From an uncultured delta proteobacterium (lineage in GTDB: Bacteria; Myxococcota_A; Polyangia; Polyangiales; Houyiibacteriaceae), in assembly GCA_963699755.1 (NCBI GenBank), contig CAVOVB010000001.1, positions 416,001 through 480,000 on the forward strand: DNA of 64,000 bases, given 5' to 3'. Both the position numbers and the translations under genes were made by a program. Of the stretch, positions 1 to 64,000 are shown in pieces (within the stretch, counting starts at the first letter, position 1; the number at the start of each line of letters is the position of its first letter). The notes under the pieces were generated by a model. The model did no database searches. It was given only the letters and a program-made list of their open reading frames with translations, and had not been told where the DNA came from.

Positions 1-1
1 C

Positions 2-1456
2 GCCGAGGTCGGAGTCGTTCTTCTTCTCTTCGGGATCGGCCTCGAGCTGTCTCTCGAGCGCCTCCGCCGGCTCTGGAAGGCGGTCGTCCTCGGCGGCGGC
101 ATTCAGGTCACCGTGACCGTCGCGCTCACCGCGCTGGTTGCGAGCTCGTTCGGGCTTTCCCAAGGAGCGTCGGTATTCGTGGGCTTCATCGTCGCCGTAT
201 CGAGCACGGCGGTGGTTCTCCGCGGGCTCTCGCGGCGTGGCGAGCTCAACGCACCGCACGGGCGACTCGCCGTTGGGATTCTGGTCTTTCAAGACCTCTG
301 CGTCGTTCCCATGGTCCTCGCCGTCCCATTTCTTTCCGGCCGAGGCGGTTCGAGTGAAGAAGTGCTTCGCACCGCCGTCACCGTCGTCCTCGTCCTTGCT
401 GGCGTGCTCGCGGCAGGCGTCGTGCTCATTCCACGCGTGCTCGCATTCGTGGCCAAGACTCGAGAGCGCGATCTCTTCGTGCTCACCGTCTTTCTGATTT
501 GCCTCGGCACGGCCTGGCTGCTCTCGCTCGCCGGGATCTCCTTGGCGCTCGGCGCCTTCCTCGCAGGCCTCGTCGTTTCGGGAAGCGAGTTCCGCCATCA
601 GGCCTTGTCGGACCTCATCCCCACGCGTGAGGTCTTCGCGAGCCTCTTCTTCGTCTCGGTCGGCATGCTGCTCGACGTGCCCGATGTACTTGCGCACTGG
701 CTTCCCGTTTCCTGGCTCCTGCTCGCGATCCTCGCCGGGAAGTTCGTCATCGTCCTCGGCACCGCGCTCGCTCTGCGCTTGCCGCTCAACGTCGCGATTC
801 TGTCCGCGGCGACCCTCAGTCAGGTGGGCGAGTTTTCGTTCGTGCTTCTCAAAGCGGCCTCCGGGACAGATCTGCTCACGGCATCGTTCTCCCACATCTT
901 GCTCGTGGCCATCGTCCTCTCCATGCTTCTGACCCCTCTAGCCATCAGGTTCGGCCCGCACCTCGCGAGCGGGGCCGGTCGCTTTACCTGGCTCAATCGC
1001 CGCCTCGGAGCGCCGCCGCCAGGCGTCGACACGCAGGAGCCACACAGCGACCATGTCATCGTTGCGGGCTACGCGATCACGGGACGAGCGGTTTGCCAGG
1101 CCCTTCGCGACGCCGGGGTCCGATACATCGCCGTGGATATCAACCCAGACAACGTGCGTGAAGCCCGGGCCGCAGGAGATCGAGTCGTCCTCGGCGACGT
1201 CACTCAGCACGAGCTCCTCGAAGAGCTCGGCTGCTCGCAGGCACGCCTCGTCATCTTGAGCATCAATGACCCAAGGGCCGCGGAGCGTGCCGCGCGGACG
1301 ATTCGTCATGCCGCACCCAAGGTTCCCATTCTTGCGAGAGCCCAGTATGTCATGGACAGGGACGCGCTCCTCGCCGCCGGCGCCACCACGGTCGTCACCG
1401 CCGAGGAAACCGCCAGAGACGCCATCGTGAGGACGCTTCGGCTGCCGAAGGCCTAG
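2..1456 (+). CDS. Kef-type K+/H+ antiporter (CPA2 family) with C-terminal TrkA-N (KTN) domain; 5' end lies before the window
   Basis: Frame open from base 2 (AEVGVVLLLFGIGLEL); CPA2 motifs SSTAVV, LVFQDL, ALGAFLAG, FFVSVGM, SQVGEFSF; Rossmann HVIVAGY..GRAV. Confidence 0.9.
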   Translation, partial: AEVGVVLLLFGIGLELSLERLRRLWKAVVLGGGIQVTVTVALTALVASSFGLSQGASVFVGFIVAVSSTAVVLRGLSRRGELNAPHGRLAVGILVFQDLCVVPMVLAVPFLSGRGGSSEEVLRTAVTVVLVLAGVLAAGVVLIPRVLAFVAKTRERDLFVLTVFLICLGTAWLLSLAGISLALGAFLAGLVVSGSEFRHQALSDLIPTREVFASLFFVSVGMLLDVPDVLAHWLPVSWLLLAILAGKFVIVLGTALALRLPLNVAILSAATLSQVGEFSFVLLKAASGTDLLTASFSHILLVAIVLSMLLTPLAIRFGPHLASGAGRFTWLNRRLGAPPPGVDTQEPHSDHVIVAGYAITGRAVCQALRDAGVRYIAVDINPDNVREARAAGDRVVLGDVTQHELLEELGCSQARLVILSINDPRAAERAARTIRHAAPKVPILARAQYVMDRDALLAAGATTVVTAEETARDAIVRTLRLPKA

Positions 1457-1463
1457 CTCAAAG

Positions 1464-2065
1464 CTACGCCGCAGGACGAACGAGCACACTGCCCCAGAGC
1501 ATCGCCCTGTCATCTTCGGCGCGGTTAAACGGCGAATCGGCATCGGCGTCTCCGAAGCTCCGCAGCACGGTCATCGCATCGGGCGCGGCGGCGTGCCTCA
1601 CGGCGGCAAGCAGTCTCTCCCGTACGCTTCGTCCGCTCCATCGAGGATATTCGAAAGCGTGATTCCACCGAAGGTTCCGGGCCGTTCGCTCTCGAGGAAG
1701 CTCGCCGCGTCCGCATGCACGAGGCGAACCTCTCGGGCCTCAGGAGGCGGCGGCTCGACCGAGAGCTCGCCGAGAAGGAGTGAACGCGCGTACGGGTTGC
1801 TGCGGTTTGGATGGAGAGCGAAGCAGCGTTCCATCCGAGCGCGCATCGCCGAGCCTAGGCGCTTCGGGAGTAAGTCGAGCAGCCGCGACGGCCACCAGCC
1901 TGCTAACGGCGCGAAGAATCGCATGAAGTCCATGATGCGCTCGGCCCGCCCACGGAAACCGGGGTCGCCCGCGAATCGACGCTCTCCGTACGTGAGCTGC
2001 ACCGGATTGATGTCGATGGCCACCACCTCGTGCTCGGGCGCGAGCCTCATCGCCTCTTGGCCCAT
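1464..2065 (-). pseudogene. DUF3419/BtaA-like SAM-dependent protein remnant, truncated and frameshifted
   Basis: VVAIDINPVQL..NPYAR..HADAASFLE..LSNILDG, then a frame change near 1615 to RHAAPDAMTVLRSF..DRAMLWG-stop. Confidence 0.55.
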
Positions 2066-2211
2066 CAGGCTCAAGGTGAGAGCCGGTAGGCGTTTCGGAG
2101 CTTCTGACTCTTTCTTAGATCCAAACGGAGGTGTCGCGCGTCCCCTTCGGCGAGAACGGACTGTCGACAAGCGCGACCGTCCTGCGTAATGCAAAGGCCG
2201 GAGGAGCAACG

Positions 2212-3636
2212 ATGAGGACACAACGAGCACTGATCATATGGGCCGCGCTGGTCGTTGGGGCTGCCGACACGGAGGCCGGAGCGGACGACGCTGAGGGCGT
2301 GGCGCTCACCATCTATAACCAGGACTTCGGGGTGGTGCGCGAGAAGCGAACCGTGGACCTCAGGGAGAAGGTTGGGACGATTCGATTCACCGGAGTTGCC
2401 GCCCAGATCGACGGCGCCACCGTGCAGTTCAAATCACTCACCCATCCAGGCACCACGGTACTCGAGCAAAACTACGAATACGATCTGGTCTCCGCAGACA
2501 AGCTGCTCGACAAGCACATCGATCGGTCGATTGCGGTGCTGACCAAGGACGGCTCCCGATACGCCGGGACGCTTCTCAGCTTCGATCCCGCCCAGCTGGT
2601 TCTGCGCCAGGAGCAGAGCGTGGTGATGATCCAGCGCGGCGACAACGTTAAAGACATCCAGCTCGGCGCCTTGCCGGACGGATTGATCACCAAGCCGACG
2701 CTCGTCTGGAAGCTCGCCACGAAGAAGACCGGCCGTCAGTTGGTAGAGGTCGCCTACCAGACCGCTGGGCTCGGATGGCACGCGGACTACAACGCGGTCC
2801 TCAACGAAAAAGACACGGCGCTCGACTTGGGCGGATGGGTGACGATTGAGAATCACTCGGGCGCAACGTATGAGAATGCGCGTCTGAAGCTCATCGCGGG
2901 CGACGTGCGGCGTGTTCAACCGCCCATGCAGATGTATCGCAAGGACATGATGGCCGCCGAAGCCGCGTCCAGCTTCGAGGAAAAGCCCTTCTTCGAGTAC
3001 CACCTCTACACGCTCGGTCGGCAGACGACCGTCGCCGATAACCAGACCAAACAGGTCGAGCTCCTCAAGGCGGCAGACGTACCCGTAAAGACAGTGTTCC
3101 TCTACGACGGTGCACCCCAATACCGCTTCTACGGAGGACTCGTGAGTGACGCGGGCTACGGCAGCGAGCAGTCGAACAGCAAAGTCAGCGTCATTCTCGA
3201 GCTCACGAACTCAAAGCGAAACCACATGGGCATGGCACTGCCGAAGGGCAAGGTGCGGCTCTACAAGCGTGACGAAGCAGACGGGGCGCTCGAATTCATC
3301 GGTGAGGACGAGATCGACCATACGCCGAAGGACGAGACCATTCGGCTGCACATCGGGGATGCGTTCGACGTCGTGGGCGAGCGCAAGCGAACCGACTACA
3401 ACGTCGATACCAGTCGCCACGTCATCACCGAGAGCTTCGAGATCCGCCTTCGGAACCACAAGGACGAACCGGTCGAAGTGCTCGTGAAGGAGACGCTCTA
3501 CCGCTGGAACAACTGGGAGATCGTCAAGGCCTCGGACAAACACGAGAAGTACGATGCCAACGCGGCGCACTTCCGGGTCAAAGTCGGCAAAGACAGCGAG
3601 AAGGTCATTCAGTACACGGTGCGCTACACGTGGTAG
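2212..3636 (+). CDS. Secreted DUF4139/DUF4140 family protein
   Basis: RBS GGAGGAG; signal peptide; LTIYNQDFGVVRE, EQNYEYDL, WHADY, EYHLYTL, LPKGKVRLY; C-terminal YTVRYTW. Confidence 0.85.
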   Translation: MRTQRALIIWAALVVGAADTEAGADDAEGVALTIYNQDFGVVREKRTVDLREKVGTIRFTGVAAQIDGATVQFKSLTHPGTTVLEQNYEYDLVSADKLLDKHIDRSIAVLTKDGSRYAGTLLSFDPAQLVLRQEQSVVMIQRGDNVKDIQLGALPDGLITKPTLVWKLATKKTGRQLVEVAYQTAGLGWHADYNAVLNEKDTALDLGGWVTIENHSGATYENARLKLIAGDVRRVQPPMQMYRKDMMAAEAASSFEEKPFFEYHLYTLGRQTTVADNQTKQVELLKAADVPVKTVFLYDGAPQYRFYGGLVSDAGYGSEQSNSKVSVILELTNSKRNHMGMALPKGKVRLYKRDEADGALEFIGEDEIDHTPKDETIRLHIGDAFDVVGERKRTDYNVDTSRHVITESFEIRLRNHKDEPVEVLVKETLYRWNNWEIVKASDKHEKYDANAAHFRVKVGKDSEKVIQYTVRYTW

Positions 3637-3669
3637 GTCATCGAAGAGTTCTGGCACCCGGACAGTTTC

Positions 3670-3733
3670 AGAATCGCCAGAGCGCCAGATCTCTGTAGTT
3701 TCGATTGCGGAAAGGAACGCGTTTGTAGCGGCT
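3670..3733 (-). repeat. Degenerate inverted copy of the double dif/xrs-like element
   Basis: Minus strand AGCCGCTACAA-acgcgttcc-TTTCCGCAATC followed by GAAACTACAGA-GATCTGG (other copies have spacer GATCTAG). Confidence 0.45.
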
Positions 3734-3764
3734 ATCTTCGCCCATGCGGCGACGTGGGGCTGAT

Positions 3765-3821
3765 AGTCGACACAAACGCTCTTTCCGGTTCACGTCCCTT
3801 CGGCTCGTTGGTGCGACACAA
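3765..3821 (+). repeat. Double dif/xrs-like element, core 1 intact, core 2 degenerate
   Basis: AGTCGACACAA-ACGCTC-TTTCCGGTTCA-CGTCCC, near identical to the copy at 14295/15791; second D-like arm GTGCGACACAA at 3811. Confidence 0.75.
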
Positions 3822-3861
3822 CGCCGCCGTCGTGCTCTCCAGCGCCAGCAACGAGCTTCGC

Positions 3862-4167
3862 TCAGAAGCGCTCCGGCCGTAGCACCTGCACGTCGCCGAC
3901 GCTCAGCACACCAACGTGACGGTCGAGGAGTCGGTACAGGTCCTGGAGGGCTTTGTCGATTCTCTCGACGTCGCCAATCGCGATGACGACGACCATTTCC
4001 TGAGTGGTGGAGAGGTCGCCTTCGCTACGCCAGTGCGTGCTGCCGCCGAAGCCCGCCATCGCGGGCAGCACCGTGTATCCCGTGAGCTCGGCGTCCTCGA
4101 GGATGTTGCATGCCCGCGTGAGCGCCATTCGCTCGACGATCAGCTCGAGTCTGCGTTTGTCGTGCAT
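3862..4167 (-). CDS. sbtB: PII-like regulator SbtB
   Basis: 101 aa, KRRLELIVE..GYTV..GFGG..VQVLRPERF, directly downstream of sbtA. Confidence 0.8.
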   Translation of the reverse strand: MHDKRRLELIVERMALTRACNILEDAELTGYTVLPAMAGFGGSTHWRSEGDLSTTQEMVVVIAIGDVERIDKALQDLYRLLDRHVGVLSVGDVQVLRPERF

Positions 4168-4176
4168 CGCGTCCTC

Positions 4177-5160
4177 CTAGCCTGTCACCCACTGCGCCGC
4201 GAGGATGTAGAGAGGTATCCCGACCGTGAGATTGAAGGGAAACGTAACACCCAGCGACAGGGTGAGGTAGATGTACGGCCGCGCCTCGGGAAGCGCGAGC
4301 CTCATCGCTGCCGGTACCGCGATGTACGACGACGACGCGGCCAGCGTGATGAAGAGGGCGGCGTCGCCCGTTGAAATCGGGAGCAACGCGCAGACGAGGG
4401 TCGCTATGGCACCCGAGATGAGCGGCATGTAAAGCCCGAACGCGACGGTCGTGAGCCCGAGCATCTTGTAGCCCTTCCGAAGCCCGCGTCCTGCAGCGAG
4501 GCCCATGTCGAGGAGGAAGAGGCAGAGCACCCCCTGGAGTGGAGTGACGAAAAACGGCTCGACCTTCGCCATGCCCTGGGTTCCCGTCACCCACCCGATG
4601 ATGAGGGAGCCGATCAGAGTGACGACGGATGCATTGAGGGCGACCTCGCGAAAGAGCTCCTGGGGACCGCCACCGGGCTCGTCTTCGCCGCGGGTTCGCT
4701 CGCGGCGAACGAGCAGCAGGGCCGTCATGATCGCGGGCGTTTCCATCAACGCCGCGGCGGCCACGAGAAAGCCGGAGCTCTCGACGCCAGCAAGTGATAC
4801 GGCCTGCGTCGCGGCGACGAACGTGACGATGGAAATCGAGCCGTAGTGGGCGGCGGTCGCGGCGGCGTCCATGCGGCCAAGACGAGTCGTCAGGCGGAGC
4901 AGCGCGTAGGCCACCAGAGGGATCAGGAAGGAGAGGGCGATGGCGGAACCCATCACGGCCAACACCTCGGCGCTCAGCCCGCTCTTCGACATCTCGACGC
5001 CGCCCTTGATGCCGATGGCCATCATCAGGTAGATGGCGATTCCCTTGGCGAAGGCTTCGGGAATGGCCATGTCCGAACGCGCGAGCGCGGCCGTGAGACC
5101 GAGGACGAAAAAAAGGACCACCGGGGAGAGGATGGTCGCGAGGGCAAGCTCGAGCGCCAT
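4177..5160 (-). CDS. sbtA: Sodium-dependent bicarbonate transporter family permease SbtA
   Basis: YLMMAIGIKGG, AAHYGSISIVTF, METPAI, LFLLDMG, ASSSYIAVPAAMR, SLGVTFPFNL. Confidence 0.92.
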   Translation of the reverse strand: MALELALATILSPVVLFFVLGLTAALARSDMAIPEAFAKGIAIYLMMAIGIKGGVEMSKSGLSAEVLAVMGSAIALSFLIPLVAYALLRLTTRLGRMDAAATAAHYGSISIVTFVAATQAVSLAGVESSGFLVAAAALMETPAIMTALLLVRRERTRGEDEPGGGPQELFREVALNASVVTLIGSLIIGWVTGTQGMAKVEPFFVTPLQGVLCLFLLDMGLAAGRGLRKGYKMLGLTTVAFGLYMPLISGAIATLVCALLPISTGDAALFITLAASSSYIAVPAAMRLALPEARPYIYLTLSLGVTFPFNLTVGIPLYILAAQWVTG

Positions 5161-5185
5161 GATGCCGCCGTCTACACGCTTCTAA

Positions 5186-5286
5186 GCGAGAAACAAGCGC
5201 TCATCCCCGGATGTTGTAACCGCCGTCGACGTTTCGCACGTCCCCCGCGATTCGTGTCCTCAGATCGAGCAGGTGGGCCACCTCGG
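5186..5286 (+). repeat. Degenerate copy of the double dif/xrs-like element
   Basis: GCGAGAAACAA-GCGCTC..CGTCGACG..CCCCGCGATT then tail TCGTGTCCTCAGATCGAGCAGGTGGGCCA resembling TCGGCGCTCATCTTGAGCCCGGTGGGCCA. Confidence 0.4.
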
Positions 5287-5466
5287 TGGCGAGGTCCTCC
5301 GGCAGTGCATTGCTCAGCGGGCTGAGCTCGCGGCACAGCGCCTCGGTTTCAGAGAGCTCTTGGATGATGCGTTCGAGCGCAGCCTTGGCGACCCCGACGT
5401 TCTTGTAGGTCGCCGTACCGGTCGCTCACGGGCGCTGGCGCCGGGTCCGTGCTACCCCGCGCGGCG

Positions 5467-6441
5467 ATGGAACGGCTCGAGGCGAACGCTCGGGACTTGG
5501 AAAAAGCGGCCGAAATTCTTCGCACGGGCGGCCTCGTCGCGTTTCCGACCGAGACGGTGTACGGCCTCGGGTCTCGCGCGGACGACCCCAGGGCGGTGGG
5601 GCGCATCTTCGAGGCGAAGGGAAGGCCGAGCGACCATCCGCTCATCGTTCACCTCGCGCGCAAGGAATGGCTGCCCTCGTGGGCCAGCGAGGTTCCGGCC
5701 GAGGCCTCCGTCCTCGCGGAGCGATTTTGGCCAGGGCCCCTCACGCTCATCCTCCCGCGGCGCGAGTCGGTGCCGGACGTCGTGACTGGCGGTCAGCCCA
5801 CCATCGGCCTTCGCGTCCCCAGGCACCCGGTCGCGCTCGACCTTCTCGACCGCGTGGGCGTCGGACTCGCCGCGCCGTCGGCGAACCGATTCGGACATGT
5901 GAGCGCGACGACCGCGGACCACGTCGAACACGACTTCGGCGAGACCATCGACGCCGTTGTCGACGGAGGCCCCTGCGCCGTCGGCCTCGAATCCTCGATC
6001 GTCGACCTCAGCGGTGAGGAGCCGAGGCTCCTGAGGCCCGGTGCCGTCCTGCGCGGCGAGCTCGAAGACGCCCTCGGCCGCCCGCTCGGCGAGCCCACCG
6101 ACACGGCGCCGAGAGTGCCTGGCGCCTTGGCTTCGCACTACTCGCCGAAGACGCCGCTCACTCTCGTCGAGGAGAACCAACTGCCGCGCCAGGTGGAACA
6201 AAGCGCTGGAACACTTTGCGTCCTCGCCGCGGCTCATCCCGACCCGAGCTCCTCTCGACTGAGCTGGATCGAAATGCCAACCGACCCCCACGGCTACGCG
6301 CGGGCACTCTACGACACACTTCGACGCGCCGACCGCGCCCGCGCCGACCGCATCCTCGTCGCGCTCCCCGGCAGCGGCCCCGAGTGGTCGCCGATCCTCG
6401 ACCGATTGACCCGCGCCGCCCAGGTTGGGGAAACGGACTAG
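5467..6441 (+). CDS. sua5: L-threonylcarbamoyladenylate synthase (Sua5 type)
   Basis: VAFPTETVYGLG, KGRPSDHPLIVH, FWPGPLT, APSAN, GLESSI, PG..SHYSP plus SUA5 C-terminal domain. Confidence 0.95.
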   Translation: MERLEANARDLEKAAEILRTGGLVAFPTETVYGLGSRADDPRAVGRIFEAKGRPSDHPLIVHLARKEWLPSWASEVPAEASVLAERFWPGPLTLILPRRESVPDVVTGGQPTIGLRVPRHPVALDLLDRVGVGLAAPSANRFGHVSATTADHVEHDFGETIDAVVDGGPCAVGLESSIVDLSGEEPRLLRPGAVLRGELEDALGRPLGEPTDTAPRVPGALASHYSPKTPLTLVEENQLPRQVEQSAGTLCVLAAAHPDPSSSRLSWIEMPTDPHGYARALYDTLRRADRARADRILVALPGSGPEWSPILDRLTRAAQVGETD

Positions 6442-6446
6442 CCCCG

Positions 6447-6543
6447 AGTCGCTACCCGTCCTCCATCGAGGTTTGCCCGGACATCCAGCTCCATTAGCAC
6501 AGCGAAGCTGGGCGTTTGCGACGAGCCCGACGGGCTAAGAGAG
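6447..6543 (+). repeat. Degenerate full-length (97 bp) copy of the double dif/xrs-like element
   Basis: Starts AGTCGCTAC, ends TAG-CACAGCGAAGC plus 35-nt tail TGGGCG..GAGCCCGACGGGCTAAGAGAG; same length as the clear copies. Confidence 0.55.
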
Positions 6544-6634
6544 CGCCGGCCTGCTTGAGTCCCGCCGTTTCCTTATCCCTGGCTAGTCTGAGCGTTTTCG
6601 CTTGCGCGTGGCACACTCGAATGGTAGTGAATTC

Positions 6635-6653
6635 GCAATTGATTTTCACTTTC
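6635..6653. promoter_or_regulatory. Putative Fur box upstream of the iron-uptake operon
   Basis: GCAATTGATTTTCACTTTC, 13/19 to GATAATGATWATCATTATC; AT-rich patch just before the RBS. Confidence 0.55.
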
Positions 6654-6667
6654 AATAAGGACCCACG

Positions 6668-8125
6668 ATGACCCCTTCAGGACAGCGGAAAGTCTTGGTT
6701 TTCTTGGCAGTGTCCGCGTCCTTCGCCGGCTGCGGGGGCGGCGTCAACGATGGCGGAGAGACCCCGACCACTTACAGGTTCGAGCGCAGCGAGGAATCCA
6801 CCGTCGCCTACCTCGGTCAGAGCACCCGACAGCTGCTGATCAAGGACCTGGTCGGGCTGATGAAGGAGATCAGCGCCGAGGTGCTAGGCGGCCAGAACCT
6901 CGAGCGCTACGACACGCCGGAAGAGGTCGTGGCGTTTCTGACGCCGCTCTACGAGCTGGGCGGATTGGCGGACCCGAGTCGCGCGATTCCCGACCTCGTC
7001 GCCGAGGGGGATACGACGCTGCAGAGCACGTATGCAGACTTCAACGATGCCAACCTGCAGGAGAAGCTCGCCGGGAACGACGCCGTCACCGACCACGCCG
7101 ATTGGAACGGCGGAGATTTCGTCGGATGGAAGACGTCCAACTTGGTGATCGATGCCCAGGGAAACCGGGCCGCTCCGCAGACTCCCGAGTCGCTCTTGCT
7201 CGGGTTGTTCTGGACCTTCGCGACTCAGGCCTCGGGCGCGGCGACGGGCAGCTTCCCGATCGACGCAGCGACTCCACTCTACTTGACCCCCGACGGGCTC
7301 GATCTCACTCAGCTCCTCGAGAAGTTCCTACTGGGCGCGGTCAATTTCAGTCAGGGCACGGACGACTACCTCGACGATGACATCGACGGCAAGGGCTTGC
7401 TTTCGGCAAACGAGCTCGACGGAGACAACCCGTACACGACGCTCGAGCATCAATGGGATGAGGCCTACGGCTATTGGGGAGCGGCGCGCGACTACAGCGC
7501 TTACACCGACGAAGAGATCGCGGCCGCTGGCGGCCGATCCGATTATCAAAACGGTTATCACGACACAAATGAGGACGGCTTCATCGACCTTCTGAGCGAG
7601 CTCAACTTCAGCGCCTCGGTCAACGCGGCCAAACGCGACCTCGGCAGCGCCCCTAAAGCCCGCACCGACTTCACGGGGCAAGCAGACCTCGCATTTCGAG
7701 CTGGACGCGCCCTCATAAGCGCCGCGTACGAGGCAGGCACGCAGGTGGACCTGGCCGCACTCCAGGCCGAGCGCGACACCGCGGTCCTCGCATGGGAAAG
7801 GGCCTACGCAGCGACGGCCATCCACTACATCAACGAAATTTTGGGCGACATGGACGCCATCGGAGGCGAGGACTACAGCTTTGCCGACCACGCGAAGCAT
7901 TGGTCCGAGCTCAAGGGGTTCGCGCTCGGCTTTCAGTTCAACCCTCGGTCGCCGATGAGCGACGAGGATTTCGCCGCCCTTCACGCAGCAGTTGGAGACT
8001 CGCCAGTCGGCGCCTCGGCGAGCGGTCCCGTCGACAACGAGGCGTATCGAGCACAACTCCTCGATGCGAGAAACGGAATTGGAGATGCTTATGGTTTCGA
8101 TGAAGCGAACGTCACCTCTTGGTAG
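6668..8125 (+). CDS. DUF4856-family acidic lipoprotein (imelysin-like, iron uptake)
   Basis: Lipobox FAGC; VAYLGQ, QLLEKFLLGAVNFSQG.DDYL, LEHQWDEAYGYWG, AIHYIN, HAKHWSELKGF. Confidence 0.8.
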   Translation: MTPSGQRKVLVFLAVSASFAGCGGGVNDGGETPTTYRFERSEESTVAYLGQSTRQLLIKDLVGLMKEISAEVLGGQNLERYDTPEEVVAFLTPLYELGGLADPSRAIPDLVAEGDTTLQSTYADFNDANLQEKLAGNDAVTDHADWNGGDFVGWKTSNLVIDAQGNRAAPQTPESLLLGLFWTFATQASGAATGSFPIDAATPLYLTPDGLDLTQLLEKFLLGAVNFSQGTDDYLDDDIDGKGLLSANELDGDNPYTTLEHQWDEAYGYWGAARDYSAYTDEEIAAAGGRSDYQNGYHDTNEDGFIDLLSELNFSASVNAAKRDLGSAPKARTDFTGQADLAFRAGRALISAAYEAGTQVDLAALQAERDTAVLAWERAYAATAIHYINEILGDMDAIGGEDYSFADHAKHWSELKGFALGFQFNPRSPMSDEDFAALHAAVGDSPVGASASGPVDNEAYRAQLLDARNGIGDAYGFDEANVTSW

Positions 8126-9299
8126 GGTAGCGATCCTACTCGCGCTCGGCACGGCCGTCGTGAGTTGCAGCAGCGATGGCTCGACCGGCGGCGGCGGGAC
8201 TGGCGGAGACATGGGACGACGCGGCGAGGTGCTGGCAGCCCTCGGCGAGAACGTCGTGCTGCCACTGATCGAACGGTTCGCAACGGAGGCGGCGGCGCTC
8301 GAAACGGCGCTTGCGGGCGCCACGACGGACGCCGGCGGCCGCGATGCCGCGCAGAGCGCATGGCGAGAGGCGATGAGCATCTGGCAGGAGCTCGAGATGA
8401 TTCAGCTCGGCCCGCTCGGCTCGAGCCTCAGCGTGATGGGCGGGCAGGATCTGAGGGCGCGCATCTATTCGTGGCCGCTTCTCAATCTCTGCGAGGTCGA
8501 TCGGCAAACGATCGGAGAAAGCTACGACGACCCCGACGCGCTGGCACAGATCTCGGGCGCCCCGATCGGTCTGTGGGCGATCGAGTATTTGTCGTTCACC
8601 GACGACCCGGGCAACAACTGCGCTCCCTTCGACCCGATCAACCAGGAGGGCACCTGGGAATCGATGGCCGACATGGTCCCCGAGCGGCGGCTCACCTATG
8701 CCGCTTCGCTCTCCACGTTGGTCCGTCGTCGGGCTGAAGAGCTCGTCGACGCCTGGTCACCCGCTGACGGCAACTTTCTCGAAGAGCTCAGCAATCCGAC
8801 CCGCAGCGGCTCGGTCTATCGCACTGCGCAAGAGGGGTTGAACGCGATCTCGGATGCGTTGTTTTATCTCGACAGGGAAACCAAGGACATGAAGCTCGGC
8901 GCGCCGTTGGGGATCACCGGCTGCTCGGCCGCGCAATGCCCAGAGGCGCTCGAGTCACAGTGGGCGCTTCGATCCAAAGAGCACGTAATCGCCAATCTCC
9001 GCGGCTTCGAGCTCTTGTTTCTCGGAGGTGACCCAGACGCCGACGATCTCGGCTTCGACGACCTGTTGCGAGACATGGGCGCGGACGGCGTCGCGGACGA
9101 CATGGCAAGCGCGCTGACGGCGGCTATCGCCGCGACCGAGGAAGTTCCAGGAACGTTTCGTGACGCATTGACACAGAACGAAGCAGCGATGACGACGGCG
9201 CACACTGCGCTGATATCCGTCACCGACATCCTCAAGTCCGAGTTTCTTTCGGTTCTCGATCTCGAGGCGCCCGACCGAGCCGCGGGCGACAACGACTGA
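8100..9299 (+). CDS. Imelysin (peptidase M75-like) family lipoprotein
   Basis: Lipobox VVSC; QSAW..W..LE..QLGP, IYSWP, GLWAIEYL, C-terminal GDND. Confidence 0.85.
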   Translation: MKRTSPLGRVAILLALGTAVVSCSSDGSTGGGGTGGDMGRRGEVLAALGENVVLPLIERFATEAAALETALAGATTDAGGRDAAQSAWREAMSIWQELEMIQLGPLGSSLSVMGGQDLRARIYSWPLLNLCEVDRQTIGESYDDPDALAQISGAPIGLWAIEYLSFTDDPGNNCAPFDPINQEGTWESMADMVPERRLTYAASLSTLVRRRAEELVDAWSPADGNFLEELSNPTRSGSVYRTAQEGLNAISDALFYLDRETKDMKLGAPLGITGCSAAQCPEALESQWALRSKEHVIANLRGFELLFLGGDPDADDLGFDDLLRDMGADGVADDMASALTAAIAATEEVPGTFRDALTQNEAAMTTAHTALISVTDILKSEFLSVLDLEAPDRAAGDND

Positions 9300-10723
9300 T
9301 GCTCCGCTCGCTTCAAAGAAGGCTGCTCGAGCCTCGCGACGCTGCCTCCTTGGCGGCGTTTCGTTTTCTCTTCGGCGCTATTCTCTGCGTGAGCTCGGTT
9401 CGTTTCCTCTGGAACGGCTGGGTCGAGCGCTTCTACGTACAACCGACGTTCTTCTTCAAGTACTGGGGCTTCGAATGGGTGCGCGTCCTACCAGAGCCCT
9501 GGATGACCGCGGCCTACGTCGCGATGGCGGTGCTCGCCGCATTCGTCGCGCTCGGGTTCCTTTATCGTTTCTCGATCGCCGCGCTGTTCCTGCTGTTCAC
9601 GTACGTGGAGCTCATCGACGTCACCAACTACCTAAACCACTACTACCTCGTCAGTCTCCTCGGATTTCTGATGTGCTTCTTGCCGTTGCAACGCGCCTAC
9701 TCGATCGACGCGTGGCTCCGGCCGGACCGATTCGAGCCCGTGGTGCCGGCCTGGATGCTCTACCTGATGCGCTTTCAGATCGGGGTCGTCTACTTCTACG
9801 CCGGAATCGCGAAGCTTCAGCCTGACTGGCTCCTGCACGCGCAGCCTCTCGGAATTTGGCTCGCCGCGCGAGCGGAGACACCGCTCATCGGAGCGCTTCT
9901 CACGTGGCCCACGATGCCCCACATCATGAGCTGGGCGGGCTTCTTGAACGACACCTTGGTCGTCCCGTTTCTTCTCTGGCGTAAGACGCGACCGTACGCC
10001 TTCGCCACGGTCGTTTTCTTTCACTTCTGCACACACCTGCTCTTCGTCATCGGCGTGTTTCCGTTCTTGATGGTCAGCGGAGCGACCTTGTTCTTCGATC
10101 CGGATTGGCCGAGAAAGCTCGCCTCGCGCTTGGGCGCATGGGTCGGCCGTCCGATCACGCCAGCCGTCGGCTCTGGCGAGCCTCGAAGTGAGCCGGCGGG
10201 ACGTTGGTCGACGGCGGCCGCGGCGCTCGTGGCGGTTTACTGCCTCGTGCAGGCGGTCGTTCCGCTTCGGGCCCATCTCTACCCCGGAGACGTGCTCTGG
10301 CACGAGCAGGGGATGCGCTACTCCTGGCGCGTGATGGTTCGCGAGAAGAACGGAAGCATCCGTTACCGCGTCCGGTGGCGTGGAGCGCAACGCGAGGTCC
10401 AGGTCCCGCCGAGCCGCTACCTCACCAACCATCAGGAGCGGGAGACGTCCGGACAGCCCGACTTGATCCTTCAGCTCGCGCGCCGAATCGCCCGCGACTA
10501 CGAGGACCGCGGCCATGAGGACGTCGAGGTTCGCGTCGACGCGCTGGTGTCGCTGAATGGCCGGCGCGCCGCAGCCATGATCGACCCTGACGTCGATCTC
10601 GCGAGCGAGTCGGACACGCTCGCCATCATGCGTTGGATTGCACCCTCCCCTCCGGGCGAGCCTCTGCCTGCTTATCCCGACGCACGGAGGCTCGTAGTCC
10701 AGTCGAAGCGGATCGCGAGGTGA
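9299..10723 (+). CDS. HTTM-domain / vitamin K-dependent gamma-glutamyl carboxylase-like membrane protein
   Basis: SLAAFRFLFG, YLNHYYL, RFQIGVVYFYAGIAKLQPDWL, IGVFP, RYSWRVM, QPDLILQLA, VSLNGR..IDPDVDL. Confidence 0.9.
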   Translation: MLRSLQRRLLEPRDAASLAAFRFLFGAILCVSSVRFLWNGWVERFYVQPTFFFKYWGFEWVRVLPEPWMTAAYVAMAVLAAFVALGFLYRFSIAALFLLFTYVELIDVTNYLNHYYLVSLLGFLMCFLPLQRAYSIDAWLRPDRFEPVVPAWMLYLMRFQIGVVYFYAGIAKLQPDWLLHAQPLGIWLAARAETPLIGALLTWPTMPHIMSWAGFLNDTLVVPFLLWRKTRPYAFATVVFFHFCTHLLFVIGVFPFLMVSGATLFFDPDWPRKLASRLGAWVGRPITPAVGSGEPRSEPAGRWSTAAAALVAVYCLVQAVVPLRAHLYPGDVLWHEQGMRYSWRVMVREKNGSIRYRVRWRGAQREVQVPPSRYLTNHQERETSGQPDLILQLARRIARDYEDRGHEDVEVRVDALVSLNGRRAAAMIDPDVDLASESDTLAIMRWIAPSPPGEPLPAYPDARRLVVQSKRIAR

Positions 10724-13161
10724 GCAAACGGCGATTCAAGCGCGCTCGGGCAGGACTCGTGGCGCGACTGCTGGTCCTCGTGGTATTCGGCGTCGCTCCG
10801 CGGGTAGCGCACGCGGAAGAGCCCGAGACCCACCCGGAGACGGACGCCCGCGTCAGCGCCGACTCCAATGCTCGCGACGACGCCATGCTCGAGGAGGAGC
10901 TACAGTTACTCGAGGATCAAGTCTACGAAGACGGGGAAGGCGCGCCGCCGTCCGAGGGCGAAGGCGAGCCCTCGCCGCCGAGCTCGAAACCGGAACCGAG
11001 CTCGGCGGTACCCGAGCTCCGCGAAGTGACGGTTCGCTATCGGCCTCAGGACATCTTTCGCATGGGCGGCTCGGTGCAGGCGCTCGACCAGAAACAACTG
11101 CAGACCGTCCAGTACGATGATCCCAACGCGGTCCTGCTTCAGGTTCCCGGCGTCTACATTCGGCAGGAAGACGGTTTTGGCCTTCGCCCCAACATCGGTC
11201 TTCGGGGAACCAATCCCGACCGAAGCTCGAAGGTCACGCTGATGGAGGACGGCGTGCTCTTCGGCCCGGCGCCCTACTCGGCTCCTGCCGCTTACTACTT
11301 TCCGATGATGGCCCGAATCACCGGTGTCGAAGTCTTCAAAGGCCCGGCAGCGATTCTCTACGGCCCACAGACCGTGGCTGGTGCGATCAACTACCTGAGC
11401 CGCCCAGTGCCCGAGAAGCCGCGGGGGCAGGTCGATCTTTCGTACGGACGATTTCAGACCTTCCGCGGCCATCTGCACTACGGACGCCAGAACGACTGGG
11501 GGGGATTCATCGTCGAGGGCATTTACCTCGGCACTCAGGGCTTCAAAGAGCTCGATGGCGACTACGGCCGCGGCAACACCGGCTTTCAGCGGGGCGAGCT
11601 GATGGTCAAGGGCTTCGTCAACAACGACCTCGCATCGCATGCGTTCAATCGGCTGACCGTCAAGTTCGTCGGATCCAGAGAGAGCTCGAATGAAACATAT
11701 CTCGGCCTCACCGACGAGGACTTCGCCTCGAACCCCGACCGCCGCTATGCCTCGAGCCAGCTCGACAACATGCAGTGGTGGCGCACCGCGATCGATTTGA
11801 CCCACAACTTGGCCGTCGGCGATCACATCCTGCTCGAAACCACCGGATACTGGCGTAACTTCGATCGAACGTGGGAGCGGCTCAACCAGTTTCGAGATGG
11901 GACTCAGCTCCTCGACGTTTTGACCCAGCCGACGACACCGCCTCTGGACTCGTACTACCTCGTGCTCACCGGCGAGCAGAACTCGCCATCGGTGACTGGC
12001 GGAACCGACGCCCAGGACCTGATGGTCATCCGCAATCGACGCCGGTTCGTCGTGATGGGGATCCAGACGCGTCTTCGGGCGGATTTCAAGACGGGAAAGG
12101 TCCGTCACGAGATCGAGTCCGGCTTGCGATTTCACTACGACTCGGTGGACCGCTTTCAGCCCGAGCAGGGCTACCGTATGCAAAACACGCAGCTCGTCTG
12201 GGACGGGCTCACGTACGTCGACGATCCCGACCTGCTGATCGACGACAACAAGGGAGAGGCGCAGGCCCTGGCCGGTTACCTCGTCTACGGCCTCGAGATC
12301 GACGAGCTCGTCATCAAGCCCGGCGTGCGCGTGGAGTACATCCGCACGTTCTTCGAGGACGAGAGGAATGCGCCCGAGCTGGGCCGGGTCAGCGAAGACC
12401 CCCAACTCGTGTTCCTTCCGGGCATCGGCCTCCAATACACCATCTTCGAAGGCTTCGCGGTGCTTGGCGGGGTGCACCGCGGGTTCAGCGCCGTAACTCC
12501 GGGCAACCGCGAAACCACGGATCCCGAGCTATCGATCAACTACGAGGCCGGCTTTCGCTACGTCACGAGGGACGGAACCGGCTTTGGAGAAGTGATCGGG
12601 TTTTTCAACGACTACAACAACATCACGAGTGAGTGCACCCAGTCCGCCGGGTGTGATCCCGACCTCGTCAACCAACAGTTCAACAACGGGCGTGCCTTCA
12701 TCGGCGGGGTCGAGGTGATGGGAGGCTACACGGTCGCGCTTCCGCGCGAGCTGTCGATGCCGCTTCGAGTCGCATACACGTACACCAGTGCGACGTACCA
12801 AACGACGTTTGAGTCGTCCGATCCGACGATCGGCGACGTCGAGAAGGGCGATCCGATCCCCTACGTTCCCGCCCACGTGCTCAACGCCCGGCTCGGGTTC
12901 GAGAAGAGCTTCTGGGGTACCTATTTGATCGGGAACTACTTCGGGAAGATGGGGGAAGGCTTCGTTGGCTTGCAGCGGCTGCCCGACACCGAGAGTTACT
13001 TCATGTTGGATGTCGTCGGCCGCGTTCGCTTCGAACCCGTGGAGGCTTACCTTCGCCTTCAGAACATCACCAATGCGCGCGCGATCGTGTCCCGACGACC
13101 CTACGGCGCCAGGCCGACCGCGCCGCTCATGGTCCAGGTCGGCGTTCAAGTCACCTTCTAA
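10720..13161 (+). CDS. TonB-dependent receptor, FecA-like
   Basis: Plug VPGVYIRQEDGFGLRPNIGLRG, SAPAAYYFP, EVFKGPAAILYGP; C-terminal F; GTG overlaps the upstream TGA. Confidence 0.93.
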   Translation: MSKRRFKRARAGLVARLLVLVVFGVAPRVAHAEEPETHPETDARVSADSNARDDAMLEEELQLLEDQVYEDGEGAPPSEGEGEPSPPSSKPEPSSAVPELREVTVRYRPQDIFRMGGSVQALDQKQLQTVQYDDPNAVLLQVPGVYIRQEDGFGLRPNIGLRGTNPDRSSKVTLMEDGVLFGPAPYSAPAAYYFPMMARITGVEVFKGPAAILYGPQTVAGAINYLSRPVPEKPRGQVDLSYGRFQTFRGHLHYGRQNDWGGFIVEGIYLGTQGFKELDGDYGRGNTGFQRGELMVKGFVNNDLASHAFNRLTVKFVGSRESSNETYLGLTDEDFASNPDRRYASSQLDNMQWWRTAIDLTHNLAVGDHILLETTGYWRNFDRTWERLNQFRDGTQLLDVLTQPTTPPLDSYYLVLTGEQNSPSVTGGTDAQDLMVIRNRRRFVVMGIQTRLRADFKTGKVRHEIESGLRFHYDSVDRFQPEQGYRMQNTQLVWDGLTYVDDPDLLIDDNKGEAQALAGYLVYGLEIDELVIKPGVRVEYIRTFFEDERNAPELGRVSEDPQLVFLPGIGLQYTIFEGFAVLGGVHRGFSAVTPGNRETTDPELSINYEAGFRYVTRDGTGFGEVIGFFNDYNNITSECTQSAGCDPDLVNQQFNNGRAFIGGVEVMGGYTVALPRELSMPLRVAYTYTSATYQTTFESSDPTIGDVEKGDPIPYVPAHVLNARLGFEKSFWGTYLIGNYFGKMGEGFVGLQRLPDTESYFMLDVVGRVRFEPVEAYLRLQNITNARAIVSRRPYGARPTAPLMVQVGVQVTF

Positions 13162-13230
13162 CTATTTGAATTTACGCGGGATTCAAGCTCTTCAATTGAG
13201 CCGGCCCCGGAAGATGGCGGCGGGGTTGTT

Positions 13231-13249
13231 GAAGATGATTATCAATGTC
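13231..13249. promoter_or_regulatory. Putative Fur box upstream of tonB
   Basis: GAAGATGATTATCAATGTC, 15/19 to the Fur consensus. Confidence 0.65.
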
Positions 13250-13263
13250 AGAGTTCTCTCGCG

Positions 13264-14007
13264 ATGAACCCCCGCTCGCCGAGCTTTCTGCTCTCTTCCA
13301 TCGTGGTTCACGGTGCGTTTTTCTCCGCGTTGGCGGCCACGCCCACCGAGGTGGAACCGAGCCCCATGAGCCGTGCGATCGAGTTCATCACGATCACCGA
13401 GCATGGTGGCGGACGCCTCGGAAACGACGAAAGCATCGGAGACGCGGCGAAGGTTCCCGAGACGCCACCCGAACGGCTCTTCCGAAAGGTGGAGCCGAAA
13501 CCGAAACCCTCACGTCCGGTCGCTGAGACCGCCCCGAAACCCGAGGCGCCGTCGGTTCCGAACGAGCCCATCGCGTCCGGCGCGCAAAGCGAGGGAGTCA
13601 CGGAGAATGCGACCGCTGCAAACGGCGATGCCTCGGCAATGGGCTCGGCGGGCACCGACCCGGAAGCGACGAAGTCGGGTGTGGGCAGTGGCGCGGAAGG
13701 CGTCGATCGACGGTCCGCGCTGCGTGCGTGGCTCAAGGAGGTCCAGCGCGAGGTCAACAAGATCGCCACGCGCAACTATCCACGCTCGGCCCTCCGCATG
13801 CGACTGGAAGGCAGGTTGCGCCTCGGCGTGACGATCGGCCCCGACGGAAAGATTCTCGGGGTCCGAGTTCTTTCGTCTTCGGGTCACAGCGTGCTCGACG
13901 AGTCGGCCACGGCCTCCGTCAACGCGCTCCACATTCCGCCGCCGCCCGAGGCCCTCGGCTGGCGCGCACGCGAGATCTCACTTCCAGTTCGGTACGCGCT
14001 GGATTGA
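13264..14007 (+). CDS. tonB: Energy transducer TonB
   Basis: N-terminal TM with SxxVH, Pro-rich linker, YPRSALRMRLEG..SSGHSVLD..LPVRY. Confidence 0.88.
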   Translation: MNPRSPSFLLSSIVVHGAFFSALAATPTEVEPSPMSRAIEFITITEHGGGRLGNDESIGDAAKVPETPPERLFRKVEPKPKPSRPVAETAPKPEAPSVPNEPIASGAQSEGVTENATAANGDASAMGSAGTDPEATKSGVGSGAEGVDRRSALRAWLKEVQREVNKIATRNYPRSALRMRLEGRLRLGVTIGPDGKILGVRVLSSSGHSVLDESATASVNALHIPPPPEALGWRAREISLPVRYALD

Positions 14008-14308
14008 ATCGAGCTGAAACGAGTCCCGGCTCGAGATCGAACCCGCGGCCAACACGAGGACCCGATCCCCGTCAATCGTTCGTGACGCCTGAGTCCGGGA
14101 TGGCTGCTTCGCTGATACCGGCGCCTCGTGCCTCGGGCTCCCCGGCGGTCGCGTCCCCGGAATCCTTGCATCCAGGACCGCCCTCGATCTTCACGGCATC
14201 GTGCTCGCAGGTGATCTTGTCCGATTTGGCCCTACTGGTGATGAGAAGGCGCATCCGACCGAGTAGCCCCCCTGCTCCCGCCGAGTCAGAGCATAGTCGA
14301 CACAAACG

Positions 14309-15780
14309 CAATGCCGTTCACTTAGGAGTCCCGCGGCGGTTTCCCTTTGCGGTTTGAAGGATACTGACTGGCTTTTCGCTTGAACGCTCTAGGGTAGCGG
14401 CGCGAGGAGCGCCGCTCTGGCAGGAGGAAAAGCGACAGTTGTTGCCGCAAGCGTTTGAGGTGCGTGGGAATGGCTCCCGGCTGAGCCACTGCGCACCAGA
14501 GAAACTCGTCACGAATGAATCGGTGGGACGCGATGAAGCTGATCCTCAGAGGGCTTACGTTCGCTTCCTTTGCGACCTGCTCCATCTCGCGACGCACGAG
14601 GTTGTACGCTAGAAGGACGCCCCACAATTCCTGCCGCACTCCCTGCGGAGTTTGACTTCGCATCGGGACGTTGCGCTCGAGCATGTCGGTCTTGAGCTCA
14701 CCGAAGCCCATCTCGATTTCCCATCGCTCGTGATACAGAGCGATGATCTCTTTTGCCGGATACTTCGTTGGGTCCAGCAACGAGGTCAGCAGCATTTGCT
14801 CCTTTCCACCTTTCATCCGATAGCGGATACGACGCACCCTCCAATGCAAGGGCAGCGTCGGCTCCTTTGCTCGTGTGGCCGCACATATCGTAAACTCCAC
14901 GAGCTCATCGGTGTGGGTGGTGCGCGTGACCACTCTGCCCGTTGTATCCGAGCGTGCACGAACCAGAAAATGGCGATTGGCGCCACCTTGGTGCAACGGG
15001 TGCAACACGTTGGAGGCCTGAAACCCGCGGTCCACAATCGTCAGAGAATCGTCGGGAATCTCATCCCAAAGTTGCCGCGCATAGGTGTGCTCGCCCTGCT
15101 TGCAAGGTCCAAAGGCGACCGCAGCAAGCATCTGTGAACGAAGCGCCATCAACGCAACCGCTCGCATCACGGGATATCCGCTGCCTTCTGGTGCGAGGCG
15201 ACCGACAATGAGTCCGAACTCGTGTCGGTTCGCCTCTGAATCGGGAACACGCAACGACGTTCCATCCACTGCATACAACGCCAGACCACGCCACCGACCC
15301 CGATCGGCGCTTTGATGAGCCCACTTGTTCGCGCACTGCTCAAACAGCCACCGCACAGGCTCTTGTCCCAGCCGCGCTCGAGCCTGCGAAATGGCGCTCG
15401 GAGCCACCGTTACGTGACCCGAGCCGGGCAACGCCAGGTCGAGCTTGTTCACCACGTCCGTGATCGACCGGTCCTTGAACAGCGCCATGCCGAGCACCAA
15501 CCACACCACTTGCTCCGCCGGTAGCCGTCTGCGTCTCAGCGTCGCCGTGCCTGTCGCACGCAGCGCCTCTTCAATCCACTCTCGCGGGAGGTGCTTGCGA
15601 AATGCATCGAGCTCCGGCGGTCCACCTAGACTCGCACAACCAGTGACAATCTCCTGCAACATGGGCCAACCCCCCTCGGTGCTGGCCAGTCTGATCTCAT
15701 CGGCGACCGATTAACAGAACCTTTCCACGCCGACTTCCCAAAGCATTTCGATCACTTCCATCACTAACTGATCGGCATTG
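14309..15780 (-). mobile_element. IS4-family insertion sequence, complete, with 10-bp target duplication
   Basis: TIRs CAATGCCGTTCACTTAG / CTAACTGATCGGCATTG; direct repeat GACACAAACG at 14299-14308 and 15781-15790. Confidence 0.95.
14322..15662 (-). CDS. IS4-family DDE transposase
   Basis: [37 protein letters not shown] (YREK motif). Confidence 0.95.
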
Positions 15781-15826
15781 GACACAAACGCCCTTTCCGG
15801 TTCGCGTCCCTGGCGACATACCATCT

Positions 15827-16725
15827 GATATGTAGCGACCTGTCTACTGAGAAGATGGGGTTTGCTTTGTTTCCGTTGTGGTTGGTTGAACGGCTCAAAG
15901 AAGCTGGCGAACAAAGCGACGGTTGACCAATCTGATATTCGTGGATCGACCCGAAGGCCGCCGACATGGTCATCATCCGTCGGGAGCTCGCTCAGACTAG
16001 TGGCGCGAGTTGGGCACGGCCGTGCCTATCGCATAGATGTTTCGAGGCTTGTCCTTCCCGTGGGGATGCTTGCCAGCTTCTTTGAACCGTTCAACAAGGA
16101 GGCCCTGCGTGTTCATCTCGGCTTCGCGCTGCCGCCCGACGGCCCACACAAACCCGGCGAGCTCTCGACTCATCGCGGTCACCGCGGTAAGCATCGCCAC
16201 CCCGCGAAGGCTTTGCAGGGCCAGGACCAGCTCTTGCATCCGTGGCGGCGCCTGCTCGACCGCGCGGTCGAGCGCCTTGTCGAGCCGCGCCACGCGCTCG
16301 GTGGCATGCTCGACTTCGTTCTTGTAGTCCACAAACGTCTCCTCTTGCGCCGTATGGTCGAACACCTGCGAATCGAGCCAACGCCAATGCGCCTGGCCCC
16401 AGGCTTGGCTCTGGATATCTCGACGGCGGCCCAGGCGAAGCAAGAATTCCCCAGCCGGTTCGCCCTGCCGAGCTTTTTCATCGCCTTGCGAATCGAGTCG
16501 GGCTGATTCGGAATCGTCCCTACCCCGCGACCACGACCACGGCCGCCTCCTTCGGCCACCGCCACCGTGATCGTGTCCGCGTGCACATCCAGTCCCACGT
16601 ACGTCCAGCTTGCTGTATGGTTCGACATGACCGACTCCCTTCGTATGTAGCTCTGCGCTACGGTCTTTTCCGATTCGCGGCGTAAACTACGGTCTGCGAT
16701 CGGAGTCGGTCGCTACATCTTGACT
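15827..16725 (-). mobile_element. IS110 family (IS1111-type) element with internally deleted transposase and intact-looking downstream non-coding end
   Basis: Sub-terminal IRs ATGTAGCGACC (15830-15840) / GGTCGCTACAT (16708-16718), 3 and 7 nt from the ends; CT core on both sides; transposase fragments YVGLDVH (from 16628) and RELAGFVWA. Confidence 0.85.
15885..16095 (-). ncRNA. Putative bridge/seek RNA of the IS1111-type element
   Basis: 23/24-bp inverted repeat (15885-15908 / 16072-16095) encloses ATATCAG (matches the element end junction) and CATCTA / ACTAG (match the target CATCTAGT). Confidence 0.55.
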
Positions 16726-16743
16726 AGTACCGCGAAATTCGGC

Positions 16744-17791
16744 TGTAAGCCCAATATAGAAATGTCGGGTTTGTGCCAGATTCAAATGTCGGGGTTACCC
16801 GCCCCCGATGGACTCAGGGCTCGTCGTCATGAGCCGGCGCGAGATCGAGCGAGCGCATGTGATGCGCGCGATTGAGGAGCGCCGGCTGACCCAGAAACAA
16901 GCCGCTACGCAGCTGCGGTTGAGCGTGCGTCAGATCGAAGAAGGCATTCGGAAGACTCGTGCGCAGCGTTGCAAACGCATTCAGCAGCCGCGTCACCGTC
17001 GCGATCGCACGGGCGAGCTTGTGCAGATCGACGGCTCGGACCACCACTGGTTTGAGAACCGCGGTCCGAAATGCGTGCTCCTAGTCTACGTCGACGACGC
17101 GACGGGCAAGCTCATGGCGCTCCGGATGTGTGAGTCGGCGTTGAGCTACTTTCACGCGACGCGCGGCTATCTAGAGCGTCACGGCAAGCCGGTGGCCTTT
17201 TACAGGGACAAAGCGGGGGTGTTCCGCGTAATGCCAAGAGTCCCAGGGCCGGCGACGGCTTCACGCAATTTGGCCGCGCCATGACCGACCTCAATATCGA
17301 CGTGATTTGCGCCAATACGCCCGCGGCCAAAGGCCGCGTGGAGCGCGCACACCAAAGGCTTCAAGACCGGCTCGTTAAGGAGCTCCGGCTGCGCGGCATC
17401 TGCACGATGGACGACGCCAATCGGTACTTGCCCGAGTTCATCGAGGACTACAATCGGCGCTTCGCACGGGCCGTCCGAAAACGCCAACAACAAGAAGAAC
17501 AGGAGCTCGTCCGCTCCGCCAAGAGCAAGCGCGAGCAGCGCATCGTGCGCGACCGCTTCGCGGACCGGCTGCCGCCTCCGGGACCCTGAGCCGACCGGCC
17601 CGCGCGAGGCCTACCGACGCCCTCTCAAGCCATCCGCCCTCTTGCCCCCACGGCGACGTTCCCCCAGACGCACCGACGTGTTCGCCCTGCAGAAACCGCC
17701 GTCAGACGCAGCTTCCGGCCGGCCCGCACCCGGCTCCTCCCCGACATTTCAATCTTGGAGAACTAGCCGACGCCTCAGTTTGGTTTTGACA
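16744..17791 (+). mobile_element. IS1202-family (ISNCY) element, degenerate transposase
   Basis: TGT...ACA ends with internal AAATGTCGGG repeats; GELVQIDGSDHHWFE, VDDATG, AKGRVERA..QDRLVKELRL; flanks TCGGC / T-GGC. Confidence 0.85.
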
Positions 17792-18012
17792 TGGCGCTCA
17801 CCTTGAGCCCGATGGGCTAAGAGGCGGGTCGTCGATCGCGAGCAGCCGAGCTCCTCGTTTCCAAGCTTCGGCGACGCCGCCGGCGGGTTCGAGGTCTTCA
17901 TGTCCGAGGGGTATAGCCATGTGGACGTCGTGTCCGCCGAAGACGACGAGACCAACAACTTCGTCGCGCCGCTACTCGCGTTCATCGAGCGCTACCTGGA
18001 GTAGTTGCAGCG

Positions 18013-18822
18013 TCAGCCCCAAAGCTCGTAGAGCGAGATTACGATCTCGAGGAGGATGAGCATGACGATGTACCACTCGACTCGGAGACTCTGGCTGTGC
18101 AGCCGGAGATCGAGGAGCACGCGGGCGGCGCTCGACATGACGTCGAGCTTGCGTTCGAGAGCTCGGTGCCGCTCGACGAGCTCGAGCTCGTCGCTGAGCC
18201 GCGCGTAGAGCGAGTCCAACTCCGGGTGCTCCCAGAGGACCTCGGGCTTCTCGGCCGCTTCGACTCTACCTACCGTACGAGTGAGGGCGAGAAGGGTACT
18301 GCCGATGCGTTTGGCGAGTGCGCGTGCGCTGCGCGGGGTGCGTCCCTCGCGTTCCAGGTCAAGGGCCAGAGGCTCCACCTCCTCAAAGGCAGACGCCGCT
18401 GTCTGCTCGTAGTGAATCAGTGCGACACTCTTCGCGAGGGCGTCGGCAATCACTTGCATCCGGTGGATGTCGATGGTCGGACAGACCACGACCCCATCGC
18501 GTACGCGATCGCCATCGATCTTCTGCGTCGTGAGCCGGAGCCCGTCGCTGACCGGCTCCTCGAATCGCTCGCGCAAGAGCGCGTCGAGCTCGGCCTGAAA
18601 TGCTCGCTGTTCCACGGGCATCACGTTGATGAACACGGCTACCCCGTACCGAAACAGCACGCAGAGCCCATCGCGACCCGCCTCGACCACCAGTGGCGTC
18701 GAGGCCAGACGGTGTGCTTCGAGCTGACGCGTGTCGATTCGCTGAGCGAGGTACACAGCGTCGACCGCAATGTGACGACCTTCGAGGGCCGTCCGGCGCA
18801 ATGCGTCGATACGCTTGACCAT
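18013..18822 (-). CDS. RMD1/DUF155 family protein
   Basis: LFRYGVAVF, ALAKSVAL..YE, EKPEVLWE, ELVERH..L.RKL, RVEWYIVMLILLEI. Confidence 0.88.
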   Translation of the reverse strand: MVKRIDALRRTALEGRHIAVDAVYLAQRIDTRQLEAHRLASTPLVVEAGRDGLCVLFRYGVAVFINVMPVEQRAFQAELDALLRERFEEPVSDGLRLTTQKIDGDRVRDGVVVCPTIDIHRMQVIADALAKSVALIHYEQTAASAFEEVEPLALDLEREGRTPRSARALAKRIGSTLLALTRTVGRVEAAEKPEVLWEHPELDSLYARLSDELELVERHRALERKLDVMSSAARVLLDLRLHSQSLRVEWYIVMLILLEIVISLYELWG

Positions 18823-18881
18823 TCGCGCCTGATAGCATGGAGCCGGGCCGGCAACCCGAGGCCTCTAGGACCTACGAGAGC

Positions 18882-18939
18882 AACAAACCTTCCAACAAAC
18901 CTTCCCAGGTTGAAACCAACGAACCTTCCCAGGTTGAAA
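18882..18939 (+). repeat. Tandem 17-18 bp repeats left of the RAYT gene
   Basis: AACCTTCCCAGGTTGAAA at 18898 and 18922 plus partial AACCTTCC at 18886. Confidence 0.85.
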
Positions 18940-18978
18940 AGAAGGAAACCCGCGGGGGCAGCGACCGAAGAGTAGGGC

Positions 18979-19866
18979 ATGACGCTTCCTCGGCGCGTGG
19001 TCCCGAACGCGACCTACTTGGTAACCCGCCGGTGCCTCGGGCGACGCTTTCTCCTTCGTCCTGACCGCATCCTCAATCAGGTATTCGTCTACTGCCTCGC
19101 CCGGGCCGCCGAAAAGCACGGCGTCGAGGTCCACGCCCTGGGTGTGATGAGCAATCACCATCACCTGGTTGTGACCGACGTTCAGGGCGTGCTCCCCGAC
19201 TTTTTGATGAGCCTCCATCGCACTCTGGCGATGTGCATCAAGCGGCTCCGAGACTGGGATGAAGTGGTGTGGGAGCCCAACGTTTCGACGAGCGCCGTCG
19301 AGCTCACCGGGCCCTCCGAAATCCTCGACAAGGTCGCCTACACGATTCTCAACCCGGTGAGCGCAGGGCTCGTGCGCGCGCCGCACTGCTGGCCGGGGGT
19401 GCTCAGCACGTGCGCCGAGCTTGCGCGGGGCACGCTCGAGGCCAAAAGGCCCCCGGTGTGGTTCAAGGACAGCGCACCGAAGACGGCGAAGCTTCGATGG
19501 ACGGTGCCACCGAGCTTTGTGCGCAAGGAAGCCTACCTCGATGCGCTCGGCAACCTGGTCGGGAGCCGCCTTCGTGAACTCCGCGTCGCCCATCGCCGTT
19601 CGGGCAAGGGCTATCTCGGAGGCATCCGGGTTCGAAAGACGCGCGTGACGGACCGGCCCAACACCCGGAAATCCCGCTTCGGCCCAAGCCCCACGTTCTC
19701 GGCCCTGACGCGGAGGAAGTGGCTCGAGGTCGTGAAACGCCTTCGCGCGTTTCGAAGAGCGTATCGCGAAGCCTATGCGGCGTGGCGTCAGGGCGAGTCG
19801 AGCGTCGAGTTCCCGCTCGGCACCTGGTGGGTCGTCCGCTACGCCGGGGCCCAGGCAGCGACCTAG
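18979..19866 (+). CDS. HUH Y1 transposase, REP-associated tyrosine transposase (RAYT)-like
   Basis: YLVTRRC..FLLRP, MSNHHHLVV (HUH), Y..LNPVSAGLV..WP, C-terminal FPLGTWW. Confidence 0.85.
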   Translation: MTLPRRVVPNATYLVTRRCLGRRFLLRPDRILNQVFVYCLARAAEKHGVEVHALGVMSNHHHLVVTDVQGVLPDFLMSLHRTLAMCIKRLRDWDEVVWEPNVSTSAVELTGPSEILDKVAYTILNPVSAGLVRAPHCWPGVLSTCAELARGTLEAKRPPVWFKDSAPKTAKLRWTVPPSFVRKEAYLDALGNLVGSRLRELRVAHRRSGKGYLGGIRVRKTRVTDRPNTRKSRFGPSPTFSALTRRKWLEVVKRLRAFRRAYREAYAAWRQGESSVEFPLGTWWVVRYAGAQAAT

Positions 19867-20063
19867 CGAACGGACGCCCACAGCCCTGAGCTGGTCGACC
19901 CCTTGCGAGTCGTGCGTACGCATCCACCCTTCGCAACCGTCTTCTGTTCGGAGGACGGTTTCGAGCGTTCGCCAAAGTGCCCGGAGCGCTGTGCGGCCCG
20001 CTTACTGCGCTCGCTGCCGTCGCAAGCAGTAGGGGACCGGCCCCCGCCAAACGGACTCGTTAC

Positions 20064-20124
20064 AACTTCAACGTGGGAAGGTCGGGCCGGGCCGTAACTT
20101 CAACGTGGGAAGGTCGGGCCGGGC
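20064..20124 (-). repeat. Tandem 29-bp repeats right of the RAYT gene, inverted relative to the left repeats
   Basis: AACTTCAACGTGGGAAGGTCGGGCCGGGC at 20064 and 20096; core TTCAACGTGGGAAGGT matches the reverse complement of the left unit with one mismatch. Confidence 0.85.
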
Positions 20125-20169
20125 GGCGGGCCGGGCGGGGGGGGGTGGGGAGGAAGGAGCAGAAGGCAG

Positions 20170-20427
20170 GCCTCACGGAGTACGAAGCCCGATACATCAA
20201 CGCACGCTCATTTCGACATGCCGCGGTGACCGACATGACCGTGCGTAGCAACGAGCTCGCCAGCGTCTCGTGCCTGGCCGGCCACAAGGACGTGCAGACC
20301 ACCTCACGGTACGTCCATCCACCGTTTGAGGCTAGCAAACGAGTCAACGATGCCCGTTTTCGGGACACCGTTTGGAACACGAGCGAGTTCTACGAAGAAG
20401 GCGAAATCGCTAACTCGTTGAAACTAC
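20170..20427 (+). pseudogene. Tyrosine integrase C-terminal remnant
   Basis: RSFRHAAVT..LAGHKDVQTTSRYVH (catalytic R, H, Y region). Confidence 0.8.
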
Positions 20428-20472
20428 TAGCGGACGCGAAGGGATTCGAACCCCCGACTTCTGCCTCCGGAG
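20428..20472 (-). other. 3' half of tRNA-Arg(CCG), att-site remnant
   Basis: Minus strand CTCCGGAGGCAGAAGTCGGGGGTTCGAATCCCTTCGCGTCCGCTA: anticodon loop, T arm and 3' acceptor strand, no 5' half. Confidence 0.75.
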
Positions 20473-20933
20473 CCCACTCCGCGATCGCGTTGGCCTGCGT
20501 TTTCTAGGGTTTCGTGATTCCGTCGAGCGTGCCGTAGCGCGCGAGAGTGTTCGGTCTTGCGCGCTCGTGGGATTACTAATCCCACCCGAAGTCGTGCAGC
20601 TGGCCTGGGCCGTGTTGGAGGATAAAAGCGCCACCGAGCGCGAGGTCGAGCTCGCCCGCTGGGCGCTGAGCGCGTGCGCATAGCCACCCCGGGTAACATG
20701 ACATGAGGGACCGCGCATCGGCTCTAGGCTCACTACTCGGCCTATTCGAAGTCGCAGAGGTACATGAGATCGCCCGGATTCGAGCCCGGATACCCGCCCT
20801 CGAGGAAGCGCTCGCTGTTCTCAAACAGAAGAACTCAGAAGACCGATGAAGCCAAGCTTGGGCTCTAGCGATCCAGGTCGTGTAAGCATGCTGGAGCTTT
20901 GATCGGCAGAGGCGCTAAACACATACTCGATGC

Positions 20934-21400
20934 GTGAACGACCAAGACAGGCGGAAAGACACCTGGTCAGCCAGGCCCTTGGTGCGGAAAATCATCAGCT
21001 TCTTCTCGCAACTGAACGTGACGGTTTACCGATGGACCGCGGGCTTTCTAGGCTCGAACTGGCGCCTCGGAAGCGCCTTCCCTTGGGGTATTCCGCTCCT
21101 CTTGCTGTCGACACTTGGACGCAAGACTGCGGGACGCGGACCACGCCGCTTGGTTTCCTCGAAGAAGGGGACAGGGGCATCGTCGCGGCGTCGCAGCTTG
21201 GGCTTTCCAAGGACCCGCTCAGGTACAAGAACCTTCAGGTCCACCCTGAATGCCGCGTGCAGATCAAACGCAGCAAGATGAAGATGCAGGCACGCACGGC
21301 GGCTCCGGAGGAGCGTGCCCATCTGCGGCCCAAGCTCGTGGCGCGCTACTCGGGTTTTGCCGCGAGCGCCCAATACGCGCGTCTTCGTCGACCTGGTCAG
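20934..21400 (+). pseudogene. Deazaflavin (F420)-dependent nitroreductase family (DDN/FDOR-A), frameshifted
   Basis: LLLSTLGRKT then a frame change to RTTPL..IVAASQLG..DPLRYKNL..ARTAAPEERA. Confidence 0.7.
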
Positions 21401-21420
21401 GACGGAGAGCGGCCCCCAGA

Positions 21421-23067
21421 TCAGAAGTTATACAGCCAGTAGTCGCGCGACACGGTGGCGCGGATTGGACCGCCAAAGCTGGCTTCTGAGCCCAGGCCAA
21501 CGCCATTGCGAATGCTCAGTTTGGCCTCCACCCCAGCGGCAGCGAAACCCACGTCGGGACCGACGCCAATGGAAAAGATCAGGTCCGGGTTTTCGTAGTC
21601 TGCCTCGATCTCTCCCTCAGCAATGGCGACGCCCACCGAAAAGCCCACCGTGCTCTCACCAAAGGTCAAACAGACGAAGCCATCGGCGCAGGCTTCCATC
21701 CCGGTTTCGAAGCTCGGCTGGCGAGCGGTCGGATCGATTGCTTCCATGGCCTCGATGACACTCGGCGCACGACAGACGGACGAGATTCCGTCGAGCTCGC
21801 CAAGGTAAGATTCATATTCATCGGGGATTGTGTTCACGTCCCCACTCTCCAGGGCGGCCACCATCCAATCGACGAGGTCAAGGAGCGCCGTGACCTCGCG
21901 TTCGTCAAGGTCACCGATGCGTTCTTCGATGGCGGCATAGGAGCAAGCTCGGTACCGAGCGCGGTGCGCATGGTTCAGGCCGAGCAACTCGCCAACCCGA
22001 CCTAGTTCGTATTGAAAGGCGGCCATAATCTCTGAGGCCATCGAGGTGCAGTACGACATCTCACAACCGAGGTCACAGGCGTCGTCAAGACAGTCGTAAT
22101 TACAACGGGTGTATTCACGGCGAAGCGTGTTCTTCCGGTCCTCATGCGCATACCCGTTCACCATCAGGTCCTCGACGATCGGGCTCGCTGCCCGCATCAG
22201 CCAGGCTGTTTCGTCGTCTATGCACGTCTGGATGCCGTCCCGAATCTCTCGCCCAGCATCGGAGGAAGCACCGGTGGGCATCCGGTCCGTGGGGTCGACC
22301 CCCGAATCCAGAGGACCCGCAAGATCGGCCAGTTCGTTTGCCTCCGGGTCATCTGGGTCGATGGCCAGGGCTTGTTGTGCATGGATGCGCGCTGCATCGT
22401 CATCGCCGCTCTCCAGTTGCAACTGGCCCGCCCGCAGGTGATTGAACAAGGAGGTGGGGTGCCCACTGAAGCTTCGCTGCAAGAAGTAGATGGCGCGGCG
22501 GCGGTCCCCTTCCTGTTGATAGATGTGAGCCAGGCTCGCCAGCGCAGTGAAGAGCTCGGGATCTTCGGCCAAGGCGCGTAGCAGGACGGAGCGCGCATCG
22601 CCCGTGTTGTCATTGGCGAGCAGAGCCCACCCCAGTTGGTTCAAGGCGAACGGATCGGTGGGATCCGAGAGCACGGCCTCGGCAAAAGCCCAGGTGCCGC
22701 CGCTGAGGCTTCCGGCGAAGACCAGGGCGACGCCGGCCATGAGATAGGCGTCAGCCTCGCTCGTTGGGTCGCTCTCGACCCGAGGCGGCGCGGCGAGCGG
22801 TGCAAGGCGCATGGCCTCGGTGGCGATATGGTCGGCAATCGCTGTCCGTACCGCCTCCGGAACCTCGTCTCGCACCTCGGATTCAACCGCCATGGCGATG
22901 GCCACCACCTCGTCTCGCGACGGTGCCGTCGGCATGAACGGACCCGTCCAGGGCAGAGCGCCATGGTCGGGCAAAGATCCTCCGTTCTCCTCGCCCCCCG
23001 CACACGCTGCTACGCAAAGTAGGGTGCAGACATTCACGACACCTTTTCGAACTCGGCTCGACAACAT
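21421..23067 (-). CDS. TPR-containing lipoprotein, hypothetical
   Basis: Lipobox VAAC; TPR helices (ALNQLGWAL, ALAIDPDD); Cys-rich segment. Confidence 0.65.
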   Translation of the reverse strand: MLSSRVRKGVVNVCTLLCVAACAGGEENGGSLPDHGALPWTGPFMPTAPSRDEVVAIAMAVESEVRDEVPEAVRTAIADHIATEAMRLAPLAAPPRVESDPTSEADAYLMAGVALVFAGSLSGGTWAFAEAVLSDPTDPFALNQLGWALLANDNTGDARSVLLRALAEDPELFTALASLAHIYQQEGDRRRAIYFLQRSFSGHPTSLFNHLRAGQLQLESGDDDAARIHAQQALAIDPDDPEANELADLAGPLDSGVDPTDRMPTGASSDAGREIRDGIQTCIDDETAWLMRAASPIVEDLMVNGYAHEDRKNTLRREYTRCNYDCLDDACDLGCEMSYCTSMASEIMAAFQYELGRVGELLGLNHAHRARYRACSYAAIEERIGDLDEREVTALLDLVDWMVAALESGDVNTIPDEYESYLGELDGISSVCRAPSVIEAMEAIDPTARQPSFETGMEACADGFVCLTFGESTVGFSVGVAIAEGEIEADYENPDLIFSIGVGPDVGFAAAGVEAKLSIRNGVGLGSEASFGGPIRATVSRDYWLYNF

Positions 23068-23090
23068 GATTGCCGCCCTTTGGGGACTCC

Positions 23091-24242
23091 TTACGGCCTC
23101 GACCGGATGATCGTCGCGCTGTCTACGAGTCCATCTTCCAGCAGGACGTAGAGATCCTCACCGACGGCGGCGATCCCCTGCAACTCCTGAAAGAGCGAGC
23201 TGTAGCCGAAGATCTCATACGTACTGCTCACCTGCTGTGAGTCCAAGTCGATTTGAACGATCGGCGAAGGGCTCTCCGGAACGATGCCCCAAAGATGAGT
23301 CCCGTCCCACGTCATCGCCCGAAGGTCGATAGAGAAGTCGTATCGGTTGACGAGGGTCTTGGTGGTGGGATCCACCTCGAGCAGCTCAGCAGTATCCGTG
23401 CTTGCCGATCGGCCGGCGAGCCACAGATGAGCGCCGTCCCACGCCATCGCTCCGATGTATAGCTTGTGTCCGAGGTCCAGCTCGGTGTCGATGGTATCCA
23501 CCTCCACATCAGCCCGATCACGACCGGTCGCGATGTGATCGAGAGGGGCTATGAGCCAAAAGAGAGAGCCATCATAGGCATGGACCTCGTTGACGCCGCT
23601 GGGCCGGTCCAGTGGCGTTCCCAGTGCTTCATCGTTCAGGTCGAACGGAATCAGGGCGTCGCTCATGCCTGCGTTGGCGCCAAACCACAAAGCTGCGCCA
23701 TCCGAGACCAAGCCGGTGTCCCTGAGTCTGGTTTCGCTAGCTTCCACCAAGACTGTCGGAGCGAGCTTCACACACTCGCTACCCTCAGGCGAGGATGACA
23801 GTCTACTGAAGATCTGTCGGCGCCCTGTGCTGTCGGTTAGCCCGAGCAGGTCGTCTTGAATGTCGTAGGCATAACTCTTTGCGACAAATGCCGCGTATTC
23901 GTTGAACACCTCGATTTCCATGAATACGGCGTCTTCGCTGAGCTGGGTGAAGAGAAGATCTACACAAGCCAGCACATTGCTCTCGGGATGCCTGAACGTG
24001 GCAACCCCGGTGCTGTCTTCACGGAGCTCGAGCACCACGAACTCGACCTCGGGGAAGAACCTGAAGATCTCGCCGTCCAGGGGCTCCCAGCTTCCAACCA
24101 GCGCCTCATTGCTTATCCCGCCGCTTCCGTCATCAGAGCAGCCTACCGGCACCATGGCCAGGACGAGACTCACAACGACAAGGCTGACAAGCACTCGCCC
24201 CGACCGCGGAACAGTCACCACACATCCGTGCGTCTTCATCAC
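23091..24242 (-). CDS. Lipoprotein with C-terminal beta-propeller (glutaminyl cyclase/NHL-like repeats)
   Basis: PVGC lipobox; repeats GLVSDGAALW, AYDGSLFW, AMAWDGAHLW, AMTWDGTHLW. Confidence 0.65.
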   Translation of the reverse strand: MMKTHGCVVTVPRSGRVLVSLVVVSLVLAMVPVGCSDDGSGGISNEALVGSWEPLDGEIFRFFPEVEFVVLELREDSTGVATFRHPESNVLACVDLLFTQLSEDAVFMEIEVFNEYAAFVAKSYAYDIQDDLLGLTDSTGRRQIFSRLSSSPEGSECVKLAPTVLVEASETRLRDTGLVSDGAALWFGANAGMSDALIPFDLNDEALGTPLDRPSGVNEVHAYDGSLFWLIAPLDHIATGRDRADVEVDTIDTELDLGHKLYIGAMAWDGAHLWLAGRSASTDTAELLEVDPTTKTLVNRYDFSIDLRAMTWDGTHLWGIVPESPSPIVQIDLDSQQVSSTYEIFGYSSLFQELQGIAAVGEDLYVLLEDGLVDSATIIRSRP

Positions 24243-24405
24243 CTTACTCCTTGCCGGCTCGACTCAAACCCGTTGGCCGGCGTACGGAGACCCGATGCAC
24301 GGTTAGTGCCAACGCAGGACCTGCTGATCACTCGTTTCTTGGGGAAAGCTAACGCGCAAGTCTTGCGTTTGTCTGCGAAACTACGAAAAGAGTGCGCCGA
24401 AAATC

Positions 24406-24570
24406 GTGAGCGACGCGAAGGACGACATCGTGGCTTCCGGGTTCATCGACACCCATTCCCACGGACAGGATCCGTTTGTCTTCAAGCTGTACCCTGCCCT
24501 CTACAGGCATTCCCTACGTGGTCGTGGACGACTGGTTCCCGGCGGACAGGACGCACCTCGATTCAGGGTC
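24406..24570 (+). pseudogene. Amidohydrolase N-terminal fragment
   Basis: DIVASGFIDTHSHG motif, then the frame breaks down. Confidence 0.45.
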
Positions 24571-25110
24571 GCGGGGAGGCGTTGTCATCCATCCGCTGGC
24601 GAGGCAGATCGCGCAGCGGTGCAAGGAGAAGCTCCTCGAATCGTCCGAGAGGTGACGCTCGGCCCAGGTACGAAAGACCTTCGCCAGCGCTGGAGGTGCC
24701 GCTCACGGACCTCTTCGCGAGCTGGCTGGCAGCGATGGGAGCCGAGGTGTCGAAGGATACCGTCCGCTGCTGGGAGACGTACGCAGCCGCTCATTTCATC
24801 CCGTTCTTCGAAACCTGTTGGGCACCAAACCAGCGATTCCGAGGATTCCGAGACGCGCTACCGGTACGGCCCATCCGAAGGGGAAGCGCGAGACGGTTAC
24901 GCTGACGCCGGAGGAAATGGACGCCATCGTGGCTCAGCTCCCAGAGCGTTCGAAGCTCGGCTATCCGATGCGGGCGTACTACGAGGTGGTGCGAGAAACG
25001 GGGCTTCGGCCTTCGACGCGCAGCATTGGAGGCTAGTCTCAAGGAGTACGAGCCGCAATACATCAACGCACGCTCATTTCGACATGCCGCGGTGACCGAC
25101 ATGACGGTGA
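24570..25110 (+). pseudogene. Tyrosine integrase remnant (N-terminal and core parts, multiply deleted)
   Basis: LFASWL..HFIPFFE, PRRATGT..LTPEE, ETGLRP, RSFRHAAVTDMTV; similar to the integrase at 47426. Confidence 0.75.
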
Positions 25111-25160
25111 CACGAACGATTTCTGCGAGGAGGACGAGAGCACTAGCTCGTTGAAATCGC

Positions 25161-25183
25161 AGCGGAGGCGGTGGGAATCGAAC
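25161..25183 (-). other. T-arm/acceptor fragment of tmRNA or a tRNA, att-site remnant
   Basis: Minus strand GTTCGATTCCCACCGCCTCCGCT, directly downstream of the integrase remnant. Confidence 0.5.
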
Positions 25184-26059
25184 AGCCGGGAGCTCGCCCG
25201 ATTCCGACGTTTCTCGAACGGTTTCGCGGACAGGTATCGATGAGAACTGGACTTCCCCCGCCCCTGTAGACACCTCGAAGCCAAACGCGAGGTGCTTAAG
25301 CTTCGAGCCGAGCTTCGGCGCGCGCAAGAAGAGCGGGACATATTAAAAAAGCCGCTGTGTACTTTGCGCGAGAGCCCGAGCAAAGTACGCATTCATCGAA
25401 GCGCACCGCAAGGAGCACCGCATCCAGACGATGTGCCGGGTGCTCGGCGTGGCGCGCAGCGGGTTCTACGCCTGGCTTCATCGGCCGCTGTCGGATCGAG
25501 CGCGGCAGGACGGCCGTTTGCTCGAGCTCATTCGCGCCTCGTGGTTTGCGAGCGGGGGTATCTATGGGAGCCCCCGCATGTGGGGCGACCTTCGCGAATC
25601 GGGCGTTCGGTGCAGCAAGAAGCGCATCGCCCGCATCATGAGAGAGCACAAGATCCGGGCCATTCGTGGCTACAAGCGCCCGCGTCACCGCCCTGGGCGT
25701 CCCGCCGCACTCGCACCCAATCGGTTGCAGCAGCAGTTCACGGTGAGCCGTCCCGACGAAGCCTGGGTGACCGACATCACCTACCTCCGCACATGGCAAG
25801 GGTGGCTCTACTTGGCCGTCGTGATCGACCTCCACTCGCGCCGCGTCGTCGGATGGTCGATGAAGTCGTCGCTACACCGCGAGCTCGTACTCGATGCGCT
25901 CTTGATGGCGGTGTGGCAGCGCAAGCCTCGGCAGCACGTCATCGTGCATTCCGATCAAGGCACGCAATACGGCAGCGATGAGTGGCAGCGTTTCTGCCGA
26001 GCGCACCGGCTCACCACGAGCATGAGCCGCCGCGGCAACTGCTACGACTGTGATGATGC

Positions 26060-26298
26060 TTGGACGCCGATCGATCCTCTGGAAAGATCGTCGTGGTCGT
26101 TGCTTCGGGTGATCTGACCCTTGCTATGATCGACCTTGGGTGTCCTGGCGTTGACGTGTCGGTCACCCGCAAGCAGCGGCGTATCCTTACCAGCCAGGCG
26201 GGTCGTGACCTCATAGGAGCCTGAATACTTCGGTCCCATCACAGTCCTGTCCTTCCTCGTCTGACCGGTGAGTTCAACCACTGACCGGAAGGAATACC
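26060..26298 (+). ncRNA. Putative IS110 bridge RNA (5' hairpin, target-binding loop, donor-binding loop)
   Basis: Stem GTTGCTTCGGGTGATCTGAC / GTCGGTCACCCGCAAGCAGC encloses TGCTATGA (26122) and GGCGTTG (26147); a second stem encloses ATAGGAGC (26213) and CATCACAG (26237), which match the element ends. Confidence 0.8.
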
Positions 26299-26301
26299 TG
26301 C

Positions 26302-27381
26302 ATGCCAAGCGTCTCGCCGAAGCCCACCGAAATCATCGTGGGCGTGGATACACACAAGCACCAACATGTCGCATTCGCGATCGATGGACTGGGCCGCGTC
26401 GCCGCCGAGCCTATCACGATTCCCGCAACGGGGGCCGGCTATGCCCAACTGCTTGCATGGGCCGATGCGCTGGGCACCGTTCACGCCTTTGGGGTGGAGG
26501 GTTGTGGCTCCTACGGAATCGGTCTGGCACGCTTCCTTCGGCGCCATGGTCGTAGTCTGCAAGAGGTCGCTCGCCCTGTTCGCCGAGGGGAGCGTCGAAA
26601 GTCTGGAAAGAGCGACGCGATCGATGCCGAACATGCCGCACGCACCATCCTCACCAGCACAGGAACTGCGACTCCAAAGCTCGCGAACGGTCCTGTGGAG
26701 GCGCTCCGACTCATCAAAATCGCCCGAGATACAGCGGTGAAAGCGCAGTCGATGACCATGATCACGCTCAAGGCCATGGTCGTCACAGCGCCCAGCGGGT
26801 CGCGCGAACGAATCGAGCCGCTCAACAACCACCAGCTCGTCCTGGCATGCTCCGCTCTCGATTCGTCGGAGGCAGTGTCCGACCCCGAAGTCGCCGTCCG
26901 GTACGCACTCGGTGCGCTCGGCCGCCGGTGGCTACAACTCCACGAGGAGATCAAGACGCATACCGCTTATCTCAAGGAGCTCACGCGAGCGTCGGCGCCG
27001 GAGCTGGTCGACACGTTCGGAGTCGGGTTCGACAGCGCAGCCGAGTTTCTCATCGCGGCCGGTGACAATGCCGACCGTATTCGTTCCGAAGCGGCTTTCG
27101 CCAAGCTCTGCGGAGCATGTCCGATCCCCGCAGGGTCGGGCATGACCAACGGTCGTCATCGTTTGAACCGAGGCGGTAATCGCCAAGCCAATGCCTCACT
27201 CTATCGAATCGTCATCGTCCGGATGCGCTGGCATCCCGCCACCATGGCGTACGTCGAACGCCGCACTGCCGAAGGTTTGTCGAAGAAGGAGATCATTCGT
27301 TGCCTCAAGCGTTTCGTCGCTCGGGAGATCTATCGCCTCCTGCCAAGACCAAGTTCTGCGAGTCTGCCAAAAGCCGCCTAG
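26302..27381 (+). CDS. IS110-family DEDD recombinase
   Basis: VGVDTHK, GVEGCGSYG, KSDAIDA, PIPAGSG, RLNRGGNRQAN, IRCLKR. Confidence 0.95.
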   Translation: MPSVSPKPTEIIVGVDTHKHQHVAFAIDGLGRVAAEPITIPATGAGYAQLLAWADALGTVHAFGVEGCGSYGIGLARFLRRHGRSLQEVARPVRRGERRKSGKSDAIDAEHAARTILTSTGTATPKLANGPVEALRLIKIARDTAVKAQSMTMITLKAMVVTAPSGSRERIEPLNNHQLVLACSALDSSEAVSDPEVAVRYALGALGRRWLQLHEEIKTHTAYLKELTRASAPELVDTFGVGFDSAAEFLIAAGDNADRIRSEAAFAKLCGACPIPAGSGMTNGRHRLNRGGNRQANASLYRIVIVRMRWHPATMAYVERRTAEGLSKKEIIRCLKRFVAREIYRLLPRPSSASLPKAA

Positions 27382-27712
27382 CCTCCTTGACATCTATAGG
27401 AGCATCAATGCGGTCGCCGAGTCGTTTTTCAGCAGCTTGAAGAAGGAACGGATTCGAAGGAAAATCTACAGGACCCGGGCCGAAGCCCGGGCCGACGTGT
27501 TTGACTACATCGAGGTCTTCTACAATCGAAAGCGGCGGCACAGCCACATCGGAGACATGAGTCCGGCGGCCTTCGAGGCCGTCCTCAGCAACCCTAGCCG
27601 GGTGTCTACGGAAGCGGGGTAAGTCCAGCAACCCTAGCCGGGTGTCTACGGAAGCGGGGGAAGTCCATTTCGACGCGTATTTGACGCGCACTTGGTGAAG
27701 ACCCTCATGTGC

Positions 27713-29191
27713 TCAGCGTCGATGTCGGCCCGCTTGTCTCTCCAAGAAGCGGATGAAGTCGTGCCCGAAGGCATCGTTCGGGCGGAGCTTCGCATAGACA
27801 TTCACCTCTGCCAGCGCCGTTTCGTATTGGAAGAAGCTATGGACGTTGTAGATCGCCGCGTACTTGTAGACGTCGGGATGATTTGGAGCCAGTGTCTTAA
27901 GACGCGTAATCAACGGCATGACGTGAACAGGGCGCCGACCGGTAATCACGTTCAGCCGGAGCAGCGCCATGAGGACCTCGATATCGTCGCTCGCCCGCTC
28001 ATGGGCCTTTTCGAGCGCGCGGATCTGCGCGGCCATTTCTTCGTCCTCACTACACGAGTACCGGTCTTCTCTCGGCAGGGGCAGGTCCTTGCCGCTCGAT
28101 TGGGGTGCGTCCGGAAGGAGCGCGACGTAGGGGTAGTCGCCGCGCGCGATCCACCAGCTCGGGCTGGGTCCCATCACGACGAGGCGGCGCTGGTGCACGA
28201 TGTCGAACTTCCAGCCCGTCGATGTGCGGCAGAACAAGAACGGTGCGTTGTCCCACCCGTCGCGGTTGCCGAACCAGATCACTGCGTGATCCTCGTCCTG
28301 TCGCACCTCGTAGTCGGCCTGACGCCAGTGTGGGAGCGAGCGCACGGTGCGAGGATCGGGGTGGTCGGCGCTGCCCATCGCCATCTTGGTCATCTCGGTG
28401 TACACATCCACGTCGATGTCGGCGCCTTCACCCGCCCACTTCAGCAATAAGGTTTCCCAGGCCTCCTTCGCAGAGCGTGCTCCGAGACGCGCGCCATGCG
28501 GGGCCGCAATCATGGCGTCGTCTTCTTTGCGCCCGTAGCGATCGAGGCTGCGCTTTGCTCCGGCGCCGCCGGAAAGCAGCTCTCGATCGAGCTTGGCGAT
28601 GCGATCGGCGCCGTCTCTCCCATAGTGTTCGAGCTCGGCTCGCTTTTCGATCTCTTCCATGACCGCAGCGAGACCGGTCCCGATATCGCCGGTGAGATAG
28701 TACGGACGCAGCTGCAGATCTTGGATGTCTGCAGTGAATGCATCGGTGAACACGTCTTCGAGCTCGTAGGTCACTTCGAGCTTCACCTGTTTGTCGTCTT
28801 CCACCAGTAGCAGGAGCAACCCGCGCCCATCCTTGTCGCCGCCGATTCGCCAGCGGTCCACGAGCTTGACCGCGACCTCCTCGAGATAGGTCCCTGCCGG
28901 AAGCTTGGGCAAGGTCACGATGACCGCCTCGATTTGGACGCGTTGGGACATTCGGCGCAGAAACCGCCCGATGTTTTCTTCGTAGTGGTGGAGGTCGCCC
29001 GTGTAGTCGAACAACTGACGGCCTATCTCCGGTCGACTCTCGATTGAAAAGCGCTGTAACGGCGGCGTGCTGTGGGTATCCCGGTGTGTGGTCTTCAGCC
29101 CTATAGCAACGAGCCCCGTCACCAAAACCCCAGCGGCGATCAGCCACCTCATTCGTGCCCCATGAGCCGCTGGGCTCCGTTCCCCTCCCAT
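27713..29191 (-). CDS. TPM (TLP18.3/Psb32/MOLO-1) domain protein with C-terminal TPR-like region
   Basis: WRIGGDKDGRGLLLLL..VKLEVTYELEDVFTD, SGGAGA. Confidence 0.75.
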   Translation of the reverse strand: MGGERSPAAHGARMRWLIAAGVLVTGLVAIGLKTTHRDTHSTPPLQRFSIESRPEIGRQLFDYTGDLHHYEENIGRFLRRMSQRVQIEAVIVTLPKLPAGTYLEEVAVKLVDRWRIGGDKDGRGLLLLLVEDDKQVKLEVTYELEDVFTDAFTADIQDLQLRPYYLTGDIGTGLAAVMEEIEKRAELEHYGRDGADRIAKLDRELLSGGAGAKRSLDRYGRKEDDAMIAAPHGARLGARSAKEAWETLLLKWAGEGADIDVDVYTEMTKMAMGSADHPDPRTVRSLPHWRQADYEVRQDEDHAVIWFGNRDGWDNAPFLFCRTSTGWKFDIVHQRRLVVMGPSPSWWIARGDYPYVALLPDAPQSSGKDLPLPREDRYSCSEDEEMAAQIRALEKAHERASDDIEVLMALLRLNVITGRRPVHVMPLITRLKTLAPNHPDVYKYAAIYNVHSFFQYETALAEVNVYAKLRPNDAFGHDFIRFLERQAGRHRR

Positions 29192-29245
29192 GCCCTCAGT
29201 CTAACGGGTGATAGATCTGCCTCGCAAAACTGGGCAGGTCTTTGT

Positions 29246-29283
29246 GAGCTCATCACCCAAAGGTCGCCGGTTCAAATCCGGCC
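29246..29283 (+). other. Degenerate tRNA-Met(CAT)-like 3' fragment
   Basis: GAGCTCATCACCCAAAGGTCGCCGGTTCAAATCCGGCC resembles an initiator tRNA anticodon arm plus T arm; no acceptor stem. Confidence 0.5.
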
Positions 29284-29534
29284 TTTTCGGCACTTGCTGT
29301 CTCCTGCTGGCGAAAAACACGCTGCCAAAGCTGAGCTCGTTGAACGGCGTTCGGAAATGGGAAGCAGACGAAGGAGATCCGACCGACGTTGACGGAAGCG
29401 AAGGCCGATGGGAGGGCTAAGCACCAAGCCGTCGTGAGCCGACCGGGCACCCGAGTTGCTCGGCGAAAGCCCTCCCAGCCTCGTTGCCGGCGGCGTTAGT
29501 GCTGATTCGGGCGCATATGGGAGAGCTGGCAGAT

Positions 29535-29631
29535 AGTCGATATGAACGCCTTTGAGGTTCACGTCCGGCGCGACATGAGATCTAGTACCGCGTAATTCAG
29601 ACTTCCGACTGGGCCCAATCGGCTAAGAGAG
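29535..29631 (+). repeat. Double dif/xrs-like element
   Basis: AGTCGATATGA-ACGCC-TTTGAGGTTCA-CGTCCG-GCGCGACATGA-GATCTAG-TACCGCGTAAT plus 35-nt tail ending GGCTAAGAGAG. Confidence 0.85.
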
Positions 29632-29780
29632 CGGGGCACCCCAGCGCCTCCGGTAGAGCTGGACCGATTCAGGAGTAGACGCGACCTGAATGTCGGTCGA
29701 AAAGCCCGGATAGCGGATGAATGGCGGTTGCATGCCGACGAGGTCGAAGTGCTCGACTACTATCCGTAAAGGAGAAAACA

Positions 29781-30449
29781 ATGCCAAAGAAAGTGCGGGA
29801 ACCCATGATCGTGCGCCAGATACTCGCTAGCTTTGCTGCTTTGTCGATTCTCGCTCCGAGCGTGTCGATCGCACAATCGCGAGACCAGGTTTCGGCGCAA
29901 GAAGAAGCGCAAGGAGTAGACGAAGAGGACCCCAAAGAAACCAAAGTCGGCATCGTCGAGCAAGAGGAGGAGCTCAAGAACGGACTGCTATTCGGCTTCT
30001 CGCACGCGTTTCGTCTCTCGCGAAACCGACAAGGCGCTGCTGCAAGCGAGTTGCGCGGCTCCGAAAACGTCTATGGCCTCCTGTTTGGCTACGAACGAAT
30101 CCTCCACCGCTCCCTCGCGCTCAGCGTCATCAAGCCCTTCTACTTCAACAGCAAGCGGGTCGATTCGTCGCTCGAGATCGTCTTGGCCGGCAAATACCGC
30201 AAAAACAGATGGGAGCCTTTCCTCGGAGCCGGAGTCGTCTCCACAATCAGCAGCGTCACCGAGGAACAAGGCGGGGAAAAGGTCGAGACGGTCGACTTTT
30301 CAGTGGGGCTTCTATTAATCGTGGGTTTCAAGTATTTCTTTTCGCCCAACTGGGCAATCGAGCTGGAGTTTGGCTACGAGCTCGCACCCAAGCGCACCAC
30401 CGTCGAGCACGCTTTCGCCGATTCGTACCAAGGTGCGTATTTCTTCTAA
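29781..30449 (+). CDS. Putative small outer-membrane beta-barrel protein
   Basis: RBS AAGGAG, signal peptide, amphipathic strands, GFKYFF, terminal YFF. Confidence 0.6.
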   Translation: MPKKVREPMIVRQILASFAALSILAPSVSIAQSRDQVSAQEEAQGVDEEDPKETKVGIVEQEEELKNGLLFGFSHAFRLSRNRQGAAASELRGSENVYGLLFGYERILHRSLALSVIKPFYFNSKRVDSSLEIVLAGKYRKNRWEPFLGAGVVSTISSVTEEQGGEKVETVDFSVGLLLIVGFKYFFSPNWAIELEFGYELAPKRTTVEHAFADSYQGAYFF

Positions 30450-30474
30450 GGGCCTCAGCAGTCTTGCAGAAGGA

Positions 30475-31975
30475 TGTACGTCATCAGAGTATTTCGGAGA
30501 AGAGGGCATGTTTGTTAAGAGACGGTTCGTGGTTTTGACCTAGGCCGCGTTTGCGGCCCGGTACTCCTTTTTGCGACGCTGCATCGTAAGCTGCTTGATC
30601 TTGTCCCGTTCGGATAGGACCCGGTGGCGCCGGCCGTAGTACACGTCGGCCGGCGTGCAGTTGTCGAGCGACTCGTGGTAGCGGCGATGGTTGTAGTAGG
30701 CGACGAAGTCGCGCACCGCTGCCTCCAGCTCCCACGGGAAGTAGTAGTGCTGTAGCTTCACGACGTTCTTCATCGAGCGGTGGTAGCGCTCGATCTTCCC
30801 CTGCGTTTGCGGGTGGTACGGGCGGCCTCGGGTGTGCGTCATGCCCTGCTCCTGCAGGTAGCTCTGCAAGTCCTTCGATACGTAGGCCGGTCCGTTGTCG
30901 CTCAGGGTCTCGGACGATGGCGCACTCGCACGCTCTGTACTCCGGTGAGCGCCAGTGCTTCGTCGAGCGTCTCGGTCACGTCCGTGGTCGCCATCGTCGG
31001 GCCCAGTTTGTAGGCGAGGATGAAGCGCGAGAAGTCATCCATCACCGTCGACAGGTAGTACCAGCCCCAGCCGACGACCCGCAGGTACGTGAAGTCGGTC
31101 TGCCACATCTCGTGTACCCGCTTGGTCGGATGCTTGAAGCGGTCCGACGCGCTCATCAGGACGTACGCCGGGCTCGTGATCAGATCGGCGGCCTTGAGGA
31201 TGCGGTAGACGCTCGATTCGCTCGGGAAATACTGGCGCTCATCGATGAAGTGGCACGCGAGCTCCCGGGCTGAAAGCTCCGTCTTTTTGAGGGCCAAATC
31301 GATCACCTCGGCCCGGACCTTCTCGGGGACTTGGTTCCATCTCGGACGCGGCGGCGGCGTCTTGTCTTGCAGGGCATCGAATCCACCGTCGACATACCGC
31401 TTGTACCGGCTGTAAGAGGTGCTCGATGGGATGCCAGTTGTCGCAGCGTGACCCGTACCGGCAAGTCGGTGCGCTCGGCCATGTCAATCAGCTCCATCTT
31501 CTCGGATGCACTGCGTCTCATGTGCCGTCCTTGTCGCCATGACCCATCAGACTTTTTTTGAGCACACGGTTCTTGAGCGTCATCTCCGCGACGACCTCCT
31601 TGAGCTCACTGTTTTCGGTTCGCAGGTTCTTGACCTCGGTGATCGTCGCCTCCCGCACCGTGTCGCCGCTCAGCTGCTTCTTACCGGCCTCCAGGAAGTC
31701 CTCGCTCCAGCGGTAGTACAGATTCGCGGCGATACCTTCGCGTCGGCACAACTCGGCCACGCTGACCTCACTGCGCAGGCCGTCGAGCACGATCCGGATC
31801 TTTTCTTCCGCAGAAAACCTCCGGCGCGTCTTGCGACGGATGTCACGCACGGCGGCCTCACTCGAAGCGTTTCTCTCTTCTCGGCATGGGACACTCCTCA
31901 GCAGGGCTCTCGCCCTCGGCACAGTGTCTCTTAACTCAGAGCCCTTTTGTCTCCGAGTTCTTCTGACGGGCTACA
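30475..31975 (-). mobile_element. IS3/IS481-related two-ORF insertion sequence, frameshifted
   Basis: About 50-bp IRs TGT..TCAGA..TCGGAGA..TTAAGAGAC; orfA RRFSAEEKIRIVL; ATGA coupling at 31518-31521; WQTDFTY, SDNG, HPQTQGKIERYH; no target duplication seen. Confidence 0.88.
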
Positions 31976-32995
31976 ATCTCACTTCACCCCGACGATCGGC
32001 GCCTCGAACGAAAGGAGCTTCAACAAATTGTGGAAAGACTCGTGGATACTCTGGGGTTTTCCGAACACCAATACATCGCCGTGCGTCACAGCGACACCGA
32101 CCACGAGCACATCCACGTCGCGATTAACAAGATCCATCCCGAGACCTTTCGGATTCACTCCCCCTCCTGGGACCACCAGAAGCTATTCACCGGGGCCCAA
32201 GCCCTCGAGCGGGAGCTGGGCCTGACACCCATGCGGTCGAGGACGCGCGAGAGCGAGAGGGTCCCGCAACGAGCCGCGGACTGCGAAGCGCACCATGGAA
32301 CCGACAGCTTCGCGCGCTGGGCCCGGGAAAAGCTCCGACCTGCTCTTCGTGCAACTGAACTACCAAGCTGGGATGACCTGCATGGCGTCTGCGGCCGTTT
32401 TGGCGTCGTGATTCGGCCTCACGGCAACGGACTTGTATGTGAGGATGTGGATCGAGGTGTCCGTGTGAAAGCCTCTTTCGTCGCTCGCGAGCTCAGCAAG
32501 AATCGGCTCTGCCAACGGCTGGGACCTTTTCAACCGGCGTTGGAGCGCCAGTTAGAAGCGGCACTCCAGGCGCCCCTTCGGTACTCGCCCATGCCAACCA
32601 GGGCACCCCAGAGCTTGTGGAAGGAGTACGAACAGAGCCTCGACCAAGCGCGTAAGCAGCGCCAAGAGGCATGGGCCGGCTACCGAGACTCTGCCTCTCG
32701 CGAGCGTCAACAACTGGGGCAGAAGTACCGCCTCCAACGAAGGGTCATCAATGCCCTACCCGTCTCAGTTCGCGATCGAAGCCAGCTGCTGCGACAACTC
32801 GCGCTTCGACAAGCCATCGAAAGCCGGACCCTCGAGCGAAAGCTTGCGATCCAACGGAAGGCGATTCGAAAGACCTGGCATCCCGGCACCTGGCGGCACT
32901 GCATAGCGAGGCGCGCCGCCGAGCGCGACGCCCGCGCGATGCGGCTTCTGAGGCGACTGGAACGGGGCCGCTCCAACGAAGGAAGGGAGTTGTGA
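31976..32995 (+). pseudogene. Conjugative relaxase (TraI/MobA MOB-P-like), 5' truncated by the IS
   Basis: HQYIAVRHSDTDHEHIHVAINKIHP (3H motif), LERELGL, VKAS..LGPF. Confidence 0.8.
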
Positions 32996-33104
32996 GATTC
33001 AGTAGAGCAACGCGCCCGACGGCGACTCAGGCTCTGTCTCGAGCTCGGTTTTCGCCTGCTCCCGCCGGCAACATGAGGTCTTCGAGAAAGAACGCCGCAA
33101 GGTC

Positions 33105-33404
33105 ATGCCTTCCGGAGAGCCCAGCCTTCTTGTAGACCGCCCGGGCCTGCTGGCGAGCGCGATCGTTCTTGCATTGATGCTCCTACCCCTCGTGCTCCCT
33201 CAAGGCCCTTTGCGCGCCGCGGTGGCGGTGGGCGCCTGCCTCGGCACGTTGCTGGTCTTCGGGCTGGGGTACGGAACAGGAGAAGCCGGTGGTCGACTAG
33301 TCTATGAGCACGGAGCGGCGCAGGCCTATGTCGCGCCTGGAGGTGTGTTGCCCGGAGACCGCATCCCTTCGGATGAAAATGCGGACGACGACAGTGATGA
33401 CTGA
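33105..33404 (+). pseudogene. Membrane protein C-terminal fragment (DUF2231-like)
   Basis: Two TM segments ending TGEAGGRLVYEHGAA. Confidence 0.45.
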
Positions 33405-33507
33405 CGAACACAACGAACGACATCGTACGGAACGGACCACGCCGAAATGATGATTCGAAGGCTTGGCGACCAGCGGTGTCGCAGCGATCGGCTATGATGC
33501 GCGGGCA

Positions 33508-34173
33508 ATGTTCAAGAGAACCAAAGGCCCTCAGGCGAGGCGACCTCAGCGGTTGCTCGAGCGGCTGCGCGATGAACGGAGCAGGCGAGTCGTATTTGTC
33601 GCGCATTGCATACTGAATGAGAACACTCGCTACCTAGGCGGCGCTTTTCGACCGGGCGTTGTCGAGGAGGTGCTGGAGACCTACGTCCGTCAAGGCATCG
33701 GGATCTACCAGATGCCGTGCCCAGAACAGCGGGCCTGGGGTGGGGTTCTGAAACGCTGGATGCTCCTCTTCTATGGCTCTGAGGGGACCGCTATACACAG
33801 GCTACGAGGCCTGATCGTGCCACTCTTCTTGGCCTACACTCGAGCGTTCTATCGGCGGCTCGCGGCCCGTATTGCTCGAGACATCCAGGACTACGCTCGC
33901 TCGGGCTTTGAGGTGGTTGGCATCGTTGGGATCGGAGGTTCGCCTTCATGCGGGGTCGACCGTACGTTGGATTTGAAACGTTCGCTCCCTGTTCTCGCGT
34001 CTACGCCGATCGGTCAACTTCAGCGCGAGACATTCAACGAACGTGCCATCGTGCGGTGCCTTGCCGAGGGGCAAGGACTTTTCATCGAAGCCCTCGAGCG
34101 CGAGCTCGATCGTCGCGGCTTGCACGTTCCTTTTCTCGAACACGATCTCATCGGGGAGATGCACGGCAAGTGA
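33508..34173 (+). CDS. DUF523 / TudS-related (2-thiouracil desulfurase family) Fe-S protein
   Basis: FVAHCILNEN, QMPCPE, GIGGSPSCG, GLFIEAL. Confidence 0.75.
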   Translation: MFKRTKGPQARRPQRLLERLRDERSRRVVFVAHCILNENTRYLGGAFRPGVVEEVLETYVRQGIGIYQMPCPEQRAWGGVLKRWMLLFYGSEGTAIHRLRGLIVPLFLAYTRAFYRRLAARIARDIQDYARSGFEVVGIVGIGGSPSCGVDRTLDLKRSLPVLASTPIGQLQRETFNERAIVRCLAEGQGLFIEALERELDRRGLHVPFLEHDLIGEMHGK

Positions 34174-34631
34174 CGCGACGGTTCGACATCTCCACGCGTT
34201 TGGCAGCTACTCCGGCTGACGTGTGGGCACGGTGTACCTCAGTGCAAGGTGTCGCGCGCGAGCTCAGTCCTTGGTTTCGCATGACCTTTCCGCGTGGAAT
34301 CGAAGACTTAACGCCACCGAACGTCGAACTGGGGAAGCGCTTGTTTCGCAGTTGGATGCTCTTATTTGGAGTGCTGCCGGTTGACTTCGACGATGTCACG
34401 TTCGTCGAACTAGAGCCGGGCCACCGGTTCGTGGAACGTTCAACCATGGCAAGCCAGCGCGTTTGGTTTCACGAGCGCATCGTTGAACCATGTGACGGAG
34501 ATACACTGATCACCGACAGGCTCGAATGGGAGGGCCGCCTCCCAGGCGCTGAGCTTGTCTTCGCCGCCGTCGTACCACGGCTATTCGGATGGCGACATCG
34601 ACAGCTGAAGCGGAACTTCGGCGAGGCATGA
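34170..34631 (+). CDS. SRPBCC (START-like) family protein
   Basis: GTG overlapping the upstream TGA; DVW..ELSPW..RFVERS..WFHER..ITDRL..RH. Confidence 0.7.
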   Translation: MTRRFDISTRLAATPADVWARCTSVQGVARELSPWFRMTFPRGIEDLTPPNVELGKRLFRSWMLLFGVLPVDFDDVTFVELEPGHRFVERSTMASQRVWFHERIVEPCDGDTLITDRLEWEGRLPGAELVFAAVVPRLFGWRHRQLKRNFGEA

Positions 34632-34691
34632 GCGACTTCAGATGGTTTGCAATTTGCGCACCCTTCGTGGGCTCGCCGCCCGCGCATCTTG

Positions 34692-35282
34692 TTACGTCTT
34701 GCGCGCAACGAAGAACCCGAAGTGGCCCTCGTCATGCGACGCCTCGACGTGTAGCCCTGCTGCTTCGAGTGCGCGGGCGAGTCGCGCGTGATCAAATCGG
34801 TCTTCCCTGGGGTGGTCCAGTAGGGCGCGCGCCAGCGGATGCTTGAGGAACTTCTCGTAGATTTCGTCAGCGTAGAAGCGCCCCCCAGGCTTGAGGACGC
34901 GATGGACCTCACCAAGCGCTGCTCTCCAGTCCGGAATGTGATGAATGATGCCGAAATCGAAGACAGCGTCGTAGGTGCCATCTTCAGCCCGGATGTCTGT
35001 TGCGTCGCCTATCCACAGTGAAACCCGGTCGCCAAAGCGCTCGAGACGGGCTTGTGCGCGGCGAACCATATCCGGGTCGAGATCGAACGCATCCACAGTG
35101 TCCGCGCCGAATTGCTCGAGGATGATCTCCACACCGACGCCCCGCCCGCATCCGATTTCGAGCGCCCGACCCCCAGTCGTGGCGCCGCCCAGTTCGCGGA
35201 GGCGCTTTGCCTCGTAGTAGCGCTGCGCTGCCTCACGCAGGGGGTTGTTCATCAAGAGCTTTTCGACTTTGTTGAGTAGCAT
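34692..35282 (-). CDS. Class I SAM-dependent methyltransferase
   Basis: ALEIGCGRG, FDLDP, GDAT, YDAVF, RVLKPGG. Confidence 0.9.
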   Translation of the reverse strand: MLLNKVEKLLMNNPLREAAQRYYEAKRLRELGGATTGGRALEIGCGRGVGVEIILEQFGADTVDAFDLDPDMVRRAQARLERFGDRVSLWIGDATDIRAEDGTYDAVFDFGIIHHIPDWRAALGEVHRVLKPGGRFYADEIYEKFLKHPLARALLDHPREDRFDHARLARALEAAGLHVEASHDEGHFGFFVARKT

Positions 35283-36457
35283 CAGTCGACTTTCTTTTGA
35301 GCTGAGAGCGGCGGCTCGGATTGATCGCGCGGTGGGGCGGAGCTTCCTCGAGGCGAGGATCCCCCACGCCTGAGCAGGCTCCCCGTCATGAAGACCGAAA
35401 TGAAGATCAAAGCGAATGGCACCCAGGTGCCCAGCGCACTCGAGAACATCGCGAAGCTCCGCTGGATCAACCAAGCGACGATCAGGGCGTCGAGCGCGAC
35501 TACGATCGCCGTGAAGGTGCCGGCGACGAAGATGGGACGGCGACCGCCGCTGCGCAGGAACAGATGCGCGGTGACGGCGGCGAAGATGATCGGCGCGCCG
35601 ACCGCGTGCGCGACGATTGCACTGGGTTCTGACACCGTCGCGAGCAGCGCGCCCATCAACGCCCCGCAGGCTGCCCAGCCGACGACGCCGTGCGCGATCA
35701 AAGCGGCGAGCGATGCGCGCGGGATTCCGATGTCGGATGCACCTGGTCGCCGAAAGCGAAAGTCGCAGCACTCCCCGCCCTCAGCAAGCGTCGTCGTGCG
35801 GATGAGCTCGATGCCGACCAGCTCCGTGTGCGGCCAGTCGAGCTCACACAGGACGGGCGCGAGCTCCTCGGCACCTTCGGCGCGCAGGAACTTGATGATC
35901 CCGCACTCGACGAAGTCGATGCCGAAGTCGAAGCACCCGGGCTCGCCCGGGACGAAGCGGGAGACGTAGTCATCCGGGTTCGGGCGGTCCTGAGAGGCAA
36001 TGGCGAGCCGGCGCACCTTCTTCTGATTCGCCGGGCCCATCCGAATTCGTCCGTAGAGGCCTCTCAGCACGCGCGGATAGCGGGACCAGTAGGTTCTGAA
36101 GATCTCGCAAAAAAGCTCCGGTGCTTCGTCGAGCGTCAGCCCGCGCGGCACGAGCACTCGCCACAGGGCGAGCCAGAATGCCGATCCGTACAGGCTGAAC
36201 GAGCGATGGTTCGCCGAGCCGCCGATCCACGGCAAGCGATCGATGACCGCTTCGTACTCTGCGCGAGTTTCGGCGATCGCCACATCGAGGCCCTCCTCGC
36301 CGAATCGGTCCACCAGCAAGACCCGCAGTGTCGTCACACCGCGATCGAATTGTCGCAATAGGCGGCCGCGCAGACGCGGGTCTCGATCCACGGCCCTCTC
36401 GCTTGGACGATGGGGGGGGTTGAGATTCGTCGTAGCCAGCTGCTCCATCTCATCCAT
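35282..36457 (-). CDS. L-2-amino-thiazoline-4-carboxylate hydrolase family domain fused to a 4-TM domain
   Basis: ECGIIKF..LCELD..LIRTTTLAEGGECCDFRF followed by hydrophobic HGVVGWAACG..TWVPFALIF. Confidence 0.7.
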   Translation of the reverse strand: MDEMEQLATTNLNPPHRPSERAVDRDPRLRGRLLRQFDRGVTTLRVLLVDRFGEEGLDVAIAETRAEYEAVIDRLPWIGGSANHRSFSLYGSAFWLALWRVLVPRGLTLDEAPELFCEIFRTYWSRYPRVLRGLYGRIRMGPANQKKVRRLAIASQDRPNPDDYVSRFVPGEPGCFDFGIDFVECGIIKFLRAEGAEELAPVLCELDWPHTELVGIELIRTTTLAEGGECCDFRFRRPGASDIGIPRASLAALIAHGVVGWAACGALMGALLATVSEPSAIVAHAVGAPIIFAAVTAHLFLRSGGRRPIFVAGTFTAIVVALDALIVAWLIQRSFAMFSSALGTWVPFALIFISVFMTGSLLRRGGSSPRGSSAPPRDQSEPPLSAQKKVD

Positions 36458-36463
36458 CCAACA

Positions 36464-37183
36464 TTAGAAGCCTGAAGCGGTGATGCGTCCGTTGCCGGTT
36501 TGCAGGGTGATCGCTCCGTTGCCTTCTCCCAACACACCCATGGCGGTCTTGCTGGTCCTCACCAAGTTCTGTAGCTCGAGGTTGGAAATCTCGATGCTCC
36601 CGTTGCCGACTGCGGCAGAAAAGTCAGCCGACGTATTCACAGGTATGAAGAGATCGGTGTTGCCGTTCGCAATGGTGATTTCGACGGAGCCGCCAGGAGG
36701 GAGAGTTGCCCTGGCCGTGACATTACCGTTGCTGAGTTGCACGGACACGCTGCCATCGGTGTTGGTCGCGTCGATGTTGCCATTGGCGCTCGTGACCAGC
36801 ACTGCCAGATTCCTGGGGAGACTGATTTCGTAGTTGACGACGAAGTTACGGCGTTGGTTGTCTTGTGGCTGGATCGTCCGCACGACGATTTCCTCCGCGA
36901 ATTCCTCTACGTCGACCTGAACCTCCGGGAGCCCCTGCTGTGCTTCATCGAGGGTCTCGGCCTGCACCTCGCGTGTTCCAGCGACCGTGATCACATCGGC
37001 TCCGGCCACTCCCGCGATCGAGATGGTGCCGTTGATGGCCTCGAGCACGAGACGTGTTTGGTTCGCGACCCCCTGTTCGAAAGAGAATTCTTCCGAGACA
37101 ACCTTCCGATCGGAGCGGAAGACGTCGCCACAAGCCGCCAGCCCAACGGCGATCAGTAAGATGGAGGTTGCGGTCCGGTGCAT
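36464..37183 (-). CDS. DUF4097 (adhesin-like beta-solenoid) lipoprotein
   Basis: Lipobox LAAC; repeated NG.I/V motifs. Confidence 0.75.
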   Translation of the reverse strand: MHRTATSILLIAVGLAACGDVFRSDRKVVSEEFSFEQGVANQTRLVLEAINGTISIAGVAGADVITVAGTREVQAETLDEAQQGLPEVQVDVEEFAEEIVVRTIQPQDNQRRNFVVNYEISLPRNLAVLVTSANGNIDATNTDGSVSVQLSNGNVTARATLPPGGSVEITIANGNTDLFIPVNTSADFSAAVGNGSIEISNLELQNLVRTSKTAMGVLGEGNGAITLQTGNGRITASGF

Positions 37184-37391
37184 GGTTCGCCTCCGAACGC
37201 CCTTGTGTGCAGTCGAGCGCTGACAACAGGAAGCATGCGCCCAACTTGTTTCGCTTTTCAAGGGGATTGTCGGAAGCGCAATCAGAGCCCCAGCGGGCCG
37301 GTAAACATCTCCAGTCTGCGTTCGACAACTAGTGCGGCCGAGTCGTCGAGGCGCACTTCCATCGCTAGTCAGACCTCGGTAAGCTCGCCTC

Positions 37392-37770
37392 ATGGCTCTG
37401 ACCGGATCGCTATCGAGCAATGCGGTGGTCGCGACTCGTCACGGCGGGCCGGGGGTCTTGGAGGTGCGCGCGGTCGAGGTCGCTGCGCCTGAGCCGGGTG
37501 AAGTTCGTGTGCGGGTGGAAGCTGCGGGGATCAGCTACGCCGATCTGCTGATGTGCCAGGGGCTGCATCCAGAAGCTCGCACGGCGCCACCCGGACTGGT
37601 ATCGCAATGACCTCGCCGCCCTGTTCGCGATGCTGGCCGACGGCCATATCAATCCCCGCATCGCCGCAGTGTGGAAGCTCGACGAAGTGCCCACAGCCAT
37701 CGAGGCCCTAGCCGGCGGCGGGGCCTTGCCAGGCAAACAGGTCATCGCGGTCGCGGCGAGCTCAGAGCGA
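37392..37770 (+). pseudogene. MDR/quinone oxidoreductase remnant with internal deletion
   Basis: HGGPGVL..EVRVRVEAAGISYAD joined directly to C-terminal INPRI..GKQVI. Confidence 0.7.
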
Positions 37771-37788
37771 TGGAGATCCGATCGGATT

Positions 37789-38001
37789 CTACCGCGGAGT
37801 CATTCGCGACTCTCCATTGGACACTCTGATGAGCTGAATGCCAAAGGGAACCAGGGCGATAGCGAGCATCACGGAAGCAACCAGACCGAAGAGGTCGATG
37901 TCGATGGCAGCGGACACCCCCAAGAGCATCATCGCGACGATGAGTAACATCAGTGCGTGCCCAAGATGCATGAGCCGGTTGCCGTGGAACTCACCAACCA
38001 T
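37789..38001 (-). CDS. Small two-TM hypothetical protein
   Basis: 70 aa, two hydrophobic segments, downstream of the ketopantoate reductase-like gene. Confidence 0.35.
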   Translation of the reverse strand: MVGEFHGNRLMHLGHALMLLIVAMMLLGVSAAIDIDLFGLVASVMLAIALVPFGIQLIRVSNGESRMTPR

Positions 38002-38046
38002 GAGTGGATCGCCTCTATCACCCTTCTCGCCATTGGGGACCTCCCA

Positions 38047-39090
38047 TCACAATACTAGCCACAACGAGGCCGCCAAGACCGCCAACACACCGAGCGCGAT
38101 CCATAGAGCGTTCCAGTTGACTGGTATCTCCGCGCTCCCGTCGGGAACGGGCTCTGTGCCTGGGTCGAGGTACTGGTAGAGCCGATCCATGTCCGGAGTG
38201 GAGATCGACGCAGTTTCGGCGAGTCCGCGGAGCTCATCGGCGATGGTCTTCATCTCATTCCGTGCTCCGAGCGCGTGACCGATCTTGATGCTTGTAGTGT
38301 CGCTCTCGACCATTCGCCGCATGAGGGCGAGGAGCAGCGGCTCGGGAAGCCACTGGAAGACCTTGTGGCTCTTCGGTGTGATGGGAATGCCGTGCGCGCT
38401 CAGGACTCTGTATCCCTCGCGAATCGCTCGGAGCATGAGCACCAGCGCGTCGCGCGTGCGCGCGAGCCGACCGGCGTCCACTCCTGCCATGTACAGGGCG
38501 TTGGCCGTGGGGCTGATCTCGGCGACGTGGGTCTTTAGCCACGCATCCATGTTCGAGCAGATCGAGGCAGGGAATCCAGCCGCTCCGAGGGCGTTCGCAA
38601 TCGCGTCGAGCCGTGGGGACTTGGTGCCGTCCAGCTCGCCGATCGTCGTGGGCTGTTCCCTGGCCGGGACGATCAGATAGCGGATGCTGTGATCACCGGC
38701 CACCGCTGCGGCACCGGGGAACCCGAGAAGCACTCGCTCGCGGCCGAGGACCTCTACCATCTCACTAGGGCCGGCGGCGTTGTTGCCGAAAAACATGACG
38801 CTAGGCGTCTGCCGGTTTTCGGCCAGTATTGGCAACACTTCCGAAACGTGGTCCTTGGGCAGGACGACCAGAACGAGGTCATAGGCGTCATCGGTGTCGA
38901 GCCGACCGACGGCTGGGACGCGAACCGTGGTCTCTTTGCCCGTAATGGCGTTTTCGAGCTGGATCCCATGCTCGCGGATGTCGTCCAAGCGCTTCTGCCT
39001 CGCCAGGATGGAAACGTCCTGTTCAGATTCTTTGAGCAGACCTGCATAGAGACTGCCGATGTTACCCGCTCCGTAAACTAGGATTCTCAT
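38047..39090 (-). CDS. Ketopantoate reductase (PanE/ApbA) family protein
   Basis: MRILVYGAGNIGS, LLGFPG, WLKTH. Confidence 0.85.
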   Translation of the reverse strand: MRILVYGAGNIGSLYAGLLKESEQDVSILARQKRLDDIREHGIQLENAITGKETTVRVPAVGRLDTDDAYDLVLVVLPKDHVSEVLPILAENRQTPSVMFFGNNAAGPSEMVEVLGRERVLLGFPGAAAVAGDHSIRYLIVPAREQPTTIGELDGTKSPRLDAIANALGAAGFPASICSNMDAWLKTHVAEISPTANALYMAGVDAGRLARTRDALVLMLRAIREGYRVLSAHGIPITPKSHKVFQWLPEPLLLALMRRMVESDTTSIKIGHALGARNEMKTIADELRGLAETASISTPDMDRLYQYLDPGTEPVPDGSAEIPVNWNALWIALGVLAVLAASLWLVL

Positions 39091-39263
39091 CTGTTTCCCT
39101 TGGCGGCCTACTCGGCGTGGCCATCGTGAGCCTTGCCGTCTTGCCGTCCGTCCGCCACCACTAGACTGTGCGCCAGTAAGAGAGGAGTGACCATTGTGCA
39201 GATCATCTGGGGAATCATGGGATTGATCCTGATTGCTGCTGCCGTGGTGGCCCGGCCGACGTC

Positions 39264-39971
39264 ATGATCACCAAAGCACCACCACTCGTCTATGCAAGAG
39301 TCGGGGGGGCTGCGTACCTCGTGATCACCATCGTCGCGGTGCTCTACGGGGGTCTTGTCGAATCCAAGCTCATCGTTTCGGGAAACGACGCGGCAACAGC
39401 CCACAACATCCTGGCCCACGAATCGCTGTTTCGCATCGGCATCGTCTTGGTCCTGATCATCTACGCGAGTGTCGTGGTGGCGTCCTGGGCGCTCTATGTG
39501 ATCCTCAGAACGGTCCACAAGAACCTTGCCTTGCTCGCGCTGCTTCTCAGGTCGGCAGAGGCGATCGTCGGTGCCGCTACTGTGCTCATCAGCTTCGCCG
39601 TCCTGTACGTTCTCGAGGGCAGCGGCTCTCCGAGCGCCCTTGAACCGGAACAATTGCAAGCTTTGGCTGGTCGGCTCATCGACGTGCGTACCGCCGGGCT
39701 AGATATCGTCTTGGTCTTCATCGGCCTCGGAGCGACCGTCTTTTGTGTTCTGCTCTTCAGGTCGAGGTGCATCCCCCAACCATTGGCTGCTTGGGGGATA
39801 TTCACGTACGTGTCGATGCTCGGTCTTGCTTTGGTGAGCATCCTCTTTCCCAACCATCCGTTGATGCTCGCAAACGTTCTCTACGGAGTGGGCGCGTTGT
39901 TTGAGCTCGTCCTAGGCCTTTGGCTCTTGTTCAAAGGGGTAGACCTCCAGCAATGGGATAAGCATGCATGA
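39264..39971 (+). CDS. DUF4386 membrane protein
   Basis: ARVGG..Y, DAATAHNI..FRIG, RCIP..L..WG, ELVLGLWLLFKG. Confidence 0.8.
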   Translation: MITKAPPLVYARVGGAAYLVITIVAVLYGGLVESKLIVSGNDAATAHNILAHESLFRIGIVLVLIIYASVVVASWALYVILRTVHKNLALLALLLRSAEAIVGAATVLISFAVLYVLEGSGSPSALEPEQLQALAGRLIDVRTAGLDIVLVFIGLGATVFCVLLFRSRCIPQPLAAWGIFTYVSMLGLALVSILFPNHPLMLANVLYGVGALFELVLGLWLLFKGVDLQQWDKHA

Positions 39972-40654
39972 GCACGAACGTTGCGAAGCCCGCCAAGGTG
40001 GCCATCATCGGCGCCAGCGGAACCTACGGCAGAGGGATCCTCGCCCGGGCCGAGGAGCTCGGCGTCGAGGCGGTGGTGGTCACGCGGTCTCCACACAAAT
40101 TCAAGGAAGTGAAGCCGACGACTACAGTGGTCGAGGCGCAGCTCGACGACGAGAAGAAGTTGAAGGAGGCGTTCGCCGGCTGCGATGGCGTCATCTCGGC
40201 TCTCGGCGACGACCGAAAGAAGCGTCCGAAGACCCACAGCCTCCCGCACGTCTGGAACGCCATGAAGGCTGCCGGCGTGACCAAGTACATCGGCATGGGC
40301 TCCGGAGCGATGATGATGCCGGACGAGAAGCGTGGGCGTTTCCAGCGCACCGTGCACCCCGTGCTGAGCGTTCTGAAGCTCTTTGGCGTCGACTTTCTCG
40401 AACAAAACGAGTGGGAGCGCGACAGTCTGCTCATGGGCAACAACGGCGCGGATGGCATCACCTGGGTGCTCACCAGACCGGTGAGGCCGACCAAGACGCC
40501 CTTCGTTGGAGCTCACGTGCACAAGGATGAGCGGGGCCCGATGGATTGCTCGATCTACGACCACGGCGACTTCTGCTTGTACTGCGTGGCATCGAGCGAG
40601 TGGGACAAGCTTGCCCCGCATGTCAGCTCCGGGCCGCAGCCCGAGAAGCAGTAA
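39968..40654 (+). CDS. NAD(P)-dependent oxidoreductase (flavin reductase/BVR-B-like)
   Basis: AIIGASGTYG, GCDGVISALG, WVLTRP. Confidence 0.8.
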   Translation: MSTNVAKPAKVAIIGASGTYGRGILARAEELGVEAVVVTRSPHKFKEVKPTTTVVEAQLDDEKKLKEAFAGCDGVISALGDDRKKRPKTHSLPHVWNAMKAAGVTKYIGMGSGAMMMPDEKRGRFQRTVHPVLSVLKLFGVDFLEQNEWERDSLLMGNNGADGITWVLTRPVRPTKTPFVGAHVHKDERGPMDCSIYDHGDFCLYCVASSEWDKLAPHVSSGPQPEKQ

Positions 40655-41413
40655 GACCTGTGAGCGGGGACGTGGTTCACCGCGCTGCGGCGGCGCGCTC
40701 GTGCCACCGCTGTTCGTCTACCCCTTTGAAGAGAAGCCACAGGAAGAACGGTATCTCCCCGGCCCAGGCCGCCACCCAATGATGGCGGAATACACGTCTG
40801 CGTAGCGCGGCAGAAGAATGTTCCCCATGCTCTCTATCAAATACCTCAACGCCGCGAGCGCCATCAACGCACCGAGCACTTTGGGAACGAAGCCCGAGGT
40901 GCAAATCAAGTAGCCCAGCACAAAGCAGTGCAGCGCAAAGAACGCCTCCCAGATCAAGATCACCCGTCCCTGCGCATCGACGAACAGCAGAGCGAGCGCG
41001 TCCAACTGCGCTTGTTCGAACGCCGCCAAGTAGCCCGCGCCGCTCAGAACCAGCAGGACAGCAAAGCTGGTGAGCAAATTGACTCCCTGGATCACGGCCA
41101 TCGTCAACCTGGCGTACGCCGCGATCAGAGAGAGCGTTCTGTTGACCGGTTCGAACAATCGATAAAGAACCACGACCAACACAATCTCAGCTAGGAACAG
41201 CACCGCATCGCTGACCATCCCCAGCCGGAACAACCACTCCGAAGCCCGGATGTTGTCGGCGGTGGCCGCGGCGTCTCCAGGCACGACCAGCGCGGAGGGA
41301 ACATACATCATCCCTAAGCCAGCGCACGCGAGTATCACCAGGACCAGAATCCCTGCCGTTCTCGCGTAAGAGAGCGGCAACATCGCAGCGGCGCGGCTTG
41401 CCATGGTGATCAC
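40654..41413 (-). pseudogene. Second DUF4386 membrane protein, frameshifted near the C-terminus
   Basis: DAAATADNI..FRLG..; terminal GEIPFFLWLLFKG lies in another frame (shift near 40780). Confidence 0.7.
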
Positions 41414-41934
41414 TTCGTGTCGGCTTGCATCCGGAGCTGCTCCGCCAATTGGAGCACTGGGTCAATGTTGGACTTCTTCACGTAGTCGAATCCCTCCAAC
41501 TCTTCTCGCCGCGCCTCGGGATCGGGATTCACCAATGCACCCATCTTCAGAATCAGCCGGATCCACCAGCTGACCTCCGCATGGTTCAGCCTGCCGCGCA
41601 GCGCAACATGCTTCATTTGCGCAAGCAGTGTCTCAGGAAGACTGGCCGCAATCCAGCCATCGAGTCTTGGCCCGGCCGACGCACCGGAAACGGTGAACAG
41701 GATTGTCGGCTTGTTTTCGATGCTAGCCCTATGGGCTTTGACCCATTTGCGGATAGTCAGCCGGTACACGATCACCGAGCTTCCCAGGATCAACAACTCG
41801 TATTTCGATGGGTCGGCGTTGGCCTCTTTAACGTCGAAGACGGGCAAACCGGTCGCTTCGCCGATCCAATTGGCGTACTGAGCGGTGCTACCGTACTGCC
41901 CCGAGAAGAAGATTGCTCCGTTCATGTTCAACAC
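41410..41934 (-). CDS. Flavodoxin-domain protein (HemG-like)
   Basis: SGQYGSTAQYANWI, ILGSSV, LRGRLN. Confidence 0.8.
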   Translation of the reverse strand: MLNMNGAIFFSGQYGSTAQYANWIGEATGLPVFDVKEANADPSKYELLILGSSVIVYRLTIRKWVKAHRASIENKPTILFTVSGASAGPRLDGWIAASLPETLLAQMKHVALRGRLNHAEVSWWIRLILKMGALVNPDPEARREELEGFDYVKKSNIDPVLQLAEQLRMQADTK

Positions 41935-42040
41935 TGCCTCCTTGATCCGCGTCTAGCACAGGGAGCAGCGCGCGGACGGATGGGAGTCCCAGTTGGCTAA
42001 TGGGGTGGCCCAGGAAGACGCACCGGGATACGGATAGCTC

Positions 42041-42937
42041 GTGGCCCCCAGGCAAACCATTCTCATCGCCGGAGCGACCGGATCCGTTGGCGGTGCTGCC
42101 GCTCTCGCGCTTTCGAAAGGCGGCGCACGAGTCGTGCTGCTCGGGCGCAGTGCTCGAAAGCTGAACGCAAAGGCGGACTCGATGCGCGAAGCGCTATCCG
42201 ACATCGGCATCGACAACCCCAGCGGAGACATAGCCACACTGACAGTCGACTTCTCCGATTTGGAGTCCGTGAGAGCGGCAGCCGAAGAAGCTTTGTGCCG
42301 CTTTCCGGCGATCGATGGGCTGGTACTGTCGGTTGGCGCCCTCGTCCAGAATGGTCCTCACGTGCTCCCCAGTGGACACGAGGTGATGTTCGCCACGAAT
42401 GTCATGGGGCCGTTCCTCTTCACGCAGCTGCTGGTGGAGAGATTGCAGCAATCAGATGGCCTGGTTCTCCACGTGATCGCGCCGTTCTGCGAAAAAGTCG
42501 ACTGGGACGACCTCGAGAGCATCGATCATCACAGGTCGATGACCGCATTCAACAGGACCAAGACCTGCAACCGTGTAATTGCAGGAGAGTTGGCTCGTCG
42601 GTATACGGGAAAGATCTCCTCAGTCGCGTTCGATCCTACCTTCGTCATCGATAAGTCAGACCCTGACTTGAAGAAGAGATGGCCGACTGGGTTAACAGGC
42701 CTGGCGTGGCGAATCATGGCCGCGCTCCGTGCGAAATCCCCCGCTGTAGCAGGTGAGCCGATTGCGAAACTGATGCTCTCGCAGCGAGATCGAAGGTCGA
42801 TCAATGGAGCGCTGTTTGTTCTTGATCAACGGGCAAACGAGGCAGACATGGCGATGAACGATGAAGTGCTGGGAGCACGGCTGTGGGAGAGACTAGAGGT
42901 GCTCACGGAAGCGCCAAGCGGTCGACCGTCCGTCTAG
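42041..42937 (+). CDS. Short-chain dehydrogenase/reductase (retinol dehydrogenase-like, atypical)
   Basis: AGATGSVG, VDFSDLESVR, FATNVMGPFL; FNRTK in place of YxxxK. Confidence 0.8.
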   Translation: MAPRQTILIAGATGSVGGAAALALSKGGARVVLLGRSARKLNAKADSMREALSDIGIDNPSGDIATLTVDFSDLESVRAAAEEALCRFPAIDGLVLSVGALVQNGPHVLPSGHEVMFATNVMGPFLFTQLLVERLQQSDGLVLHVIAPFCEKVDWDDLESIDHHRSMTAFNRTKTCNRVIAGELARRYTGKISSVAFDPTFVIDKSDPDLKKRWPTGLTGLAWRIMAALRAKSPAVAGEPIAKLMLSQRDRRSINGALFVLDQRANEADMAMNDEVLGARLWERLEVLTEAPSGRPSV

Positions 42938-43095
42938 ATTTGGCGCGCTCATCGGTCGGTGGCCGTGTGCGCTTCGGCGATTTCGCGGGTGAGGTTCAGG
43001 ACGCCGTTGACCACGATCTGTGCGCCGGGCCCGACGCCGAGCGTCCAGTACCGCCTGAACCATTTGCGTGCGTCCTCGAACGACCTTCGGAGCCT

Positions 43096-43197
43096 AGGAA
43101 GAACAAACGCCCTTTCCGCTTCGCGCGCCGCAAGTCGACATAACAAGTTGATACCGCGAAATTCGGCGCTCATCGTCCTCCCGATGGGCCAAGAGAG
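43096..43197 (+). repeat. Double dif/xrs-like element
   Basis: AGGAAGAACAA-ACGCCC-TTTCCGCTTCG-(9)-AGTCGACATAA-CAAGTTGA-TACCGCGAAAT plus 35-nt tail TCGGCGCTCATC..GGGCCAAGAGAG. Confidence 0.85.
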
Positions 43198-43309
43198 GCA
43201 CCGGCGGCAAGGGTTCTGAGCGTGTGAGCTCTGCACCTCTTTGATCACTCGTGGTCCGAAGAAATGGGGCAGGTCACCCGGCGCTCCGAAGCGCGACCTT
43301 TGTCTCCTA

Positions 43310-43798
43310 CTATTCGCGCCAGACTCGATAGAAATGGACGTTCTGCCTTCGGTTCACGACGTGACAGCGTGTCAACCCATCGTCGCTCAGCGAAAGAGCA
43401 GCGTCCAGATTGGCAGTGTCGCGCAAGACCTTCTTGTCAGCGGGGAACACTGCCTTGAAAAACCCAATGGGAGCATTTTCAATCGGGCTCGGAGCGAACA
43501 CAAAGCGCGTCTTCGTCTGAACGGGGTTCTTGGTTTCGAACCGCATCCAGGCGTCGTAGTGCTCGAGCCACATCGAACCGGCCCCTGCCAACCCCGACAC
43601 CTCGGATGATGACGTCTCGAACTCGTAATCGAAAAGAGATTCTGCAGAGACCTCAAAACCTCGACCGAAGACATAGCCAAAGATCCGAGTTCTGTTCATG
43701 TAGAGCAGAGAAATCGCAATCACGACAGCGAAAGAAATCGCTCCGATCTTCTTCTTGTCTCGACTGATCATTGCTTGATGTCTCAAAGGTTCAGGCAA
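43310..43798 (-). CDS. Hypothetical membrane-anchored protein between two repeat elements
   Basis: Lower-GC ORF with N-terminal TM; start may be MISRD near 43774. Confidence 0.55.
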   Translation of the reverse strand: MPEPLRHQAMISRDKKKIGAISFAVVIAISLLYMNRTRIFGYVFGRGFEVSAESLFDYEFETSSSEVSGLAGAGSMWLEHYDAWMRFETKNPVQTKTRFVFAPSPIENAPIGFFKAVFPADKKVLRDTANLDAALSLSDDGLTRCHVVNRRQNVHFYRVWRE

Positions 43799-43842
43799 GC
43801 AACCGAACCCGCGATAGCGCGGCTGCTGTCAGCTCATAGCAT

Positions 43843-43940
43843 AGCAACTACAGAAGCCCTCTCCGCACGCGTCACCACGCGACATAAGATCTAGTACCGC
43901 GCAATTCGGCGCTCATCTTGAGCCCGGTGGGCCAAGAGAG
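43843..43940 (+). repeat. Double dif/xrs-like element
   Basis: AGCAACTACAG-AAGCCC-TCTCCGCACGC-GTCACC-ACGCGACATAA-GATCTAG-TACCGCGCAAT plus 35-nt tail TCGGCGCTCATCTTGAGCCCGGTGGGCCAAGAGAG. Confidence 0.85.
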
Positions 43941-44418
43941 CCTCGCTACCCTGTCGCCCCGCTGCGAAGCGTCGTGCTTCTTCGAACTCCTGGAGCCGAT
44001 CGCCTCCAATGATCTCGAGCACCTGTGCCATCGACGTCACGGGCGTCTCGGGCCGAGGCGCCGAGGGAATACCGCAGGCCTTGCACAAGAGTCGAAAGCA
44101 CTACCCAAGCCGTTCGTTTCATGGCGCGGAGGCTCGCACAACCTCCGCACCAACCCTACCCAGCTGGCTCGCGTTCGTGGCGATCGCCTCGATCGAGCCG
44201 TTCGAGCGCCGACGACACGAACGAACGCGCGGTGCCGATCGGGGAACATGCCACCGGATTGGGCGGCGCCTTTGCTCGGCTGTCTCTCGGTCAACGATTT
44301 CTATCCCAGTGGCGGGAAGCGACGAGCAAGCCCAGCGTCCTCGGCCCATGGCGGCTCACCCTGACACCCAAGGAAGCTCTTGCAGAGCTGCGGCCGGAAA
44401 TGTGACGCTGTGCGCTAG

Positions 44419-46363
44419 ATGATGATCAAGATACGCCTCGAGTGGGCCCTCCTTGCGCCGATCCTCGGGACCCTCGCGAGCGGCTTCGCGTCACCCTGCC
44501 CTGCAACTGCACAAGACGCCCGAAGCCCCGACGCCGGCACTGCCGCTGATGCTGGCGCCGCCGCTGTCCCCGTTGCCGCGGAGTCCGTCGAAGACGCTTC
44601 CGACGCAGAGCGAATCGTGCGGATACGTCGTGGCATCCAAGCTCGACAAAGAGAAGCTTCGCGGTCTTGATATCGAGCACCGCTCGCGTGTGAGGTGGTT
44701 CGAAGACCTCGCCGAGGGAATGACCGAGGTCGCGTCGCAGCTCAACGAGAACAAGGAGGCCCTCGAGCGCCTTGGGGAGAAGGCTGACCCGGAGGAGACC
44801 AAGGAGCTCAAGTTACGAATCGTGGAGCTCCAAGAGGACTATGACCTCTACAACCGACAGACCGATCTCGCACTCACAGCGGAAAAGAGGACCAAAGATC
44901 AAATCAAGGCGCTGACCGCCAAGATCGAGACGGATGAGCGTTCGCTCGCCGAGCTGACCGGGGACGCCCCGATTGCCCCGCGCGCGCGAGCCGTCGAACC
45001 TGCGCCCGTCCCCGCTGCCAAGGCGGCCCGAGATGCGCCAACCCCACCCAAAGAGGGTTCATCGGCCGTGACCGCGGCTCAGCTGCGAGCCCAAAAGGTT
45101 GTCGCGGACAAGGAGCAGGAGCTCGAGCGGGCCCGGTCCGAAGTCGAGCTTTATGTCGAGCGACGGCGGGCGCTCGAAACCCAGCTCAAGCTCGAGGAGG
45201 GTCTTGCCAAGACCGAGACGGATGAGATCGAAAACCTCGAGCGCGCCGTCGAGATTTGGCAAGAGCGTCTCGACCTAGCAACCGAAGAGGGCGACGAGGA
45301 ACGCGCAGCGCGGAGTGCCCGGGCAATCGATGGTCTCGCCGACATCATCGGGGAGGCGAAGAAGGCAACGGCGGTTCGCGCCGAGTATCGAGCATCCCTT
45401 CAGAAACGACTCGAGCTCGTCGGTGAGGAGCAACTTCGCGTCAACTCCGTGGCAGACCAGAAGCGCAAAGAGCTCGAAAGCGCCCTGCGGAGCCTCCTGT
45501 GGCTCGAAAGCCCCGTCCACCGCCAAAACATCGCGCATTGGGCGACGCACCGAGGGCCACGAGTTCTGCTCGTCATCGCGATAATCGCGTTCTTGCTCGT
45601 GCTCCTGCAGGTGAGCGCACGTGGCATCGCGCGGACATTCGTTCGACGCCGACGTGGAGGCCGCTCGGAAGGGACGGGGCGGGCCGATACCCTCGCCATC
45701 AGCTTTCGAAGCGCGGCGCGCGTCCTGATCCTGCTGATCGGCGTGATACTGATCCTCCAGGAAGCGGGATTGGACATTCGGACGGTGCTTGGTGGCGCGG
45801 CGATCTTCGGCGTGGCTGTCGCCTTCGGGGCGCAGGACCTGATGCGGGATTACCTCTCGGGGTTTTTGATTCTTCTCGAAGACCAGTATCAACTCGGGGA
45901 CTTGGTGACGATCGAGGGCATCACCGGGACCGTCGAGTCGGTGAACATGCGCGTGACCGTGCTTCGCGACCTCGAAGGGCCGGTTCATTTCATTCCGAAT
46001 GGCAATATCAAGAGCGTGACTAATCGAACGTATGGCTGGGCGCGCCCGGTGTTCGAGATCCCCGTGCGATTCGACGAAGACGTGGACCGCGTGATGGAGA
46101 CTCTCCTCGAAGTCGCGAACGGGCTGATGACCGACCCAAACTGGAAACCCTTCGTCAGAGGTGAGCCTGAGATGTTGGGCGTCGACAAGCTCACCGATCA
46201 CGGGATCATCATCAAGTTCATGGTGAAGACCGTGCCCGATCAGCTCTTCGCGGTCCGCCGCGAGATGCTGCGGAGGATCAGTAAGCGGCTCAACGAGCTA
46301 GGCATTCAAATCGCCGTGCCACACCGGTTCATCCAGCGAGAAATCAGCGATAAAAAGCCCTAA
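44419..46363 (+). pseudogene. MscS mechanosensitive channel with large periplasmic coiled coil; one frameshift near 44637
   Basis: Signal peptide in ORF 44419, body in ORF 44453; GVAVAFGAQDL..GDLV..GTVE..IPNG; could be a sequencing indel. Confidence 0.8.
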
Positions 46364-46429
46364 CCCCCGTTCCATCCGAGCAAAGTTCGACATGGGCCGG
46401 GACGAAGGGGCTGAGAGGATCCATCAGCG

Positions 46430-46999
46430 TCAACGGGAGATGGGCATCATTCCATCCGGTACCAAGCTCACCGAATGCGGCGAGCACAGCGAGTCGATGT
46501 AGACGAGGGGGTGGAAAGCGATCTCGTACGCGAGAGAGCAACTACCTTGTACGATCAGTGTTCCCGTCATCTCAGTGGCGGAGAGGACTCGCACTACGTT
46601 CCCCTCCGCTTGGATGCTGACCTCGCCGGCGAGGTCAGCTCGAGATCCACAGACGAACCCGAGATCCAACGGCAGCCCCCAACCACCCCGCAAGTGCAGT
46701 TGATCGCCGCAAAGCCGTCCCTCGATCCGGTACTGGTCGTCGACGATGATCGTCACGTCGTTGGCGTTCTGCTTGAACGACCAATGGGAACCGCAGGGTT
46801 CGAATGGAACCCCTGGTGTCACGTCGCAGCCTGGACTGCGGATCGTGACGAGGCCGCGGTCGGACCAGAACGTTCCATCCAGATTCGCCAGCGGCGCTTC
46901 GTCGCAGTCTGGAAGTGTTCCAGTTCCTGGGAGAAAACCAGGCTCGTCGCTGCAGCTCCCGAGTGCGATCAAGCTGTAAATGCAGAAGATCCAGCGCAT
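46430..46999 (-). CDS. Hypothetical lipoprotein
   Basis: Lipobox LGSC; no recognised domain. Confidence 0.5.
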   Translation of the reverse strand: MRWIFCIYSLIALGSCSDEPGFLPGTGTLPDCDEAPLANLDGTFWSDRGLVTIRSPGCDVTPGVPFEPCGSHWSFKQNANDVTIIVDDQYRIEGRLCGDQLHLRGGWGLPLDLGFVCGSRADLAGEVSIQAEGNVVRVLSATEMTGTLIVQGSCSLAYEIAFHPLVYIDSLCSPHSVSLVPDGMMPISR

Positions 47000-47210
47000 G
47001 AGGAGAGCCTAACACGCGGGGCTATCTCTTTCGTTATGGATGGTCGGTTGGTAGCGACGGGCGAATAAGCCGGAGGCGTTGAGCGCAGCACGCGGGGCTT
47101 GAGACATCTGCGATGTCTTACAATCCCACTTCTTGTCGCTCGATGGCGTGCTCGTTTTTCAGCATTTTCTGCTCGCGCAACGTTTCGGCGGGCAAAACCG
47201 ACAACCATGT

Positions 47211-47624
47211 ATGGGGGACACGCCCGACTCATATCAACCGCACGCGAACGCTCGTGATCAAGAAGCCCAAAGAAGACCGGCTCTCGATTCGCCCCTGCTG
47301 ACAAGACACGAGGCAGCAGGGTATTGTCGCGTGGGGCTACGGACGTTTGATCGACGCGTGTCGCCGCATGTGCGGGCGCTCTCCATTGGCGCCCGCATCT
47401 TGTTTGACCGAAGGGATATCGATACATGGCTCGAAACTCAGAAGGATGGGCGCTCAGTCGAGATCGGCGCACCGGTGCCTACACGGTCCGCTTCACGCAT
47501 CGGGGCCGACGCCAACACCGATCCACGGGCGCTCGAGATCTTGCGGGAGCTAAGGTCGAGGCGGCGCGAATCTACGCCGAGACTGTTTTCGGTCGCCGGC
47601 TGCAAAACCGACAACGAGAACTGA
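47211..47624 (+). CDS. Excisionase-like helix-turn-helix protein (start uncertain)
   Basis: LLTRHEAAGYCRVGLRTF..IGARILFDRRDIDTWL upstream of and overlapping the integrase. Confidence 0.7.
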   Translation: MGDTPDSYQPHANARDQEAQRRPALDSPLLTRHEAAGYCRVGLRTFDRRVSPHVRALSIGARILFDRRDIDTWLETQKDGRSVEIGAPVPTRSASRIGADANTDPRALEILRELRSRRRESTPRLFSVAGCKTDNEN

Positions 47625-48634
47625 AAGCGCTCGATGTCTTGTTCGCCGAGTGGCTCGGTTAGATCGAGTCCGAGATCGCGCCCGAGACCTGGAAGACCTT
47701 TCGCGGCTACTGAGTGAACCACTTTTTACCCTTCTTCGAGTCGGCCGAGCGGCTGACCGTGAGCTCGGTCGAGGACTACAGCTGCATGCGCTTGCTGCAC
47801 GTCACGCGACCCACCGTGGCCAAGGAGCTCTCGGCGCTCCGAAACTTTCTGGGCTGGGCGGAGCGACGGGGCGAGATCGACGAAGCCCCCGTCGTTCGAA
47901 ACCCGCCCAGACGTTCAACCGGAACCGCCTTCGACGGAGGGAAACGGGACAAAGTCCGCGTGGCGCTCACCAGCGAGCAAGCCGAAGCAATTATCGACTT
48001 TCTCCCAGATCGAACCCCGGTGGCCGGCCACCCCATCAAGGCCCTGTTCACGGTCATCTGGGATACGAGCCTCCGCATCGGAACCATGTGGCGCCTCGAG
48101 GTCCCGAAGCACTACAAGCGCGGAGACGACGTGCTTCGGATCTCACAGGACATCGACAAATCGAGATACGCCCGGTCGCTCCCGCTGACCCCCCGCGCCC
48201 GCCGCGTGCTCGATGCGATCTGCGAGGACGAGGGCCTCATCTTCCACCACTTCGAGTACCGGCGGATTCTGGCCCAAGCCGCGCGCAAAGTGCTCGGCAC
48301 CGAGCACGAAGCAGTACACTTGAGCGCCCACGACTTCCGCCACGCCGCCCTCACGCACATGGCCGCCGTCGGCAGCGACCTCACCGCCATCGGCCACATC
48401 GCCGGCCACAAGAACGCAACCACCACCGCCCTCTACGTGCACAACTCGGAAGCTGCTGCACGCCGCGCAGTCGCTCGTCGAGCCGGAATTCTGGACACCA
48501 AAGTGGACACCGACGCCGGCCAAGCGGCCGAAAAGCGTCCAGTGGTACGACCTAAGTTTTCGGAATCATGGGTGGGCCATCCTGGACTCGAACCAGGAGC
48601 CAATGGATTAAGAATCCACTGCTCTACCACTTGA
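47426..48634 (+). pseudogene. Phage-type tyrosine integrase with two in-frame stops (TAG 47660, TGA 47711)
   Basis: One frame MARNSEGW..RSTG..AEWLG*IESE..GY*VNHFLPFF; TSLR, DK, HDFRH, GHK, TTALY; reads into the antisense of tRNA-Lys. Confidence 0.88.
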
Positions 48635-48645
48635 GCTAATGGCCC
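48573..48645 (-). tRNA. tRNA-Lys(CTT); probable island attachment site
   Basis: GGGCCATTAGCTCAAGTGGTAGAGCAGTGGATT-CTT-AATCCAT..GGTTCGAGTCCAGGATGGCCCA cloverleaf. Confidence 0.95.
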
Positions 48646-48665
48646 GATTTGCCGCGTTCCCGCGG

Positions 48666-48739
<74 letters not shown>

Positions 48740-48900
48740 TCTTTTCTGGGGATCTTTTCGCTTGAGGCCGGCTTTCCCCCTTCGCTCGCTCCCTGCGACG
48801 TACTCGAGTACGCCTCAGTCGTTCGCTACGGGGGGGCGCTCGCCCTCAAACGAAAATCTCTCCCACCAAAGATTGTTACGCAAGTCTGTCAAAGAGTTAG

Positions 48901-48976
48901 TGGGGTGAGTGACGGGAATTGAACCCGCGACACCCGGAGCCACAATCCAGTGCTCTACCACTGAGCTACACCCACC
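48901..48976 (-). tRNA. tRNA-His(GTG)
   Basis: G-1, anticodon loop TT-GTG-GC, T arm GGTTCAATTCC, encoded CCA. Confidence 0.95.
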
Positions 48977-49017
48977 AAAGGGGGCGGAGTCTAGCCTCAC
49001 TTCGCGGGTAGGCAAGG

Positions 49018-49542
49018 CTAGACACAACGGCCTTTTTCGTAATGCCTTCGGGCCCATTCCGCCATGGCAATGCCGGCGGCGACGCTGATGGGGTAGCTGT
49101 GATTGATACCGAACATCGGGATGCCGACGACTTGCTTGGCAGCCTCCAAAATCCCGGGCGAGCAGCCGTCGTCCTCGTTGCCGAAGACCAGGACGGCGTT
49201 CTCGGGGAGCTCGGCTTCCCAGAGGCCCACTTGGGCTTCGTCCTTTTCGAAGGCGACCAGCGGCCAGCCTTCCTTCTCCACCGCATCGAGGAAGATTCTC
49301 TCGCTCGGGAGCTCGACGATGTTTTCGTAGCGCTGCATGCCCATGGCCGCGCGCTCGTACCAGGGTTCGGTCCCAATCAAGATGATTTCCTTCACTAGGA
49401 ACGAATGTGCGGTGCGGACGATGGAGCCGATGTTGAAGGGGTTCTTGGCGCGGTCGATGGCGATGCGGAAGGGATGCCGAATGCGGTTGAGCTCGCTTCG
49501 GATTTCACCCCGGGGCATCTCAAACGAGGGGACGCGCGCCAT
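49018..49542 (-). CDS. SpoU/TrmH family RNA methyltransferase
   Basis: NPFNIGSIVRT, LVFGNEDDG, IPMFG..SYPISVAAGI. Confidence 0.88.
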   Translation of the reverse strand: MARVPSFEMPRGEIRSELNRIRHPFRIAIDRAKNPFNIGSIVRTAHSFLVKEIILIGTEPWYERAAMGMQRYENIVELPSERIFLDAVEKEGWPLVAFEKDEAQVGLWEAELPENAVLVFGNEDDGCSPGILEAAKQVVGIPMFGINHSYPISVAAGIAMAEWARRHYEKGRCV

Positions 49543-50091
49543 TTACTTCCACTTGATGGAACAGCCCATCGAAGGGACGTGCTCGAAGTCGACCGCGCGG
49601 CCTTCCAAGGCAGCGTCGAGGACGGCGCGGAGGTCGCGGCGGGTGACCTGTTCAGGCTGCTGCCAGTTGTCGTCGATGCGCCCGTTGTAAACGAGCTTGC
49701 GGTCGCGGTCGAAGACGAAGATGTCGGGGGTGCAGGCTGCGTCGTAGGCGCGCGCGACGCTCTGCGATTCGTCGTGGAGGTAGGGGAAGGTGAAGCCCTT
49801 GTCGGCGGCCCGCTTCTTCATGTTGTCGAAGGAGTCGGCAGGGTAGTTGTCGGCGTCGTTGGGGTTGATGGCGACGAGCTGCACTCCTTTGTTGCCGTAG
49901 TCTGCTTGGATTTCGAGGAGGCGGTCTTCGCTGGCGATGGCATACGGGCAGTGGTTGCAGGTGAAGACCACGACCAGGAGCTCGGCGTCGGCAAAAGAGT
50001 CGAGCGACCAGCGCTTGCCGTCCACGCCGGGCAGCGAAAAAGGCGGAGCGGGGGTGCCGACCGCCATCCCTTTGGAGTGCATCAGAGCCAT
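49543..50091 (-). CDS. Thioredoxin-fold AhpC/TSA family protein
   Basis: FTCNHCPY, AINPND, AACTPD, YNGRIDD, SMGCSIKWK. Confidence 0.92.
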   Translation of the reverse strand: MALMHSKGMAVGTPAPPFSLPGVDGKRWSLDSFADAELLVVVFTCNHCPYAIASEDRLLEIQADYGNKGVQLVAINPNDADNYPADSFDNMKKRAADKGFTFPYLHDESQSVARAYDAACTPDIFVFDRDRKLVYNGRIDDNWQQPEQVTRRDLRAVLDAALEGRAVDFEHVPSMGCSIKWK

Positions 50092-50161
50092 GGCTACCCT
50101 GTAGTGCCGGCGGCGGGCCAATGCCAGCGGACGCGGCGAGCGTGTTAGGTTAACGACGACG

Positions 50162-51472
50162 ATGCCCGAAGGGGACACAGCGCATGACCCGTTGCTCGGA
50201 GCCACGCTCGGTGGGCTCTACCAGGTGCAGCGCCTGATTGGGGTCGGCGGCATGGGCCGAGTCTACGAAGCGACCCATCGAAACCTCGGCAAGGCGTATG
50301 CGGTGAAGGTCTTGCCAGAGGGGCGTGCGGACAAGCCCGATGCCGTCGAGCGCTTCCTGCGGGAGGCGAAGTCGGCGACCAAAATCGACCACGAGCACAT
50401 CGTCAAAGTGGTCAACTGCGACAGCGACGAGGAACACCGGCTCTTCATCGTCATGGAGCTCCTCGACGGAGAGAACCTGGCCGAGCGGCTCGAGCGGGGC
50501 GCCCTGCCCGTCGAGGAGGCGGTGGAAATCGCCCGGCAAACTGGAGAGGCCCTGCAGGCCGCCCATGACGCGGGCATCGTGCACCGGGACCTGAAGCCCG
50601 AGAACATCTTTCTCACGCAGAAGCAGGGCCGAGATTTCGTGAAGGTGCTCGACTTCGGCATCTCGAAAATCAAGACGCCGGAGCACGGCGACCCGAAGCT
50701 CACGGCGACGGACCAAATCATCGGGACACCGCTCTACATCTCGCCGGAGCTCGCGCGGGGCGTATCGGTGGTCGACCACCGGACCGACGTATACGCGCTC
50801 GGTGTCATCCTCTACGAGATGCTCACCGGCTCGCCGCCGTTCATCGGGCAGAATCATTTCCAGCTCCTCTACAAGCACGGGAACGAAGCGCCGGACCCAC
50901 CGTCGCATCGAAGCAAGAAGGCGAACATTCCGCCGCACGTCGAAGCCGCCGTGCTCCGTGCCATGGAAAAAGACCCGGCGGACCGCTTCGGCACGATGAG
51001 CGAGTTTTGTGATGCGCTGCGCGGGCCAACGGTGCCTCGCCGGGCATGGACTATCGGGATGCCCTTGCTCGCCGCGGCGCTCGTCGCTGCCGTGGCCTTC
51101 CTCTTGTGGCCGACGCCTTCCCCTGTGCAGGTCGCCGAACCGCTGGCACCTAGATCGCCGGCATCGCCCGCTGTGACAGAAAAGTCAGCCAGCCCCGCAG
51201 AAACTTCTCCAATCGAGCCGCCTGCCGAGGCGGTGAGCCTTGCCCTCGATTCGCGGCCTCGGGGCGCTTTTGTCTGGGTAAATGGTACCAAGAGGGGCCG
51301 GACCCCGCTCGAGGTCGAGCTCGACCGAGGGCTCCGGACGACGGTACGGTTTTCGCTTCACGGTTATCGCAGCGAGGAGCGCGAGCTGGTCCCCGACCAG
51401 GACGATGCGCTCCTGGTGCGCTTGAAAAAGAAAACCCGACCCAAGCCCTCACCGATTAAGACAGACTTCTAG
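50162..51472 (+). CDS. Membrane Ser/Thr protein kinase with C-terminal PEGA domain
   Basis: GVGGMG, AVK, HRDLKPEN, DFG, SPE, TM segment, DSRPRGA.V.VNG..GRTPL. Confidence 0.95.
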   Translation: MPEGDTAHDPLLGATLGGLYQVQRLIGVGGMGRVYEATHRNLGKAYAVKVLPEGRADKPDAVERFLREAKSATKIDHEHIVKVVNCDSDEEHRLFIVMELLDGENLAERLERGALPVEEAVEIARQTGEALQAAHDAGIVHRDLKPENIFLTQKQGRDFVKVLDFGISKIKTPEHGDPKLTATDQIIGTPLYISPELARGVSVVDHRTDVYALGVILYEMLTGSPPFIGQNHFQLLYKHGNEAPDPPSHRSKKANIPPHVEAAVLRAMEKDPADRFGTMSEFCDALRGPTVPRRAWTIGMPLLAAALVAAVAFLLWPTPSPVQVAEPLAPRSPASPAVTEKSASPAETSPIEPPAEAVSLALDSRPRGAFVWVNGTKRGRTPLEVELDRGLRTTVRFSLHGYRSEERELVPDQDDALLVRLKKKTRPKPSPIKTDF

Positions 51473-51475
51473 CCA

Positions 51476-52495
51476 GTGTTTGCCCGATTCCCGCTCGCGC
51501 TCCTCGCCCTGCTCTGCTTGGCGAGCCCCTCCTTCGCGGCTGCGCAGAGCAGCACCGAAAACGCCGAGGCGCGCGTCTACTTCGAGGAAGGAAACCGGCT
51601 CTTCGAGCAAGCGAATCGGTCCTGGGGCCCGCAGCGAACCGGGCTGCTTCAACGCTCGCTCGAAGCGTACGTAGACAGCCTGCAAATCGTACGGAGCCGC
51701 AACGCGCTCTTCAATGCGGCCATCGTCCTCGGCGAGCTCGGGCGCAACGCCGAAGCGTTCAACTACTTCAGCGAGTACCTGCTGATTGAAGGCTTGTCCG
51801 AGGCCGACCGACGGAACGCAACCGAGCGCCGTGACGCGCTTCGAGCTGACGTGGCGGTGCTTCGGGCGACGACCGAGCCTCCCGGGGCATTGCTCTGGGT
51901 CGACCGCAAAGACCTGGCGCCTCGTGGTGAGACACCGATCGAGCTCGCTTTGCCCGCTGGCGAGCACCGGGCCTTCGTCGAGAAGGAAGGGTACGAGCCG
52001 GTCGAGCGGGTGCAGACGATGGTGCGTGGGGAAACCGCCATGATGGAGCTGGTGCTCGTGCCGATTGTCGTCGAGCCTGTCGTGCCGGAACCGGAGCCAA
52101 TGCCCGAGCTCGCGCCGGAGACAACCCGTCCGCGGCTTCGCAACGCGGCCATTGGAACGGCGGCGAGCACCTTGGCGACCGCCGGCGTGGCGATCGGGCT
52201 CTCGGTCCACGCGCGGACGCTGCGAGACGACTACATCCAGGCCGCCGCGCAGTACCAGATGAGCCGCGAGCCGGCCGACTACCAGCGGGCCCAGGACCTC
52301 GCCGACCAGACCGAGCGCTTCAACCTGGCTGCGGACGTGCTCTGGGGAACGACCATCGCCCTCGGTATCAGCGCAATTGTGCTCTATGGAGTGCACCGAA
52401 AGAAGCAGAAGCGGGAGGCACCCGAGGTTGCGATTTCGATGTCGCGGCAGGGAGGCTTCGCATCGATTCGGATGCCGTTTGGAGCGGTCCAATGA
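51476..52495 (+). CDS. TPR + PEGA domain protein
   Basis: Signal peptide, AR.YFEEGN, LFN, TEPPGA..G.TP, C-terminal hydrophobic hairpin. Confidence 0.8.
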   Translation: MFARFPLALLALLCLASPSFAAAQSSTENAEARVYFEEGNRLFEQANRSWGPQRTGLLQRSLEAYVDSLQIVRSRNALFNAAIVLGELGRNAEAFNYFSEYLLIEGLSEADRRNATERRDALRADVAVLRATTEPPGALLWVDRKDLAPRGETPIELALPAGEHRAFVEKEGYEPVERVQTMVRGETAMMELVLVPIVVEPVVPEPEPMPELAPETTRPRLRNAAIGTAASTLATAGVAIGLSVHARTLRDDYIQAAAQYQMSREPADYQRAQDLADQTERFNLAADVLWGTTIALGISAIVLYGVHRKKQKREAPEVAISMSRQGGFASIRMPFGAVQ

Positions 52496-54480
52496 GTCGC
52501 GTGCTCCTAGCGCTGCTCGCCTCTTCTTTGCTGCTCGCGGTCGGATGCTCCTGGCTCAACGCGCCCGAGCGAAACCTCACGCCTCCGGACGGCGGCGTCG
52601 ACGGCGGCGGCATCGAGCTCTTTTGTGACGACGAGCTCGACGACGACAACGACATGGCGTTCGACTGCGACGACAGCGACTGCGCACAAGAACCGGCCTG
52701 TTGCGAGCTTCGGCGCACCAGCCTGCGCGATGACTGGACCGGCGCCGACTTGAGCGACGATTGGATTTTCGCACCGAGCGGCGGTGGCCCCTGGGGCCCG
52801 CTTCGACCTTCACTCGAGGGCACGACGTTTGTTGGAGGCTTTCTTCCGGACGACTCCCCGCGCGCGCTCGTGAGCAGAGACTGCGTCTCGCTTGCGCTCG
52901 GCGGTTGGCTGAGCACGACGCTGCGAACGAGCGACGCGACGGGCTGCGGGCCGAGCACCGAATGTGAACGCTACGCCGGCGTGGTGCTCACGGTCGCCGA
53001 TGATTCGGCGTTTGGCGGAAAGCTTCAAGACGAGCTTGCCGTCACGCTTCATGCGGGCGGCCTCGTTGTGGTGACCCAAGCCGATGTCGAAGTGGCGCGC
53101 GCAACGGTGGGCGTCGACCAGAACATCGCCGTCGAAGTCGAGCTCCGACCGAGGCTCGATGACGCGAACCTGCCCATCATGGAAGCCCAGGTGACGGTAG
53201 ACGGAGAGCTGCTGCTCGAGGGGTTCACCGTTACTACGATTGCCGACTTGCTCGCCGAGGGCGACTGCGCCGAAATCCCAGGGCTCCGGGTGGCGGCACA
53301 GGGCCGGGGCGATGGTGTGTACGTCGGTCCTCTCGAGACCGCCAAGCAGGACTGTGCCAATCCGAGCCAGTTCGATGAACAAAGTGCAACCTTGAGCGCG
53401 GCGAACCTCGGACTTAACCCTTCCTGGGTGTCGGCCTACGTGGGTTCGCCGGCGTTGGCCAGCTCACGAAGCTCGATTTCGGACGTCCAGTGGGACTTGA
53501 TGATGGAAGGGAGCAACGACCCGCCCGAGCTCGAGTCGACGACGCACATTGGCTACGCCATCGGCCACGCACGGGTCGCCACCGACGAGGCCGGCGACTG
53601 GCCGCTCGCCGGTTGGACGTCGAGCGATTCACCCAAGGTGGGTGACGACCCGCCGTCTTGTTTGGACGGCACCTGCTCCGACAAGCGAAGCGTTCGCGAG
53701 CCGCATCTTCTCGCTGAGCTCAATGTCGACGGGGAGCTTCGCGACCTGGTCTTGTCTTTTGCGCGCGAGCTGGTGAGCGACCCGAGCGAGCGCGACTTGT
53801 TTGGGATTCAAATCGTGCGCCCGGTCAGCAGCCCGGTCACTCCGCTGGCCCTTCCCGGCACGCCGACGCTTTCGCCCGCCGAGATTCCCGAATGCGTGAG
53901 CTTGCGGGATCCATCGCTAATTCCAGTGGATCCGGAGGCGCAGCAGGGGTACTGGCTGCTGTTCACCTGCGTCGAAGGGCCAGGAGCGGCAAGAGAGATT
54001 CACGCGGTTCGGATTTCGCGCGCACTCGAAGTCGTGCGCGAAGGCGGCGCACCGATGCGGCGACGGGTCCTGGTGGCGGGTGAGCTCGGGCCGTTTGCAG
54101 CAGCCGGGATTCGTTCGCCCGAGCCGCTGATTTCGTTCAAGGGGGACGGCGTCCGCTTGCGCATCTGGTTCTTGGCGCAGAGCACACCTGGCCAATGGGG
54201 GGTGGCGCTTGCCGAGGCCCGAAGCCACGACACCTCAGCGCTCGAGTTCGAGCTCCCGGAGCCCTTGCCCTTCTTGGTGAACCCGATCGTGAGCAGCACG
54301 TCGAGCTTAGTCCTCAGCGGCTGCCTTGGGGAGGATTGCGCCATCACTGGAATCGCCGTGGCGCCCCGTGCGGACGATCCGAGCAGGCTCCGATTCGTGT
54401 TGGCACGGCGCTTGTATCTACCGGGTGGGGGTCGCGCCGACCAATTAATCCCTTTGGAGCAAACTTGGAGCATGCCTTGA
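52492..54480 (+). CDS. Large lipoprotein with myxobacterial Cys/Asp motif and propeller-like C-terminus
   Basis: AVGC lipobox, CDDELDDDNDMAFDCDDSDC, REPH / RDPS / RSPE blade starts. Confidence 0.65.
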   Translation: MSRVLLALLASSLLLAVGCSWLNAPERNLTPPDGGVDGGGIELFCDDELDDDNDMAFDCDDSDCAQEPACCELRRTSLRDDWTGADLSDDWIFAPSGGGPWGPLRPSLEGTTFVGGFLPDDSPRALVSRDCVSLALGGWLSTTLRTSDATGCGPSTECERYAGVVLTVADDSAFGGKLQDELAVTLHAGGLVVVTQADVEVARATVGVDQNIAVEVELRPRLDDANLPIMEAQVTVDGELLLEGFTVTTIADLLAEGDCAEIPGLRVAAQGRGDGVYVGPLETAKQDCANPSQFDEQSATLSAANLGLNPSWVSAYVGSPALASSRSSISDVQWDLMMEGSNDPPELESTTHIGYAIGHARVATDEAGDWPLAGWTSSDSPKVGDDPPSCLDGTCSDKRSVREPHLLAELNVDGELRDLVLSFARELVSDPSERDLFGIQIVRPVSSPVTPLALPGTPTLSPAEIPECVSLRDPSLIPVDPEAQQGYWLLFTCVEGPGAAREIHAVRISRALEVVREGGAPMRRRVLVAGELGPFAAAGIRSPEPLISFKGDGVRLRIWFLAQSTPGQWGVALAEARSHDTSALEFELPEPLPFLVNPIVSSTSSLVLSGCLGEDCAITGIAVAPRADDPSRLRFVLARRLYLPGGGRADQLIPLEQTWSMP

Positions 54481-56375
54481 ACCGAAATCGACGAGCCCAG
54501 CGCTTGAATTGGCTGGCCATGATCGCCGTCGTGGCGGCGATGTCGCTCGGTTGCGGCGATGCGAGCAGCGACGGCGCGGCGTCTCTGGACCATGGTCCCA
54601 ACGTTGGAGGCGCAGGCTCGGCGGGCGACTCCGGGCTCGGCGGCCAGGGCGGCGCGCAAGGCGCCAACGCCCCCGATGGCTTCTTCGACAATCCGGTCGA
54701 CCTACTCTTTGCCGATGCGCAGCGGAACCCAGGCGACTTCCTTGGGCCGAGCACCGACGCGACCGAAGGCGCACGAAGCTACAACGAGGCGGCGCTCGCC
54801 TGTTACGCAGCTACCAACGCGTGTGGGGCCGCGGAGTGCGGGGCCTTTGCTTCCTGCTGCGTGAACACCGGCACTTGCTGCATGCCGCTTGTCGAGGAAG
54901 CACCGTTGCCGGCAGCGCTCGACTTCCGAGCGTGCAATGGGCAGGACCTAGTCGACTGCGCGGAAACCAGCCTGGCCAACGCGGTGACTTTTGGCGAGCT
55001 CGAGCCGCTGCTCAACGCGCGAGGCCTGGTGCCGAACGGGACGGCGGAAGCCGAAGGTGGCGTGCTCATCGGCGAGCCGGTGAATCTCGCCTCGCAACGC
55101 GTCGAGCTCGACGTGCAGTTCTCCTTGCCGGTCGGTTGCGGCGGCACCTGCCTCGAGAGCGCCGGCGTGGCGTTCACGGCGACCGAGCCCGGCTCCTTGG
55201 TCGACGCGGAGGTCGGCTTGCTGTTGAGCGGATCCCGAGAGGTCGTGAACGTCATGATTGGCAACGAGGTGGCCGACTCCTTCTTCGCGGCCCCCGGGAG
55301 CACGAAGTGGCGCATGGTCCTGTCGTCGGGCGGCTCGGCGCAGGTGTTCCGCGACGGAGAGCTTCGAGGCCGATACGGGTTTGATGCGGCCGCCCTCAGC
55401 CAGGCGCGACTCGTGGCCTTTGGGCGAAATCTGAGCGAGCCGAGCCAAAGCGCCGCGATTGCTGCGATTCAGGTTCAGCTGGCGCAGTGCGACAACCCGC
55501 GCTCCTGGATGGAGCGGCAGCCGGTTTTCGTTTCCATCGGCGTGAACGACTTCCCTCGGCATGCGTTCGGCTCTGGGCCTTCGGTGTTGGACCTTCAGCA
55601 GAGCAGGCAGGTCGCATACGAGCTCGACGGTGAGATCTACGTCGGCGAACAACGGACGCCTGCCGAGATTTTCGTCGAGGTGCCGGCACCGGCGCTCTCG
55701 CCGACCGAGCCCTACGAGGCGATGGGCCTCGGGGACCCGGAGCTGGTCTTCGATGGGAGCAATGTCTTCCTTTTCTACACGGCGCGCGATGGGAGCGGCG
55801 CGGGAAGCATCGGCGTCGCGGCGTCGGATGAAAGCCTCACGCAGTTCAGCAAAGCCGGCGCGCCAGTCCTGGTTGCCACCGGCGATGTCGTCTCGTACGA
55901 CGCACCGACGGTCGTGTTCCGTGACGGGCTCTGGCTGCTCATCGTTCGGGCAAGCCTTTCGAGTGGCGTGACCGAGCTTCGGGCGTTCTACACGAGCAGC
56001 CTCGAGACGGGCTGGGCGCGCGTGGTCAACGGTGCCCTCGAGCAACTCACTCGCGTGCAGAGCGCCACATCGGCAATCACGGAACCGAGCTTGGTGATTC
56101 ACAACAGCGCCTACCAGCTCTACTACGCGCGCCGCAGCGGCACCCGTTGGTCGGTGGAGCTCCTGGTTTCCGACGAGCTCCTGCTCTGGCGGTCGATGGG
56201 TGACGTGCTCGGCCGGAGCGACCAAGCGTTCGATAGCCTGGGCGCACGGAGCCCGGACGTGATCTCGGGGCCGGACCGAATCGACATCATCTACTCCGGG
56301 CAGGACGGGGTAGCGTTCCAGCTCGGTACGGCCTTTCGGACTGCCCCTTCGGACACGGCACCGAGCGTCTTTTGA
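54477..56375 (+). CDS. Large lipoprotein with five-bladed propeller (GH43/GH130-like) C-terminus
   Basis: TTG overlapping the upstream TGA; SLGC lipobox; GDPELV..LFYT, DAPTVV, EPSLV..LYY, SPDV..YSG. Confidence 0.65.
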   Translation: MNRNRRAQRLNWLAMIAVVAAMSLGCGDASSDGAASLDHGPNVGGAGSAGDSGLGGQGGAQGANAPDGFFDNPVDLLFADAQRNPGDFLGPSTDATEGARSYNEAALACYAATNACGAAECGAFASCCVNTGTCCMPLVEEAPLPAALDFRACNGQDLVDCAETSLANAVTFGELEPLLNARGLVPNGTAEAEGGVLIGEPVNLASQRVELDVQFSLPVGCGGTCLESAGVAFTATEPGSLVDAEVGLLLSGSREVVNVMIGNEVADSFFAAPGSTKWRMVLSSGGSAQVFRDGELRGRYGFDAAALSQARLVAFGRNLSEPSQSAAIAAIQVQLAQCDNPRSWMERQPVFVSIGVNDFPRHAFGSGPSVLDLQQSRQVAYELDGEIYVGEQRTPAEIFVEVPAPALSPTEPYEAMGLGDPELVFDGSNVFLFYTARDGSGAGSIGVAASDESLTQFSKAGAPVLVATGDVVSYDAPTVVFRDGLWLLIVRASLSSGVTELRAFYTSSLETGWARVVNGALEQLTRVQSATSAITEPSLVIHNSAYQLYYARRSGTRWSVELLVSDELLLWRSMGDVLGRSDQAFDSLGARSPDVISGPDRIDIIYSGQDGVAFQLGTAFRTAPSDTAPSVF

Positions 56376-56406
56376 CAGCGCGGCGCTGGGCGCCGATGGT
56401 GAAGGG

Positions 56407-56859
56407 ATGGCTTCTTTCGAGACGGAGCCCCCCCCGGCGCAACCGAGCGGCAAAGCCCGGCGGCGGAGGAGCATGTTCATCGGGGCGTTTGTCTTGCTGC
56501 AGTTCTTGGTGCCGCTGACCTATCTGGCGCGCGAGGACGCCACCGACGAGCGGTTCACCTGGCGAAGGCTCGGCGAGGTGGTGGCGCCTGCGTGCGAGAC
56601 CCGCGCATCGCTCGAGCGGATGGATGGCGAGCGGGAGGCGATTTCGCTCGAGACGCAAATCCACCGCGACTGGCTCGTGTACATAGCGCAGGGACGGCGG
56701 GCCGTGGTCGAGGCTTTGCTGCAAAAGCAATGCGAGGCGGACGGGGTCTTGTCGGTCGAGCTCGTCAACCGCTGCACCGACGAGCGTGGCGTACGGGCGT
56801 ACACACTTCGCTGCGGCGGCGAGCGGGCCCACGAAACCGTGAGGACGGCAGCGCGATGA
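56407..56859 (+). CDS. Hypothetical protein resembling the C-terminal part of HTTM/VKGC proteins
   Basis: LQFLVPLTYL..DERFTWR compared with VQAVVPLRAHL..MRYSWR of the 9299 protein. Confidence 0.55.
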   Translation: MASFETEPPPAQPSGKARRRRSMFIGAFVLLQFLVPLTYLAREDATDERFTWRRLGEVVAPACETRASLERMDGEREAISLETQIHRDWLVYIAQGRRAVVEALLQKQCEADGVLSVELVNRCTDERGVRAYTLRCGGERAHETVRTAAR

Positions 56860-57989
56860 AACCGCTCGAACGGTACTGGTTTGGAGAGGTGGCGCTCGCG
56901 CGGCCATACTTGCTGCTCCGCTTCGTGCTCGTGCTCCTCGCCTTCGACACCTGGCTCAACATGATGCCGCGGGGAGCACGCTACGGGGTCGGCGCGTTCA
57001 ACGTGGCGCACTTCCCCTGGTTCGATGGCTTTGTCCCGAGCTCAGGCTTCTATCTCGGTGTCCTGGCGTTCACCGGGGTGCTCGCGCTGAGCCAAGCGCT
57101 TTACCGACCCCACCGGATCGCGATCGCGCTCATCGCCGTCGGCTACACCCTCGGCTGGTCGTGCAGTCTTCTCGACTCGGTCCCCTATCACTACCTCCTT
57201 TCGCTCTATCTGCTTTGCTTCGTGTTCTTTCCAATGCTGAGCGCGCGCGCGGCTTTTTCTCGGTCCGACCGGGCGCCGCGGGGGAGCGTTGCGGCCTACG
57301 TCCTGTTCTGCGTCACCACGGCCATCGTCTATTTCTACGTCGCGGCCTGGGCTGCGGCGCGTGGCGAGTCGTACTGGCTGCCCATGGCCTGCTGCGTCGG
57401 ATACCTGATGGTGAGCATGCAAGACCGCGTCGAGCTTCCCGCCGTCCGGATGCTTACGCCGATGCTGGTGGCCGCGCCGCTGTTCTTTCACTTGTCAACA
57501 CCAGAGCCCAGATGGCTCCCGCTGTACATGACCGGCATCGCGCTCCTCATGTTTTCGCCGGTGCAATGGGTTCACGCCTTCGGCCGCGCCCTCACCCAGC
57601 CGGCGCGCGGCCTCATCGATGAACGCGAGCCAGACCAAGGCGGCCTCGACGAGCGCGCCTCGCAGGTCTTCTACCTCTCCTTGTTCGGATTGGTCTTCGC
57701 CCCGATGCTGAGTACGTTCGTAGACCTGCCGGGTGTGAAAACCGGCTGCAGCTTGACCGCCATCGCCATGCTCGTCGTGATGGGGCGGCAGCTCTACTTC
57801 ACGCCGCGCTGGCGTCCGCTCTGGCGCGTAGCCAGCCTTTTCGCCGGTTGCCTTGCGCTCTTGGTCACCATGAGCGCCAGCAATGCCCGTTTCGACTACT
57901 ACCGTGAAGGCGCGCTCGACGCGGACCGGCGTGGGGACCAAGACGCTGCGACGGTGTTCCGCGAGAAGGCCGAGCGTTACGCCCCATAG
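56856..57989 (+). CDS. Degenerate HTTM-like polytopic membrane protein
   Basis: LERYWFG..LARPYLL, FNVAHF, YHYLLSL, IVYFY; ATG overlaps the upstream TGA. Confidence 0.65.
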   Translation: MKPLERYWFGEVALARPYLLLRFVLVLLAFDTWLNMMPRGARYGVGAFNVAHFPWFDGFVPSSGFYLGVLAFTGVLALSQALYRPHRIAIALIAVGYTLGWSCSLLDSVPYHYLLSLYLLCFVFFPMLSARAAFSRSDRAPRGSVAAYVLFCVTTAIVYFYVAAWAAARGESYWLPMACCVGYLMVSMQDRVELPAVRMLTPMLVAAPLFFHLSTPEPRWLPLYMTGIALLMFSPVQWVHAFGRALTQPARGLIDEREPDQGGLDERASQVFYLSLFGLVFAPMLSTFVDLPGVKTGCSLTAIAMLVVMGRQLYFTPRWRPLWRVASLFAGCLALLVTMSASNARFDYYREGALDADRRGDQDAATVFREKAERYAP

Positions 57990-58055
57990 GTCGGTTCCCG
58001 GGGGTTCCGCTCAAGAACGCGCCAATCGCGGCGCCGGCTGCTAGTCTGCGCCTGG

Positions 58056-59825
<1,770 letters not shown>

Positions 59826-59831
59826 GCTGCC

Positions 59832-61007
59832 GTGCCCCGTTTCCCGAACATCTCCAAACACGCCCACTCGGTTTCGGCCCGGGTCTACGGCAACCTCGCG
59901 GAGCGTGCGCGCGCGAAGAACGTCGAAGTCTACCCGCTCCACGTCGGGGACACCTACCGCGACCCGGTGCTTGCCGCGCAGGCCGAGCGGCAGTTGAGCC
60001 GGGAGCACCCGGGCCTCCATCAGTACGCGGCGGTACATGGCGAGCCGAGCGCCATCGAAGCCTTCATCGATTACGTTCAGGACCGGCACGGGGAAAGGCT
60101 CGACGGGGAGCTGGTGCAAGTGATGTCGGGCGCGACGGCGGGCCTGAGCATCGTGTGTCAGGTCTTGCTCGAGCCGGGCGACGAGGTCTTGCTTCCCTCC
60201 CCGTTTTGGCCGCTCAGCCGAGGCATCATCGCGACCAAGGGGGCGGTCCCCGTGCAAGTTCCCTTCTATACAAGGCTCGACGAGCCCGACTTCGACCCCG
60301 AGGCAGCGCTCGAACGCGCCGTGACCAAACGCACCGTCGCGCTCTACATCAATACGCCGAACAACCCGAGCGGCCACATCCTGTCCGAGCCAACCGTCGC
60401 GGCGATCCTCCGCGTCGCCAAGCGGCATGACCTCTGGCTCTTCTGCGACGAAGCCTATGAAGAAATCTACTTCGACCGTGAGCCGCCCGAGGCGATCTGG
60501 AAGCGTCGAGAAATCCGCGACCGGGCGATTGCCTTTCACACGCTCTCAAAGACCTATGGCTTTGCGGGCGCACGCATCGGCTTCACGCACGGGCCGGACA
60601 GCGTGATGGGCGCAGTCCGCGGAATGCAAACCTTCCACAGCTATTGTGCGCCCCGTCCCATGCAGCTCGGCGCGGTTGGAGCCCTCCGTCAGGGGACCGC
60701 CTGGGTGGAACAAAGCCGCGTCCTCTACCGTGATGCTGGATATCAAGCGGCCGACGCGCTCGGCGTGTCTCGACCGGAAGGCGGCACGTTCCTGTTCATC
60801 GATGTGACCCCACTTCTAGAACCGGGCGCCGAAGACTCTGGCGCCTTTCTCGAGCGTTGCGCCGATGAGGGCGTGCTGCTGACGCCGGGTCGCTCATGCG
60901 GCGACGACTACGCGCGCTGGGTCCGCCTCTGCTTCACCTCGGTGCCCCCGGCTCGACTCGAGGCTGCCTTGGAGAAACTGGTTCCTTTGTTTCGAACACC
61001 GTCTTAG
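59832..61007 (+). CDS. PLP-dependent aminotransferase class I/II
   Basis: NTPNNPSG, DEAY, TLSKTYG..G.RIG. Confidence 0.92.
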   Translation: MPRFPNISKHAHSVSARVYGNLAERARAKNVEVYPLHVGDTYRDPVLAAQAERQLSREHPGLHQYAAVHGEPSAIEAFIDYVQDRHGERLDGELVQVMSGATAGLSIVCQVLLEPGDEVLLPSPFWPLSRGIIATKGAVPVQVPFYTRLDEPDFDPEAALERAVTKRTVALYINTPNNPSGHILSEPTVAAILRVAKRHDLWLFCDEAYEEIYFDREPPEAIWKRREIRDRAIAFHTLSKTYGFAGARIGFTHGPDSVMGAVRGMQTFHSYCAPRPMQLGAVGALRQGTAWVEQSRVLYRDAGYQAADALGVSRPEGGTFLFIDVTPLLEPGAEDSGAFLERCADEGVLLTPGRSCGDDYARWVRLCFTSVPPARLEAALEKLVPLFRTPS

Positions 61008-61383
61008 CAAACCAGGCGTCGATGGACACCGAGCCTGGGCCCGTGAAGATGAGGCACGCGTAGACCGCCGCATAGAGCAGTGGAAGCTCTCTCATCGCCC
61101 AGGGGTCTTCGAAGTGCTGCACGAAGGCCGCCACCATCATCGCGATGAAAAGCGACGCGGCAGCGAGGCGGCCGAACAAGCCCAACAGCAGCAGGACCGA
61201 ACAGCCAACCTCCGCAAAGACGATGAGCATCGCGCTCATCTCGGTGCCCACGTTCAGCGGGTCGGGGAAGCTCTGAACGAGCGTATCGTAGTCGAGCGCC
61301 TTCGGGACACCGTGGCTCAGCATCAGCAAGGACACGGAGATTCGAAGCAGAAAGACACCGTTTTCGGCGAGCTTTTGTCGCAT
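60934..61383 (-). CDS. DoxX family membrane protein
   Basis: LLRI..M..HG.PK, FAEVGC, EL..LY, GPG..SID. Confidence 0.85.
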   Translation of the reverse strand: MRQKLAENGVFLLRISVSLLMLSHGVPKALDYDTLVQSFPDPLNVGTEMSAMLIVFAEVGCSVLLLLGLFGRLAAASLFIAMMVAAFVQHFEDPWAMRELPLLYAAVYACLIFTGPGSVSIDAWFAKTVFETKEPVSPRQPRVEPGAPR

Positions 61384-61473
61384 GTTGGGGATCATACAGT
61401 GGGGCCGCTCCGCTCGCATGGCGAATCCGGCACTGCCTTGTGAACGTCGCCGCGAACCTCGTTACACTGAGAC

Positions 61474-62644
61474 AATGGGGGTGTGTCCGAGCTGTGTGTC
61501 GATGCCACTCTCGGGTTACGAGGCGAGCCCGGGCCTGGAGGTCGAGCTCTGCGCAGAGTGTCGCGGGCTCTTCTTGGACCGACACGAAATCCGTGAGCTC
61601 GTCGGCCGTGGGTCGCTCGGCCGCGCCACCGAGGTCGTCCCAGTTTCGCTCGACGAGGACGTCGGAATGCAGTGCCCAAAGTGCGTCGACCCGGCGATGC
61701 AACCCCTGAGCATCAAGGGCGCGCCCGAAGCCGTCGCCTGGCAGTGCCGCGCGTGTGGAGGGATGTGGCTCCCGGACGGTGCGTTCTTCGAGCTCGCGCG
61801 CGCGCTTCGAGCTTCGCTGCCGGCAGTCCCACCAATTGTCGCGCCCATGGTAAGCCGCGCGCCCTCGCTCCCGACGGGACCGCGCCTCACACACAGCCGA
61901 AGCGATTTCGACCGAGGGCTCGAGAATCTCTTGGCGGTGCCGGTCGCGCTCCTGCTGAGCTTCTGGATTTGTTCGAGCAACCTTGGGCGCCTTCTCTCGT
62001 TCATGGTGAGCATGCCCTTTCACGAGCTCGGCCACGCCGCCGGCTCATGGCTGAGCAGCCGCATCGCCATCCCGCTTCCGTTCTTCACGTTTTGGTACGA
62101 CGAGCAATCGGTGTTGATGGGCCTGGTCGTTGCAAGCGTGCTCGGCTGGTTCTTGTTCCACACCTACCGCGAGAAGAACCGGTTCATGTTCGGTACCACG
62201 CTGGGAATCACGCTTGCTTGGGCCGTCATCACCTTCCTCGTCTCCCCGCGCACCACCTTGATGTGGCAGATTCTATCTGGCGCGCTGGGCGAGATCGTCT
62301 TGGGCGCGTTCATCCTCATTGCCTTCCACTTCCCAGGGCCCGATCGCCTGCGCTGGGACTTCTGGCGCTGGGTCGCACTCATCCCGGCCGCGCTTTGCTT
62401 CACCCATGCGCTGAGGCTCTGGCGAAGCGCGACCGGCGACACCTCCGAAATTCCCTGGGGCTCGGCCATTGGCAGCGAAAGCGACGGCGACATGAACCGC
62501 CTCGTCCGCCATTTTGGCTGGAACGCGAATGAGCTCGCGGCCTTCTACCTGAACGTCACCTACTTGGGCGTTGCGGTCCTGGTCGCCGCATACGCTTTCG
62601 CTGTGTATCGATTGATTCGCAAAAAACGGGAGCTAGGCGCGTAG
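61474..62644 (+). CDS. Tandem zf-TFIIB zinc ribbons fused to an M50-like membrane metalloprotease domain
   Basis: CPSC..CAEC.G.FLD, CPKC..CRAC.G.WL, HELGH inside a TM, later DGD. Confidence 0.65.
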
Positions 62645-62986
62645 GCCCCACTTGGCCTTGTTCTCGGCGACCTGCTCGGGTGTGGGTTGGTCGGTGCCCT
62701 CGTTGACCGGAACCTCGAAGTCGTCCTGCGCCTCGACCATCTTGGCGTTGAGCGCAGTATCCTCTTCGAAGATTTCTGGAACCGACGCGTCTTCGTAAAT
62801 CGCTTCCCAAGGGCACTCCGGCTCGCACGCGCCACAGTCGATGCACTCTTCGGGCTGGATGTACAGCTGGTTCGGAAACGCCTCGCGATCGTCACCCTTG
62901 TACTCGTAGATGCACTCGACGGGACAGACATCGACGCAGGATTTGTCGACGCAGTCGCGGCAAAGACGTGTAATGACCCAGGTCAT
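62633..62986 (-). CDS. Dicluster ferredoxin (FdxA-like)
   Basis: [30 protein letters not shown]. Confidence 0.92.
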
Positions 62987-63061
62987 CGGACTCCCTTTCC
63001 CAAGAACTGGCTGAACGCTAGCAGGGGCGCCCGGCCGGGTCAAAGATGGCCGGCAGCGCGC

Positions 63062-63577
63062 TCATCGCTTGGTCTTGGAGCTTTTCTTCTTTGGCACAGC
63101 GGCTGTCTTCTTCTTCGGCGCCTCACTCGGGTGGCAGCCGGCGCAACTGAAGTCCGCGACGCCGAGGAGCTTGCCCATGGCAGGCGTGACCACCTCTCGC
63201 ATGAACTTCACCTCCTCGGGGAAGGTCGACAGCATGCCCCGGTGCCCGGGTGTGCCCTCGGGCGGAACGATGTACATCGAGGGCGCGGGCATCTTGAAAT
63301 CGATTTCCCGCATTTCTTCACCATGGCAATCGACACAGTCGAAGTCGCCGAACTCCTCGGGATCGTGCGCTGCGAAAAGCTCCTGCATGATGGGGTTCAC
63401 CTTGCCGATCATGTAGAACTCTTTGTCGGCGACGCTCATCTCTTCCCAGAGCGAGTCGGGGGGGGTGAGGCCCATCGCCTCCATGGCGCTGAGCTTGCCG
63501 GTCGAGCCGGAGCTCGTGGACCTCGAGCCACCGCAGGCCATCGATAGCAACACCAGCGCCAGGCCAACTGTTTTCAT
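63062..63577 (-). CDS. Diheme c-type cytochrome lipoprotein
   Basis: SMAC lipobox, CVDCH, CAGCH. Confidence 0.75.
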   Translation of the reverse strand: MKTVGLALVLLSMACGGSRSTSSGSTGKLSAMEAMGLTPPDSLWEEMSVADKEFYMIGKVNPIMQELFAAHDPEEFGDFDCVDCHGEEMREIDFKMPAPSMYIVPPEGTPGHRGMLSTFPEEVKFMREVVTPAMGKLLGVADFSCAGCHPSEAPKKKTAAVPKKKSSKTKR

Positions 63578-63607
63578 GCTTCCCGTCATCGCTTCGCATG
63601 GTAATTC

Positions 63608-64000
63608 ATGGGTGGCGTGTTCGCACAGTTTCAACGGAAGATGGTCTTCCCGGGGCCGGATGGGGTGAGCGTCTCGTTGCTGGAGGAGGTGGCCGGCAAG
63701 GTTGGGGCGACGGAGCTGAGCATCCGGACCGAAGACGGCGAAACCCTTTACGGCTGGCACCGGGCCGCGGTCTGGTCTGGGCCGCGGCGCGTGGTGCTGT
63801 ATTTCCACGGCAACGCCTCGTCGCTCCTCGCACAAATCGAGTTGCAGAACCTGCTGCTGAGCGAGGGCTGGGACTTCGTCGGCGTTCACTACCGCGGCTA
63901 CCCGGGAAGCAGCGGTGTCCCGAGCGAGGAGGGCGTACACAAAGATGCAATGGCGGTCTGGCGCTGGGTCACGAGCGAGCTCGGCACCGACCCGAGCCGC
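63608..64000 (+). CDS. Alpha/beta hydrolase (ABHD-like), runs off the window
   Basis: DGETLYGW, VLYFHGNA, YRGYPGSSG.PSEEG. Confidence 0.85.
   Translation, partial: MGGVFAQFQRKMVFPGPDGVSVSLLEEVAGKVGATELSIRTEDGETLYGWHRAAVWSGPRRVVLYFHGNASSLLAQIELQNLLLSEGWDFVGVHYRGYPGSSGVPSEEGVHKDAMAVWRWVTSELGTDPSR

Follow-up and report, generated by a model that had tools for sequence, protein, structure and literature searches.

What does a short non-coding element do that recurs between the genes of the window, the whole 64,000-nucleotide stretch of myxobacterial DNA analysed here? A sequence-only reading had described it as a tandem double dif-like site of fixed layout, a candidate Xer-driven system acquiring genes as paired, pdif-like modules. 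The genome scan with a profile that this reading had proposed showed the 105-base repeat to be real, with 56 matches at E<1e-3 in the source genome and none in the control, the reversed genome, where the best match (E = 0.36) rules out chance. The repeat was found in 23 of 24 congeners, and the 55 genomes compared contain about 1000 copies. It had no match in the other genera searched, no Rfam family and no match among viral contigs; in 300 genomes of the phylum, matches outside the genus were all short and at E>1e-3.

The predicted spacing held (arm-6-arm-6-arm-7/8-arm, then a 35-nt tail), but 'double dif' overstates the case, because no more than the inner 5-6 bases of the second arm fit a XerC arm. 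Core 1 consists of a XerD-like arm (7-8 of 11 bases) and this inner half, with no outer XerC arm; two full cores per repeat were accordingly rejected and two functional ones are unsupported. Core 2, in contrast, is a convincing Xer site and the only one to combine the dif-like 11-bp arms and 6-8-bp spacer of an xrs. Its arms agree at 8-11 of 11 positions with those of a candidate host dif, a single site per genome in 20 of the 24 congeners, and the host has genes for both XerC (C5:26.0-26.9 kb) and XerD (C3:404.4-405.2 kb). Among 23 copies, the spacer measured 7 bp in 15, 8 bp in eight and never 6 bp, so that the 28-bp site with a 6-bp spacer typical of pdif/dif modules occurred in 0/23; a NAG closed the XerC-proximal spacer end in 20. 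For the candidate dif itself, six of seven matches to the KOPS octamer point toward it, a weak signal, and GC skew 20 kb to either side gave no clear signal, if anything one of the wrong sign.

By its sequence, the repeat combines one dif-like core with a 7-8-bp spacer, a half-site resembling a XerD arm that lies 34 bp upstream and, flanking the core on its XerC side, a palindrome of 35 bp. Unlike an attC-type folded site, the whole element folded no better than shuffled sequences. A role of the tail as a selected single-strand hairpin was considered and rejected (33 nt, 77% paired, covariation not above shuffles). Junction alignments revealed neither the terminal inverted repeats nor the target duplication of a MITE.

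Table 1. Repeat copies, inserted elements and island features in the window
Feature	Position	Strand	Remark
Captured fragment of conserved gene	1455..2054	.	90% identical to G015's copy
Tail-only copy, inverted	2052..2085	-	Outer end cuts conserved gene at 2054
Head-only copy	3757..3821	+	
Degenerate full copy	6447..6546	+	Between sua5 and iron-uptake operon
Single element split by three insertions	14290..17825	+	
First pieces of split element	14290-14308; 15781-15826	+	Head start; rest of head and XerD arm
IS4-family element	14309..15780	-	In head; 10-bp target duplication
Decayed IS110/IS1111-type element	15827..16723	-	Within core-2 spacer; subterminal inverted repeats
Last pieces of split element	16724-16743; 17792-17825	+	End of spacer, XerC arm, next 5 bp; tail
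Decayed IS1202-family (ISNCY) element	16744..17791	+	TGT left end exactly 5 bp outside XerC arm
Full element	29530..29633	+	7-bp spacer 29579-29585, XerC arm 29586-29596
MobP-type relaxase remnant	32030..32995	+	No class-B variant after it, unlike elsewhere
Full element	43091..43198	+	Tail to 43197
Core 2 of 43091..43198 copy	43133-43143; 43152-43162	+	XerD arm; XerC arm; 8-bp spacer
Cassette-like unit, smallest	43198..43837	-	Between two direct copies; orphan ORF 43310-43798
Full element	43838..43941	+	XerD-like half-site 43843-43853
Core 2 of 43838..43941 copy	43877-43887; 43895-43905	+	XerD arm; XerC arm; 7-bp spacer
Palindromic tail of 43838..43941 copy	43906-43940	+	
Island right arm, conserved	47062..47135	+	Hairpin then CTTG; also end of IS91-like unit in other islands
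Island tyrosine integrase	47714..48634	+	Overlaps tRNA-Lys; stop in 5' part
tRNA-Lys(CTT)	48571..48645	-	Integration site

Most of the copies named before were recovered by the profile (Table 1): those at 29535, 43096 and 43843 as full copies, that at 3765 as a head and that at 6447 as a degenerate full copy, while the interrupted one at 14295-17823 is a single element bearing three nested insertion sequences (14295-17825). The proposed copies at 5186 and, inverted, at 3670-3745 align loosely but gave no profile match and are weak; the one at ~2160 found no support in alignment. The inverted tail-only copy at 2052-2085 had not been listed. The orphan ORF of the smallest unit had no Pfam or NCBIfam match.

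This one repeat is a target of IS1202-, IS1111/IS110- and IS4-family elements. The IS4-family end seen in the window also adjoins a repeat copy at C1:1554.9k, and the IS110/IS1111-type element has an intact homolog at the same position in G005 and further copies in G000 and G023. IS1202 elements that target xrs insert 5 bp from the XerC arm (10.1101/2022.12.17.520857; PMC10132070), and this is the geometry of the repeat: the left end lies 5 bp outside the XerC arm in the window, C7 and C11 copies, with a perfect 5-bp duplication at C11, and the host dif carries the same element outside its own XerC arm. Leaving out 13 matches of one unrelated G066 repeat, the arm+5+TGT pattern occurred 52 times in 31 of 55 genomes, against seven in the control. 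Xer involvement is supported for core 2.

Paired bracketing of DUF4139, sbtAB, the iron operon and MscS found no support in relatives. Around homologs of DUF4139 (4 loci), the iron operon (7), MscS (3) and sbtA (5), profile search of the fetched flanks detected no element. For the 29.7-kb gene, five of six loci had none and L078 has one ~370 bp away; homologs of the 43.3-kb orphan have no flanking element, the nearest copy being 1.3 kb away. Most of these homologs share 70-87% identity with the window's genes and are perhaps native copies. Repeat copies are instead concentrated in relaxase/integrase islands integrated at tRNA genes, where most are direct repeats oriented toward the integrase. 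By hand count, which also served for relaxase linkage, direct orientation prevails among neighbours, with 30 of 41 pairs in G000 and, among relatives, 37 of 48, unlike the mostly inverted sites of pdif/dif modules. A complete 7.2-kb island at tRNA-Leu runs relaxase, class B, cargo, class A, cargo, xis and int, class B being a distinct repeat variant directly behind the relaxase, in an attI-like position; 28 relaxase matches in 21 genomes extend through it. In architecture only, this is the platform site and polar array of an integron. The window, said to hold no dedicated recombinase, has integrase remnants at ~20160 and ~25030 and a tyrosine integrase beside tRNA-Lys, toward which the array tails point; the same tRNA locus holds arrays in G014 and G062.

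Polarity toward xis-int would also be expected if the island integrase rather than XerCD recombined the sites, making the system a true integron analogue. We regard this as very improbable, since the arms match the host dif, IS1202 strikes the repeat as it does dif, the integrase has the tRNA 3' end as its target, and no IntI-family integrase exceeded the cut-off of 265 bits (best, 88.7 bits, is XerD).

Both outer ends of the repeat form sharp joins to foreign DNA, often in mid-gene. Seven such junctions, compared with intact alleles, lack target duplication and fall mostly just after a G. What has been joined there is often part of a gene of the host or of a congener, in one case with 98-100% identity to the gene that the host itself carries; for the gene cut at 2054, the host keeps an intact copy at C1:1256-1258 kb (77%). 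Sharp ends, missing target duplication and a terminal palindrome would also suit a non-autonomous mini-transposon, of the rolling-circle or another HUH type, which carries an xrs and inserts whole after a G-rich triplet, its flanks parted by read-through or later Xer recombination and its helper being the IS91-like gene that adjoins the last tail. IS91/ISCR elements likewise make no target duplication, have a terminal palindrome and, in one-ended transposition, pick up adjacent DNA (PMC13181058); in G000, three of four IS91-like genes sit just past a tail and read toward it. This origin nonetheless appears quite unlikely. In none of four tests did the other half of the cut gene lie beside an element in the same genome, and whole-element insertion keeping both flanks was rejected on these tests. 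Copies are concentrated in islands, the family's CTTG/GTTC-type tetranucleotide is absent from element ends and junctions (the IS91-like unit does have it, at its far end), and although an IS91-like gene often closes an array, many arrays have none, G023 being rich in copies without a single such gene. An oriIS inside the tail was rejected, as the junctions map elsewhere.

Exchange at the core is suggested by shared cargo. One cargo gene with its head occurs at four loci, where identity ends at the XerD arm or spacer and three different tails and neighbours, and one insertion, follow; the crossover mapped to the core in one set of loci only, and the spacer had moved together with the head in just a part of the copies. 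Nine loci share a downstream IS91-like unit behind nine different heads. For the 43.3-kb unit, one run X8 contig places it behind another tail (joint 43940->43276), followed by an element and then unlike DNA; contig joints that link 43125 to 43875/43892 could stem from paralogs, and low-share runs were excluded. Several cargo genes begin near a head and read away from it, as they might if the repeat were regulatory (a promoter, operator or terminator) and had multiplied through gene conversion. The mixed orientation of cargo genes, the mid-gene junctions, the dif identity and the IS1202 geometry leave this explanation scarcely credible.

We lean, on balance, toward reading the repeat as a composite XerCD site that serves as the cassette joint of tRNA-integrating mobilizable islands (mobC-relaxase to xis-int), through end capture and XerCD core shuffling. 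A postulated enzyme would join the outer tail or head end to foreign DNA without target duplication. Host XerC would then swap a single strand pair of two copies where the spacer meets the XerC arm, at the nearly invariant NAG; the exchange would be completed by replication or repair, as at cer. Such a swap would exchange everything right of the core and could add or remove units in direct orientation. Class B would be the resident, attI-like platform and class-A copies the attC-like cassette ends, and the islands would carry the arrays onward by integrase and conjugative mobilization. A role in gene acquisition is supported in another form than first proposed, by polar direct arrays inside tRNA islands and by capture junctions at the outer ends; fixed paired modules are not supported. 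Against our reading count the roughly one quarter of neighbouring copies that are inverted, the 26 relaxase matches (the window's included) that end short of a class-B site, the common one-ended sharing of cargo whose far end often has no element, and the lack of any excised circle or clean deletion junction among the assembled contigs. In Acinetobacter, too, even direct xrs pairs showed no excision (PMC11705084).

Some of these points suit a different account, in which the repeat resolves dimers of the excised island circle in the manner of cer, and the arrays arise incidentally as islands accrete and Xer makes cointegrates, with no discrete cassettes. Such an origin has been proposed for Acinetobacter plasmids. 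Class B is a fixed backbone part, many shared segments do have an element at one end only, and the 7-8-bp spacer with its XerC-side flank recalls cer/mwr, which combine a 6-8-bp central region with a flanking region (PMC2699498). We nevertheless consider it unlikely: there are more class-A copies than islands, spaced at 10 bp to a few kb with no int or relaxase in between, and the sharp outer-end junctions would be left unexplained. The same source gives cer ~180 bp of ArgR/PepA accessory DNA and a single copy, whereas conservation here stops 35 bp past the XerC arm, with a palindrome there, a XerD-like half-site on the other side and dozens of copies. What our preferred cassette-joint reading would share with cer/mwr is the likely route, a XerC-first exchange completed without XerD catalysis.

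The closest counterparts, the pdif/xrs modules of Acinetobacter plasmids and chromosomes (PMC11705084, PMC12907356, 10.1101/2022.12.17.520857), likewise place multiple dif-like sites between small gene modules, use host XerCD (here judged from sequence) and attract elements of the IS1202 family at a distance of 5 bp from the XerC arm. Their sites measure 28 bp with 6-bp spacers and are mostly inverted, and no accessory sequence was found with them. Ours are 105-bp composites whose spacers are 7-8 bp long; they lie in relaxase/integrase islands, mostly direct and polar, include a platform variant and have sharp junctions at their outer ends. CTX phage and other IMEX also form direct tandem arrays by Xer single-strand-pair exchange, but at the chromosomal dif (PMC3442271), whereas the arrays here lie away from dif and have an unlike spacer. 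Similarity to integrons extends to being struck by IS1111-type elements (IS1111 at attC; PMC11187229) and to toxin-antitoxin cargo. Here, however, IntI is missing, the cores are dif-like and double-stranded rather than long attC hairpins, and the cargo is often a gene fragment or operon in either orientation.

Integrons have a resident platform site (attI), a polar direct attC array and small cassettes, and how recombination sites come to lie on gene cassettes and dif modules is poorly known; to our knowledge, cassette birth is still an open step for both. Head-to-tail repeats in islands, with ends joined to captured gene pieces, suggest an integron-like system run by host Xer recombinases. 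In its stronger form, which we put forward tentatively and as something short of probable, this would be a capture system without its own cassette recombinase, built on a 105-bp bifunctional site: the outer ends would seize DNA at random, chromosomal or incoming, and at the core host XerC would stack the pieces behind the platform site of mobilizable islands. If true, it would show cassette birth directly. Since intact alleles are at hand for comparison with the joins of site and captured DNA, the capture step is open to mapping and testing. Xer-based modules would also extend from Acinetobacter to Myxococcota, here one group of sediment myxobacteria, in a direct, polar form with a long spacer, compact accessory parts and a platform site.

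We searched the host genome (G000; 5.35 Mb, 62.5% GC, 11 contigs, 9% contamination flagged) with an iterated profile of the ~105-bp element, obtaining 56 matches at E<1e-3 and 60 at E<0.5, against a best E of 0.36 in the reversed genome. In the window, profile search and alignment confirmed three complete copies and one split over 14290-17825, as well as a degenerate copy at 6447 and a partial one, head only, at 3765. Copies that the sequence-only reading had placed at 5186 and 3670 proved weak and that at ~2160 unsupported; an inverted tail-only copy lies at 2052-2085. The element is carried by 23 of the 24 congeners and by none of 16 other families, and among 300 genomes of the phylum real matches fell only within the genus (12 of 14 genomes). 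Among the 80 records listed of 110 stretches with the core pattern, 79 are titled as Myxococcota, Polyangiales or deltaproteobacterial MAGs and one as 'uncultured bacterium'. Sediment run X1 contains pieces identical to the window. One 100% complete congener (G008) lacks both a BLAST match to the element and an IS91-like gene; its dif is present, with an insertion sequence (IS) end there.

Of the two Xer cores proposed earlier, core 2 (XerD arm, spacer, XerC arm) is, judged from its sequence, a Xer site, whereas core 1, in the head, is not a full one. The host carries a single dif-like site (C3:687011). Of 24 congeners, 20 have one match to it, as does one other family (control 0); G021 has two, both at contig ends. 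The spacer is the site's most variable part, and support for its lying at the replication terminus is weak. The arms of core 2 agree with this dif, exactly so in some XerC arms; in 23 copies the spacer measures 7 bp (15) or 8 bp (8) and ends in NAG beside the XerC arm in 20. Host XerD scored above its profile cut-off and host XerC 324 bits against a cut-off of 335.

Independent support beside the dif match comes from IS1202 geometry. At C7:43.15 kb, next to an ISNCY/IS1202 transposase gene (E 1e-143), the TGT start lies exactly 5 bp outside the XerC arm, following a published rule for the IS left end (parts of 10.1101/2022.12.17.520857 and PMC10132070). The arrangement recurs at window 16744, on C11 (with a 5-bp duplication on both sides) and at host dif in G000 and G021. 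At pattern level, arm+5+TGT gave 65 matches in 32 of 55 genomes versus 7 controls, 13 of the 65 being one unrelated G066 repeat and 8 coinciding with dif. That G066 repeat, in 13 copies, resembles the XerC arm plus TGT; eight genomes are alike in their IS1202-family end at dif. The split window copy also holds an IS110/IS1111-type element within its core-2 spacer and an IS4 in its head, and a second IS110-like element (family judged by eye) sits at a head start.

Coordinates of the element's clusters and of associated features (C, host contigs; L, individually numbered loci)
Feature	Position	Details
Element clusters, G000	C1:376-460 kb, 1543-1587 kb, 1929-1949 kb; C3:8-39 kb; C7:11-66 kb	Profile matches; plus a few smaller groups
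Iron-uptake operon	window 6668-14007	DUF4856, imelysin, HTTM, TonB receptor, TonB
Y1 HUH (RAYT-like) transposase	window 18979-19866; unit 18865-20110	Stuttered inverted repeats on both sides
Two integrase remnants	window 20164-20480; 24830-25210	A tRNA-like 3' fragment comes after each
7.2-kb island		tRNA-Leu fragment, NikA/RHH gene, relaxase, class-B element, cargo, class-A element, cargo with ParE system, integrase, tRNA-Leu
Identical relaxase units	C1:1583350-1588672; C7:430601-435813	Element and flanks identical
Nearly empty units	L063:1391-1604; L182:14490-14726; L042:15491-15776	Two elements 11-85 bp apart
Head-to-head inverted pairs	L065:1308-1564; L031:900-1292; window 3670-3800	60-200 bp apart
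Convergent integrases of two islands	L047:9453-10677	Meet at tRNA-Leu; arrays from both sides point there
IS1202-family end on host dif	L011:1440-1530	

Element arrays sit in islands that end in xis-int at tRNA genes, one complete example being 7.2 kb long at tRNA-Leu. Class B, a variant with a different head, directly follows the relaxase stop: with five candidates scored per genome, 28 listed relaxase matches in 21 genomes (hand count) reach through its site, and 26 end before it, some at contig ends or insertions. With split copies counted as single ones, 30 of the 41 neighbouring pairs in G000 have direct orientation, as do 37 of 48 in relatives (20 regions chosen around matches). An IS91-like gene often follows the last tail, and arrays at the window's tRNA-Lys locus recur in G014 and G062. 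The relaxase unit seen twice in G000 reflects either recent duplication or strain mixture. The window's integrase remnants and tRNA-like fragments are scars of earlier island integrations, its Y1 unit, which matched NCBIfam REP_Tyr_transpos at a sub-threshold score (E 1e-11), is consistent with the TIRYT type, and its iron-uptake operon has an 85% identical block in G010.

Breakpoints lie both at the core and at the outer ends. In four loci sharing one cargo gene and head, identity stops at the XerD arm/spacer; beyond it, tails and neighbours are of three different kinds, with one insertion besides. No element accompanies a fifth homolog or the far end of the gene. Nine loci have an IS91-like flank in common, and for the most part one tail subtype, with differing heads, and in one X8 contig the 43.3-kb orphan unit has another tail before it and a different right neighbour. 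The idea that the element brackets the window's named genes as modules found no support, those genes being mostly unflanked in relatives.

At the outer ends, a tail joins mid-gene in G061 (gene intact in G006, 96-99% identical), another is joined bluntly in G014 to a gene piece with 98% identity to the host copy, an inverted tail interrupts a conserved gene at window 2054, and a fourth junction was located to within 5 bases. Heads abut foreign DNA equally sharply in G061/G063 and G011/G007, less clearly in G000/G042. These seven junctions, selected non-blind from BLAST ends falling at an element, showed no target duplication relative to intact alleles; in the intact allele G precedes the cut in six, and GAG, also the tail's last triplet, in two. 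In one further candidate, homology begins a few bases past the tail. In four of four tests the host retains an intact copy of the cut gene, in none was its other half beside an element, and in three the island piece is nearer to another species.

Anatomy, dif identity, IS geometry, polarity and junction positions are established at sequence level. Mechanistically, XerC would exchange strands first, at the conserved spacer triplet, and replication would complete the exchange, as for cer/mwr (parts of PMC2699498) or CTX (PMC3442271). The head half-site and tail may be accessory parts, class B may be the platform, and capture might fall to a second enzyme. The nearest candidate is the IS91-like protein; the element ends lack the IS91 tetranucleotide (a family feature according to parts of PMC13181058), and G023 has no IS91-like gene. 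Counting against this model, no excised circle was seen in assembled contigs, Acinetobacter xrs (XerCD recombination site) pairs do not excise, according to parts of PMC11705084, and most homologs of the window's named genes in relatives have no element beside them.

Chromosomal dif modules are already known (parts of PMC12907356). Searches of the main text of papers, in a collection with few subscription journals, turned up no account of the composite site, of xrs arrays that are both direct and polar within mobilizable islands, or of Xer modules in Myxococcota. That this is a categorically new capture system we regard as possible, tentatively and with some doubt. The element system belongs to neither dif modules nor integrons, and operates like a hybrid of the two.

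Follow-up and report, generated by a model that had tools for sequence, protein, structure and literature searches.

Three Unrelated Insertion Sequences at Fixed Sub-Sites of a Probable Miniature ISCR-Type oriIS End with a dif-Like Core

Three unrelated insertion sequences (IS), of the IS4, IS1111 and IS1202 types, are stacked within one element of about 100 bp at positions 14289–17823 of the window (the whole analyzed stretch of 64,000 nucleotides from a member of the Myxococcota). We consider it probable that their target, 102 bp long, is a miniature ISCR-type oriIS end with a dif-like core, which the ISCR transposase likely spreads in trans and host XerCD likely binds, and that three IS lineages enter it, each at a fixed sub-site. 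Each IS family likely lands on its own part of the site by a separate recognition route.

The Stacked Insertions and the Rebuilt Element

The sites given for the three insertions in a preliminary description, made from the sequence alone, were all confirmed when the ends, repeats and duplications were located (table 1), and its in silico excision could be reproduced: removal of the three IS by coordinates leaves a whole element of 102 bp, colinear with the other copies in the window. The proposed start at 14295 was corrected, the true ends being 14289 and 17823. Against a model built from the three intact window copies alone, the rebuilt 102 bp score 80.8 bits (E 6.9e-22), with identities of 74, 82 and 80 to the copies at 29535, 43843 and 43095, respectively; shuffled controls gave a mean of 44 and a maximum of 58. 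The element adjoins, past 17823, a truncated gene of which the 3' part remains; in relatives this gene is uninterrupted, and in the genomes G015 and G044 the sequence, 92–94% identical, continues with no element. On the other side, a TonB-receptor/imelysin operon (6668–14007) is bracketed by the half-element at 6493 and the stacked copy.

Table 1. Features of the Stacked Element and of Its Relatives in the Window
Feature	Position	Strand	Basis or remark
Hairpin-side remnant, opposite orientation	2053..2085	-	
oriIS-only remnant	3757..3800	+	Near-identical to the stacked copy, agreeing with the two parts of its split oriIS at 16/16 and 19/21 positions
Hairpin-side half of the element	6493..6545	+	
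Outer oriIS terminus ("core 1"), with first IS4 duplication copy 14299-14308	14289..14308	-	Profile match to ISCR ends
IS4-subgroup IS, intact; transposase 14322-15662 (446 aa)	14309..15780	-	Domains, repeats
Second 10-bp duplication copy and inner oriIS terminus	15781..15810	-	
XerD-like arm at 15811-15821, plus the initial 5 bp of the 7-bp spacer	15811..15826	-	
IS1111-type (IS110 family) element, two internal deletions	15827..16725	-	Aligned to intact 1.5-kb copies
Predicted seek/bridge RNA region: guide 1 16035-16042, guide 2 15997-16004, donor-end match 15932-15938	15932..16042	-	
Remaining 2 bp of the spacer; XerC-like arm at 16728-16738; 5 bp duplicated by IS1202	16726..16743	-	
IS1202-family element (ISAba32-type geometry), left end towards the XerC-like arm	16744..17791	+	
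Hairpin side of the stack: imperfect 5-bp duplication, conserved hairpin 17802-17821, inner element boundary	17792..17823	+	
Intact element, 7-bp spacer	29529..29630	+	
Intact element, 8-bp spacer	43091..43195	+	
Intact element, 7-bp spacer	43838..43939	+	

Public contigs support the junctions in part. One bridges the left junction of the IS4 (14170–14397, five differences), one the right junction of the IS1202 with no differences (17436–17823; this contig may come from the source sample itself), and position 15826 is bridged in one related copy, but none of the listed contig pieces spans the whole stack. Gaps in the contig cover were not counted as evidence, and sequencing runs with a share below 0.2 were left out. 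The suggestion that the IS4 is the youngest insertion fits its intact frame and perfect duplication compared with its two deleted neighbors; it should be noted that the order of insertion is not readable, since the three IS lie side by side and are not nested.

An oriIS Terminus Joined to a dif-Like Core

The outer 25 bp of the element match the oriIS termini of ISCR elements. Profile scores were 21.9 bits for ISCR2, 18.3 for ISCR1 and 24.3 for an ISCR3-like element, compared with shuffled maxima that averaged 5–6 and reached 14 at the highest, and the matched ends of all three lie 233–245 bp past the stop codon; the oriIS region of ISCR1 is given as 232 bp (PMC6218425). The reference sequences were taken from plasmid records, and two of the five records tested gave no match, one of these having an IS256 at that place. 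The "core 1" of the preliminary description is not a recombination core, and its reading as a second Xer core was dropped after this match. Neither the ISCR terminus nor the dif likeness of the core inside it had been recognized there.

The second core resembles the dif site of the genus, which we found in 42 of 55 genomes (as a single copy in 40 of these) and which has a 6-bp spacer. Across 201 element copies, the XerC-like arm agrees with the C arm of dif at a mean of 8.1 of 11 positions and is identical to it in five copies; the XerD-like arm agrees with the D arm at a mean of 6.9 of 11, departing from dif at about four positions. The spacer measures 7 bp in 141 copies, 8 bp in 57 and 6 bp in three, and conservation within the element is highest for the arms and the length of the spacer. 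The spacer is conserved mainly next to the XerC arm, as in plasmid cer and the attP sites of IMEX (PMC5357621), and as where XerC alone exchanges strands. One protein of the genome exceeds the TIGR02225 cut-off for XerD, and a second Xer-like protein (35% identical) is likely XerC.

The alignment of the elements contains no terminal inverted repeat. An IS91-type target tetranucleotide next to oriIS is absent, and the foreign DNA outside oriIS is not conserved; in contrast to the IS91 rule, conserved target bases are found at the inner end, which is followed by GC in 125 of 168 cases (background 10.6%), this dinucleotide being retained from the target.

Several other identities were considered for the element. 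An integron attC site was rejected, as the consensus fold reaches only -1.65 kcal/mol, with no covariation and no Rfam match, and no protein of the genome exceeds the TIGR02249 cut-off for an integron integrase. For a Tn3-type res site, the genome has one resolvase-family gene, and by eye the arms run in the wrong direction. An element-specific tyrosine recombinase was sought among 22 Phage_integrase matches; several, although near clusters, end in tRNA-like sequence, and none consistently adjoins elements.

Distribution and Spread

An ISCR-type HUH transposase adjoins some copies of the element, the full-length genes ending about 115 bp from it. It carries the Pfam domains PF04986 and PF14319 (Y2_Tnp and a zinc-binding domain), shows 41% identity to ISCR1/ISCR2 across 98% of its sequence, and aligns with them at the HUH and catalytic-tyrosine motifs. 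None is encoded in the window, and three copies, one of them broken, lie elsewhere in the genome. The 3' hairpin of the transposase is present in nine of 30 loci, and in all nine it runs on into an element.

The source genome, an 11-contig assembly, contains 57 element matches, and elements make up 0.1% of its length; as it is a bin with 9% estimated contamination, these copy numbers may mix strains. Elements were found in all 18 genomes of the same genus, in none of 12 other families, and as one single match in 131 non-genus genomes of the order. The exact core pattern occurs in 15 of the 18 genus genomes and in none of 382 others from a sample of the phylum, and the viral contigs and plasmids searched contained no element; a diverged version would have escaped these searches.

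Neighboring elements are co-oriented in 72 of 92 pairs and form same-direction arrays, with a median spacing of about 2.3 kb, in which they separate gene blocks unrelated to one another (cargo including toxin–antitoxin pairs, methyltransferases and transporters), and repeated identical copies sometimes adjoin the ISCR gene. Near-identical whole copies flank unrelated DNA in three genomes (four copies in G014, three each in G011 and G055), and element ends interrupt sequences of a relaxase, an integrase, IS1202 and IS1111 of which unbroken versions exist elsewhere. No element has both of its outer flanks contiguous in a homologue, and hence no clean empty site was obtained. A simple MITE with empty sites was rejected, the 28 candidate rows being artefacts of tandem copies or self-matches.

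As in ISCR elements, the IS91 family and the right-end miniatures of IS801 (PMC3189936, PMC13181058, PMC6218425), we find the oriIS sequence and its distance from the gene, right-end pieces free of a transposase, and variable DNA on the oriIS side. Unlike in these, the piece is fixed at about 100 bp, ends at a hairpin, and reaches up to about 55 copies per genome.

Comparison of copies that have one flank in common suggests an exchange of halves. Pairs with only the left flank in common have a common left half and spacer (identical spacers in 47% vs. 2%), and pairs with only the right flank in common have a common right half; this signal comes from four and three independent families, and follows the expected direction in three of the four and in all three, respectively. 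Homologous recombination within the most conserved 18 bp would mimic such an exchange. Integration at dif itself, as in IMEX, was rejected, as none of 20 dif loci contains an element–dif hybrid. The terminus could not be located by GC skew in the 11-contig assembly.

Three Insertion Sequences, Three Sub-Sites

The site had been described as a strong insertion hotspot, and genus-wide the same sub-sites are indeed occupied by other copies of all three IS. Its proposed single cause, a protein-bound or abundant safe-haven target, stands in part: a protein-bound target is indicated only for the IS1202, and as a common cause it is too simple. The element is composite, and each IS reads its own part.

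The IS1202-type element of the window has TGT...ACA ends, begins 5 bp past the last arm and has lost two internal segments; the right copy of its 5-bp duplication lacks one base. Of 23 left ends, eight lie at 5 bp and one at 2 bp from an element arm, nine at 5 bp from a true dif, two are in tandem, and three fit neither, and spacing and orientation are the same at the element and at dif. A protein-bound target is indicated by this shared geometry, since the flanks of true dif are unrelated. Insertion of IS1202 is reported solely at 5–6 bp from XerC arms (bioRxiv 2022.12.17.520857; PMC10132070). The "dif-site hunters" ISAba32 and ISAjo2, as presented there, have in common with our copies the TGT/ACA ends, the 5-bp duplication, the 5-bp distance between left end and XerC arm, the insertion at chromosomal dif and the tandem stacking; the placement in their subgroup is based on ends, geometry and transposase length (441 aa in an intact relative; 400–500 aa in the subgroup). 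Unlike that subgroup, reported there from Proteobacteria, the present elements occur in Myxococcota and have a second target, a site with a 7-bp spacer in a transposon end. The targeting by IS1202 is already published; that this known dif hunter handles ISCR-end cores like dif is new. Our literature search found no account of the IS1111 or IS4 targets, or of dif-like cores in ISCR ends.

The IS1111-type element sits in the spacer, with CT repeated at 15825–15826 and 16724–16725 and perfect 11-bp subterminal inverted repeats (15830–15840 and 16708–16718) 3 and 7 nt from its ends. Intact 1.5-kb copies elsewhere in the genome encode the DEDD_Tnp_IS110 and Transposase_20 domains. The spacer contains 14 of 15 left ends and 11 of 17 right ends; one left and six right ends lie outside elements. 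The matches of the predicted RNA follow the order described for IS1111 seekRNAs, and the class of the predicted guide 1 tracks the class of the target spacer in seven of seven and three of four cases (p 0.024, the copies being kin and not independent). In a 79%-identical relative with a different target, the guide is changed to match. For guide 2, just five contiguous bases match, and the distant relative has no covariation. The element appears to read the spacer sequence through its predicted RNA guide. With ISKpn4 and ISPst6 (attC) and ISPa11 (REP) it has in common the DEDD transposase, subterminal repeats, a downstream non-coding region, a top-strand match before the bottom-strand match, a target in the recombination site of another element, and natural reprogramming (PMC11187229); unlike theirs, the target here is a dif-like spacer without a conserved fold, and the guide variants track two spacer classes.

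The IS4 has 17-bp terminal inverted repeats, a perfect 10-bp duplication (14299–14308 and 15781–15790) and a transposase with Nterm_IS4 and DDE_Tnp_1 domains. Three other genomes contain copies that match its DNA from end to end at 94–95% identity. All 13 of its ends lie at oriIS, at about nine sites in five genomes and in both orientations. One IS4-like end, at a locus selected for its element, is not clearly at oriIS. As in the IS4 subgroup IS4 (PMC2266710), we find AATGCC-type ends, a duplication of about 10 bp and strong specificity for the target arms. The loose symmetric target motif alone does not explain the targeting, as it occurs 354 times in the genome and just 12 times in elements. 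Three distant relatives (43–45% identity) lie in hairpins between A and T runs and not at oriIS, in contrast to the present lineage with its single position in the ISCR terminus.

A Proposed Mechanism and Its Alternatives

We propose that the HUH transposase would start at oriIS, terminate prematurely when it meets the hairpin some 100 nt further on, and join the piece to DNA at a new place, in most cases one followed by a GC dinucleotide. XerCD may then bind the dif-like core, with left and right halves being exchanged at or beside it. The IS1202 would insert 5 bp off the XerC-like arm, likely recognizing XerC-bound DNA as at dif; the IS1111-type element would enter at the CT of the spacer, its predicted guide tuned to the 7-bp or 8-bp class; and the IS4 would enter the oriIS terminus, likely through the symmetric target preference of its subgroup, sharpened by some further factor. 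The window copy would have been struck once by each.

The elements might instead be plain debris of ISCR ends never touched by XerCD, their likeness to dif reflecting either the secondary structure of oriIS or a site that is bound but does not recombine, and the arrays arising through one-ended transposition and homologous recombination. Right-end fragments of IS801 (229–679 nt) do transpose in nature and mostly serve as recombination homology (PMC3189936); the lack of element–dif hybrids, the identical neighboring copies, which need no Xer step, and a 7–8 bp spacer with a divergent D arm, which may be inactive, are also in line with this. We nevertheless regard it as improbable, given that IS1202 uses the element and dif with equal spacing and orientation, that the arms and spacer length are conserved more strongly than the rest of the element, that the halves switch partners at the core, and that visual inspection of the corresponding stretch in ISCR1, ISCR2 and the ISCR3-like end showed no such core.

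We think it quite unlikely that the element is a cassette site driven by Xer alone, resembling the Acinetobacter dif modules with accessory sequences but in direct repeat, and that the ISCR gene is one cassette among others. The dif-like core, the same-direction arrays, their accessory cargo and the half exchange would all suit it, and the pdif/dif modules of Acinetobacter (PMC13141974, PMC12907356) likewise place many dif-like sites between accessory blocks with IS1202 adjoining. Those modules, however, have 6-bp spacers and alternate in orientation, unlike the mostly direct elements with their 7–8 bp spacers and ISCR-end fusion; the junctions at both outer ends lie within unrelated genes, an outcome that Xer recombination at the core could not produce, identical copies of the whole element are found beside unrelated DNA, and the oriIS match weighs against it too. 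The view that the IS accumulated by chance in a dispensable island, or that a mixed bin was misassembled, could draw on the estimated contamination and the lack of a contig across the whole stack, but we give it hardly any credence: in so small a fraction of the genome, nearly all ends of the three IS recur at identical positions, to the base, across independent genomes and contigs from metagenomes, and the duplications and the rebuilt element are exact, apart from the IS1202 duplication, which is one base short.

Implications

The present copies bear on how the gene cassettes of dif modules and integrons come by their recombination sites. The probable miniature ISCR-type ends with dif-like cores, caught joined inside ordinary genes, make one route of acquisition testable. 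More tentatively, and with somewhat less than even confidence, we suggest that the element acts as a cassette-making device: the rolling-circle transposase would plant portable XerCD sites in DNA of any kind, the DNA between any two copies would become an exchangeable module, and XerCD would build same-direction arrays beside the ISCR gene, integron-like without an integrase of its own, providing a source of cassette sites of the dif-module type. Its abundance and age would have been sufficient for three IS lineages to specialize on it, one of them RNA-guided and with guides adjusted to the two spacer classes. An action of XerCD on the element is inferred, and the handling of the cores by IS1202 is the best indirect sign so far of Xer binding at dif look-alikes in ISCR ends. 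The IS1111 lineage would represent a natural RNA-guided recombinase, with a predicted guide, that was retuned between two variants of one target, and, taken together, the three IS delineate at single-base resolution which parts of the site are functional.

Three Insertion Sequences Within One Composite Element

All three insertion sequences do target one composite site, an ISCR end with a dif-like core, and the targeting is exact to the base. The target is a repeat of about 102 bp that joins an ISCR-type oriIS terminus ("core 1") to a core resembling the chromosomal XerCD site dif ("core 2": D arm, spacer, C arm) and a hairpin. In the copy at 14289-17823 of the window, the coordinates, ends, and duplications of the IS4, IS1111-type, and IS1202-type insertions bear out the positions given in the preliminary description. 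Excision by these coordinates rebuilds an element, as had been claimed: the resulting 102 bp match a model built from the intact copies, three in number, of the window (E = 6.9e-22), with 74-82 identities to those copies versus 44 for shuffles. Some junctions of the stack are bridged by public contigs, but none covers the whole stack. The inner end of this element cuts a gene that is uninterrupted in two related genomes (G015 and G044).

Features of the window and of the source genome (positions without contig prefix, window; C, contigs of the source genome)
Feature	Position	Remarks
IS4	14309-15780	17-bp inverted repeats; 446-aa transposase intact; 10-bp duplication perfect
IS1111-type element	15827-16725	two internal deletions relative to intact contig C7 copies
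IS1202-type element	16744-17791	two deletions; 5-bp duplication imperfect
TonB-dependent receptor/imelysin/HTTM/TonB operon	6546-14288	7.7 kb; between two element ends, same direction; in relatives, unrelated DNA follows tonB
Tyrosine integrase gene	47714-48975	runs up to tRNA-Lys/Arg/His cluster
Related integrase fragments	~20145-20507; ~24818-25110
IS3-like element	25244-27671	end tandemly duplicated (40 bp, 27586-27665)
Second IS110-family transposase	26302-27381	unrelated; within the IS3-like element
Relaxase operon remnant	31506-32995	no element
Relaxase operon with element	C1:1560400-1562370; C7:430270-432570; C7:46270-48000; C1:1935970-1937680
Relaxase-plus-element block	C1:1586800-1588950; C7:430320-432570	2.15 kb; 99.4% identical
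Miniature IS4	C1:1554850-1554887	~37 bp, barely more than two ends; 10-bp duplication near-perfect; usual oriIS position
Other repeated end-like sequence	C3:13090	splits one element just inside D arm
Its six further copies	C4:5906, 7463, 21769; C11:74263, 75853, 80775	outside elements; preceded by CCTAC or CCTAT
Lone site	C3:70442-70469	element-type D arm, 6-bp spacer, differing C arm; no oriIS or hairpin
Chromosomal dif	C3:686960-687040	own IS1202 left-end remnant at 5 bp

Target Sites of the Insertion Sequences

Other copies of all three families recur in the element, each family at its own sub-site, in line with the insertion hotspot proposed earlier. Ends were counted from transposase-driven searches and the entire source genome, with duplicates removed. 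All 13 IS4 ends, one miniature derivative included, lie at a single oriIS position in either orientation (about nine sites, five genomes); loose pattern hits that were not backed by IS sequence were excluded. Three more ends from other loci share this position and a fourth (locus L179) is ambiguous; another locus, L209, holds a pair of ends resembling the miniature. Three distant IS4 relatives are found not in oriIS but in hairpins flanked by runs of A and T, and strong specificity for target arms is described for subgroup IS4 in PMC2266710.

The CT of the spacer is the insertion point for 14 of the 15 IS1111 left ends that could be read and for 11 of 17 right ends, a 79%-identical relative being kept out of this main count. 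The conserved region downstream contains a variable 8-nt patch that matches the XerD-side spacer and may belong to a guide RNA: one guide class occurs at 7-bp-type targets in 7/7 cases and the other at 8-bp-type targets in 3/4 (p 0.024 by Fisher's test, among kin that are not independent), and the 79%-identical relative has a different patch matching its different target. The second guide match comprises only 5 bases, with no covariation; the order of the two target matches is the same as in the IS1111 seekRNAs described in PMC11187229. The mismatched right ends may derive from half-match recombination (bioRxiv 2026.08.31.748434).

For IS1202, 8 of the 23 probable left ends lie exactly 5 bp from an element C arm and 1 at 2 bp; 9 lie 5 bp from dif, 2 behind another IS1202, and 3 at neither (all right-end rows and two false pattern matches were left out). 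Targeting of XerC arms by IS1202 is already published (bioRxiv 2022.12.17.520857 and PMC10132070). The target rules of the other two families appear undescribed: among open-access listings and abstract openings, no publication dealt with dif-like sites as targets of IS1111, nor, in a more limited search, with oriIS as a target of IS4.

The intact state of IS4 beside the deleted IS1111-type and IS1202-type elements fits IS4 as the youngest insertion, as previously suggested. Should both Xer arms be required by IS1202, that element would have arrived before IS1111 split the core. The IS1111 left end (window 16708-16727), however, leaves 11 bp that agree at 7 positions with the most frequent D arm and stand at the correct distance of 7 bp; a weak dif-like site (15.8 bits vs 29-40 at intact sites) is thus rebuilt after insertion. 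This likeness may be coincidence, since a relative with another target has the same inverted repeat.

Distribution and Genomic Setting

The source genome (5.35 Mb, 11 contigs, estimated contamination 9%) has its best-matching sequencing runs in sediment metagenomes. An iterated profile gave 57 matches, 31 near full length, grouped in islands. The element occurred in 18/18 same-genus genomes (2-54 copies each) and, by profile search, in 0/12 from other families; a larger sample gave 18/19 genus genomes and one lone match among 131 others of the order. Neighboring elements less than 10 kb apart are co-oriented in 72 of 92 pairs (median spacing 2.3 kb), and the 136 proteins scanned between copies are accessory: toxin-antitoxin pairs, methyltransferases, transporters, oxidoreductases, and IS. 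Searches for a conserved fold, an Rfam match, and an integron integrase found none.

At about ten loci in several genomes, a NikA/MobC and MOBP relaxase operon ends ~45 bp short of an element whose oriIS has decayed, mostly of the 8-bp-spacer class, with tRNA-end and integrase remnants upstream; the operon may make the arrays mobilizable. The relaxase-plus-element block present on two contigs either arose by a recent duplication or is due to mixed strains in the bin. The window island probably grew at the tRNA-Lys/Arg/His cluster.

Origin of the Element

Core 1 is an ISCR oriIS. Its profile picks out the end of ISCR2 with 21.9 bits, that of ISCR1 with 18.3, and that of an ISCR3-like element with 24.3, the matches lying 233-245 bp beyond the stop codon (shuffled maxima: mean 5-6, top 14); two of the five records gave no match, IS256 occupying the place in one. 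A 468-aa HUH transposase gene, with 41% identity to ISCR1 and ISCR2 and aligned HUH and tyrosine motifs, terminates ~115 bp away from an element, on its hairpin side, at all nine loci, among 30 examined, that show its 3' hairpin.

Both outer ends are sharp, and comparison with homologues finds them joined within relaxase, integrase, IS1202, and IS1111 sequences, with GC directly after the inner end in 125 of 168 cases (background 10.6%); a search for a true empty site found none. Identical or near-identical whole copies lie between unrelated DNA in G014 (four), G011 (three), and G055 (three), and the transposase gene adjoins the last of them in G014 and G011. The nearest precedent, in PMC3189936, is the right-end fragments of IS801, mobile in nature; IS91 rules and ISCR layout follow PMC13181058, PMC6218425, PMC13393415, and PMC12772301.

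A motif scan gave one dif candidate in the source genome; among 55 genomes of the genus, 42 have the pattern, 40 of these only once, always with a 6-bp spacer, and its reversed control never matched. Across 201 element copies, the arms share on average 8.1/11 (XerC side) and 6.9/11 (XerD side) positions with dif, the C arm being identical in five; spacer lengths of 7, 8, and 6 bp occur in 141, 57, and 3 copies, respectively, and conservation is highest at the two bases adjoining the C arm. The spacers of dif modules measure 6 bp, and their orientation alternates (PMC13141974, PMC12907356); cer has an 8-bp spacer and exchange by XerC only (PMC5357621).

Element pairs with only upstream DNA in common have the same left half and, in many cases, the same spacer (47% vs 2%); in those with only downstream DNA in common the right half is the same, whereas spacers are not shared (6%). 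This signal comprises four and three independent families, with the expected direction in 3/4 and 3/3. The same outcome would follow from homologous recombination within the conserved arm; no element-dif hybrids were found at 20 dif loci. We consider it probable that these observations belong to one process, in which an ISCR-type transposase would spread a fixed-length oriIS piece, host XerCD would bind its dif-like core, and halves would be exchanged there. Anatomy and targeting are direct observations; transposase action, Xer binding, and the guide RNA are inferred. The main rival explanation, inert ISCR debris, we regard as unlikely.

Among open-access listings and abstract openings, we found no paper on Xer arrays in Myxococcota or on a Xer site within an ISCR end, although the IS1202 preprint supplement may list such sites. 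The underlying element combines known kinds in a new form, and a route to a larger role is credible.

What the first reader, a model, noticed from the sequence alone, without database searches (positions are those of the whole stretch)
26041..27413. IS110 bridge RNA whose guides read the conserved C-Y-D-N-A codons of IS3 transposases, with wobble at synonymous positions
Seen: pre-insertion target TGC TAC GAC AAT GCG. The target loop carries TGCTATGAT (26122-26130) and GGCGTTG (26147-26153, reverse complement CAACGCC) on opposite sides of an internal loop. All differences from the target fall on third codon positions, and those for Tyr, Asp and Asn are U or G in the RNA, so G-U/G-T pairing would accept both synonymous codons. 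The donor loop carries ATAGGAGC and CATCACAG, exact matches to the right and left ends. Known: IS110 bridge RNAs specify target and donor this way; ISEc21 is reported to target IS3 elements, at a different DDE position as I recall. Inference: an RNA-guided parasite of IS3 elements, tuned to a protein motif just before the catalytic Glu; the recombinase is intact, so it is a candidate programmable tool.
Basis: partly seen in the sequence, partly recalled or inferred. Interest (0 to 1): 0.85.

Follow-up and report, generated by a model that had tools for sequence, protein, structure and literature searches.

The report
RNA-guided transposon homing into IS3 transposases
This is an intact RNA-guided jumping gene whose guide RNA steers it into one conserved spot of other jumping genes' transposases; it is a new, widespread lineage of a known kind, and its guide accepts some spelling variants of that spot.

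Summary
A 1358-bp IS110 element (26049-27406) with an intact-looking recombinase splits an IS3 orfB at Cys-Tyr-Asp^Asn-Ala, four codons before the catalytic Glu. Relatives confirm homing: 77 of 92 testable insertion events have IS3-like flanks (own profile, training rows included), and all 54 of 72 flanks that hit the IS3 family model break at the same position. Guides covary with targets and element ends, and the target loop's stems covary. The clade's motif is (S/C)(Y/W/F)D^NA; the Cys codon is read loosely. Wobble acceptance is supported: C-guides almost never sit on T-ending codons, U-guides sit on both (stratified p about 0.004). 'Tuned for synonymous codons' is only partly supported: U at the Tyr position also keeps the loop from self-pairing, and one relative wobbles at a first codon position. 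ISEc21 already targets IS3 (at HSD^QG), and wobble is published for IS621 and ISPpu10. An added inference: a one-base core with handshake bases reading the Asp codon twice. The scan noted similar elements on other DNA before.

The parts
25248..25274 (+). Left inverted repeat of the host IS3 (TGGACTT...)
   Evidence: Sequence; matches the right repeats
25275..25430 (+). 3' remnant of IS3 orfA; the 5' part is missing, so the host IS3 is defective
   Evidence: identified as orfA by position and a recalled ILKK..YFA motif, not by a family scan
25431..26048 (+). IS3 orfB, 5' part (HTH_21, rve; D115, D175)
26040..26048 (+). Left target TGC TAC GAC (Cys-Tyr-Asp); C26048 is the crossover base on the target side
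26049..27406 (+). IS110 element, 1358 bp, no target duplication beyond one shared C; single copy in G000
26052..26057 (+). -10-like hexamer GATGAT, 17 bp from TTGACA once the ends are joined in the circle
   Evidence: Junction layout; conserved in relatives; promoter function inferred
26103..26174 (+). [quoted passage not shown]
   Evidence: 10 of 15 outer-stem pairs and 1 of 3 inner-stem pairs have compensatory changes
26122..26130 (+). Left target guide, 9 nt, pairs with the bottom strand of target positions -9 to -1
26147..26153 (+). Right target guide, pairs with the top strand C^AAYGC; its first base is unmatched here
26154..26155 (+). Putative handshake bases of the target loop (AC); A fits the donor's T at -2
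   Evidence: by analogy with IS621
26204..26252 (+). Donor-binding loop
   Evidence: closing and inner stems paired in 53 of 53 but invariant, so no covariation support
26213..26222 (+). Left donor guide ATAGGAGC(C)T, matches the right end at -11 to -2 with one mismatch at -3
26237..26244 (+). Right donor guide CATCACAG, pairs with C^TGTGATG
   Evidence: guide base and left-end base change together
26245..26246 (+). Putative handshake bases of the donor loop (TC), complementary to the GA of the target Asp codon
   Evidence: 73 of 76 match GA; one natural TT-with-AA case
26302..27381 (+). IS110 recombinase, 359 aa, PF01548 + PF02371; D16, E66, D105, D108, S279
   Evidence: 43% identical to an ISEc21-like protein
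27387..27392 (+). -35 hexamer TTGACA in the right end
27407..27622 (+). Right target AAT GCG and IS3 orfB 3' part (rve_2, rve_3; catalytic E211)
27588..27667 (+). IS3 right end as a 40-bp tandem duplication holding two right inverted repeats

Best explanation
An ISEc21-subgroup IS110 element that uses IS3 transposase genes as its landing site. Inferred by analogy: the element forms a circle, the joined ends make a TTGACA-17-GATGAT promoter, and the 5' non-coding end is transcribed as a two-loop bridge RNA. Shown by comparison: the target loop reads NNN-T(A/T/G)N-GAY on the bottom strand and C^AAYGC on the top strand, the donor loop reads the element's own ends, and insertion falls after the Asp codon of (S/C)(Y/W/F)D^NAxxE. 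Guide positions 4 and 7-9 and right-guide positions 1-5 are read tightly; positions 1-3 and 5 loosely. rU-dG and rG-dT pairs are accepted, C-A pairs near the crossover rarely, so one guide covers many IS3 subgroups and codon spellings. Inferred: target and donor share only one core base (C), and the next guide bases pair with the other DNA after strand exchange, so the Asp codon's GA is read twice. Whether the U bases are selected for breadth or kept for folding is open (about 0.4 for selection for breadth).
For: Guides present and beyond chance. IS3-like flank in 77 of 92 testable events and 53 of 61 element clusters; reverse-complement control 0. Independent NCBIfam scan: 54 of 72 flanks hit the IS3 model, all ending at profile position 313 or starting at 314. 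Own guide matches own target better than shuffled pairs: 351 versus 308 +/- 6, maximum 331, 53 clusters. Elements off IS3 with changed guides match their new sites (L073 9 of 9; L104; L075). Donor guides change with the ends. Target-loop stems covary. Wobble asymmetry: T-ending target under a C-guide 1 of 18 (position 6) and 1 of 53 (position 9), under a U-guide 10 of 42 and 4 of 14; stratified p 0.004, one event per cluster median 0.006. One enterobacterial element (99% or more identical) sits in both AAC-AG(C/T) (3 loci) and AAT-GCG (3 loci). Handshake fit 73 of 76. ISEc21 biology shown experimentally in PMC11187229 (passages); wobble shown for IS621 (PMC11208160) and ISPpu10 (10.64898/2026.03.19.712850).
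Against: No transposition, circle or RNA was shown for this element; the RNA run gave one 196-nt contig that cannot show expression. 15 of 92 events had no IS3-like flank, and at least four of them (L016, L019, L077, L008) carry the ordinary guide (L008 is borderline, E 0.004, and its right flank looks IS3-like). Outright mismatches are common at guide positions 1, 2, 3 and 5 (24, 19, 12, 16 of 70), so tolerance is not only wobble. No wobble asymmetry at position 3 (p 1.0) and position 6 alone is not significant (p 0.15). The own profile was built from 37 flanks of the events it scores. The handshake covariation rests on one element. A relaxed 11-base motif occurs 37 times unoccupied in G000, so more than that motif is needed or only IS3 hits survive.
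Confidence: 0.85

Rival explanations
1. Homing is real, but the U bases in the left guide are kept for RNA folding (C at position 6 lets the left guide pair with the right guide and close the loop) or drift there; broad codon acceptance is a by-product, not tuning. This is a rival to the tuning step only.
For: Swapping position 6 in silico: opening the guides costs more with C in 49 of 51 loops, 5.67 versus 4.46 kcal/mol. The free apical loop is already 50% U among pyrimidines (81:81), so the neutral level is above the codon background. U at position 9 (13 of 51) equals background. At position 3, C- and U-guides hit T targets alike.
Against: No folding benefit at position 3 (C costlier in 21, U in 23) although U is there in 39 of 51 clusters. 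Wobble-capable guide bases opposite invariant bases do not drift: right-guide C opposite the Ala G is U in 1 of 58, left donor guide C is C in 48 of 48, A at position 8 is A in 54 of 54. Codon pools are only 15-26% T-ending.
Confidence: 0.5
2. Insertion is fairly promiscuous on a short GAC^AAYGC motif, and the IS3 enrichment mostly reflects survival: hits in host genes are lost, hits in dispensable IS3 copies are kept.
For: 37 unoccupied relaxed motifs in G000, many in apparent coding sequence; loose reading of guide positions 1-3 and 5; some insertions outside IS3.
Against: The guide itself spells the IS3 motif, including TG(T/C) at positions 1-2 in about 45 of 54 clusters, and tracks Tyr/Phe/Trp changes of the target (position 5: T with T 6 of 8, G with G 3 of 3). 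Intergenic and accessory DNA would also tolerate hits.
Confidence: 0.15
3. Target choice is made mainly by the protein, and the guide-like matches are relics.
For: No experiment on this element; several observed targets differ from their guide at three or more bases.
Against: Guide-target covariation; near-identical recombinases in one 90% cluster with different guides sit in different, guide-matching sites (L073, L075); ISEc21 was reprogrammed through its RNA.
Confidence: 0.03

Closest known systems
ISEc21 (IS110 family; Siddiquee et al. 2024, PMC11187229; passages, section 13 and supplement searches seen; also its preprint, passages)
   Same: Same subgroup (43% identity to an ISEc21-like protein, 358 versus 359 aa), upstream non-coding region, same two-loop layout and TTGAC right end, inserts into IS3 transposase genes after an Asp codon without duplication.
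   Different: Target is CACAGCGAT^CAGGG, the second catalytic Asp (review table PMC13604230; loci L142, L143). This lineage targets the non-catalytic Asp four codons before the Glu. L144 and L299 show both kinds in one IS3 copy.
IS621 bridge recombinase (Durrant et al. 2024, PMC11208160; Hiraizumi et al. 2024, PMC11208158; passages seen)
   Same: Four guides in two loops, 9-nt left target guide, DEDD plus Ser catalytic set, junction promoter, a natural rG-dT pair, top-strand cut after position 9, handshake bases.
   Different: IS621 targets REP sequences and shares a 2-nt CT core. Here target (AC) and donor (TC) share one base and the cross-pairing bases sit one position closer to the cut (inferred). 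IS621 was reported to prefer perfect matches; natural targets here are looser.
ISPpu10 (bioRxiv 10.64898/2026.03.19.712850; passages seen)
   Same: U-G wobble in the left guide and G-T wobble in the right guide shown by mutagenesis; distal left-guide positions loose.
   Different: Targets an intergenic REP-type stem-loop with a CT core, not a coding motif.

Membership tests
IS110 family, IS110 group | DEDD RuvC-like domain plus C-terminal Tnp domain with catalytic Ser | tested here: met
   PF01548 and PF02371 above cut-off; D16, E66, D105, D108, S279
IS110 family, IS110 group | Long non-coding end upstream of the gene, short right end | tested here: met
   253 bp before the start codon, 25 bp after the stop
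IS110 family, IS110 group | Sequence-specific insertion without target duplication | tested here: met
IS110 family, IS110 group | Bridge RNA with target and donor loops whose guides covary with the DNA | tested here: met
   donor-loop stems are invariant, so their pairing has no covariation support
IS110 family, IS110 group | Circular intermediate with a junction promoter | tested here: inconclusive
   TTGACA-17-GATGAT layout conserved; no circle joint in the four runs laid
IS110 family, IS110 group | RNA is expressed, binds the recombinase and is needed for movement | not testable with these tools
   Only contigs were available
IS621-type bridge recombinases | Shared 2-nt CT core in target and donor | tested here: not met
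   Target -2,-1 is AC/AT and donor TC
ISEc21 proper | Target at the second Asp of the IS3 DDE (HSD^QG) | tested here: not met
   All 54 family-model hits break at position 313/314, the D^NAxxE site
IS3 family (host element) | TG...CA inverted repeats, orfB with D-35-E spacing | tested here: met
   orfA is truncated

The most novel reading that the evidence does not exclude
A widespread IS110 lineage has guides selected to read a protein motif rather than one DNA sequence: wobble-capable bases are placed where IS3 targets vary by transitions and nowhere else, and a one-base core with handshake bases double-checks the invariant Asp codon. With ISEc21, this would make two IS110 lineages that divide the IS3 active-site region between them.
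Probability: 0.35. Interest if true: 0.62.

Novelty: new member of a known kind. Interest (0 to 1): 0.45.

Why it matters
It gives a large natural set of guide-target pairs for one bridge-recombinase subgroup, with rules on where wobble and mismatch are accepted, and points to a one-base core, which would loosen the CT-core limit of IS621-type tools. It also shows that RNA-guided elements routinely disable IS3 transposases at more than one conserved motif, from Actinomycetota to Enterobacterales. The basic idea (IS110 in IS3, wobble in guides) is already published.

Tried and rejected
Rfam: no meaningful match. PDB sequence search: none at E 0.001. Linear promoter scan: none, as expected if the promoter forms only in the circle. 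Viral contigs: no relative by protein; the right-end pattern gave 120 loci, only 1 with a transposase, so the rest are treated as chance. 200 related genomes: no full-length copy, so no multi-copy logo for this exact guide. My recollection that the enterobacterial relative is ISEc45 was wrong: ISEc45 is in another cluster; no named element was matched to this clade (searched only a clustered subset). The pooled position 6+9 Fisher test mixes strata and was replaced by the stratified test. In one search the donor-loop closing helix was entered one column off, so its 44% is void; one search is the valid count. The tree is the quick one; the careful search did not finish, and the place of L144 is unsure. 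RNA runs X16-X20 had small shares; only X16 was laid and it shows nothing about expression.

Full report
Observation. The guide stretches and junctions are at the stated places. The element is 26049-27406. Its 359-aa protein carries both IS110 domains and the DEDD and Ser residues. It has one copy in genome G000, and the strict empty motif TGYTAYGAYAAYGC occurs nowhere else there. The host IS3 lacks the 5' part of orfA. Rejoined, orfB has D115, D175 and E211 with 35 residues between the last two, and the break is after residue 206. Base shuffles of the non-coding end give a target-guide pair as good in 18 of 20,000 and a donor-guide pair in 51 of 20,000. Run X1 holds two contigs that skip exactly 1358 bases at this site; they may be related IS3 copies and X1 may be the source sample.

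Data set. Relatives came from genome contigs (61 loci), metagenome contigs (best 80 of 106) and plasmids (10 picked from 1137 records; further places in five of them). I kept the 123 loci with at least 50% identity plus L144, dropped 7 re-fetches, and left out the loci under 50%. That gave 116 loci, 69 clusters at 90% protein identity and 93 distinct events with at least one junction.

Homing. Left flanks translate to SYD in 37, CYD 9, CWD 8, CFD 3 and SFD 3 of 76; right flanks to NA in 60 of 73, with Glu at +5 in 58 of 72. One stop-free flank from each of 72 events was scanned against NCBIfam: 54 hit the IS3 model (as fragments, below the whole-protein cut-off), all ending at profile position 313 or starting at 314; 18 hit nothing. 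A three-frame search of both flanks with my own profiles, built from 37 of these flanks, scored 77 of 92 events and 53 of 61 clusters, with no hit on reverse complements. L062, 98% identical in protein, has a different IS3 with AAC on its right, against AAT here, but its non-coding end is replaced, so its guide is unknown.

RNA. The target loop is supported by covariation: 10 of 15 outer-stem pairs and the middle inner-stem pair (A-U 36, G-C 17) change on both sides in 53 sequences. The donor-loop stems pair in all 53 but do not vary. Own left guides match own targets at 351 positions against 308 +/- 6 for shuffled pairs. The right donor guide follows the left end (A with T 13, G with C 38, G with T 3, A with C 0), and left donor guide variants follow the right end in L009 and L106. 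L073, L075 and L104 have changed guides and sit outside IS3 in sites that fit them.

Wobble. T-ending targets lie under a C-guide in 1 of 18 cases at position 6 and 1 of 53 at position 9, and under a U-guide in 10 of 42 and 4 of 14 (stratified p 0.004; one event per cluster, median 0.006). Position 3 shows no such effect. The right-guide G covers AAC 45 times and AAT 9 times, and the A variant only T, 3 times. An enterobacterial element with one guide occupies AAC-AG(C/T) in L144, L298, L307 and AAT-GCG in L299, L300, L301, which uses G-T wobble at the Asn third position and U-G wobble at the next first position (10 loci picked from 61 records). So wobble follows where targets vary, which is not always a synonymous site.

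Tuned or tolerated. For tuning: U is at position 3 in 39 of 51 and at position 6 in 40 of 52 clusters with C or U there, while codon pools are 15-26% T-ending. The states change at least 15 and 14 times on the quick tree. Wobble-capable guide bases opposite invariant bases stay put. Against: C at position 6 makes the loop harder to open in 49 of 51 cases, by about 1.2 kcal/mol; the free apical loop is already half U; position 9 is at background; U at position 3 brings no visible gain; and clusters are related, so the binomial values overstate. I put selection for breadth at about 0.4.

Core and handshake (inference). Target and donor share only the base at -1. The two bases after the right donor guide are complementary to the target's -3,-2 in 73 of 76 events as GA, plus one TT-with-AA case (L075); the base after the right target guide fits the donor's T at -2. 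This matches the handshake pairing of IS621 (PMC11208158, passages), moved one place. It would explain why G and A of the Asp codon are each 75 of 76 conserved. T at -1 appears at 6 of 78 left junctions and 0 of 74 right junctions, as a top-strand cut after -1 predicts; the right-end search pattern favours C, so this count is soft. ISEc21-like L142 has the same layout.

Known systems. PMC11187229 shows ISEc21 in IS3 members at the second catalytic Asp, with circle formation, RNA dependence and reprogramming (passages; one supplement file was an unreadable scan, and figures are not held). Loci L142, L143 and Microvirga copies confirm HSD^(Q/R)G. Wobble is reported for IS621 and tested in ISPpu10. 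Nine literature searches and term look-ups in three more preprints (abstract of 10.1101/2025.10.25.684509) found no description of the D^NAxxE target. ISFinder, subscription journals and bioRxiv supplements were not visible, so a named member may exist.

Verdict. A real and well supported RNA-guided IS3 parasite of the ISEc21 kind, with a different target and a wide host range. Wobble acceptance is supported; adaptive tuning is plausible but has a strong folding rival. Earlier scan notes reached similar readings on other DNA; they are not counted as evidence.

Noticed in passing
window 27588-27667: The IS3 right end is a 40-bp tandem duplication with two right inverted repeats differing by one base; a related end remnant lies on G000 contig C10.
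   Followed up: partly
L093 1-1299: 98% identical to window 25103-26400 including the truncated orfA, so the same insertion event in a close strain.
   Followed up: yes
L144 and L299: One IS3 copy carries both an ISEc21-like element at HSD^QG and a CWD^N element about 100 bp downstream.
   Followed up: partly
L075, L104: Reprogrammed relatives with a TTTTGTGA(A)C guide sit in non-coding sequence that resembles ends of other insertion sequences (recalled resemblance, not tested).
   Followed up: no
L188 (viral contig): A 42%-identical relative whose right guide CTGTTTTTG fits its A-rich right flank.
   Followed up: no
L004, L062, L149, L150, L151: The non-coding end or 5' part of several relatives is itself replaced or interrupted by other insertion sequences (annotated IS6, IS21 and IS1380 in L149-L151; IS256-like and istB-like by eye in L004, L062).
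   Followed up: no
L026-L061: A distant multi-copy IS110 group (36-46% identity) in Solirubrobacterales with many different flanks starting mostly CAACGA; target not worked out.
   Followed up: no
window 24680-25250 and 30540-31922: An integrase-like remnant upstream of the IS3 and a second, frameshifted integrase-core transposase with a relaxase-like gene further downstream suggest a decayed mobile region (ORF list; not scanned).
   Followed up: no
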